The notes: generated by a model from the letters alone, not told the origin. A DNA stretch of 37,223 nt from Eubacteriales bacterium (GCA_045629205.1 JAZQQT010000056.1:1-37223); one strand, 5' to 3'; positions 1 to 37,223 are shown, counted from the stretch's first letter. Made by a program: numbers and translations.

Positions 1-35
1 AATGCCTCACTCCCATAAGGAAGTATTTATCAAAT

Positions 36-87
36 AATGAAACCCGCCGAAGGAAAAATCAGATTTCTCTTCGGCGGGTATTTCATT
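36..87 (-). terminator. Long hairpin downstream of the XRE/TPR gene; probable intrinsic terminator and part of a repeated element
   Basis: ACCCGCCGAAG (42-52) pairs with CTTCGGCGGGT (69-79), extended by AATGAA/TTTCATT; similar hairpin at 30909-30937. Confidence 0.65.
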
Positions 88-93
88 TATTTA

Positions 94-109
94 ACAAACT
101 GGGATTTGT
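94..109 (-). repeat. 16-bp quasi-palindromic boundary site, downstream type (ACAAA-TCCCAG-TTTGT on minus)
   Basis: Resembles sites at 1606, 29150, 29708 and 30876. Confidence 0.65.
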
Positions 110-201
110 TTTTTCTTATCACAAACGGAATAAAACAATCAATCAACTATCATACAAACAGTGACAATTTATTCTTTCTATTGATGCTTTGTAACATTTC
201 G

Positions 202-1362
202 TTATTGTTCCTTATCTCTTTCCTTAGAAACAAACTTGATGAGAGCTTTGTATTCGATGTTGTCCTTCAGTTCATCAAAAGCATTGTCACTGAGTTTTTC
301 AAGCAGTAAGGCCAAATATCCTTTTAATGATTTATTATTATGATAGTAATATAAGAAAGGAACTTCACGGAGCAACGGGGTCTTGGGTTTCATAGTATCT
401 GTGAACTTCCGACGTTCAACAAGATCATAATCCACCATCTTTTTCAGCCAGTGAACGGCTTTGTCGGAATTGCCGAGCTTCATATAGGTTTTGGCAATTT
501 GAGCATACAGATCGCCGCTGTCACGAATATGAATGGGCGGCAGATATGCATCGTCCCTGAAAACATTCTCAATGAACGTGCCAGCCGAAGTATATACGGA
601 AAGCGCGTCTTCATAGTTCCCGCACAGAAAAAGAGCATTTCCGTTGCATACCATGTTATCAAGGAGCGCTTCAAAAAGGTAAGCAAAATCACACTGCCTG
701 TATGCTGATTCGTCCCTGTATTTCCGTTCCGCATGAGCGATGTATGCCAGCATATTGAACGTGGTCAGATCTGCTCGTGTCGGTAAACAGTCCGCATGTT
801 CTTTCGCCTGTATCATATTGCCGAAAACGGAGTGCAGCAGCACCATGATCATGTGTGTACGCAGAATGTCTCCCGTATTTTTCCCATAGGACACAACCAC
901 ATTTGCCTGACGGATGCTCTCTGCATAGATGTTCTTTGCGTGTGCCGCATCGTAACAGTCATTATCCGGATATGCAAGTGATAAGCCGTATTCAAGGCTC
1001 TTAATCAACAGAATCATATTGGTCGGATAACATTTCAACCCGTCCTGTATGGTGAGATATCCGCAATAAATACTTTCAGCCGTACAGATGCCATTTTCAT
1101 CATAAATCTGTTTCTTCGCCGTGTCAATGATTTTCATTGCCGCGTCGTCATCGCTTTCGCCGCATACACCGAACAACACATCCGTGCTTACTCCGAAAAT
1201 TTTGGCTATCGGGACGATCTGCGAAACATCCGGCATGCATATTTCATTTTCCCACTTGGAGACCGCCTGACCTGAAACATTAAGCAATTCAGCCAGATTT
1301 TCTTGTGTCAAACCGCGTTCACATCTAAGTTCTTTGATAATCTGTCCGATAGATTTCGACAT
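202..1362 (-). CDS. XRE-family HTH transcriptional regulator with long helical (TPR-like) C-terminal region
   Basis: N-terminal IGQIIKELRCERGLTQENLAELLNVSGQAVSKWEN is a typical HTH_3; ATG at 1362 follows AAGGAGG, so the start is trimmed from the ORF-track 1401; TPR-like segments such as YAQIAKTYMKLGNSDKAVHWLKK. Confidence 0.88.
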   Translation of the reverse strand: MSKSIGQIIKELRCERGLTQENLAELLNVSGQAVSKWENEICMPDVSQIVPIAKIFGVSTDVLFGVCGESDDDAAMKIIDTAKKQIYDENGICTAESIYCGYLTIQDGLKCYPTNMILLIKSLEYGLSLAYPDNDCYDAAHAKNIYAESIRQANVVVSYGKNTGDILRTHMIMVLLHSVFGNMIQAKEHADCLPTRADLTTFNMLAYIAHAERKYRDESAYRQCDFAYLFEALLDNMVCNGNALFLCGNYEDALSVYTSAGTFIENVFRDDAYLPPIHIRDSGDLYAQIAKTYMKLGNSDKAVHWLKKMVDYDLVERRKFTDTMKPKTPLLREVPFLYYYHNNKSLKGYLALLLEKLSDNAFDELKDNIEYKALIKFVSKERDKEQ

Positions 1363-1530
1363 ATTCTTATCCTCCTTAATATCTTTCGGTACCGTGTACA
1401 CAGTTTATCATAAAGTTATTCAGGTTTGAAGCTACCATTTTGATTGATAGTCTCAACTGAAGGTTGGATACTTACGGAGTACTCATTTTCAGTCATTGGT
1501 TCATCGTCAAAGCAGAGAGAAATGCGAAAG

Positions 1531-1558
1531 CTGTCGGAGACTCAGGTCTCTACGACAG
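1531..1558. repeat. Short intergenic hairpin, REP-like
   Basis: CTGTCG-GAGAC-tcag-GTCTC-ta-CGACAG; the minus strand reads GTAG-AGACCTGAGTCTC. Confidence 0.4.
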
Positions 1559-1600
1559 AAAACTCCATATTCTACATTCGTAAAAATAGATGTATACCTA

Positions 1601-1623
1601 TCTCCACAAATTCTGATTTGTCT
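1601..1623 (-). repeat. Boundary site, upstream type, followed by GGAG (AGACAAATCAGAATTTGTGGAGA on minus)
   Basis: 20/23 identical to 29148-29170 on plus. Confidence 0.75.
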
Positions 1624-1712
1624 GCACCCATAACGAGCATCGGATTTTGCCGTACAAAATCCACGTTCGGAAAAAACATCCTTATCGGGCTGTCGCAAAT
1701 GCCGCTGTTGTT

Positions 1713-2699
1713 TTATTTGTATAAACCCATTTCAACAAGTCTTTTTGCAAGTCTGTTTCCGTAAATCAGATATCCTTTATCGTTTGGATGGTAGTCGGGA
1801 TTAAAATAAGCTATGTCGTGAGGAATCAATTCCTGCCCGTTGATGACTGCGATGTTTGTTTCTTCGTATGCTTTGCGGAGAAGATCGTCGCATTTTCTAT
1901 ACCATTTTATATAATCCGGTTCGGCATCGGCGCCGCAATAGACCGGGAGAACGCCGACTGCGGGAACGTCTTTCCATAGTTCACGGACTTTTTTTGCGAA
2001 AGCCAAAGCGTCATTATAAAAATCATTTTCCGATTTGCGGTCACGGTCGTTACATCCGTATCCCAACACTATAAGCTTCGGTTCGCATATTTTATCGAGT
2101 GTATTCGCATCGTAAACGTATCCGTTGTTCCCCTGATTCATAATACGCGCGTTTAGGCGTCTGCCTACTATCGTGGGCATAGTGCAGGACGCATGGCGTG
2201 TGCCTATTCCCTGAAAAATGGAATCACCGAAAAAGAGAATATCGGTTCCCTGTTTATAATACGGACGGAAAATATCGGCATCTGCAAGCTCAACTTCTGA
2301 AATGCAGTCTTTACCGCCTACGGAGAGATAAACGGAGATACGACGTTCTTTCTTATTGCGGAATGAAACAGTGACGGTTTCGCCGCTTTGTGTCTTTACC
2401 CGACGACCGTCTGCGAGAATATCACAGGAAATTTTAGGGAGTTTATCGTTTTTCGGCTCTCCGCCTGCTTTGATTACGACAGATTTTGCATCGGTAATGA
2501 AGTCGAGGCATATTCCGGCGCTGCAAAGACTGTTATTATAAAAATAGTGCTCAAAATCCGAGCCGAAATATATTTTTTTGCCGTCAAATGCAATTTCCTG
2601 CTTTTCAGAAAAGCGGCGAAATCCGATTCCGTTTCCTTCTTTGACGGTTCTTACGGCACCGATGGTCGCTGAAATGATCTTTTTTTCATCGAGTATCAT
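1713..2699 (-). CDS. SGNH/GDSL hydrolase (esterase/acetylesterase-like)
   Basis: Blocks FFGDSI, NQGNNG, GYGCND and DYHPN; ATG at 2699 follows AAGGAGA. Confidence 0.88.
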   Translation of the reverse strand: MILDEKKIISATIGAVRTVKEGNGIGFRRFSEKQEIAFDGKKIYFGSDFEHYFYNNSLCSAGICLDFITDAKSVVIKAGGEPKNDKLPKISCDILADGRRVKTQSGETVTVSFRNKKERRISVYLSVGGKDCISEVELADADIFRPYYKQGTDILFFGDSIFQGIGTRHASCTMPTIVGRRLNARIMNQGNNGYVYDANTLDKICEPKLIVLGYGCNDRDRKSENDFYNDALAFAKKVRELWKDVPAVGVLPVYCGADAEPDYIKWYRKCDDLLRKAYEETNIAVINGQELIPHDIAYFNPDYHPNDKGYLIYGNRLAKRLVEMGLYK

Positions 2700-2723
2700 A
2701 ATATTTCTCCTTTTTCTTTTTTC

Positions 2724-2752
2724 ATTATATGCTAACGCGCTGATCTTGTCAA
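2724..2752 (-). promoter_or_regulatory. Consensus sigma-A promoter for the SGNH hydrolase
   Basis: TTGACA (2752-2747), 17 bp, TATAAT (2729-2724) on minus. Confidence 0.85.
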
Positions 2753-2784
2753 CAAAAAAACCGCAGAAAAACCTGCGGCTTTTT
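2753..2784 (-). terminator. Intrinsic terminator after clpC
   Basis: CCGCAG/CTGCGG stem with T-tracts on both strands. Confidence 0.75.
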
Positions 2785-2797
2785 ATCAATAACTGAA

Positions 2798-5269
2798 TTA
2801 TTTGTTTGCCGATTCGATAACGATTTCACCGTCTTTTGCGTCAACATTGACGGTTTCTCCTTTTTTGACCGAACCGTCGAGGATTTTTTCGGCGACGGCG
2901 TCTTCAACGAAGTTCTGAATTGTTCTTCTCAGCGGTCTTGCACCGTAGACAACGTCAAATCCTTTGTCTGCAAGTAAAGCTGCTGCTTCCGGTGTTACAT
3001 TAAGTGTGATTTCCATATCCGAAAGACGTGCTTTTATGGATTTAAGCATATTGTCGGCTATTTTGACGATATCTTCTTTTTTGAGTTGATCGAAAACGAT
3101 TATATCGTCTATACGGTTGAGAAATTCGGGACGGAAGGTTTCTTTGAGGCTGTCGGTAACATTTGATTTTATAACCTTTTGCGCATCTTCAAAATTGTTT
3201 TCGCGGGTTGTAAAACCAACTGATTTGGGCTCAACGATATTTTTTGCCCCGACATTGCTGGTCATAATGATGACGGTGTTTTTGAAATCAACATGTCTGC
3301 CCTGCGAGTCGGTAAGAAGTCCGTCATCAAGAATCTGAAGCATTATGTTGAACACATCGGGATGGGCTTTTTCGATTTCGTCGAAGAGAACCACGGAATA
3401 CGGTTTGCGGCGAATCTTTTCGGTAAGCTGACCGCCTTCGTCGTATCCGACGTATCCCGGAGGAGAACCGATAAGTTTTGCAACCGTATGCTTTTCCATA
3501 TATTCGGACATATCTATTCGTATCATTGCGTTTTCGTCACCGAACAAAACTTCGGCGAGCGCTTTGGAAAGTTCGGTTTTGCCTACGCCGGTTGGCCCGA
3601 GAAACAGGAATGAGCCCATTGGTCGTTTGGGATCTTTAAGTCCGACTCTGCTTCTGCGAACCGCTTTCGCAACGGTGGTAACTGCGTTGTCCTGACCTAT
3701 AACACGTTCGTGGAGTATTTTTTCGAGATTAAGCAGACGCTCGCTTTCTTCTTCGGCAAGTTGTTTGACCGGAATACCTGTTGATGCCGCGAGTATTTCG
3801 GCAATTCCTTCGGCAGTCAGAATCAGCTGCTCGGACGATGATTCCGAAGACCACTGCTTGCGGATTTCTTCTATTTCGGATTTGATCTTCTTCTCTTCAT
3901 CTCTGTATTTTGCCGCTTCTTCGTATTCCTGATTCTTTACTGCATTTTGTTTCTTTTCGGCTGCCGCTTTGAGTTCATCTTCTTTTTTTGTGAGATCCGG
4001 CGGAGCAGTCAGATTTGAAATACGGAGACGGGAAGCCGCTTCATCCATGAGGTCGATTGCTTTATCGGGCAGAAATCTGTCCTGAATATATCTTTTACTC
4101 AGTTTGACTGCCGCTTCGATTGCTTCGTCTGTGATTTTTATATGATGGTGGTTTTCGTATTTTTCACGAATACCCTGAAGAATCCTGACAGAATCTTCAA
4201 CAGACGGTTCATCTACCATAACGGGCTGAAAGCGTCTTTCGAGAGCAGCGTCTTTTTCGATATTCTTTCTGTATTCGTTTATGGTCGTTGCGCCTATAAC
4301 CTGAAGTTCGCCTCTTGCGAGAGAGGGTTTAAGAATATTTGCCGCATCAACCGCGCCCTCTGCCGCACCCGCACCGACAAGAATGTGGATTTCGTCGATG
4401 AACAAAAGAATGTTGCCTGCGTCGGTTACTTCCTTAAGCGCGTTTTTAAGTCTTTCTTCAAAGTCACCGCGGTATTTTGCTCCTGCGAGCATTCCCGCAA
4501 TGTCGAGAGTCACGACTCTTTTGCCTTTAAGAGGTTCGGGAACCGTTCCCGCATTGATATGCTGCGCAAGACCTTCTGCGATGGCGGTTTTTCCTACGCC
4601 GGGCTCGCCGATAAGACAGGGGTTGTTCTTGGTTCTGCGACTGAGTATCTGAATAACTCTTTCAATTTCCTTGCTTCTGCCTATAACGGGGTCAATTTTG
4701 CCGTCGGCTGCCATTTTTGTAAGATCACGGCCGAAGCTGTCCAATGTCGGTGTTGATGTGTTACCTTTTATGCTTTGGGCGCCGATTCCGACGTTATTCA
4801 TGTTTTCGTTGAATGCGGCTCTGTTTCCGGAACCCGTGCCCATTCCTTCGAGCAGTGTGTTATATATTCCTTCTACATCGCAGTTGAGTGCCGTGAGATA
4901 TTCCATGGCTTTGCTGTTGCCTTCTTTTATAAGAGCCATAAGGATGTGCTCCGTCCCTGCCTGCGCAGAACCGCTTCTTGATGCCTGATAGATGGCAAGA
5001 CGGAAGATTCTCGCCAGTCGCGGTGTGATATTGTTGATGGAAAGTTCTGTCGGCATTGACGTGCCGGATTCGTCCATTATTTTTTCAAGGATTGTTTTAT
5101 CTGTTATACCTGCTGCCGTCAGAAGCTTTTCTGCAGTTGATCCTTCTGTCTGCAGGAGACCGAGCAGGAGATGTTCTGTGCCGACAAACTGATGACCGAG
5201 TTGCTTTGCGGCATCTATCGTATATGCTATTGCACGGTTTGCATTTTGCGTGAAATTATCGAATAACAT
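2798..5269 (-). CDS. clpC: ATP-dependent Clp protease ATP-binding subunit ClpC
   Basis: Clp N-domain repeats (VGTEHLLLGL, AGTEHILMAL), Walker A GEPGVGKT and GPTGVGKT, short UVR-type M domain, GARPLRR; last gene of ctsR operon; start at ATG 5269 after AGGAG. Confidence 0.96.
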   Translation of the reverse strand: MLFDNFTQNANRAIAYTIDAAKQLGHQFVGTEHLLLGLLQTEGSTAEKLLTAAGITDKTILEKIMDESGTSMPTELSINNITPRLARIFRLAIYQASRSGSAQAGTEHILMALIKEGNSKAMEYLTALNCDVEGIYNTLLEGMGTGSGNRAAFNENMNNVGIGAQSIKGNTSTPTLDSFGRDLTKMAADGKIDPVIGRSKEIERVIQILSRRTKNNPCLIGEPGVGKTAIAEGLAQHINAGTVPEPLKGKRVVTLDIAGMLAGAKYRGDFEERLKNALKEVTDAGNILLFIDEIHILVGAGAAEGAVDAANILKPSLARGELQVIGATTINEYRKNIEKDAALERRFQPVMVDEPSVEDSVRILQGIREKYENHHHIKITDEAIEAAVKLSKRYIQDRFLPDKAIDLMDEAASRLRISNLTAPPDLTKKEDELKAAAEKKQNAVKNQEYEEAAKYRDEEKKIKSEIEEIRKQWSSESSSEQLILTAEGIAEILAASTGIPVKQLAEEESERLLNLEKILHERVIGQDNAVTTVAKAVRRSRVGLKDPKRPMGSFLFLGPTGVGKTELSKALAEVLFGDENAMIRIDMSEYMEKHTVAKLIGSPPGYVGYDEGGQLTEKIRRKPYSVVLFDEIEKAHPDVFNIMLQILDDGLLTDSQGRHVDFKNTVIIMTSNVGAKNIVEPKSVGFTTRENNFEDAQKVIKSNVTDSLKETFRPEFLNRIDDIIVFDQLKKEDIVKIADNMLKSIKARLSDMEITLNVTPEAAALLADKGFDVVYGARPLRRTIQNFVEDAVAEKILDGSVKKGETVNVDAKDGEIVIESANK

Positions 5270-5287
5270 TATTATCAACTCCTATAA

Positions 5288-6268
5288 TCATGATATTCCT
5301 TTTCTGAGGATTTCGGCGCGTTTCGCGTCTCTGCTTTCTGCGTTTGTTGCGTCTGTTTCGAAAAGCATAAGAGTATACGGCTGAAGTGAGAGAAACAGTT
5401 TGTCGAGTTCCGTTGTCTCGATGCCGTTGATATTCATTTCGGCGCCCCATCTGATATCGGAATATACGGAAAGCCATTCTCTTGAACTCATGAGGCCGGC
5501 GTAACGCGCTATACCTTCAGCCCTGCGGATTCTGTCGGTTATCTGGGCTTTTTTTGAATATTTTTCGGTGAGCTCATGTTCGACAGAAATAATCTTTTCG
5601 ACTGCTTTCAGCATAACGTCAACGATTTCCGCTTCAGTCATACCCATTGTCATTTTGTTGGACATCTGATACAGACATCCCGAAGCATTACTTCCTTCTC
5701 CGTACATCCCTCTTGCGGTAAGTCCCAGCGGTTCCGTCGCTTTTACGATTTCTCCCACAAAATTTCCTTCGGTAATTGCGGGAAGATGAAGCATAAGCGA
5801 TGCTCTCAGACCGGTTCCGAGGTTGGTCGGGCAGGCCGTGAGATATCCGAATTCGTCCGAAAACGCATACGGAAGCATGGAATCGAAATAATCGTCGATT
5901 TCAAGCGCCTTGTCAAGCAGTTCATGCAGACATTCGCCTTTGCCGAAAACCTGAAGTCTGAGATGATCTTCTTCGCAAAGCATCGCTGATACTGTTTTGT
6001 CTTCGTTCAGCAGTAATGCTTTTCCGTCGCGTTTGTTTGCGAATTCGGGGCTGATAAGATGCTCTTCCACCATTGATCCTGCCTGAATGGGAGAGACTTC
6101 TTTCATAGAAAGATAAGAAAGACGGTATTTATTGTCATCTTTGACTTTATCGTGAATTGTTTTTGTTAGTTTTGCTTTTTGGTCGGCGGTAATTTTGGGG
6201 ATAAACGGATATTCGGAAAAATTACGCGCCAACCTGATTCGTGAAGATACGACGGATGTGTTTTTCAT
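5288..6268 (-). CDS. mcsB: Protein arginine kinase McsB
   Basis: SSRIRLARN, EEDHLR, TACPTNLGTGLRAS phosphagen-kinase motifs; lies between mcsA and clpC. Confidence 0.93.
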   Translation of the reverse strand: MKNTSVVSSRIRLARNFSEYPFIPKITADQKAKLTKTIHDKVKDDNKYRLSYLSMKEVSPIQAGSMVEEHLISPEFANKRDGKALLLNEDKTVSAMLCEEDHLRLQVFGKGECLHELLDKALEIDDYFDSMLPYAFSDEFGYLTACPTNLGTGLRASLMLHLPAITEGNFVGEIVKATEPLGLTARGMYGEGSNASGCLYQMSNKMTMGMTEAEIVDVMLKAVEKIISVEHELTEKYSKKAQITDRIRRAEGIARYAGLMSSREWLSVYSDIRWGAEMNINGIETTELDKLFLSLQPYTLMLFETDATNAESRDAKRAEILRKGIS

Positions 6269-6792
6269 GCGTTATCTCTGCCTCCCTCTTTGTCTTCCGA
6301 AAGCTTTTTTATTTTATCTCTCAGAACTGCGGCCTGTTCGAAATCTTCTTTTTTAATGGCTTCGCCGAGTTGTTTTTTGAGAGAGATAACGGTTTCTTTC
6401 GGCTCTGCCGCTTTTGCCGTGATCGGACGTTTTCCGACGTGCTTTTTGTTCCCGTGGTATTTATTTACGATGGCTTTGAATCTGTCCTTGAATGTTGAAT
6501 AACATTTTTCACAACCTGCCTTGCCTGTATTGTAAAATTCTGTTTCGGTCATAGAACAGAAGGGGCAAACAACAGTCTGTTCTTTCATTGTCAGAAGACT
6601 TCCGGATGATGGAAAACCGAAAAACTGATTCAGAAGATCATTCGGCCCGAATCCGATGTTCATGTCGGTATAATCAGACATGCCGAGTTTTTTTGCGCAG
6701 GCGGAACAGAGAAAAATCTCTCCCGTTTGTCCGTTTATTGTTTGTTTGATGTATGTTGTTGCTGTGTTTTTTTTGCAGTTTTCACAAAGCAT
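6265..6792 (-). CDS. mcsA: McsA, activator of McsB
   Basis: Four CxxC motifs (CENC, CSAC, CPFC, CEKC) and C-terminal UVR domain EDFEQAAVLRDKIK. Confidence 0.93.
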   Translation of the reverse strand: MLCENCKKNTATTYIKQTINGQTGEIFLCSACAKKLGMSDYTDMNIGFGPNDLLNQFFGFPSSGSLLTMKEQTVVCPFCSMTETEFYNTGKAGCEKCYSTFKDRFKAIVNKYHGNKKHVGKRPITAKAAEPKETVISLKKQLGEAIKKEDFEQAAVLRDKIKKLSEDKEGGRDNA

Positions 6793-6825
6793 TTTTATCT
6801 CTTCCTTTCGTTGTGTATGTATAAG

Positions 6826-7284
6826 TCATCCGTTTGAGGCTATTGTCAGAAGCATGCTTTTGAGAATCGCCGCTCGAATCGCATCTCTGTTACGCGGTGA
6901 CGCTGCCTGATAAAGTCTGTCCGGAAGAATGGCACTGAGTATTTTATAGTCGTAATCCGAGATATAGTCGTCAGCGGCAAGATTATCGAGGATAACCGAA
7001 CAGTCAAACGCCGAGATTCCGGAACCTATGCAATTAATTACATGCATAAGAACTTCGGGACGGTTTGAATAAACTCGTTTAATACGAATATATCCGCCGC
7101 CGCCGCGTCTGCTCTCCGTCATAAATCCGAGTTCCGGTGTAAATCTTGATGTAATTACATAATTGATCTGACTCGGGACGACATTGAACTGCTGTGCAAG
7201 CTCATTTCTTTTTATTTCGGTTTCTCCGTTACTTTCATCAAGTAATCGCATTATAAATTCGGTTATTATATCGCTTGATTTCAT
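6826..7284 (-). CDS. ctsR: Class III heat-shock repressor CtsR
   Basis: SDIITEFI, RNELAQQFNVVPSQINYVITSRF, ESRRGGGGYIRI; ATG at 7284 after GGAG gives 152 aa. Confidence 0.94.
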   Translation of the reverse strand: MKSSDIITEFIMRLLDESNGETEIKRNELAQQFNVVPSQINYVITSRFTPELGFMTESRRGGGGYIRIKRVYSNRPEVLMHVINCIGSGISAFDCSVILDNLAADDYISDYDYKILSAILPDRLYQAASPRNRDAIRAAILKSMLLTIASNG

Positions 7285-7305
7285 CTTTAAACTCCAAAAT
7301 CTGCT

Positions 7306-7322
7306 TTTGACTATCTTTGACC
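7306..7322 (-). promoter_or_regulatory. CtsR box 1
   Basis: Minus strand GGTCAAA-GAT-AGTCAAA matches the RGTCAAA-NAN-RGTCAAA heptad direct repeat. Confidence 0.9.
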
Positions 7323-7333
7323 TTTGCAAGTAT

Positions 7334-7362
7334 ATTTTACTGCAATAGTCAGAAAAGGTCAA
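7334..7362 (-). promoter_or_regulatory. Sigma-A promoter of the ctsR operon
   Basis: TTGACC (7362-7357), 17 bp, TAAAAT (7339-7334). Confidence 0.7.
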
Positions 7363-7363
7363 A
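7347..7363 (+). promoter_or_regulatory. CtsR box 2, opposite orientation, covering the -35 element
   Basis: AGTCAGA-AAA-GGTCAAA, one mismatch to consensus. Confidence 0.75.
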
Positions 7364-7387
7364 GGCTGTTTTGCGTTAAAAACAAAC

Positions 7388-7423
7388 AAAAAAACGGTAT
7401 ATGTAGTAAAACACATACCGTTT
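7388..7423 (-). terminator. Intrinsic terminator after the PAP2 gene
   Basis: AAACGGTAT...ATACCGTTT stem followed by a T-run on minus. Confidence 0.7.
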
Positions 7424-7442
7424 CTGCTTTTTTCTCACTGTT

Positions 7443-8009
7443 TTATTGATTTTTACGTTTTTTTATCACTTTGTCTGTAAAATTATAAAGCATGGGACCG
7501 ATTTTGATGCCGAGATAACCGCAAATCAAACCTATAACAGAACCTGCGATAACATCCGAAGTATAATGAGCGGAAAAGAAGATTCTTGAAAATGCGATTG
7601 CCGCGGCAAGAGGAAAAGACCACAGGGCATGATATTTGTTTGCTTTTGATATTCCTACGGAAGCTGCAAATGAGGCGGCGGCATGTCCGGAAGCAAAAGA
7701 AAAGTCGGAAGGCACAGAGATAAGAAGAACAATTGACGGATCTGTGATTAACGGGCGCGGACGTGCGACGATATTTTTTATTAAAACATTATTTATAATA
7801 AGAGCCGCTATCATGGCAAATGCCAAAATATACCCGCTTGCTCTTTTTTTCGGATTCAAAAGAAATACAGCCGCAAAAATAACCCATGGTAAACCGTAAT
7901 TTCCTATCCAACTGAGGAGTTTTAACAATATGTTGGGAAACTCCCCGAAAGAATGAGAAGAAAAATAATCAAGGATATTATTATCGAATTCCATGATAAT
8001 ATCCGTCAT
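7443..8009 (-). CDS. PAP2-family membrane phosphatase (undecaprenyl-diphosphatase BcrC-like)
   Basis: KNIVARPRP, SFASGHA and SRIFFSAHYTSDV motifs, hydrophobic helices; ATG at 8009 after AAGGAG. Confidence 0.9.
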   Translation of the reverse strand: MTDIIMEFDNNILDYFSSHSFGEFPNILLKLLSWIGNYGLPWVIFAAVFLLNPKKRASGYILAFAMIAALIINNVLIKNIVARPRPLITDPSIVLLISVPSDFSFASGHAAASFAASVGISKANKYHALWSFPLAAAIAFSRIFFSAHYTSDVIAGSVIGLICGYLGIKIGPMLYNFTDKVIKKRKNQ

Positions 8010-8043
8010 TTGCAGTTCTCCTTTACAATTTAAAGTTAAATTA

Positions 8044-8072
8044 AGGATAGCATTGTAAAGTATATTTGTCAA
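8044..8072 (-). promoter_or_regulatory. Promoter of the PAP2 gene
   Basis: TTGACA, 17 bp, TATCCT with extended TG. Confidence 0.6.
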
Positions 8073-8114
8073 TAAGAGTTACAATAATTGTTTCAAAATG
8101 TAAATATCTCAATC

Positions 8115-8143
8115 TTGCTTTTCTGTTTTTTATATGATATAAT
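8115..8143 (+). promoter_or_regulatory. Promoter of the transketolase genes
   Basis: TTGCTT, 17 bp, TATAAT with extended TG. Confidence 0.7.
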
Positions 8144-8180
8144 GGCACGAAAAATATAATTAGAGGTGTAAAAGACAGAA

Positions 8181-8984
8181 ATGGAAACCAAAGAATTCGC
8201 TAGAAATATGCGAAAGCTTATTGTAGAAGCTATATATAATTCCAAGAGCGGACATCCCGGCGGATCTCTTTCCTGCACGGATATCGCTGCCGTTCTTTTT
8301 AATGAAGAATTGAGAATCGATCCCGCAGATGCGAAGAATCCCGACAGAGACAGATTCGTTATGTCCAAAGGACATGCATGCTGCACTCTTTATTCGGCTC
8401 TCGCTCTTAAAGGATATTTTGATCCTGCGGAAATGAAAAACTTCCGTAAAATCGACAGTTTTCTTGAAGGACATCCGGATATGAAAACGATTCCCGGTGT
8501 TGATATGACGACCGGTTCACTCGGTCAGGGTATATCAGCTGCCTGCGGTATGGCTCTTAACGGAAAGAGAAAGAATAAAGATTACCGTGTTTACGCTATT
8601 ATCGGCGACGGAGAATCTGAAGAGGGACAGGTATGGGAGGCTATGATGTTTGCCGCTCATTACAAACTTGATAACCTTTGTTTCTTCCTTGATTTTAACG
8701 GATTGCAGATAGACGGCGACATTACAAAAGTCATGTCTCCTCTTCCTTATCCCGAAAAACTCAGCGCCTTCGGAATGAATGTTATTGAAATAGACGGTCA
8801 TGATTATGATCAGATCAGAAACGCAATTGCTCAGGCTAAAGAATGTAAGGGCAAACCCACGGCGGTTATCGCTCATACAATCAAGGGTAAAGGTGTTTCG
8901 TTTATGGAAAATGTTGCTTCATGGCACGGAACTGCGCCGAATGAAGAACAGTATTTACAGGCTATGAAGGAGTTGGATGCGTAA
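8181..8984 (+). CDS. tktA: Transketolase, N-terminal (TPP-binding) subunit
   Basis: SGHPGGSLS, DRFVMSKGH, TGSLGQG, GDGESEEG, TIKGKG, WHG motifs. Confidence 0.93.
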   Translation: METKEFARNMRKLIVEAIYNSKSGHPGGSLSCTDIAAVLFNEELRIDPADAKNPDRDRFVMSKGHACCTLYSALALKGYFDPAEMKNFRKIDSFLEGHPDMKTIPGVDMTTGSLGQGISAACGMALNGKRKNKDYRVYAIIGDGESEEGQVWEAMMFAAHYKLDNLCFFLDFNGLQIDGDITKVMSPLPYPEKLSAFGMNVIEIDGHDYDQIRNAIAQAKECKGKPTAVIAHTIKGKGVSFMENVASWHGTAPNEEQYLQAMKELDA

Positions 8985-9916
8985 TGGAAAAGATTGCTTT
9001 AAGAGATGCATACGGTACCGAGCTGGTTGAACTCGGGAAAAAATACGATAATCTGTTTGTGCTTGATGCCGATCTTACAAAATCAACCAAAACAGCCGGA
9101 TTTGCAAAAGCATTTCCCGAAAGATTTGCAAACTGCGGCATTGCCGAAGGTAATATGATTTCTGTTGCTGCAGGTCTTTCTACCTGCGGAAATATTGTTT
9201 TTGCTTCTTCGTTTGCCATGTTTGCTGCAGGCAGAGCCTACGAACAGGTAAGAAATGCGGTAGGTTATCCGAAGAATAATGTTAAAGTAGTCGCAACTCA
9301 TGCCGGTCTTACAGTCGGCGAAGACGGTGCTACTCATCAGTGTCTCGAAGACATGGCGCTTATGCGTGCCATTCCGGGTATGATAGTTATCTCTCCTTCC
9401 GACGCAACACAGACAAAAGCGGCACTTCGTTTTGCCTGCGAATATAACGGACCCGTTTACATCCGTCTCGGAAGACTGGCAGTTCCCGTTATATACGGTG
9501 ATGATTATGTTTTCACTCCCGGTATTTACAATAAAATAGCAGAAGGTTCCGATATTACTCTTATGTATACCGGTCCGTTCTATGAAGCAGCTCTTCAGGC
9601 AAGAGAAATCCTTGCCGCAAAAGGCATCAGCCTTAAGATTCTTGACGTTCCGTCAATTAAACCTTTTGCAGATGAGGCTGCTGTTGAAGCAGTCAGAGAT
9701 ACCAAGGCAGTCATTACGATCGAAGATCACAATACGGTCGGCGGTTTCGGTTCTGCTGTCTGCGAAAGCCTTTGCAATATCGGAGGCGGAGTAAAAGTCA
9801 TCAGACTCGGTGCTCAGGATAAATTCGGAAAATCCGGCACCCCGGCACAGCTTCTTGCAAAATACGAAATGGATGCAGATGCGATTGTCGCAGCTGCAGA
9901 AAAGCTTTCCAAATAA
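8984..9916 (+). CDS. tktB: Transketolase, C-terminal subunit
   Basis: LDADL, GIAEGNM, GEDGATHQ, GPVYIRLGR, IEDH; TAATG overlap with the upstream subunit. Confidence 0.93.
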   Translation: MEKIALRDAYGTELVELGKKYDNLFVLDADLTKSTKTAGFAKAFPERFANCGIAEGNMISVAAGLSTCGNIVFASSFAMFAAGRAYEQVRNAVGYPKNNVKVVATHAGLTVGEDGATHQCLEDMALMRAIPGMIVISPSDATQTKAALRFACEYNGPVYIRLGRLAVPVIYGDDYVFTPGIYNKIAEGSDITLMYTGPFYEAALQAREILAAKGISLKILDVPSIKPFADEAAVEAVRDTKAVITIEDHNTVGGFGSAVCESLCNIGGGVKVIRLGAQDKFGKSGTPAQLLAKYEMDADAIVAAAEKLSK

Positions 9917-9933
9917 TATAATAAAGTCGCGTA

Positions 9934-9967
9934 GAGGCACTGTTTATATTTTTATATACAGTGTCTC
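9934..9967 (+). terminator. Hairpin after transketolase; possible weak terminator
   Basis: GAGGCACTGT...ACAGTGTCTC followed by GTTT. Confidence 0.45.
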
Positions 9968-9989
9968 GTTTATAAAGAAAGGAAACAGC

Positions 9990-11585
9990 ATGAAGAGAAA
10001 TATTCTTTGCAGAACCCTTTGTTTGATTCTTTCCCTTATAATCGCAATGTCGCTCTTCGCCGCATGCGAAAATAACACGACGGATCCCAATGTCGATCAG
10101 CCGGATGATCCTACAGTTCCCCATGAACCTGTTAAAAAGTCTGTTACCGGCGTGGTCCTTTCCGAAACGGAATTCTTTTTGGATACTCAGGGATCTATGT
10201 ATCAGCTTGTTGCGACCGTTATTCCCGCCGATGCGGAAAATACCGGAATTTCATGGTCTTCCAGCGATGAGACTGTTGCTTCCGTTGATCCGTTTTTCGG
10301 AATGGTTCTTGCGTTGAATGAAGGAACCGCTGTTATTACCGTAACTACCGACGACGGCGGATTTACTGCTTCGGCAACCGTTACTGTGGATTTTCCTGAA
10401 GTTGATGTTGAAAATATAAATCTTTCCGTAGAAAAACTTTCATTGTATGTTGATGATGTTTCCGGTATTACAGCTGAAATTCTTCCGGAAAACGCAACGG
10501 ATAAAACGATAGTATGGACTTCTTCGGATGAAACTGTTGCTGTTGTCGATGAAGGCGGTGTGGTTACAGCCCTGAAAAAAGGAACCGCAACGGTTACGGC
10601 AACGACGGTAAACGGTTTAAGTGCAAGCGTGCAGGTTGAAGTTAAGAAAAAATCAAGTTCCGACGGAAACTCCGGGTCGGACAGCAGCTCAGGCAATGAA
10701 GACGAAACGGGTTCAAAAGTTGATACTACCGATTTGAGTTTCGGACAGAATCCGAAATATCCGGCTGCAAAACTTAACGATAATGGATTCCTTTGCTCCG
10801 ATATACTCGATAAATACAACGCATATAACAAAGATATCGTTGCCTGGTTATATCTTCCCGGAACCAATCTGAATTTTCCCGTTGCTCAAAGAGAAGATAC
10901 CGATTATCTGGCTCTCGATTCGTATTATCTTACAAGAGGCCTTGATAAAAAGAGCAGAAAAGGCGGTGCCTGCTACATAGATGAGCGTGCATCCATGGTC
11001 AGAAATTACGGTCAGTTCCTTAATCATAATACTGTTATTTACGGACACGCTCTTGATGAAGGAAATATTTTCGACCAGCTTGAAAATGTTACCCGAACAG
11101 ATGAATGGTTTAATAAAGAATCCAACAGATACATATACATCAATACTTTGAAATACAGATATAAATTCAAGATTTTCGCAACGTATTATCTTGATACTTC
11201 CGATGTTTCCAAATCTGTTATTCAGGACATCGATTTTATTAAAATCAATGATGTTCTGGCGCTTTATGCCGGAGATCCTTCAAATGAAAACTACAGCGAT
11301 GCGCGCACCCGCCTTATAAATCATGCCCCGAGCAGTAAATTTATGCTCTCGGAAAAATCATTGAAGGATACGGACGCATTTAAAAATTTCTTTAATAACT
11401 GGAAAGACAGGGTTTGTTCTTCATATTCTGAAAAAGGCGTAAATTACGGATATCTTAAGAACCGTGATTTCGGTGTAACGGTTTCGGATGATGATGTTTG
11501 CATTACTCTTTATACGTGTGCCGATTCGGGAGAAGTAATGAAGTATATTGTTCAGGCCGTTATGGTTGCCAAAGAATCAAGATAA
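9990..11585 (+). CDS. Lipoprotein with two Ig-like (Big_2) domains fused to a class B sortase domain
   Basis: Signal peptide ending LFAA-C; two repeats with WSSSDETVASVD / WTSSDETVAVVD; Ser/Gly/Asp linker; NKDIVAWLYLPGT, NTVIYGH, ITLYTC; ATG at 9990 after AAAGGA. Confidence 0.85.
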   Translation: MKRNILCRTLCLILSLIIAMSLFAACENNTTDPNVDQPDDPTVPHEPVKKSVTGVVLSETEFFLDTQGSMYQLVATVIPADAENTGISWSSSDETVASVDPFFGMVLALNEGTAVITVTTDDGGFTASATVTVDFPEVDVENINLSVEKLSLYVDDVSGITAEILPENATDKTIVWTSSDETVAVVDEGGVVTALKKGTATVTATTVNGLSASVQVEVKKKSSSDGNSGSDSSSGNEDETGSKVDTTDLSFGQNPKYPAAKLNDNGFLCSDILDKYNAYNKDIVAWLYLPGTNLNFPVAQREDTDYLALDSYYLTRGLDKKSRKGGACYIDERASMVRNYGQFLNHNTVIYGHALDEGNIFDQLENVTRTDEWFNKESNRYIYINTLKYRYKFKIFATYYLDTSDVSKSVIQDIDFIKINDVLALYAGDPSNENYSDARTRLINHAPSSKFMLSEKSLKDTDAFKNFFNNWKDRVCSSYSEKGVNYGYLKNRDFGVTVSDDDVCITLYTCADSGEVMKYIVQAVMVAKESR

Positions 11586-11597
11586 AGGTGATTTTTA

Positions 11598-12677
11598 ATG
11601 GAAAACGAAGAAAAAAACACTCAGAAAGCTGAAGAAACCGTAAAAAACGAAGAACAAATCAAAGCGGATAAAGAAGCTTTTGAAGAGGCTTTGTATGCTG
11701 CCCCGGACGAAGATGATGAAGAGGAAGCCGAAAAGCCGAAAAAGAAGAAAAAAGGCAGATACGGTCCGATTTCAATTATTCTTTTGGTTATCTGCGCCGG
11801 AGTATTCGTATATTCCATGACGAATATATTGAAGCTTACGCCAAACGATTTTTCCACAAAGAGCATAATTGACGAGTTAAAACAAGAGGGGTTAAAATAC
11901 GACGAAGAATATTCGTATATCTATAATGATATTGATAATCCCGAACAGCATGCCGATGATCCGAATGATCCTTCATCTCAGGGACAAGATAAAAAGAAAA
12001 CGGCAAAGCTTGTGCTTGATGAAACGGACGGCTCGATTAGCTTTCTTGCAAGACCTCTGTCGGCAACAAAAAACAGCAGAAACGCCGACATTACCGCATG
12101 GTTGTTTTTCCCTGACGTTGCAGGCGCAGTGTCTCCGGGTTTGACGATAGATACTGCTGTCGTAAAATATAAGGATAACGACTATTATCTTTCTCATGAT
12201 CTTGAAAAGAAGGAAAACGAAAACGGATGGATCTTCTTTGACAGTAATTGCGATGGGACTTATCTGACTAATAACAGAAATACCATTCTTTACGGTCACG
12301 CGAGAAGTGACAATATGTTCGGCGGACTTAAGTATCTTAACGAAAAACCAAAATGGTATGAGAATAAGTCCAATCATTATATCCGTATTCAGACTGAAAG
12401 CCAGGACACTATCTGGCAGATATTCGCTTGGTATGAGACCAATGTGGATGATGAAGTGGCATCCGGTTACAATTATATCACAAAAAAATTCCCGAGCGAT
12501 GAATATTACGTGGAATTTCTCAATAGGCTCCAGAGTAAGAATATGATTGATTCTTTTACAAGGTTTGAGTTTGATGCCGATGATAAGATTCTGACATTGT
12601 CAACCTGTAAGACCTATGATAAAGCAATAAGAGTTGTTATTCATGCGAAACTGGTAAAACTGAGAATTTGGGAATAA
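11598..12677 (+). CDS. srtB: Class B sortase
   Basis: Charged N-tail plus one TM; NADITAW, DNDYYL, NTILYGH, LTLSTC...RVVIHAK giving a His-Cys-Arg triad. Confidence 0.88.
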   Translation: MENEEKNTQKAEETVKNEEQIKADKEAFEEALYAAPDEDDEEEAEKPKKKKKGRYGPISIILLVICAGVFVYSMTNILKLTPNDFSTKSIIDELKQEGLKYDEEYSYIYNDIDNPEQHADDPNDPSSQGQDKKKTAKLVLDETDGSISFLARPLSATKNSRNADITAWLFFPDVAGAVSPGLTIDTAVVKYKDNDYYLSHDLEKKENENGWIFFDSNCDGTYLTNNRNTILYGHARSDNMFGGLKYLNEKPKWYENKSNHYIRIQTESQDTIWQIFAWYETNVDDEVASGYNYITKKFPSDEYYVEFLNRLQSKNMIDSFTRFEFDADDKILTLSTCKTYDKAIRVVIHAKLVKLRIWE

Positions 12678-12791
12678 CAGGTATCATATACTGTATGCTT
12701 GCTAAAAAATAAAGAAAATGAGCTGAAAATATAAGAAAATCAGTCATTTTTGTTTATTTTGCACAAAACCCCAGATGTCGCATATTATGTA

Positions 12792-12819
12792 TTGACACTA
12801 TATATTCCGATAATAGAAT
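12792..12819 (+). promoter_or_regulatory. Putative sigma-A promoter
   Basis: TTGACA, 16 bp, TAGAAT. Confidence 0.45.
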
Positions 12820-12829
12820 AATTTTTTAT

Positions 12830-12858
12830 AACGGACACAATATCTTGTGTCCGTTTTG
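12830..12858 (+). promoter_or_regulatory. Perfect 11-bp inverted repeat; terminator and/or NrdR-box-like operator
   Basis: AACGGACACAA-tatc-TTGTGTCCGTT-TTG; core ACACAATATCTTGTGT. Confidence 0.55.
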
Positions 12859-12998
12859 TTATACACGCATAACAAACGGCTATGATGTATGGTATAAGAG
12901 TGATAAATTACAAGAAAAACTGATTGGTATTTTATGCAATATAACTAAAAATGCGATTGAGGTCGTTTTTTCTAAAGAAACATAACGTGTTTCGTCGA

Positions 12999-13027
12999 TT
13001 GACTTATTTATATATATAATATATAAT
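12999..13027 (+). promoter_or_regulatory. Sigma-A promoter of the carbohydrate ABC module
   Basis: TTGACT, 17 bp, TATAAT; flanked by palindromes at 12977-12993 and 13036-13052. Confidence 0.7.
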
Positions 13028-13090
13028 TACGTGCATAAACTGTCGGTTTATCGGTAATATTTTATCGAAATCGACATAAGGAAAAGGAAG

Positions 13091-16063
13091 GTGTTTATAT
13101 TGCGCAGAAAACGGGTATTTGCTGCAGCGATTGTTATCGTGATGATTATTTCGCTGTTTGCACTTTCTGCCTGTGGAAACGGTGGTAAAAGCGAGTCGAG
13201 TGCATCCGACGTGCCGTTTGTTCCCACATATAAAAGCGGTTCTTTCGGTGAGTTTCTGCAACTGAAAGCCAGAGAATCAAGACCGAATGTCGAAGTTGAC
13301 CTCGGAATAAATTCTCCGTTGGCTTTTTATGTTCCGGAAGATTATACCGAACAGGATGAGCAATTTGACTTCAACTATTCTGTCGGTGGTCGGACAGGAG
13401 TTGTATATACTCCGTCTGAAGGCTGGGTAGAATATGTTGTCAATGTTCCTTCTGCCGGTCTTTACTGTATAGGCGTAAATTATTATGCTATCCAGGATAA
13501 GAGCGCAGCTGTTGAGAGAACAATATATGTTAACGGAGAGCTTCAGTTTAACGAAGCTCGTTCTTCGACGTTGGATCGTATCTACAAAGATAATGTTGAA
13601 GATGTTCTGGATTATGAGTCGTTCTTCTCCGAAGACGCCAAAGGTAATCAAACCAGAAGAGAACAGGTTGAACTTTTCAGATGGAATGACGGTGCATATA
13701 TAAAAGATGCTTCTGCGTCATATACTACGCCTTTGCAGTTTTATTTCGAGAAAGGCGAGAATGTAATCAGAATCGAATCAGTCCGTGAACCCTGTGCTTT
13801 TTCACGTATCTGGTTATACGGTTATCAGGAGCTTGAAGATTATGAAGTATTCCTGATGAAGAATGAATTCAATCGTAATGATGGTTCCAACGAAATAGAT
13901 AAGATTCAGGCTGAGACTCCTCAGGCTAAAAACGATCCCACATTGTTTGCCTCTTATGACAGAGCATCGGCTGCTACTGAGCCTGCAAGTATTACGACAA
14001 TTAAGCTTAATACCATCGGCGGAAACGCTTCCGGTGATCCGAGCTGGAGAACAAGCGGTCAGTGGATTGAATATGTCGTTGATGTTCCGGTCGAAGGTCT
14101 CTATAAAATCGTTATGAGAGCTCGCCAGAGTACGATGAACGGTTCGTTTGTCAGCAGAAAGATTCTGATAAACGGTGAACTTCAGTTTGCCGAAGCTCAG
14201 AATGTTGCAATCGGATATTCTTCAGACTGGCAGATGCTTACGCCTAAAGATGAAGGCGGCAACGAGCTGATGTTCCTGTTCAAACAAGGACAGAATACTA
14301 TTCGTTTTGAGTGCGGTTACGGTCAGATGGGCGATGTTATCAATGCCGTTGATGCCATTATCGCCAGACTTAACGATGATTATGCCAAAATTCTTATGAT
14401 TACAGGTTCTTCGCCCGATATCTACAGAGACTATGAATTTGACGAAGAGCTCCCGGATGTAGTTGCCGACTTTAAGACTCAGGCCGACATATTAAGAGAT
14501 GTTCATGACGAGCTGGTCAATGTTCTCGGCAGTGAAGGTCAGTATACATCTATTTTAAGAACTGTTTATAATCATCTTTATTCTCTTAATGAAAACCCTG
14601 ATTCCATAGCAAAGGATTTCTCGGTTTTCAAAAATAATATTACAAACCTCGGCACTTGGCTGTCCGATATCCGTTCGCAGCCGCTCGAAATAGACTATAT
14701 CATAGTTGCCGAAGAAAACTACAAGGCTCCCGCAGCCGAAGCCGGATTTTTCCAGGGACTTTGGTTCCAGACAAAGATGTTTTTCTCATCTTTCTTTACC
14801 GACTTTAACAGTATTTCTGCTGCAGGCGGAAATACTTATTCCGAAAATTGTAAGGTTTGGATTCTTTCGGCAAGAGATCAGGCTCAGGTCTTAAGACAGA
14901 TTATAGACCGTTCGTTTATTGATGAATATCAGATTAATCTTTCTCTTGATCTTGTTCCGGGCGGTTCGGTTCTTCCGTCAATCCTTGCCAATAAAGGTCC
15001 TGATATTATTCTTGGTCAAACAACAGAAACAGTAGTCAATTACGCAACCAGAGGCGCTCTTGAGCCGCTTGAAGGTTACGCAGGGTTTGACAAGGTTGTT
15101 TCAGAAAGATTTATTGATAATTCCACTCTCGGTATGTCCGTTGTAGTTGAAGAGGAAGGTAAGAAAGTCACTCACGTTTATGGTTTGCCCGAAACCATGA
15201 CTTTCGGAGTTCTTTTCTACAGAACCGATATTCTTGAGGATATAGGAAAGAATGTTCCGGAAACATGGGATGAGGTTTATTCATTGATCCCCGTACTCCA
15301 GAAACATTCTATGGATTTTGCTCCGCCGGATTATCAGACAATACTTTATCAGAACGGCGGATATCTTTACAGAGATAAGGATACAAACGGTCAGTTTACC
15401 GATATAGATTCCGAAATCGGCATTCAGTCCTTTATTACATTTACCGATTTCTATACAAGTTACGGTATTCCGATCTCATATGATTTCCCCAACAGATTCC
15501 GTCTCGGCGAAATGCCTGCCGGTGTTAATGATCTTTATGCTTTCTATAATAAGATGGCAGTCTTCGCTCCCGAAATCAAAGGTTTGTGGACATTCTCAGC
15601 TATTCCCGGAACCGAAAAGGCAGACGGCGAAGTTGACCGCAGCACACTTGCGGCATTTACCGCATCATGTATGTTGTCAGGCGCAAAGAACAAAGACAAT
15701 GCATGGAAATTCCTTGATTGGTGGACAAGCGATGAAGTTCAGACAACATTCGGACGGGAAATCGAATCCGTTCTCGGTGCTGCCGGACGTTATAACTCGG
15801 CAAACGTTTCAGCCGTTCTTAATATGAGCTGGACGGCTGCGGAAACAAAAGCAATCGCAGAACAGATAAAATATCTTGTTCCTACGCCCGAACATGTCGG
15901 CGGATATTATCTTACGAGATATCTCGGGTTCTCCAAAAACAGCGTAGTTGTTGATTATGAAGAACCGAGAACGGTTATTCTTGATAATTCCAAGTTCATA
16001 AACGACGAACTTGAAAACAAACGTAAAGAATTGGGTCTTCCTTTAGACTCAATCGCAGACTGA
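13091..16063 (+). CDS. Large extracellular solute-binding lipoprotein: two CBM-like beta-sandwich repeats, helical linker, C-terminal sugar-binding SBP domain
   Basis: Lipobox LSA-C; internal repeat GWVEYVVNVPSAGLY / GQWIEYVVDVPVEGLY; SBP motifs LFYRTDILEDIG..VPETWDE and AWKFLDWWTS; alternative TTG start at 13100. Confidence 0.85.
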   Translation: MFILRRKRVFAAAIVIVMIISLFALSACGNGGKSESSASDVPFVPTYKSGSFGEFLQLKARESRPNVEVDLGINSPLAFYVPEDYTEQDEQFDFNYSVGGRTGVVYTPSEGWVEYVVNVPSAGLYCIGVNYYAIQDKSAAVERTIYVNGELQFNEARSSTLDRIYKDNVEDVLDYESFFSEDAKGNQTRREQVELFRWNDGAYIKDASASYTTPLQFYFEKGENVIRIESVREPCAFSRIWLYGYQELEDYEVFLMKNEFNRNDGSNEIDKIQAETPQAKNDPTLFASYDRASAATEPASITTIKLNTIGGNASGDPSWRTSGQWIEYVVDVPVEGLYKIVMRARQSTMNGSFVSRKILINGELQFAEAQNVAIGYSSDWQMLTPKDEGGNELMFLFKQGQNTIRFECGYGQMGDVINAVDAIIARLNDDYAKILMITGSSPDIYRDYEFDEELPDVVADFKTQADILRDVHDELVNVLGSEGQYTSILRTVYNHLYSLNENPDSIAKDFSVFKNNITNLGTWLSDIRSQPLEIDYIIVAEENYKAPAAEAGFFQGLWFQTKMFFSSFFTDFNSISAAGGNTYSENCKVWILSARDQAQVLRQIIDRSFIDEYQINLSLDLVPGGSVLPSILANKGPDIILGQTTETVVNYATRGALEPLEGYAGFDKVVSERFIDNSTLGMSVVVEEEGKKVTHVYGLPETMTFGVLFYRTDILEDIGKNVPETWDEVYSLIPVLQKHSMDFAPPDYQTILYQNGGYLYRDKDTNGQFTDIDSEIGIQSFITFTDFYTSYGIPISYDFPNRFRLGEMPAGVNDLYAFYNKMAVFAPEIKGLWTFSAIPGTEKADGEVDRSTLAAFTASCMLSGAKNKDNAWKFLDWWTSDEVQTTFGREIESVLGAAGRYNSANVSAVLNMSWTAAETKAIAEQIKYLVPTPEHVGGYYLTRYLGFSKNSVVVDYEEPRTVILDNSKFINDELENKRKELGLPLDSIAD

Positions 16064-16079
16064 AAGGAGGAAAATAAAA

Positions 16080-17003
16080 ATGGCTGAAAAAACACTTGCG
16101 AAAAAAGCCTCGTCGTTATCAAAAAAGAGACGTTTCGAAAATCTTGACCTGATTGTTTTCCTCGGGCCGTATCTTATCACCTTCCTTGCTTTCTCGATAC
16201 TTCCGGTTTTTGTTTCGGCTATTCTTGCTTTTACCAATTTCAACATGTTGGAAATACCGGATTTTGTCGGATTTGATAACTTCAGAGATTTGTTTCTCAG
16301 CGATGAGGTTTTTACCGATTCAATAGAAACCACTCTTATTCTTGCAATCGTAACCGGTCCTCTTTGCTATTTTATGTGTTTCGGATTTGCATGGCTTATC
16401 AATGAGGTTCCGCCGAAGCCGAGAGCATTCCTTACATTATTATTCTACGCTCCGTCACTTGCAGGCGGTTTCGCGTTTGTATGGCAGCTTCTCTTTTCCG
16501 GAGACTCAAACGGATATATCAACTCATGGCTTCTTTCATGGGGTATTATTTCCGAACCGATACAATTCCTTGTCGATGCAAACTGGATGTGGCCGGTATG
16601 TATTCTGATTATTTTATGGTCTTCTCTCGGAACGTCATTCCTTACGATGATTTCCGGTTTGCAGACCGTTGATAAATCTCTTTATGAAGCCGGTGCTGTT
16701 GACGGTATCAAAAACAGATGGCAGGAGCTTTATTATATAACCCTTCCTTCCATGAGAGGTCACCTTATGTTCGGTGCCATTCTGAGTATTACCGGTTCAT
16801 TCGGTATCGGCGGTATCATCACCTCCGTTTTCGGATTCCCGACTCAGGATTATACTCTTCATACAATCATGCACTGTCTTGACGACTACGGCGGAACGCG
16901 TTTTGAAATGGGTAAGGCTTCGGCCATTGCCGTAATTCTTTTCGTGCTCTCCTTTGCATCAAATAAACTTGTTCAGTTCCTGCTCAACAGGGTAGGCAAG
17001 TAG
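16080..17003 (+). CDS. Carbohydrate ABC transporter permease (MalF/UgpA type)
   Basis: FVGFDNF, EAA loop LYEAGAVDG, MGKASAIA. Confidence 0.92.
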   Translation: MAEKTLAKKASSLSKKRRFENLDLIVFLGPYLITFLAFSILPVFVSAILAFTNFNMLEIPDFVGFDNFRDLFLSDEVFTDSIETTLILAIVTGPLCYFMCFGFAWLINEVPPKPRAFLTLLFYAPSLAGGFAFVWQLLFSGDSNGYINSWLLSWGIISEPIQFLVDANWMWPVCILIILWSSLGTSFLTMISGLQTVDKSLYEAGAVDGIKNRWQELYYITLPSMRGHLMFGAILSITGSFGIGGIITSVFGFPTQDYTLHTIMHCLDDYGGTRFEMGKASAIAVILFVLSFASNKLVQFLLNRVGK

Positions 17004-17017
17004 AAAGGAGAACGAAT

Positions 17018-17989
17018 ATGACTAACAGTGATACAATGCCTGTTGTAAAACAGAAACAATCATTTTTCGGCAAACTTTTCGGAAAGAAACCTCCGGAACT
17101 TGACGAAAACGGCAATCCGGTTTATAAGAAAAAGAAAAAGCTCTTTAAAAAGAGAGTTAACAGAAGCTTTGCCGGAGACCTTACGTTATTCCTTCTCCTT
17201 TTAATCGGCGGTTTGTTTATGGGCTTCCCGTTCGTATACGCTTTGAGTAACTCACTCAAACCGATGAATGAGTTGTTCCTCTTTCCTCCGAACCTGATTG
17301 TTAAAAACCCGACATTCAAAAACTATGTTGACCTTGTCAACATTATGTCCAACTCGTTGGTTCCGTTTTCAAAATACCTGTTTAACACGCTGTTCATTAC
17401 TATAACGGGTACTTTCTTTAACGTTATCGGTCCTTCTCTTGCGGCTTATCCGATGTCAAAGAGAAAGTTCTGGGGCAAAGAGTTCTGGTTTAAGTTTTCA
17501 TCCATTGCTCTTATGTTTACCACAACGGCATCAACAATTTCCAACTATATAATTATGGCAAACCTCGGTTGGATTGATACTTATTACAGCCTACTTATTC
17601 CTGCATTGGGTTCTTCATTCTCCCTTTATCTTATTAAACAATATATGGACGGATTCCCGGATGTTATTCTTGAATCCGCACGTATGGACGGAGCCGGAGA
17701 GTTCAGAATCTTCTTCCAGATTTTGATGCCTGCTATCAAACCCGGATGGCTGACGCTTATAGTTTTCTCGGTTCAAAATTTCTGGAATACAGGTTCAACA
17801 ATTTATATCTACCGTGAAGAGTTAAAAACACTTAACTATGCTCTCGGTCAGATTGCCGCAGCCGGTATTGCGAGAACCGGTGTTTCGATGGCAATTTCGA
17901 TTGTCATGATGATTTTGCCGGTATTTGTTTTTGTTATTTCTCAGAGTAACATAATCGAAACGATGGCAACATCAGGTATGAAAGATTAA
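17018..17989 (+). CDS. Carbohydrate ABC transporter permease (MalG/UgpE type)
   Basis: SLKPMNEL, EAA loop ILESARMDGAGEFRIF. Confidence 0.92.
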   Translation: MTNSDTMPVVKQKQSFFGKLFGKKPPELDENGNPVYKKKKKLFKKRVNRSFAGDLTLFLLLLIGGLFMGFPFVYALSNSLKPMNELFLFPPNLIVKNPTFKNYVDLVNIMSNSLVPFSKYLFNTLFITITGTFFNVIGPSLAAYPMSKRKFWGKEFWFKFSSIALMFTTTASTISNYIIMANLGWIDTYYSLLIPALGSSFSLYLIKQYMDGFPDVILESARMDGAGEFRIFFQILMPAIKPGWLTLIVFSVQNFWNTGSTIYIYREELKTLNYALGQIAAAGIARTGVSMAISIVMMILPVFVFVISQSNIIETMATSGMKD

Positions 17990-18003
17990 GGAGGGATGCA
18001 GAA

Positions 18004-19653
18004 ATGAAAACAACATTTAAAGCGTTATTCTCCTTTATATTAATAATTGTATTAATAGTACCTATGTCTGTGGCTGCTTTTGCAATGCCGACCAACGAGG
18101 GAATGCTCGATTCGTATTATTATGATAATAACGGAAAAGCAGTTGCAGCTCCGCTTGCCTACAGGGCAGTAAAGACTATAAGTCAGAAAGGTCTGGAGCT
18201 TCCGCTTACGACAGCATTTACGCCGGTCGATCTTTTTGCTAACGAACAATATGTATATATCGTTGATAAGACAGGTAACAGAATCGTTATTCTGGATACG
18301 GCTTATCAGGTAGTGAAAATCATTTCTTCCCTTTCTGATTCCGAAGCTGTTTATGATGAGCAGGGGAATGTAGTTGAGGAAGCATATACGATACCGAAAA
18401 TTGACGCAACAAAATATGTTGACGGCAAAAAGCAGGTAGATTCGGAACTGGCAAACGCTAAGGAAACACTGTTTAATTCTCCCCAGGGAATTTACGTTGA
18501 CAGCGAAGGATTGATTTATGTCGCAGATACCAATAACAGACGTATAGTATGCTGTGATATTAACGGTCACGTAAAAAAGGTAATTCAATCTGTTAAGGTT
18601 TCCGTTCTCGGAAAAGAATACATTTTTAAGCCGATAAAGATTGTCGTTGACAGATCCGGCGGTATGCAGGTTATTGCTTACGGTGTAAACCGCGGTATCA
18701 TGGAACTTGATTATGACGGAACCTTCTGCAGCTTTATCGGAGCGCCTCCTGTAACTATCAACGCAGTCGACTGGTTCTGGAGAAGCATCGCTACCGAAGA
18801 GCAGAAAAAGAAACTCGTTAAATATGTTCCTACCGAATATTGCAATATGTCACAGGATTCGCGCGGGTTTATTTACTGCACGGTATCCACGATAGAAGCA
18901 AAAGATCTTAAAGCAGCATCGGCAAAGGGTTCAACAACTAATAATCCTGTAGTTAAACTGAATTCCGCAGGAAGTGATATCCTGAGAAGGACCGGCGTTT
19001 ATTCCCCGGTCGGAGATCTTGAGTTCTTGACGCAGAGCACCCCTAAAATCGTTGATGTTGCATCATACAGCAACGGTAACTATGTGATTCTCGATCAGAC
19101 TTCCGGAAGATTCTTTACATACGATAATGACGGCAATTTCCTTTATATGGGCGGTGGTTCGGGTTCGCAGTTCGGAAGAACGAAGAATGCGACTTCCATA
19201 TGCGTGAGAGGAGATGAAATATATATTTCGGATCTTTCCACAAATACGATTGTCGTATACGAAAGCACTCCGTATGCCCAGGCGATCAATAAAGCCGTTG
19301 AAGAACATACTATAGGTAATTATGAAATTGCCGAAAAATATTGGGAAGAGGTTATAAACTACAATTCCAATATGTATGTTGCTTACATTGGACTCGGAAA
19401 AGCCGAATTCCGTCAGGCTGCAAAATCTCTTGACAAAACAGAGCAGCTTGAGCATTATCAGAAATCACTTGATTATTTTGAACTGGCAAATGAAAAAACA
19501 TATTATTCACAGGCTTTTGAAGCTCTGCAGAAAGAATCTTTAAAACAAAATTTCACTCTGATAGCGATAGTAATAATTGCTGTTGTTGTTGCTCTTATTG
19601 CATTGTATTTCATCTTGAAAGCCGTGAAAAAAAAGAAGGGAGGTAGATACTGA
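18004..19653 (+). CDS. NHL-repeat beta-propeller protein with TPR-like helices and C-terminal membrane anchor
   Basis: Signal peptide; FNSPQGIYVDSEGLIYVADTNNRRI NHL repeat; YEIAEKYWEEVINYNSNMYVAYIGLGKA TPR-like; C-terminal TM followed by KKKK. Confidence 0.82.
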   Translation: MKTTFKALFSFILIIVLIVPMSVAAFAMPTNEGMLDSYYYDNNGKAVAAPLAYRAVKTISQKGLELPLTTAFTPVDLFANEQYVYIVDKTGNRIVILDTAYQVVKIISSLSDSEAVYDEQGNVVEEAYTIPKIDATKYVDGKKQVDSELANAKETLFNSPQGIYVDSEGLIYVADTNNRRIVCCDINGHVKKVIQSVKVSVLGKEYIFKPIKIVVDRSGGMQVIAYGVNRGIMELDYDGTFCSFIGAPPVTINAVDWFWRSIATEEQKKKLVKYVPTEYCNMSQDSRGFIYCTVSTIEAKDLKAASAKGSTTNNPVVKLNSAGSDILRRTGVYSPVGDLEFLTQSTPKIVDVASYSNGNYVILDQTSGRFFTYDNDGNFLYMGGGSGSQFGRTKNATSICVRGDEIYISDLSTNTIVVYESTPYAQAINKAVEEHTIGNYEIAEKYWEEVINYNSNMYVAYIGLGKAEFRQAAKSLDKTEQLEHYQKSLDYFELANEKTYYSQAFEALQKESLKQNFTLIAIVIIAVVVALIALYFILKAVKKKKGGRY

Positions 19654-20348
19654 TGGCAACTTTTATGGAAAAACTTGCCGGATTCGGAAAGAAACTCGGA
19701 TGGTGTGTCGTTGATGCATTTAAAAAATTACCGTTTGCTTTTTATTGTCTGATTCATCCGTTCCAGGGTTTTTATGAACTTAAGAACGATCCGCGTCGTA
19801 AATCGGTCAATACCGCTATTCTCCTGTATATCCTGCTCGCAGTATCGGCAGTTTTAAGAAAACTTATGCTCGGATATTTGTTCGTTGATTCCGTTTACGA
19901 ACAATTAAATGTCAACATCCTTATTGAAGTCGCGACAGCTGTTTTACCATATCTCCTTTGGACAATTGCAAACTGGTGCTTTACGTCTCTTATGGACGGT
20001 GACGGAAAATTTGTTGATATTTTCGTTGCAACTGCCGTTGCTTTGATTCCTTTGATTATTACCAATTTTATTTCAATTCCGCTGAGTCATTATCTGTCGC
20101 TTGATTCTTCGGCGACATTTACGACGATCTCGACATTGGGATACGTTCTCGCATATATCGAGATTTTCTTCGGAATGATTACAATTCATCAGTATTCGGT
20201 TTCGAAAGGTCTTGTAACCGCTATTTTGTCGGTTCTCGGTATTTTGATTATTGCTTTCCTGATGGTCTTGATTTACTATCTCTGTCAGCAGGTTGTCGGC
20301 TTCGTATCTCAGATATATGAAGAGATTGCCTTCAGACTGAACGAATAA
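19653..20348 (+). CDS. YIP1-like integral membrane protein
   Basis: HPFQGFYELK motif followed by about 5 TM helices; TGATG coupling to the NHL gene. Confidence 0.72.
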   Translation: MATFMEKLAGFGKKLGWCVVDAFKKLPFAFYCLIHPFQGFYELKNDPRRKSVNTAILLYILLAVSAVLRKLMLGYLFVDSVYEQLNVNILIEVATAVLPYLLWTIANWCFTSLMDGDGKFVDIFVATAVALIPLIITNFISIPLSHYLSLDSSATFTTISTLGYVLAYIEIFFGMITIHQYSVSKGLVTAILSVLGILIIAFLMVLIYYLCQQVVGFVSQIYEEIAFRLNE

Positions 20349-20361
20349 GGGGGAGAGAATA

Positions 20362-23187
20362 ATGAAAAAGAAATTTCTTATTAGTGCGTTGCTCCTGATT
20401 TTATCCGTTCTGGTGTTATCTTCATGCGGAAAGAAAACCGACAAACAAGAAGGATACGTTACCGATGCTCAACGTGAAGAGCATATACTTAAACTTCTTA
20501 ATAATAACGAAAGTCTTTTAATAAACGAAAGCGATTATATTACCGCAAAAGAAGTCTTTGCTGATTCAAATGAGTGGAATTTGTTGGGCCTTAAAGATTT
20601 CGTTATGTTGACAGAAAACGATTCTTTTTCGCTTTGGATGAATGTTAAAGATACGGCAATCGCTGTTTATGATAAATCCACACATAACATTTATCATTCG
20701 GACCCGACTCATTCAGGCGCTGACACTACTATATCAGGAAAGTTGGGAAAGAATCAATCTCCTATCTCGGTTGAGGCTTATGACCAGATGAACAAGAGAT
20801 ATGAATTCAACTTTTATCAGAACTGTTATGAAGACGGTTCCGGTGAAATGTATAAGATTGCAATGCTTGAAGACGGGACTTTCAGAATAATTTATACTAT
20901 CGGTAACGACCCTAACAAAAATCTTGTTTCGCCTGTTTTTACAGAAGGAACATGGGATAGTATACATGAAAGGATCGAAAAGATCGCCGATTCTTCAAAA
21001 GCTTCAAAATATAAAAGAGCTCTTGAGGAATGTTATCTTTCTTTGACTCCGGAAACATTGGGAATTGAGGAAAGAGAACAATATCTTCAGGATTATCCTC
21101 TTCTTGACTCTGTTCCCATGCGTATTTGCAGAAAACTCAATACAAAGCAAAAGCAGATGGTCAAAGAGATTATGGAAGCAGTTGGATTTACCGTTGAAGA
21201 TCTTAAAGCCGAACTCGACAGGGCAGAATATGCCGGTCCCGAACGTTCCGTTATGTATACGATACCGGTGGATATAAAACTGACGGATGACGGATTGTTT
21301 GTTAATATTGATTCCTCTCTTATTCTTGCACCTACAAAACAAAAGTTGTATAAAATCTATTGCTATAGAAGTTTTGGAGCTACAAACTCCACCTTAACCG
21401 GCAGTTATATGATTATTCCGGATGGAACCGGAACTGTTATTCAAACAACCGGCAATTACACAAAAGACAGCTATACGGCAAGAATATACGGGCTTGATAA
21501 AACATTTACTCAATCCCTTGATTCTGAAAAGACAGCAGATGTGCTTACTCCGGTTCTTTTCCTTGAAAGAGGAAAATTGGTTGATTTAGAATATGATATC
21601 CAAAGACGTAACGGAAGCATAATGGCAGTGCTTGAAAGCGGCGCATCATCTGCTTTCGTAACAGCAAGACCCATGAACGGAACCAGCACTGTTGCGGCGG
21701 CAGTCAATTTTGACCTGATTTATTCCGAACGTGACTATCTTACATATTCCGGCGGTCAGGGTAATGATTCATCCGAAGAGGGTGCCGCAGCTGAAGCAGA
21801 CACATCAAATACAGGTGTCGTGCTCTCAAAAGATACGCCTACTGCAAACTTTGTTGTTCATTATATTTTCGGTGAAGGCGGATATACTTATTCCGACTAT
21901 GCGAGAATATACAGAGAGTATCTTCAGGATAACGGTAAACTTCCCAAAGAAACGATCAAATCGGCTAAACTTCAGTTTTACGTTGATTTTTACGGAGCAT
22001 TTGAGAAAACCGAAACAGTTGCCGGTCTTCCCGTTACTCATAACAAGCCGCTTACTACGTTTAAACAGGCTAAAGAAATTCTTACCAAATTAAAAGACGA
22101 CGGTGTTGAAAATGTAAATGCAAGATATCTGTATTGGGCAAACAACGGATATCTGAATACCATTTATGATTCAATCGATTTGGTTTCCTGTCTCGGAAAT
22201 AAGTCCGATATGAAGGACCTTGTTGACTATATTTCTTCAAACGGTATCGGATTTTATCCCGATGTTGAACTGCAGTATGTTCGTAAAGACACAGCCGGTG
22301 ACGGTCTGAATTACAAAGAAGATATTGCACGCCGTCTTGATATGAGAAGCGCGCGTTTCAACAGCAGAAACCTTGCGACAGGTAAAGAGAATACAACAGC
22401 AGAAACTTATCAGTCGATCATATCGGCAGATATTCTTCCGAAAATTGCAGATTCTCTTATTAAATCCTATGATAATATAGTAGGAGTAAAAACGATTTCG
22501 CTCGGGTCACTCGGAGCGGATATCAACTCCAACTATAAATCGACACGAAATATCAATCGATACCTCGCTTACGATTACATTCTTGAAACCCTTGAGAAAT
22601 TCTCGGATTACGGAATCATGGTCGAAAAGGGTAATGATTATGTTTGGAACATTGCGGACCATATTCTTTCATTGCCTTCCGGTTCTTCCGAATACATTTC
22701 ATCAAATGGATCAATTCCGTTTATACAGATGGTTCTTCACGGATACGTGTATTATGCTAATGACCCATTCAATGAAAGCTGTGATTACAATATCCAGAAG
22801 CTTATGTGTCTTGAAACAGGAAGTAATATTTACTTCAGATGGATGAGTGAAGAAGATACTGTGTTCATAAACACCGACTACGACTCTTTCTATTCACTTA
22901 ATTACAATAATTCTTATGATACTGCGGTTGCTCTTTATAAAGAAATCAAACCCGTGGTTGACAAGATTTCAGGGCTTCCGATTACCGAACACGGCGCCGT
23001 TAAGGCTGTTATGACCGGAAGACAGAGCGATGTTAAATCATCAGTATCTGCAGACAACGTATTTAAGACTGTATACGGAGACAAATATACGGTTTACGTT
23101 AATTACAATTCATATTCCGTTGAAATCATTGATGACGGCGGAAATACGGTATCCGTAGATGCTTACGGTTATCAGTTGATTCAGTAA
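20362..23187 (+). CDS. Large lipoprotein, DUF5696-like
   Basis: Lipobox LSS-C; motifs PDGTG, LTTFKQAKEIL, IPFIQMVLHGYVYY, VYVNY recalled from this family; position in the module. Confidence 0.68.
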   Translation: MKKKFLISALLLILSVLVLSSCGKKTDKQEGYVTDAQREEHILKLLNNNESLLINESDYITAKEVFADSNEWNLLGLKDFVMLTENDSFSLWMNVKDTAIAVYDKSTHNIYHSDPTHSGADTTISGKLGKNQSPISVEAYDQMNKRYEFNFYQNCYEDGSGEMYKIAMLEDGTFRIIYTIGNDPNKNLVSPVFTEGTWDSIHERIEKIADSSKASKYKRALEECYLSLTPETLGIEEREQYLQDYPLLDSVPMRICRKLNTKQKQMVKEIMEAVGFTVEDLKAELDRAEYAGPERSVMYTIPVDIKLTDDGLFVNIDSSLILAPTKQKLYKIYCYRSFGATNSTLTGSYMIIPDGTGTVIQTTGNYTKDSYTARIYGLDKTFTQSLDSEKTADVLTPVLFLERGKLVDLEYDIQRRNGSIMAVLESGASSAFVTARPMNGTSTVAAAVNFDLIYSERDYLTYSGGQGNDSSEEGAAAEADTSNTGVVLSKDTPTANFVVHYIFGEGGYTYSDYARIYREYLQDNGKLPKETIKSAKLQFYVDFYGAFEKTETVAGLPVTHNKPLTTFKQAKEILTKLKDDGVENVNARYLYWANNGYLNTIYDSIDLVSCLGNKSDMKDLVDYISSNGIGFYPDVELQYVRKDTAGDGLNYKEDIARRLDMRSARFNSRNLATGKENTTAETYQSIISADILPKIADSLIKSYDNIVGVKTISLGSLGADINSNYKSTRNINRYLAYDYILETLEKFSDYGIMVEKGNDYVWNIADHILSLPSGSSEYISSNGSIPFIQMVLHGYVYYANDPFNESCDYNIQKLMCLETGSNIYFRWMSEEDTVFINTDYDSFYSLNYNNSYDTAVALYKEIKPVVDKISGLPITEHGAVKAVMTGRQSDVKSSVSADNVFKTVYGDKYTVYVNYNSYSVEIIDDGGNTVSVDAYGYQLIQ

Positions 23188-23198
23188 GAAGGAGGGAA

Positions 23199-24176
23199 AT
23201 GAAAATGAATAACGGATTAACAGTTAAAAAAGAAAAAGTCCAGAAAAAAGCCAAGTTTCTCACCCTCGAAAGAAAACAGAATATGTTCGGTTATGTATTT
23301 TGTCTGCCGGTTTTAATCGGTTTGGTTTTTGTATACATACCGGTTCTTGTTCAATCATTAATATACTCGTTCAGTAGCCTTGTGGTCAATCCGAAAACAA
23401 AAGCGGTTACTACCGAATGGGTGGGAGGGCAGAACTACAATCAGGCACTGTTCGTTGAAGAAGGATTTCTCAGAACGGTTGTCGAATCAATCGGAAAGTT
23501 GTTCCCTCAGATTTTCATTATCTTAATCTTTGCGTTTTTTATGGCAAATATTCTTAATCAGAACTTCTTCGGAAGATCTGTTGCTCGTGTTATTTTCTTT
23601 ATACCGGTTATTATCTCAAGCGGTATTATGCATAAGTTTGATACCATGAGCACGATGCTTGACACATATCAGAGCGGTTCAAAGATGGAGCTCGGAAGTG
23701 GTTCCTCCGGCACGACTAATGCGAATATCTTCAATTATGCCGGATTAAAAACGGTTATTACCGAGGCACTGAATAACGAAACTCTGTCGGGACTCGTTCT
23801 CGGCGCTGTTGACGGTCTTTACTCGGTTATCACCGCTTCCGGTGTTCAGATGCTCGTTTTCCTTTCCGGCTTACAGTCGATTTCCACAAGTATGTATGAG
23901 GCCGCAAAAGTTGAAGGCGCAACGGGATGGGAAGTTTTCTGGAAGATTTCTTTTCCGATGATTTCTCCCCTTATTCTTGTTAACCTTATTTATACCGTTA
24001 TCGATCTTTTCCTTAAAGCAGATAACGAAGCGATCATTTTTATCAACGGTTATATTAATTCCGCATCACAGTATGAACTTGCTTCGGCTTTCTCCTGGAT
24101 TTATACGATAGTAGTTCTTCTGTTTGTCGGAATAGCATGGCTGCTTGTTAAAAAGCTGATTGTTTATCAGGATTAA
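23199..24176 (+). CDS. Carbohydrate ABC transporter permease (MalF/UgpA type)
   Basis: WVGGQNY, EAA loop MYEAAKVEGATGWEVFWKISFP. Confidence 0.92.
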   Translation: MKMNNGLTVKKEKVQKKAKFLTLERKQNMFGYVFCLPVLIGLVFVYIPVLVQSLIYSFSSLVVNPKTKAVTTEWVGGQNYNQALFVEEGFLRTVVESIGKLFPQIFIILIFAFFMANILNQNFFGRSVARVIFFIPVIISSGIMHKFDTMSTMLDTYQSGSKMELGSGSSGTTNANIFNYAGLKTVITEALNNETLSGLVLGAVDGLYSVITASGVQMLVFLSGLQSISTSMYEAAKVEGATGWEVFWKISFPMISPLILVNLIYTVIDLFLKADNEAIIFINGYINSASQYELASAFSWIYTIVVLLFVGIAWLLVKKLIVYQD

Positions 24177-24188
24177 GGAGGTAGTAAA

Positions 24189-25205
24189 ATGGGCCTTTTT
24201 GATAAAGAAAAAGAAGTTGTTACTGCTACCGGAGAAACCGTTCTGGTAAAAAAAGAGTCTTTCTGGGAAAGAATCAAACCTAAAAAAATGACCGAGCAGG
24301 AATGGGCAAGCTGGCGCAGACGCAATATCAGTCTTGCCGGTCTGGGAAAACTCGGTTGGATTATTCTGAGATTTATCATTATAGTTGGTATTTCATTTAT
24401 GATTCTCTATCCTTATCTTGTCAAGATAAGCGTAGCATTTATGAGTACAAACGATATAACGGATAAAACAGTTCTTTTCATCCCGCGTGAAGGTTCAACC
24501 TATTTTATTCAAAAAGCGGCGATGAACATGGATTACTGGGGAGCGTTGTTTAATACAATACTCTTATCCCTGATTGTGGCTGTAATTCAGCTCGTTCTGT
24601 CTACAATGGTCGGTTACGGCTTTGCAAGGTATAATTTTTTTGGAAAGAACGTTTTGTTCTTTGCCGTTATACTTACGCTTATTGTTCCTACCCAGACAAT
24701 ACAGATTCCGCTGTTGCTCAACTTTACACAGATTTTCAGAGCAATTGGTCTCGAACTTGAATCGGCCGGTTATCTTCCCGTTATTCTTCTCTCGATTCTC
24801 GGTCTCGGTCTTAAAAACGGTTTGTATATCTATATGATGAGACAGTTCTTCCGCGGAATGCCCAAAGAACTTGAGATGTCGGCATATATCGACGGTGCAG
24901 GTCACTTCAAGACCTTCTTCGAGATTATGCTTCCGAACGCTCTCAACATGATGATTACAATATTCCTTTTTGCATTCACATGGCAATGGACCGATACCAC
25001 TTACAACGACACGCTGATTCCGAAGGCAAATATTCTCAGTAAAACAGTTATGACAGTTGCAAACTCGACCTCAGGAGATGCGATTCAGCAGCAAGCTTTG
25101 CTTGATACCGCTTCTTTGTTGCTTATCCTTCCGTTGTTGCTCCTGTTCCTTTTCTGTCAGAGATTCTTCGTTCAGTCAGTTGAAAGAAGCGGCTTAGTAG
25201 AATAA
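24189..25205 (+). CDS. Carbohydrate ABC transporter permease (MalG/UgpE type)
   Basis: RQFFRGMPKELEMSAYIDGAG, C-terminal QRFFVQSVERSGL. Confidence 0.92.
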   Translation: MGLFDKEKEVVTATGETVLVKKESFWERIKPKKMTEQEWASWRRRNISLAGLGKLGWIILRFIIIVGISFMILYPYLVKISVAFMSTNDITDKTVLFIPREGSTYFIQKAAMNMDYWGALFNTILLSLIVAVIQLVLSTMVGYGFARYNFFGKNVLFFAVILTLIVPTQTIQIPLLLNFTQIFRAIGLELESAGYLPVILLSILGLGLKNGLYIYMMRQFFRGMPKELEMSAYIDGAGHFKTFFEIMLPNALNMMITIFLFAFTWQWTDTTYNDTLIPKANILSKTVMTVANSTSGDAIQQQALLDTASLLLILPLLLLFLFCQRFFVQSVERSGLVE

Positions 25206-25214
25206 TTCTATTTG

Positions 25215-25241
25215 ATAGAGGGCTGAAAAGCCCTCTATTTG
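25215..25241 (+). terminator. Intrinsic terminator closing the ABC module
   Basis: ATAGAGGGCT-gaaa-AGCCCTCTAT-TT. Confidence 0.75.
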
Positions 25242-25257
25242 TAAGGATGTGATTTTT

Positions 25258-27222
25258 ATGATGGGTCCGTTTTTCGGTCCTCCGGGAGATACCCCCCGAA
25301 TAGAGAAGCCAAAAACCTTAAAGGGCTGGATAACATTTGTTTCAAAAAATTTCGTTGATACCTTGCACAGGCTCGGATATATTTATAAGCTTGTGTGGGA
25401 TGTTCGTCCGTGGATCCTTTTTTTGATGGGTTTTATGACGTTATTCAACGGTGTAGCTCCTATCGTCGGGTCTCTTATTACAAAAAGATTTATTGATGAC
25501 CTTGCTTTAGCCGCAACAGGCAATCTTGACGGTGGGCTGAAAGCACTTCTCGGAGTCCTTATATTTCAGATTGTTTACGAGTTGTTTTGCAGTATTGTAA
25601 ACTCTCTCAGTAATATGGTGACGCGTATATCAAATGAAGTTCTTGCTTACAGCATCAAGCTTAAAATCATGGATAAAGCAAGAACAATAGATTTGTCATC
25701 GTTTGATATGCCGGAATTTTATTCCAAAATGGAAAATGCCAATCGCGAAGCCGGAAACAGACCGCTTTCCGTTTTGCAGGCATCTTTCTCGATTATTTCG
25801 TCGATTATCAGCCTTGTGGGCTATATAGTCATTCTCGGCGGAATGATTAAGTGGGCACCTCCGGTTTTAATCGTTATGGCAATTCCGACTACCATTGTTC
25901 ATTATTATTACAGAAGAAAAATGTTCAGATACTTCCGTCGCAAATCAAAAGACAGAAGACAAATGGATTATTATTCCAATGCAATAGTTGATAAGGATCT
26001 CGTTAAAGAAATTAAACTTTTTGATCTTTCCGAAACATTTATCGGAAAATACAAACGAGTATTTGATTCGTATTTCAAAGGAATCAAATCATTGATTTTC
26101 GCAGAAAATTTCTGGGGAATCGGACTCAGCGTGGCCAATACGGGTATAAACGGGGTCGTTCTGTATAAAATTATCGAAAGCATAGTTAACGGCGGAACAA
26201 TAGGTGATTATTCACTGTATTCCGGCGCTTTGTTTGCGATTTCCGGCAGGGTTTCCGATATAGTCAATACTTCCGCAGGCATATATGAGGGCACTTTGTA
26301 TATTGACAACCTGATTGCGTTCATGGAAGAAGAACCTAAAATCGTTTCTTCACTTCCGGAACCCAGAAAAGTTAACAGACATATCAATCATGTTATCGAA
26401 TTCAAACATGTATCTTTCAGCTATCCCGGTAAAACCAGAATGGTCCTTAAAGACATCAATATAACTATTAACGGCGGGGAAACGGTCGTTCTGGTCGGAC
26501 TTAACGGCGCCGGTAAGACGACACTCCTTAAGTTACTCACGCGTTTGTATGATCCGACAGAAGGAATGATTCTCTTTGACGGATATGATATCCGTGAGTA
26601 TTCGGTTGAGGAAATTTACAGCGTTTTCGGTATTATCTTCCAGGACTTCGGTAAGTATGCCTTTACCGTAGGGGAAAATATCGGGTTCGGTCAGATAGAA
26701 AGAGCGGACGACGGAAAAGCGATTATTGAGGCTGCCGAAAAGAGTGCCGCTGCAGATTTTATAAAAACACTCAACGACGGATATGATACGCCGCTTACAA
26801 GACAGTTTGAGGAAAACGGTCTTGAGCTTTCAATCGGTCAGTGGCAGAAGATAGCTGTAGCCCGCGCCTTTTTCAGAGATTCCGACATAATGATTCTTGA
26901 TGAGCCCACTGCGTCCCTCGACCCAATGGCAGAGCAGGAGATTTTCTCGCAGTTTGACCGTTTGAGAGGAAACAAATCAACCATATTTGTTTCGCATAGG
27001 CTTTCAAGTGCGACGATAGCAAATAAAATAATCGTTCTTGAAAACGGCTGTGTCGTTGAAGAAGGAAACCATCGCGAGCTTATGGATCTTAATGGTAAAT
27101 ATGCGGAACTGTTCTCGACGCAGGCAAAGAGATATATTGAGAATATTAATGAAGAAGACCTGAAAAATATGCAGGAAAGTGAGCCTTCCGAGATCAAAAC
27201 AGTTCCGGGAATCACCAAATAA
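25258..27222 (+). CDS. ABC exporter, fused permease/ATP-binding protein
   Basis: N-terminal TMD; Walker A GLNGAGKT, signature LSIGQWQK, Walker B IMILDE, SHRLS; start could also be GTG 25249. Confidence 0.92.
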   Translation: MMGPFFGPPGDTPRIEKPKTLKGWITFVSKNFVDTLHRLGYIYKLVWDVRPWILFLMGFMTLFNGVAPIVGSLITKRFIDDLALAATGNLDGGLKALLGVLIFQIVYELFCSIVNSLSNMVTRISNEVLAYSIKLKIMDKARTIDLSSFDMPEFYSKMENANREAGNRPLSVLQASFSIISSIISLVGYIVILGGMIKWAPPVLIVMAIPTTIVHYYYRRKMFRYFRRKSKDRRQMDYYSNAIVDKDLVKEIKLFDLSETFIGKYKRVFDSYFKGIKSLIFAENFWGIGLSVANTGINGVVLYKIIESIVNGGTIGDYSLYSGALFAISGRVSDIVNTSAGIYEGTLYIDNLIAFMEEEPKIVSSLPEPRKVNRHINHVIEFKHVSFSYPGKTRMVLKDINITINGGETVVLVGLNGAGKTTLLKLLTRLYDPTEGMILFDGYDIREYSVEEIYSVFGIIFQDFGKYAFTVGENIGFGQIERADDGKAIIEAAEKSAAADFIKTLNDGYDTPLTRQFEENGLELSIGQWQKIAVARAFFRDSDIMILDEPTASLDPMAEQEIFSQFDRLRGNKSTIFVSHRLSSATIANKIIVLENGCVVEEGNHRELMDLNGKYAELFSTQAKRYIENINEEDLKNMQESEPSEIKTVPGITK

Positions 27223-27233
27223 TGTAAATAGAT

Positions 27234-27263
27234 GCGCTCCGCTCTTTGCGGAGCGATTTTTTT
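27234..27263 (+). terminator. Intrinsic terminator
   Basis: CGCTCCGC-tcttt-GCGGAGCG followed by ATTTTTTT. Confidence 0.8.
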
Positions 27264-27342
27264 ATCAAAATGGTGTGAGGTTTTTATGGTTTTTACTGTC
27301 TAATAAATGAAAGGTATAAATCTTTCGGAAAGGGGTAATCAA

Positions 27343-27897
27343 ATGGATAACGGTGCAAGTAGCTACCGCCGTTTTCTTGATGGTGATGATAACGGGCTTG
27401 TTGATATAATAAGAGACTATAAAGACGGCTTGATTTTATTTCTTAACGGGTTTGCGGATAATATCAACGTCGCAGAAGAACTTGCGGAAGATACGTTTGT
27501 TAAAATCGGAATTAAAAAGCCTTATTTTGCCGGAAAATCATCTTTTAAAACCTGGCTTTATGCCATCGGTCGTAATGTCGCAATCAACAAAATAAAAAAA
27601 TATTCAAAGATTGAGCAAGTACCGATTGATGAAAGTTCGGAAGAAGCCGACATAATGTCTCTTGAGCATGATTATATCCGTGAAGAAAGAAAAATCGTAA
27701 TACGCAAAGCGATGAAAAATCTTAATAATGACTATCGGCAGGTTTTGTGGCTGATATATTTTGAGGGTTTATCGAATAAAGAAACGGCATCCGTTATGGG
27801 GAAAACCATCCATAATATCGAAACGATTGTATATAGAGCAAGACAATCACTGAAATCGGAACTGATAAAGGAAGGCTTTAATTATGAAAACTTATGA
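27343..27897 (+). CDS. ECF RNA polymerase sigma factor
   Basis: AEELAEDTF, SFKTWLYAIGRN (region 2), LIYFEGLSNKETA..IYRARQSLK (region 4); ATG at 27343 after AAGGGG. Confidence 0.92.
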   Translation: MDNGASSYRRFLDGDDNGLVDIIRDYKDGLILFLNGFADNINVAEELAEDTFVKIGIKKPYFAGKSSFKTWLYAIGRNVAINKIKKYSKIEQVPIDESSEEADIMSLEHDYIREERKIVIRKAMKNLNNDYRQVLWLIYFEGLSNKETASVMGKTIHNIETIVYRARQSLKSELIKEGFNYENL

Positions 27898-29056
27898 GGA
27901 AATGGCACGAGATACATTTGATAGAATTACCGAATATAAATCCGAACAGAAAAAACGAAGAAAAGCCATATTTAAAATTTCTTCTGTTGTTCTGAGTCTT
28001 TGTTTGGTGGCAATCATTGGCATTGGCTTTTGGAAATCGGACATATTAAAATCCGAAACGCCTATGCACGAACCTGAACCCGGATATAATCCTGTAATCG
28101 AGCCTGAAGATACAACGGCAGGAGGTCAAGAGATAGATTATCCCTCTCTTGAAAAATCTGTTATCACTTTGATTAATGTCAATAGTTTTTCAACTTTATA
28201 TACTACGGCATCCGGACTTAACACCAGCCTGACGTCGCATATAGTAAATGAATCTACCGATTTTTGTATTACTGATTCAGATGATAAATATGCTGTTTTA
28301 TCAATAATGGCGGGTAAGTGGCTTCAGTCTATGCTTTTCCGTGATTATTCAACATTATATTCGCTTTTCCCGGATGAGGTTCAGGATTTTTTTTGGAAGA
28401 ATAGTTTATGTGATTATTCATATATAGAATCATCATATAGTTCTCTTGCGGAAGCTTTGGCAAAAGCAGATAAGGTTAACTCCGATATACTTCCGTTTGA
28501 TACGTTTAATTTCAAATATGATGTTGTTCCCGTGGAAATGTTTTCTTCGGTTGAGGAATTCTTGGAATGGGATAAAGACTACGGATATTGTTTCGCTAAT
28601 TATCCTGGGATTGATGTGTCAAAAATCACGGATGTTGCCGTGGCTACAGTGGGTTATGTTTCCATAAATGTCAACGGCGGAATAGAACTTGAAATAGGTG
28701 GTACTGGCGGGGACACATTTATTATCTATGAGTATAACGGGAAATGGTATGTATGGGCCACCTTGTTATATGATGAAGAACTTTTTGCAATGATATCCAA
28801 TGAAACCAGTCATTACGGTGATTATTATGCAGAAGAATCATATTCCGGCGTTGTACTTGAAATAAACGACGGTATGATTATTATGGGCCCTTCTTCTGAC
28901 AGTAAAGGTGAATATTGTTTTTACTTTAAAAACGCTGAAAAATGTGATTTTTCCGTTGGAGACAATATTACCGTAACGTATTATAACGGATTTTCGATTT
29001 GGAGTAAAAACCATTTGCGCTGTAAAACCGCCGTCACGATTTCTCATGATTCTTAA
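27884..29056 (+). CDS. Putative membrane anti-sigma factor
   Basis: Overlaps the sigma stop; short N-terminus, KKRRK, single TM, large extracellular domain. Confidence 0.65.
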   Translation: MKTYEEMARDTFDRITEYKSEQKKRRKAIFKISSVVLSLCLVAIIGIGFWKSDILKSETPMHEPEPGYNPVIEPEDTTAGGQEIDYPSLEKSVITLINVNSFSTLYTTASGLNTSLTSHIVNESTDFCITDSDDKYAVLSIMAGKWLQSMLFRDYSTLYSLFPDEVQDFFWKNSLCDYSYIESSYSSLAEALAKADKVNSDILPFDTFNFKYDVVPVEMFSSVEEFLEWDKDYGYCFANYPGIDVSKITDVAVATVGYVSINVNGGIELEIGGTGGDTFIIYEYNGKWYVWATLLYDEELFAMISNETSHYGDYYAEESYSGVVLEINDGMIIMGPSSDSKGEYCFYFKNAEKCDFSVGDNITVTYYNGFSIWSKNHLRCKTAVTISHDS

Positions 29057-29113
29057 AGGTGAGGTCATTAAGCGAAGCATTGTGTTCTGTGGAATAGCGA
29101 TGCATAACATCAT

Positions 29114-29142
29114 TTGACAAGTAATTAAATACAAAGTATAAT
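29114..29142 (+). promoter_or_regulatory. Consensus sigma-A promoter
   Basis: TTGACA, 17 bp, TATAAT. Confidence 0.85.
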
Positions 29143-29147
29143 TGTAT

Positions 29148-29170
29148 AGACAAATTAGGATTTGCGGAGA
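29148..29170 (+). repeat. Boundary site, upstream type, running into the RBS (AGACAAATTAGGATTTGCGGAGA)
   Basis: 20/23 identical to the reverse complement of 1601-1623. Confidence 0.75.
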
Positions 29171-29179
29171 AAAACAGAA

Positions 29180-29704
29180 ATGAAAAAAGTACTTGTTTTA
29201 CTGACAGCACTTGTATATTTGTTTTCTCTTATCGGATGTTATGTCCGGATACCGGAAAACCCGGAAACCGACTTGGAATTCTGGATACAGGAGAACATGG
29301 ACGGCTTTGATTTTTCCGGTATGCGGGAACGATACGGCATAATGGGCGGACGGGAATATTACGGTTCCGGTTATTTTCCGACGGTAAATGAAAACGGAGA
29401 ACAAATCGATCCCGATGAATGTGTTATTTACACGATTACTTCTTATCCCGATTATTCAGATAATGAACAACATATAACCCGCATTACAATTACAGATCCG
29501 GCAGTAAAGATTTACGGTCTTTGTTCCGATTCATCTCTTGAGGAGTTTGACGTCTTGTTCGAGAGCATGGATTACACGATTGAGAACGTGGGAAATACAG
29601 GGTTGGTCCACAGAGCCGTGAAAGATAAAATATCATTTGCATACGGAAACGGATCAATTACTATCAGCGTGGAAGTTACAAACAAGTATGGTTTAATGTT
29701 CTGA
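29180..29704 (+). CDS. Hypothetical lipoprotein
   Basis: MKKVLVLL...LIG-C lipoprotein signal; GGAG RBS; own promoter. Confidence 0.8.
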   Translation: MKKVLVLLTALVYLFSLIGCYVRIPENPETDLEFWIQENMDGFDFSGMRERYGIMGGREYYGSGYFPTVNENGEQIDPDECVIYTITSYPDYSDNEQHITRITITDPAVKIYGLCSDSSLEEFDVLFESMDYTIENVGNTGLVHRAVKDKISFAYGNGSITISVEVTNKYGLMF

Positions 29705-29707
29705 AAA

Positions 29708-29723
29708 ATAAATCCCGATTTTG
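29708..29723 (+). repeat. Boundary site, downstream type (ATAAA-TCCCGA-TTTTG)
   Basis: Starts 4 bp after the stop codon; resembles 94-109 and 30876-30891. Confidence 0.6.
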
Positions 29724-29949
29724 TCTGGAAATGAATTTCTCGGGTAAAAGATTCCGACGCTGCATCCGGTTTTTATCGGCAATACGCAGTTCAAGTGCCG
29801 TGTATTCAAATGGTTTAGACTTTTAATTATGACGAATATATGAACTTTACGGGAATCCAGTATCCGTTTTCCGCTTTTTTACGTCTATATAAGTGAAGAG
29901 GGTTCAGAACGCTTTGGACATCTATTTTAAAACCCGGAAGGATAAAATC

Positions 29950-30858
29950 ATGAAAAAATGTGAAACAAGACTTGGGAAAATGATCTTTTTCGTTTTGGCG
30001 GTCATTCTGACTGTATTTCCTTTTGTCGGATGTGAAAGCGCCGTGACTGCGGATATGGACATAATATACGTCTATGTCACCGCGGTCGGCGACGATTGTA
30101 TTTATGGTAACAACACAAAGATTGTCTGCGGAAAAGACCACGGATATAATGTTTTCGATACCGTAAAGGTCGAATATTACAAGGCCGACATTGAAGAAAA
30201 ACAGGGCACGGAAACGGTGAATGAATTCGGCGAGTCGTATTATGTCAGATATGACCGAATTATCAAAAAGGTAGTTTTCTCCCGTAAGTCAAGACCGAAT
30301 GCAGGTGAACCGGTTTACGACAAGCCTGTCATCTATCTCTATCCCGAAAAAACGACAGAGGTCTTGGTCAATCTTGATTTCGACGGATATTTCACGAAAA
30401 CCATTCCGTCTTATCGTGACGGATGGCATGTAGTCGCATCTCCCGACGGTCAACTTATTGCCGACGACGGAAAAACTTATCCCTATCTCTTCTGGGAAGG
30501 CATTCCGAACAGTGAAATTACCATAACCGAGGGATTCTGCGTTGCGGGCAATCAAACCCGTGAATTTCTTGAAAAAATTCTGCCCGAAATCGGACTTGCC
30601 GAGAACGAATACACTGAATTTATCGAATATTGGCTCCCGTATATGGAGAACAACAAATATAACCTCATTCAGTTCTGTGGTGAAAATTATCTTGAGATCG
30701 CAAAACTCGAGATTACACCGACGCCGGATTCGGTGCTTCGAGTGTTTATGGCTTATAGTTCATCCGACGAATATATATCCCTCCCGGAACAGACATTTAC
30801 TCCTTTTGTCCGCAATGGGTTCACCATCGTGGAATGGGGCGGCACCTGTCTTGACTGA
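29950..30858 (+). CDS. Hypothetical lipoprotein with conserved uncharacterised KPVIYLYP domain
   Basis: FVG-C lipobox; DKPVIYLYPE, YPYLFWEG, EFIEYWLP, TIVEWGG; ATG at 29950 after GAAGGA. Confidence 0.8.
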   Translation: MKKCETRLGKMIFFVLAVILTVFPFVGCESAVTADMDIIYVYVTAVGDDCIYGNNTKIVCGKDHGYNVFDTVKVEYYKADIEEKQGTETVNEFGESYYVRYDRIIKKVVFSRKSRPNAGEPVYDKPVIYLYPEKTTEVLVNLDFDGYFTKTIPSYRDGWHVVASPDGQLIADDGKTYPYLFWEGIPNSEITITEGFCVAGNQTREFLEKILPEIGLAENEYTEFIEYWLPYMENNKYNLIQFCGENYLEIAKLEITPTPDSVLRVFMAYSSSDEYISLPEQTFTPFVRNGFTIVEWGGTCLD

Positions 30859-30875
30859 CAAATGGGGACAGCTCG

Positions 30876-30946
30876 ACCAATCCCGTTTTATCAAAACAAT
30901 AGAAACACCCCGTCGAAAAATATTTCTTTTCGGCGGGTATCTTTTT
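30876..30946 (+). repeat. Downstream-type boundary site plus terminator hairpin; homologous to 42-109 on minus
   Basis: ACCAA-TCCCGT-TTTAT, then CCCGTCGAAAA (30909-30919) / TTTTCGGCGGG (30927-30937), then TATCTTTTT. Confidence 0.65.
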
Positions 30947-31031
30947 ACACAAGAAAAAACTTTTCAGCGCTTTTGTTGACGGCAATGGCTTTGAAAAAAT
31001 TGGCTTTTTTCCGAAAAAATAAAGCGCGGTA

Positions 31032-31060
31032 TTGAATTATGTGCTTTAGTATGCTAATAT
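31032..31060 (+). promoter_or_regulatory. Promoter of asnS
   Basis: TTGAAT, 17 bp, TAATAT with extended TG. Confidence 0.55.
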
Positions 31061-31101
31061 ACAAAATAAAAATTTTTTTCAGATTATTATAAGGAGTAAA
31101 T

Positions 31102-32496
31102 GTGGACAGAATAACCGTAAAAGAATTGTTCTCCGCACCGGAATCATTTGTCGGAAAAGAAATTACCGTCGCCGGATGGGCAAGAACAATAAGAGATTCA
31201 AAAGCATTCGGTTTTATCGAACTTAACGACGGAAGTTATTTTAAATCGGTTCAGATTGTATTTGAGGAAGCCGTAATCGAAAATTATAAGCAGATTGCCA
31301 AGCTTAACGTGGGATCTGCGGTTTCTGTACGCGGTAATCTCGTTCTCACTCCCGAAAACAAACAGGCGTTCGAGGTAAAAGCCATCGCAATAGATGTTCT
31401 CGGAACTTCGACTCCGGACTATCCTCTTCAGAAAAAACGCCATTCACTCGAGTTTCTCCGTGAGATTGCTTATCTCCGCCCGAGAACCAATACCTTTTCG
31501 GCAGTATTCAGAGTAAGATCGGAAGCTGCTTATGCAATTCACGAATTCTTTAATTCGAACGGATTTGTTTATGTTCATACACCGCTTATTACCTGTGCTG
31601 ACTGCGAAGGAGCCGGTGAAACATTCCGTGTTACCACCATGGATTTTGATGATTTCCCAAAGACGGAAGACGGAAAGGCCGATTATTCGGAAGACTTTTT
31701 CGGCAAATCTTCCGGACTTACGGTTTCCGGTCAGTTAAATGCCGAAACATATGCTCTTGCTTTCGGAAAAGTATATACCTTCGGACCGACTTTCAGAGCC
31801 GAGAAATCCAACACAACGCGTCATGCGGCTGAGTTCTGGATGATCGAGCCCGAAATCGCATTTGCCGATCTTAACGATGATCTTAAGATGGCAACCGATA
31901 TGATAAAATATGTTATAAATACCGTTATGGAAAAATGTGCGCCTGAAATAGAGTTCTTCAACAGTTTTGTAGATAAAGACCTTATTTCCCGACTTACAAA
32001 TGTTGTCAGCTCGGATTTCGGTCGTATTACTTATACCGATGCGGTTGAATTGCTTAAGAAGAATAACGATAATTTCGAATATAAGGTTGAATGGGGCAGC
32101 GATCTCCAGACCGAACACGAGCGTTATCTTACAGAACAGATATTCAAACGTCCCGTTTTTGTTACGGATTATCCCAAGGAAATCAAAGCTTTCTATATGC
32201 GTCTTAATGACGACGGAAAAACCGTTGCCGCTGCCGACCTCCTTGTTCCCGGTATCGGAGAGATTATCGGCGGAAGCCAGAGAGAAGAACGTCTTGATTA
32301 TCTTCTTGCCGCTTACGATCGCATGGGTCTTAATGAAGAGGATTATTGGTGGTATACCAATCTCAGAAGATACGGCGGCGTTCAGCACGCAGGTTTCGGT
32401 CTCGGTTTTGAGCGTCTTATTATGTATCTTACAGGTATGGGAAATATCAGAGACGTTATTCCTTTCCCCAGAACAGTAGGAAATGCACAATTCTAA
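31102..32496 (+). CDS. asnS: Asparagine--tRNA ligase
   Basis: [51 protein letters not shown]; GTG start after AAGGAG. Confidence 0.97.
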
Positions 32497-32537
32497 GGAA
32501 CTTAAACAGATATTTCATTTCGGATCGAGAATCGGTT

Positions 32538-33818
32538 ATGATAAAAGATTTTTCAAAAAAAGAGGCTGAGGAATATCTTCAGCAGTTATTAAAAGAATAC
32601 GATAGATGTAAGTCTCTGAATTTACATCTTGATATGTCCCGCGGCAAGCCATGTAAAGCTCAGCTTGATATTTCTGAGGAATTGCTGTCGGTCCTTTCAA
32701 AATCGGAAGATTGTTTTGCGGATGATAAGACCGATTGCAGGAACTAAGGCGGTCTTGCCGGTATTCCGGAGGCACGTAACCTGTTTGCCGACTTGATGGG
32801 CGTTTTGCCCGAGGAAGTAATCGTCGGCGGTAACAGCAGTTTGAATATGATGTATGATACCATTGCCAGAGCGATGCTATTTGGTGTTTACGGCGGTTCC
32901 AAACCGTGGGGGCAGCAGGAGGAAATCAAATTTCTTTGCCCTGTTCCGGGTTATGACAGGCATTTTACACTTTGTAAAACCTTTGGAATAAAAATGATTA
33001 ATATCCCGCTCGGCAAAGACGGCCCGGATATGGATGAGGTTCGTCGTTACGTTGAGAATGATTCTTCCGTAAAGGGGATTTGGTGTGTTCCAAAGTATTC
33101 AAATCCTGACGGAATCACTTATTCACCCGAAACCGTAAAAGCGTTTGCAGGACTGAATCCTGCCGCAGATGATTTTCGTATATTCTGGGATAATGCGTAT
33201 GTGGTGCATTGTTTTGCTGAAACAGACGATTATCTCGAAAATATTATGGATGAACTTAAGAAGAACGGTAAAGAGGATATGATATTTATGTATTCCTCAA
33301 CTTCAAAAGTGTCATTTCCGGGAGCAGGTGTCGCTGCCATGGCTGCTTCCAAGAACAACGTGGATCTTATTCTTAAACAGATGTTTCCTCAGACTATAGG
33401 TCCCGATAAAATCAATCAGCTTCGCCATGTTCGTTATTATAAAAATGCTGCAGGATACCGTGAGTATATGAAAAAACATGCGGCAATAATCGCGCCGAGA
33501 TTTTCCATTGTTACGGGAACTCTCGAACGTGAACTCGGTGAGGAGGGGATAGCAAGATGGACTGACCCCAACGGCGGTTATTTTGTTTCTCTGTTTGTGA
33601 TGAAAGGCTGTGCGAAACGTGTGGTTAAGCTACTTGCCGATGTCGGCGTAAAAATGACTGCGGCAGGTGCAACCTATCCGTATGGTGTTGATCTGGACGA
33701 CAGTAATATAAGAATCGCTCCCACATATCCGCCTGAAGACGAGCTTAAGCAGGCGATAGCAATTCTTTGTCTGTGCGTAAAGATTGCAGCATGTGAAAAA
33801 ATAATAAAAAATAAATGA
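32538..33818 (+). pseudogene. PLP-dependent class I/II (aspartate aminotransferase-like) gene interrupted by an in-frame TAA at 32745-32747
   Basis: LDMSRGKP..DCRN*GGLAGIPEAR continues in frame to PVPGYDRHF, YSNPDG, WDNAY, STSKVSFPG, RIAPTYP; read-through length 426 aa. Confidence 0.8.
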
Positions 33819-33825
33819 ATGTAAT

Positions 33826-33861
33826 AAAAGACGGCAGAAGCAATAAACTTCTGCCGTCTTT
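33826..33861. terminator. Bidirectional terminator between convergent genes
   Basis: AAAGACGGCAGAAG-caataaa-CTTCTGCCGTCTTT. Confidence 0.85.
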
Positions 33862-33885
33862 ATACTTTATGTTTGATAAGTTATA

Positions 33886-35178
33886 TTATTTAACGAGAGA
33901 TGATGATAATGCAGCGCCAACGGCAGCTTCCTCGTTAACCGGGGATATTCTGATGGGAAGAGGATATTTTGACTGCGCTACTTTTGTGAATATCGGGCAT
34001 TTGCGAGCAAGGGTTCCGGTGAGGAGGATCCCGTCAAACGGACCCACGTTAAGAAAATGCTCGTAGTATGGATATAATTCAGTTGCGATACCTTCTATAA
34101 AGGCCTGCGTGATTTTTTCGGGTGTGAATGTTCCGCTGTAAAGGTTGTAGATTGCCCCTTTTTTTGCCGGATCTTTACGAGTGCCGAGAAAGGCTGTGTC
34201 GACTTGCGGCAGAGGAGCTTCCTGTGTTGCAAATTCTTCCATTACAGAGTAAATCTCAGCAGTTGTTTTTTCTACACCGAATGCGGCAAGCGTCAGTCTG
34301 AAAAAGTCATTGAGTGAAGCGTAAGCCGCACCTCCGCATAAAGATGAAGCGGTATAAAGAAGATTTGAATTGATATACGGACGAAGCTCTGTGTTTCCGT
34401 CAACCTCGATGGCGTTTCGCATAATACATGAGATCTGACCGCCTGTTCCCATATTGAGAACCATTTCCGTATCCCCGGCTCCTGCGCCGTAGAAAGCAGA
34501 TTGACTGTCTCCGATTGCGACTGTAACCGGGATATCGTTGTTGATTTTGCCGACGGTCATAATATCAGATGATACTTCGGGAAGAAGATTTCGGTCGATT
34601 TCAAGCATTGCAAGAGCATCCTCGTCAAAATCGTCGCTCGACAGATCAAAGAGCCCGAGACTTGCGGCCATTGTTACATGCTGGACAACAGATTTCTCGC
34701 CTGTAAGAGACATCGCAACATAATCACCGATAGTATATATTTTATCGAATTTCCGAGGCAGAAGACCTTTATCTTTAAGATAAAAATGCGTGCAGATCCC
34801 GTATCCGGAGAAAACCTTGTATCCTGTGCAGAAGCAAATGTATTCACCGTAAGGCATTCCTCCTCGATATACTTTCTTGCCCGATGAATCGCGCCATGTA
34901 TACAGGTTAGATACAGCTTTACCATTATATGTATATAAAATTCCGTGCATTTGCCCGCAGATGCCTATTGAAGCTATTTCGTTGTCGCCTGCCGTTAATT
35001 CTTCAAGGGCGGAACGAACTGTGCTGACTATGATTTCGGGATCCTGCATATCATGCGGATATGCTGATCGGACACCGGAATTATTTTTTTTGACTACAGT
35101 TGAAAGAACATTTCCGTCTTCGTCAATTTTAACAATCGAAATAGAAGTTGTCCCGATATCAATGCCGATTCGATTCAT
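33886..35178 (-). CDS. FGGY-family carbohydrate kinase, sedoheptulokinase-like
   Basis: IGIDIGTTS, GICGQMHGI, YTWRD, GYGICTH, TIGDY, AASLGLFD, AIGDSQS, NMGTGGQIS; ATG at 35178 after GGAGG. Confidence 0.85.
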   Translation of the reverse strand: MNRIGIDIGTTSISIVKIDEDGNVLSTVVKKNNSGVRSAYPHDMQDPEIIVSTVRSALEELTAGDNEIASIGICGQMHGILYTYNGKAVSNLYTWRDSSGKKVYRGGMPYGEYICFCTGYKVFSGYGICTHFYLKDKGLLPRKFDKIYTIGDYVAMSLTGEKSVVQHVTMAASLGLFDLSSDDFDEDALAMLEIDRNLLPEVSSDIMTVGKINNDIPVTVAIGDSQSAFYGAGAGDTEMVLNMGTGGQISCIMRNAIEVDGNTELRPYINSNLLYTASSLCGGAAYASLNDFFRLTLAAFGVEKTTAEIYSVMEEFATQEAPLPQVDTAFLGTRKDPAKKGAIYNLYSGTFTPEKITQAFIEGIATELYPYYEHFLNVGPFDGILLTGTLARKCPIFTKVAQSKYPLPIRISPVNEEAAVGAALSSSLVK

Positions 35179-35206
35179 AGTAGCCTCCGAATAAAATGAT
35201 ATAAAT

Positions 35207-35235
35207 ATAATAACACAAAAGAAAAGAAAAATCAA
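35207..35235 (-). promoter_or_regulatory. Promoter of the kinase gene
   Basis: TTGATT, 17 bp, TATTAT with extended TG on minus. Confidence 0.5.
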
Positions 35236-35453
35236 GGGGAGAATGAAAAAAGCAAAAAAAAGATAAAGAAAAGAAGAGAAATGTATTGTCATATTATCTA
35301 TATAGCACATAAAAATTCAACATACAAGTAATGCACAATGAACAAACATAAAAATAAATATGAGGTATAAAAAAGTAAGAAAAAGGTGATGATTAAGGGG
35401 AAAACGGGTGCAAGAAAGTGAGGAAGGGGGAGAAATAAATAAAAAGAAAAAGG

Positions 35454-35482
35454 TTGACATAATGAAGGGGGGATGATATAAT
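35454..35482 (+). promoter_or_regulatory. rRNA operon promoter
   Basis: TTGACA, 17 bp, TATAAT with extended TG, preceded by A-tracts (UP-element-like). Confidence 0.9.
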
Positions 35483-35667
35483 AATCAAGCTCGCCGCGAA
35501 AAAGGGGAGCGGACGAAAGTCCAGATTGCAGATTGAAAATTAAACAGTGATAGACCCTGAAACGAATTTGAGTAAAGAGAAAGAAAACGCTCTTCCGTGG
35601 GGACACGGAGAAAGGTTTTCAGCCAGACTCGAAAGAGACATAAACATCCCAAGGGATGTTAGATATT

Positions 35668-37186
<1,519 letters not shown>

Positions 37187-37223
37187 AGCACTTTGGCGAA
37201 GCTTCTCACGAAGTGAAGTCAGA

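Follow-up and report, generated by a model that had tools for sequence, protein, structure and literature searches.

The stretch of DNA analysed here (the window) comprises 37,223 nucleotides from an Eubacteriales bacterium (GCA_045629205.1, JAZQQT010000056.1; contig C56 of this genome) and holds two units bounded by short quasi-palindromic sites, namely an HTH-TPR regulator gene (1622 to 88, minus strand) and a lipoprotein-like gene with or without a 321-aa ORF (29149 to 30892, plus strand). Read in the direction of its gene, the first unit is preceded by a conserved slot module (ataaggatgtttt ... ggattttgtacggcaaaatccgatgctcg; 1623–1700, minus) that is common to loci with unrelated genes, and this module borders an upstream-type site (GACAAATCAGAATTTGTGGAG; 1602–1622, minus, including 1606–1621) that exactly matches the pattern of at least 118 loci in other genomes. 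By eye, the same module also stands ahead of different genes at four of those loci (L034, L043, L097 and L116). The upstream flank of site 1606 aligns with those of two further sites in this genome (C126:1118, score 47; C3:22421, score 48), with downstream scores of 8 and 18. A leader of ~200 nt (1402–1601, minus) reaches from the upstream-type site to the start codon, which is unusually long next to the usual ~6–20 nt; within it are a hairpin and a weak match to a promoter (9/12 at 1596–1569). The gene itself (202–1401, minus) encodes a 399-aa XRE-type HTH and TPR regulator of RRNPP-like architecture (Pfam HTH_3, 5.5e-13; TPR matches under their cut-offs), and 93 nt past its stop codon lies a downstream-type site (AACAAATCCCAGTTTGTT; 88–111, minus, including 94–109). 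Just past this site follows a G+C-rich hairpin (42–80, minus), which our terminator scan passed over because its loop is >8 nt. The 100-nt flank in which it lies aligns (score 29) with the sequence on the far side of C126:234, the gene sides of the two sites being unalike. The hairpin is a predicted terminator-type module, kin to that which follows the downstream-type site of contig C126.

The second slot begins with a sigma-70-type consensus promoter (TTGACA, 17 nt, TATAAT; 29114–29142, plus; 12/12 consensus positions), and 7 nt past its -10 hexamer starts the second upstream-type site (GACAAATTAGGATTTGCGGAG; 29149–29169, plus, including 29150–29165), which scored 23.7 bits with an upstream matrix of which it is itself a training member. 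Next comes a gene (29180–29704, plus) whose 174-aa product bears a lipoprotein-like signal sequence and gave no Pfam family and no relatives in metagenome contigs. It is followed, 4 nt past the stop codon, by a degenerate downstream-type site with one extra T (ATAAATCCCGATTTTGTC; 29708–29725, plus; 9.5 bits with an external matrix). A 321-aa ORF of uncertain start (29893–30858, plus), likewise without a Pfam family, has no upstream-type site ahead of it and may therefore form one two-gene unit with the lipoprotein-like gene. Another degenerate downstream-type site lies 18 nt past its stop codon (GACCAATCCCGTTTTATC; 30875–30892, plus; 8.3 bits with the external matrix), and the downstream flank of this site aligns with that of C124:2186 (score 31; upstream sides, 8). 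An intrinsic terminator with an 11-bp stem and a T-run (30909–30947, plus) ends the slot.

A preliminary description of this DNA had reported five 16-bp quasi-palindromes, at 94–109 (minus, ACAAACTGGGATTTGT), 1606–1621 (minus, ACAAATTCTGATTTGT), 29150–29165 (plus, ACAAATTAGGATTTGC), 29708–29723 (plus, ATAAATCCCGATTTTG) and 30876–30891 (plus, ACCAATCCCGTTTTAT). All coordinates and strands were exact, and three copies are strong (94, downstream-type; 1606 and 29150, upstream-type), while the remaining two are degenerate downstream-type copies with 3 and 2 arm mismatches, respectively. We also confirmed that the two upstream copies agree at 20/23 positions, each leading into GGAG, and that 5/5 sites are intergenic; the claim that none lies near housekeeping genes needs qualification, with asnS (31102–32496) beginning ~210 nt downstream of site 30876. 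Evaluating the bare pattern, exact ACAAA-N6-TTTGT occurs twice in the window (0.14 expected; a count of 2 was reached by 0/100 shuffles), and with one mismatch it occurs 6 times (3.0 expected; 6 was reached by 8/100 shuffles). Scanning spacers of 0 to 15 nt genome-wide gave 15 matches for spacer 6 and 2–13 for the others. Arms and spacer by themselves are thus enriched no more than weakly, and the signal resides in longer, orientation-specific site forms rather than in the palindrome as such. Sites 29708 and 30876, judged as palindromes, are within chance. A downstream matrix trained solely on sites from other genomes ranked site 94 4th, site 29708 197th and site 30876 309th among 3,926,456 positions of this genome, and for the two weak sites it is this external score combined with their position 4 and 18 nt past a stop codon that suggests they are genuine members. 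Folding was weak for sites 94, 1606 and 29150 (-2.6 to -3.3 kcal/mol), sites 29708 and 30876 do not fold, and the sole Rfam match in the window at gathering score was 16S rRNA (35668–37180), with none on the sites.

Extending the comparison to other genomes revealed two distinct site forms. Of the upstream form, (G)ACAAATCRRAATTTGYGGAG, this genome carries 7 copies; one copy turned up across 40 relatives, and the extended form was not found in three same-genus genomes. Elsewhere it occurs at no fewer than 118 loci among the matches listed, mostly in gut or rumen Clostridia; for the exact 20-mer, our estimate (not a computed value) of the chance expectation is ~9–17. It lies past a promoter and ahead of the start codon of small, unrelated genes, starting ~6–8 nt past -10 hexamers and hence at the transcription start, and TATAAT is found 4–14 nt ahead of 26/119 upstream sites. 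These sites span 113 distinct contexts, and conservation is at background just beyond the 21 nt. The downstream form, TAAAT(T/C)CCRRTTTGTCGAG, was found under a strict pattern in 25/76 post-stop windows of cassettes (the genes lying between such sites) against 0.46 expected, beginning 2 nt short of the stop codon's end in 11 of the 25. In this genome the external downstream matrix scored best at C124:2185, C118:77, C178:702, C126:228, C56:88 (the window), C96:4246 and C70:1286. The conserved span is ~21 nt for upstream and ~18–20 nt for downstream sites, with the core AAAT-N5-TTTG, and the centres are unlike (TCRRAA upstream, T[TC]CCRR downstream). By hand count of consensus identities, the downstream centre is nearer the reverse complement of the upstream one (13/16 vs 11/16), a comparison in which the palindromic arms leave orientation ambiguous.

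Homology between loci breaks at these sites. Using 99 sites from other genomes, we found that 61/63 pairs with one-sided homology end at the motif, comprising 9/10 pairs that share the upstream flank alone and 52/53 that share the downstream flank alone. One slot with flanks 92–94% identical holds three unrelated genes, the breaks falling after GGAG and inside the downstream site, and one 200-aa cassette recurs at 98.9–99.5% identity in three records whose titles name different genera, where it sits in three unrelated contexts and its homology ends in the downstream site. Within this genome, the upstream flank alone is shared by C178 and C30, by the window site C56:1606 with C126 and C3, and by C124 and C66, the downstream flank alone is common to C178 and C156, and the downstream-type sites have only their terminator side in common. 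Cassettes represent at least 72 distinct gene types, and 72 distinct cassette proteins include 10 GNAT, 4 methyltransferase, 4 NUDIX, 2 CAT, 2 glyoxalase and 2 HIT proteins, which is a typical accessory make-up; tandem arrays have one promoter per unit. These comparisons support the view that single genes have probably been swapped between promoter-terminator slots at the motif in many gut Clostridia.

The motif is also linked to a tyrosine recombinase. In 14 loci it adjoins a conserved element end, and 5 of the 14 continue into a complete gene for a 441-aa integrase (PF00589). The intact element is mobilizable and 8.35 kb long, as delimited in two copies from other genomes (L146 and L147), both of which carry direct repeats of the motif core, 12–13 bp, at the two junctions; the core CAA(A)TCRGAATTT is thus the duplicated attachment sequence of this integrative element. 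On one occasion the element splits a P-type ATPase gene into an N-terminal and a C-terminal part. It encodes the 441-aa tyrosine integrase (PF00589, 3.8e-28), an XRE regulator and a MobA/MobL relaxase (MobA_MobL, 5e-48), and the GTGGAG that follows the core in cassettes is also present in its integrase-proximal arm. A related element in an Agathobacter rectalis plasmid adjoins a cassette-type site and then a gene. The closest solved sequence relatives of the integrase are chains 6EMY and 6EN0 ('Int protein', E 7e-11; match limited to ~45 C-terminal residues, 383–428), which we take to be the Tn1549 conjugative-transposon integrase, followed by XerA, XerC and XerD; its N-terminal 200 residues gave no solved relative at E<=0.001. 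Any integrase match lies within 8 kb in 9/118 loci, a match at E<=1e-20 was found in 3/41 relatives, and the genomes richest in the motif 13-mer (G004, G013 and G039) lack one. The tie between the 441-aa integrase and the single-gene cassettes is circumstantial.

In this genome, whose assembly is 87.6% complete, we found no PF00589 match and detected no Xer-type gene, and the integrase trace is a 20-aa remnant on C66. Contigs from four metagenome runs (four studies) span positions 29149, 29707 and 30875 without a joint, and no variation was seen at this one window locus; assembled contigs drop rare variants, so this result speaks to the predominant arrangement and no more. A metagenome scan for the best-documented slot without its gene gave no match, and neither excision nor circles nor empty slots were seen. 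The units in the window look like fixed, at present immobile insertions.

Bringing these lines together, we consider it probable (roughly 0.7) that the motif is the core of an att-type site-specific recombination site belonging to a gene-cassette system present in gut and rumen Clostridia. In the preliminary description the sites were read as attachment-like, part of an integron-like cassette system with a recombinase outside the window, and this reading is supported by the enrichment and placement of the sites (7 copies here vs 1 in 40 relatives; ahead of starts and, in 25/76 windows, on or after stops), by homology that stops at the motif and, at a cassette's 3' end, inside the downstream site, and by the integrase-bearing element whose ends adjoin the motif and whose two delimited copies are flanked by core repeats. 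A cassette would usually be one ORF between two inner half-sites, its 5' end being the inner half of an upstream site, GGAATTTGYGGAGG, which would double as the ribosome-binding site, and its 3' end the inner half of a downstream site, ..TAAAT(T/C)C, which would often supply the stop codon. The slot would then consist of a promoter finishing in the outer half-site GACAAATC and a partner outer half-site, (C)RGTTTGTCGAG, with a terminator behind it; slots are scattered or in tandem. We infer that an integrase of this kind, provided in trans by a mobilizable element, would insert or exchange cassettes at slots, either as a circular cassette by single crossover or by a double exchange in which upstream sites recombine with each other and downstream sites likewise. 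A classical tyrosine recombinase requires identical overlap regions, and the upstream and downstream centres are unlike; simple excision between the two by such an enzyme is therefore not expected.

Other explanations need weighing against this reading. The mobile unit could instead be the intergenic stretch, a MITE-like module of terminator plus promoter between outer half-sites, with ends TTTGTC ... GACAAA and the motifs as terminal repeats. Such a module would account for the stretch from a downstream site to the next upstream site being conserved as a repeat in tandem arrays (contig 21 of G004; L119), for the recurrence of several promoter/terminator modules in this genome, and for assembly breaks gathering at these modules, where 12/23 strong sites are no more than 500 nt from a contig end (10% expected), an excess that also counts in favour of the recombination-site reading. 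It does not predict that one gene should recur at 96–99.5% identity between taxa with distant names, its flanks unrelated on either side and its bounds set exactly by the two sites, nor that inner half-sites travel with the gene and give it a ribosome-binding site and often a stop codon, nor that the core is also the attachment repeat of an integrase-bearing element, and we regard it as unlikely. Somewhat less probable still is that the palindromes serve a regulon as operators or 5'-UTR hairpins, with a dimeric HTH protein, for instance the XRE-TPR regulator encoded at 202–1401, binding ACAAA-N6-TTTGT and the likeness to recombination sites a coincidence. A 16-bp palindrome fits a dimeric HTH protein, the upstream sites sit at the transcription start (~6–8 nt past -10 hexamers), one of them precedes the XRE-type regulator gene, and the three strong sites can fold weakly; even so, this explanation leaves unaccounted for the downstream sites on stop codons, the breakpoints at the motif in 61/63 one-sided pairs, the core-flanked integrative element inside the P-type ATPase gene, and near-identical 21-mers in many families yet 0 in three same-genus genomes. 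One regulon would be expected to keep its sites in the promoters of co-regulated genes that share a conserved cognate regulator; here sites also fall on stop codons, the cargo is unrelated, and the extended upstream form did not turn up in the same-genus genomes. The upstream site may nonetheless have a secondary regulatory role.

Chance is the least credible of these explanations, and we give it very little weight. It would hold that AT-rich intergenic DNA simply yields ACAAA/TTTGT pairs and that the five sites are unrelated, for which the one-mismatch count (6 vs 3.0, reached by 8/100 shuffles), the near-equal yield of other spacers (up to 13 genome-wide vs 15) and the 2–3 arm mismatches and lack of folding at 29708 and 30876 can be cited. 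Opposed to it are the exact-pattern count of 2 that 0/100 shuffles reached, the recurrence of the extended forms at defined positions relative to genes, and the cross-genome recurrence and breakpoints. Chance is refuted for sites 94, 1606 and 29150 and is live solely for the two weak sites taken alone.

Turning to known systems, the recombination-site cassettes resemble integrons in being single ORFs closed by a short, imperfect palindrome that overlaps or adjoins the stop codon, in being exchangeable between platforms, in having the first site downstream of a promoter, in forming tandem arrays, in implicating a tyrosine recombinase, and in carrying GNAT, glyoxalase, NUDIX and CAT proteins. 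They differ in that the integrase is seldom beside the cassettes (9/118 loci for any match within 8 kb) and that promoter and terminator are provided slot by slot rather than by a single common Pc. The 441-aa integrase is not an IntI, scoring 56 bits against a TIGR02249 cut-off of 265 and 32 bits against an NF011946 cut-off of 435. attC sites are imperfect palindromes of 57–141 nt with R''/L''/L'/R' boxes and a GTTRRRY core; the sites here are ~18–21 nt long, lack a GTTRRRY core and form weak or no single-stranded hairpins, and so are not attC. The cassette system is not an integron and is integron-like in logic only.

The pdif modules of Acinetobacter plasmids are similar in that accessory or resistance modules lie between short arms-plus-spacer core sites, are shuffled between replicons and contain no dedicated transposase. 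As described in PMC9771954, the pdif sites bind Xer recombinases, have a 6–11-bp spacer and are located on plasmids, and the bracketing sites are inversely oriented. The arms-plus-spacer layout is present here with conserved arms of 5–7 nt, but the conserved core is 16–21 nt, the promoter-terminator slots are on chromosomal contigs, and the sole recombinase tied to the core is the mobilizable-element integrase rather than Xer. The 8.35-kb element, found in other genomes and not in the window, matches integrative mobilizable elements in its integrase and relaxase, its direct core repeats at both ends and its interrupted target. CIMEs, as defined in PMC5704250 (section 2.3), keep att sites after losing integration and transfer genes and are decayed from whole elements at a conserved gene end. 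Like them, the cassettes are bounded by att-like half-sites on either side and contain no integrase; unlike them, they are compact single ORFs with ribosome-binding site and stop built into the half-sites and promoter-terminator slots as targets, and origin of such cassettes by element decay is unlikely. The promoter-site-gene-site-terminator layout also recalls recombinase-mediated cassette exchange.

Literature searches returned no description of this motif, nor of integrons or integron-like cassettes in Clostridia, and to our knowledge integrons have not been reported in Firmicutes. We give about even odds to the broader proposal that gut and rumen Clostridia have a gene-capture system of their own, an analogue of the integron that is unrelated to it, in which single-gene cassettes carry a miniature attachment site divided between their ends and tyrosine integrases of mobilizable elements fill or swap dispersed promoter-terminator slots in trans. 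If this is true, a large share of accessory-gene traffic among the dominant gut anaerobes would pass through a defined 21-nt site, and accessory and antibiotic-modifying genes (GNAT, CAT, streptogramin-acetyltransferase-like and nucleotidyltransferase-like) would have been moved across Bacillota families. The site is directly searchable, such that cassettes, slots and recombinases could be catalogued in metagenomes, and it would open to testing the question of how Clostridia exchange individual genes instead of entire elements.

The preliminary description had reported five 16-nt quasi-palindromes in the window, at 94-109 and 1606-1621 (both on the minus strand), 29150-29165, 29708-29723 and 30876-30891, and reading the sequence directly confirmed that each is present exactly there and that all five are intergenic, with the two upstream copies identical at 20 of 23 positions and each followed immediately by GGAG. 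The flanking genes do include accessory types (an XRE-HTH/TPR regulator, a 174-aa lipoprotein-like ORF and a 321-aa ORF without family), although the statement that no copy lies beside a housekeeping gene has to be qualified, the site at 30876 being upstream of asnS. The bare pattern of arms plus spacer is a modest signal: exact ACAAA-N6-TTTGT occurs twice in the window versus 0.14 times expected (two or more in 0 of 100 shuffles), one-mismatch forms occur 6 times versus 3.0 (six or more in 8 of 100 shuffles), and across the 1.97-Mb assembly a spacer of 6 gives 15 matches and other spacers give 2-13. Scanning the assembly with a matrix built from 25 downstream sites of other genomes ranked the local downstream sites at the top, and out of 3.93 million positions the site at 94 came 4th, that at 29708 (3 arm mismatches) 197th and that at 30876 (2 arm mismatches) 309th. 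On these ranks, three of the reported sites (94, 1606 and 29150) are secure and the other two are plausible degenerate copies. Folding as an integron-style single strand was not compelling, three sites giving hairpins of -2.6 to -3.3 kcal/mol and two giving none, and Rfam found nothing at the motif sites, its only match in the window being 16S rRNA, a complete gene at 35668-37180 at the contig end (RF00177, 1570 bits). To our knowledge, the motif does not resemble the CodY box, the Spo0A box, or sigma-D or ECF promoters.

A mismatch scan of the assembly revealed that the actual unit exceeds 16 nt. The upstream (U) form, GACAAATCAGAATTTGY then GGAG(G), was found on contigs C56 (the window, twice), C66, C124, C126, C178, C156, C96, C70, C102, C30, C98 and C3, typically starting 6-8 nt past a -10 hexamer and ending a few bases 5' of a start codon. 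The downstream (D) form, GACAAATCCCRGTTTGTC, lies past stop codons and 5' of G+C-rich hairpins (C56:94, C124, C178, C118, C70, C96 and C126). U and D sites bracket genes at 1606/94 and 29149/29707 in the window, and at C124 1709/2186, C66 6971/7556 and C96 5069/4252, and the cargo genes of the assembly are unrelated (a DUF2268 protein, an alpha/beta hydrolase, a GNAT protein, a nitroreductase and several without family). We refer to the promoter, outer half-sites and terminator as the slot, and to the gene, usually a single ORF, with its inner half-sites as the cassette. The window unit at 1622-88 is made atypical by the ~200-nt leader (1402-1601) of its regulator (202-1401, minus strand; XRE HTH plus TPR repeats, an RRNPP-like architecture), which contains a hairpin at ~1517-1556 and an 8-codon ORF. 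The slot at 29114 is directly preceded by two genes (27307-29056), one for an ECF-type sigma factor (Sigma70_r2, r4) and the other a 390-aa ORF that overlaps it, lacks a family and possibly encodes an anti-sigma factor. A second short repeat, (A)TAAGGATGTTTTT, adjoins slots in either orientation, 5' of their promoters and past their terminators (C56:1684, C3:21794, C66:6922, C124:1659, C126:161 and C29:1864).

Evaluating the distribution of the motif, we found AAATCAGAATTTGYGGAG with at most 1 mismatch 7 times in this assembly, 0 times in three same-genus genomes and once in the other 37 relatives, and the looser 13-mer AAATYSSRRTTTG 317 times in 41 relatives versus 51 times for the backwards-read pattern. 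A scan of the genomes of 185,579 species revealed exact ACAAATCRRAATTTGYGGAG at at least 118 loci, with chance matches in the whole collection estimated at ~9-17 by our own rough calculation; among the matches listed, the hosts were nearly all gut or rumen Clostridia (Lachnospiraceae, Oscillospiraceae and unclassified Eubacteriales), the others being a few Erysipelotrichaceae, two Collinsella and one Chitinophaga. One locus (L031) has motif flanks, 60 nt upstream and 20 nt downstream, identical to window 1545-1682 (minus strand) and probably comes from this or a very closely related species. From the matches listed for these loci we drew 119 sites in 113 distinct contexts, in which conservation is at background immediately beyond (G)ACAAATCRRAATTTGYGGAG(G) and TATAAT lies 4-14 nt 5' of the motif at 26 of the 119. 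At 76 sites a complete ORF of 60 aa or more comes after the motif, and the 72 distinct proteins encoded have no common family (mean column identity 6%) and typically accessory functions, namely GNAT (10), methyltransferases (4) and NUDIX (4), with two each of chloramphenicol acetyltransferase (CAT), glyoxalase, HIT, histidine phosphatase and P-loop kinases. Very often the cassette stop codon runs into TAAAT(T/C)CCRRTTTGTCGAG. The strict D pattern occurs in 25 of 76 post-stop windows, for which its rate across these loci predicts 0.46, and 11 of the 25 begin 2 nt ahead of the stop codon's end. Units also occur in tandem, for example at locus L153 (genome G004, contig 21, 5900-10100), where at least four promoter-site-gene-site-terminator units stand in a row; this promoter-U-gene-D-terminator array has five sites in 3.6 kb, a diverged U variant GATAAAYAAGAATTTGA and ~30 nt conserved past each D site.

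Comparisons of the flanks revealed where homology between sites stops. Within the assembly, pairwise alignment of the 100-nt flanks of different sites showed that C178 shares its promoter side with C30 (score 55) and not its gene side (7), and shares its gene side with C156 (98) and not its promoter side (8), that a promoter side is common to C56:1606, C126 and C3 and likewise to C124 and C66, and that at D sites the terminator side alone is common. Strong sites lie less than 500 nt from a contig end in 12 of 23 cases versus 10% expected, a clustering whose P value of 6e-7 is overstated because sites on the same contig are not independent, and which indicates that the assembler breaks at these units. 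Across genomes, the 99 sites flanked on both sides by 150 nt or more gave 4851 pairs, only 9 of which had both flanks in common; homology reached to within 10 nt of the motif in 9 of 10 upstream-only pairs and began within 10 nt of it in 52 of 53 downstream-only pairs. One slot, comprising ~313 nt upstream and the terminator, is 92-94% identical between loci and carries a 146-aa gene at L048, L070, L115 and L123, a 171-aa GNAT gene at L022 and a 104-aa membrane protein gene at L055, and in the slot of L048 type identity is lost after GGAG and regained inside the D site at ..TTTGKCGAAYTG. Records titled Candidatus Apopatosoma, Brotomerdimonas and Subdoligranulum share a 200-aa cassette at 98.9-99.5% identity, with homology ending in the D site, and a CAT cassette (95.9%) and a 146-aa cassette behave in the same way. 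Between L011 and L045, the break falls inside the spacer. Metagenome contigs contained no empty form of the L048-type slot and no relative of the window's 174-aa cassette protein, and neither a circle nor an empty slot was observed in the analysis as a whole.

At 14 loci a conserved stretch, instead of a gene, follows the motif, and in five of these (L015, L052, L068, L081 and L126) a complete, convergent 441-aa tyrosine integrase (PF00589, 3.8e-28) has its 3' end ~120 nt on; the integrase is cut short in L041 and L121, and the remaining loci end at a contig end or keep only the first 180-190 nt (as in L010 and L101). Genes for an XRE regulator and for a MobA/MobL relaxase lie beyond the integrase, and comparison of two genomes delimited the element at 8.35 kb, with host sequence ACAAATCGGAATTT meeting GTGGAG of the element at the left end, element sequence CAATCGGAATTT (in the second genome CAATCAGAATTT) meeting the host at the right, and the ends forming a 12-13-bp direct repeat. 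In every cassette the core is followed by the same GTGGAG that forms the integrase-proximal arm of this element. One genome has the element inserted within a P-type cation ATPase (N-terminal domains and HAD 1-136 on one side, HAD 151-190 and the C-terminal domain on the other), which is plain site-specific integration at a motif-like sequence. At L146 (genome G042, contig 4, 2199-10546), the cargo of the element comprises genes for a MarR regulator and for MatE efflux. A plasmid search returned a single related element, together with two short end fragments, with no annotation of the sites on the plasmids matched; the related element, on an Agathobacter rectalis plasmid (80% identity), abuts ATAAATCAGAATTTAT-AGGAGG and then a small gene, and encodes an FtsX/ABC transporter together with a two-component system. 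In our assembly, the site at C66:7556 leads into the homologous non-coding stretch, past which no more than the last ~20 integrase codons are left, a remnant. At 1080-2249 of L074, convergent to and just past a 248-aa cassette, lies a tyrosine recombinase that is only distantly related to the 441-aa integrase (23% identity), and the sites may have associated integrases of more than one family.

The cross-genome breakpoints, the positions of the sites and the integrase element sharing their core support the preliminary description in reading them as integron-like attachment sites. In such exchange the slot would supply the outer half-sites, GACAAATC past the promoter and (C)RGTTTGTCGAG ahead of the terminator, and the cassette the inner ones, starting with GGAATTTGYGGAGG and ending in TAAAT(T/C)C. 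The U and D sites observed are exactly what one crossover of a circular cassette with an empty slot would yield, and the same mosaics would result if U exchanged with U and D with D in a double event; the latter, if it occurs, would explain why the centers are conserved within the U or D class and different between them. The mobile unit could instead be the intergenic promoter-terminator element and not the gene, which fits the repeated modules but is at odds with genes that travel together with their half-sites. The palindromes may also act as operators or 5' hairpins, a role that could coexist with recombination but leaves the sites at stop codons and the breakpoints unexplained. Chance as the origin of the sites is excluded for the three secure copies and may account for the two weak ones when these are considered by themselves.

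Several observations limit the attachment-site reading. The 441-aa integrase is near only 9 of the 118 loci listed and was not seen to co-occur with motif abundance, being detected at E≤1e-20 in 3 of 41 relatives, the site-richest genomes not among them. PF00589 had zero matches in the window's assembly (87.6% complete), not even of Xer type, and matched in all 14 control genomes; either such a lack is unusual for a bacterium whose chromosome is circular, or it reflects loss in assembly or binning. Binned genomes often lose mobile elements, and the gap is therefore no proof of absence. At the window itself, contigs from four runs of four studies bridge 28860-30839, 29443-30193 and 30617-31700, and no joints or loose ends at the sites were seen among the matches listed in these four low-depth Logan contig runs, in which rare variants would not show. 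The window arrangement is thus the prevailing one, and its copies are likely fixed relics. In three same-genus genomes, the only matches were asnS with an aminotransferase and a 657-aa gene, at 69-73% identity on different contigs, and the upstream neighbor of asnS differed; same-genus synteny is uninformative.

Full-text literature searches, with supplements and subscription journals outside their coverage, returned nothing for the motif strings, and the accessible portions of the literature held no description of integron-like cassettes in Clostridia or Firmicutes, of pdif in Firmicutes or of cis-mobilizable cassettes in Lachnospiraceae. Given this coverage, "not described" is provisional. 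Among known systems, integrons are nearest in logic, yet the Clostridial cassette system fails three of their four defining features; the 441-aa integrase is not an integron integrase, scoring 56 bits against TIGR02249 (cut-off 265). In layout, the cassettes are similar to the pdif modules of Acinetobacter as outlined in PMC9771954, and in enzymology to the integrative mobilizable elements and their cis-mobilizable derivatives of section 2.3 of PMC5704250. The Clostridial cassettes are probably an undescribed variant among these known kinds of system.
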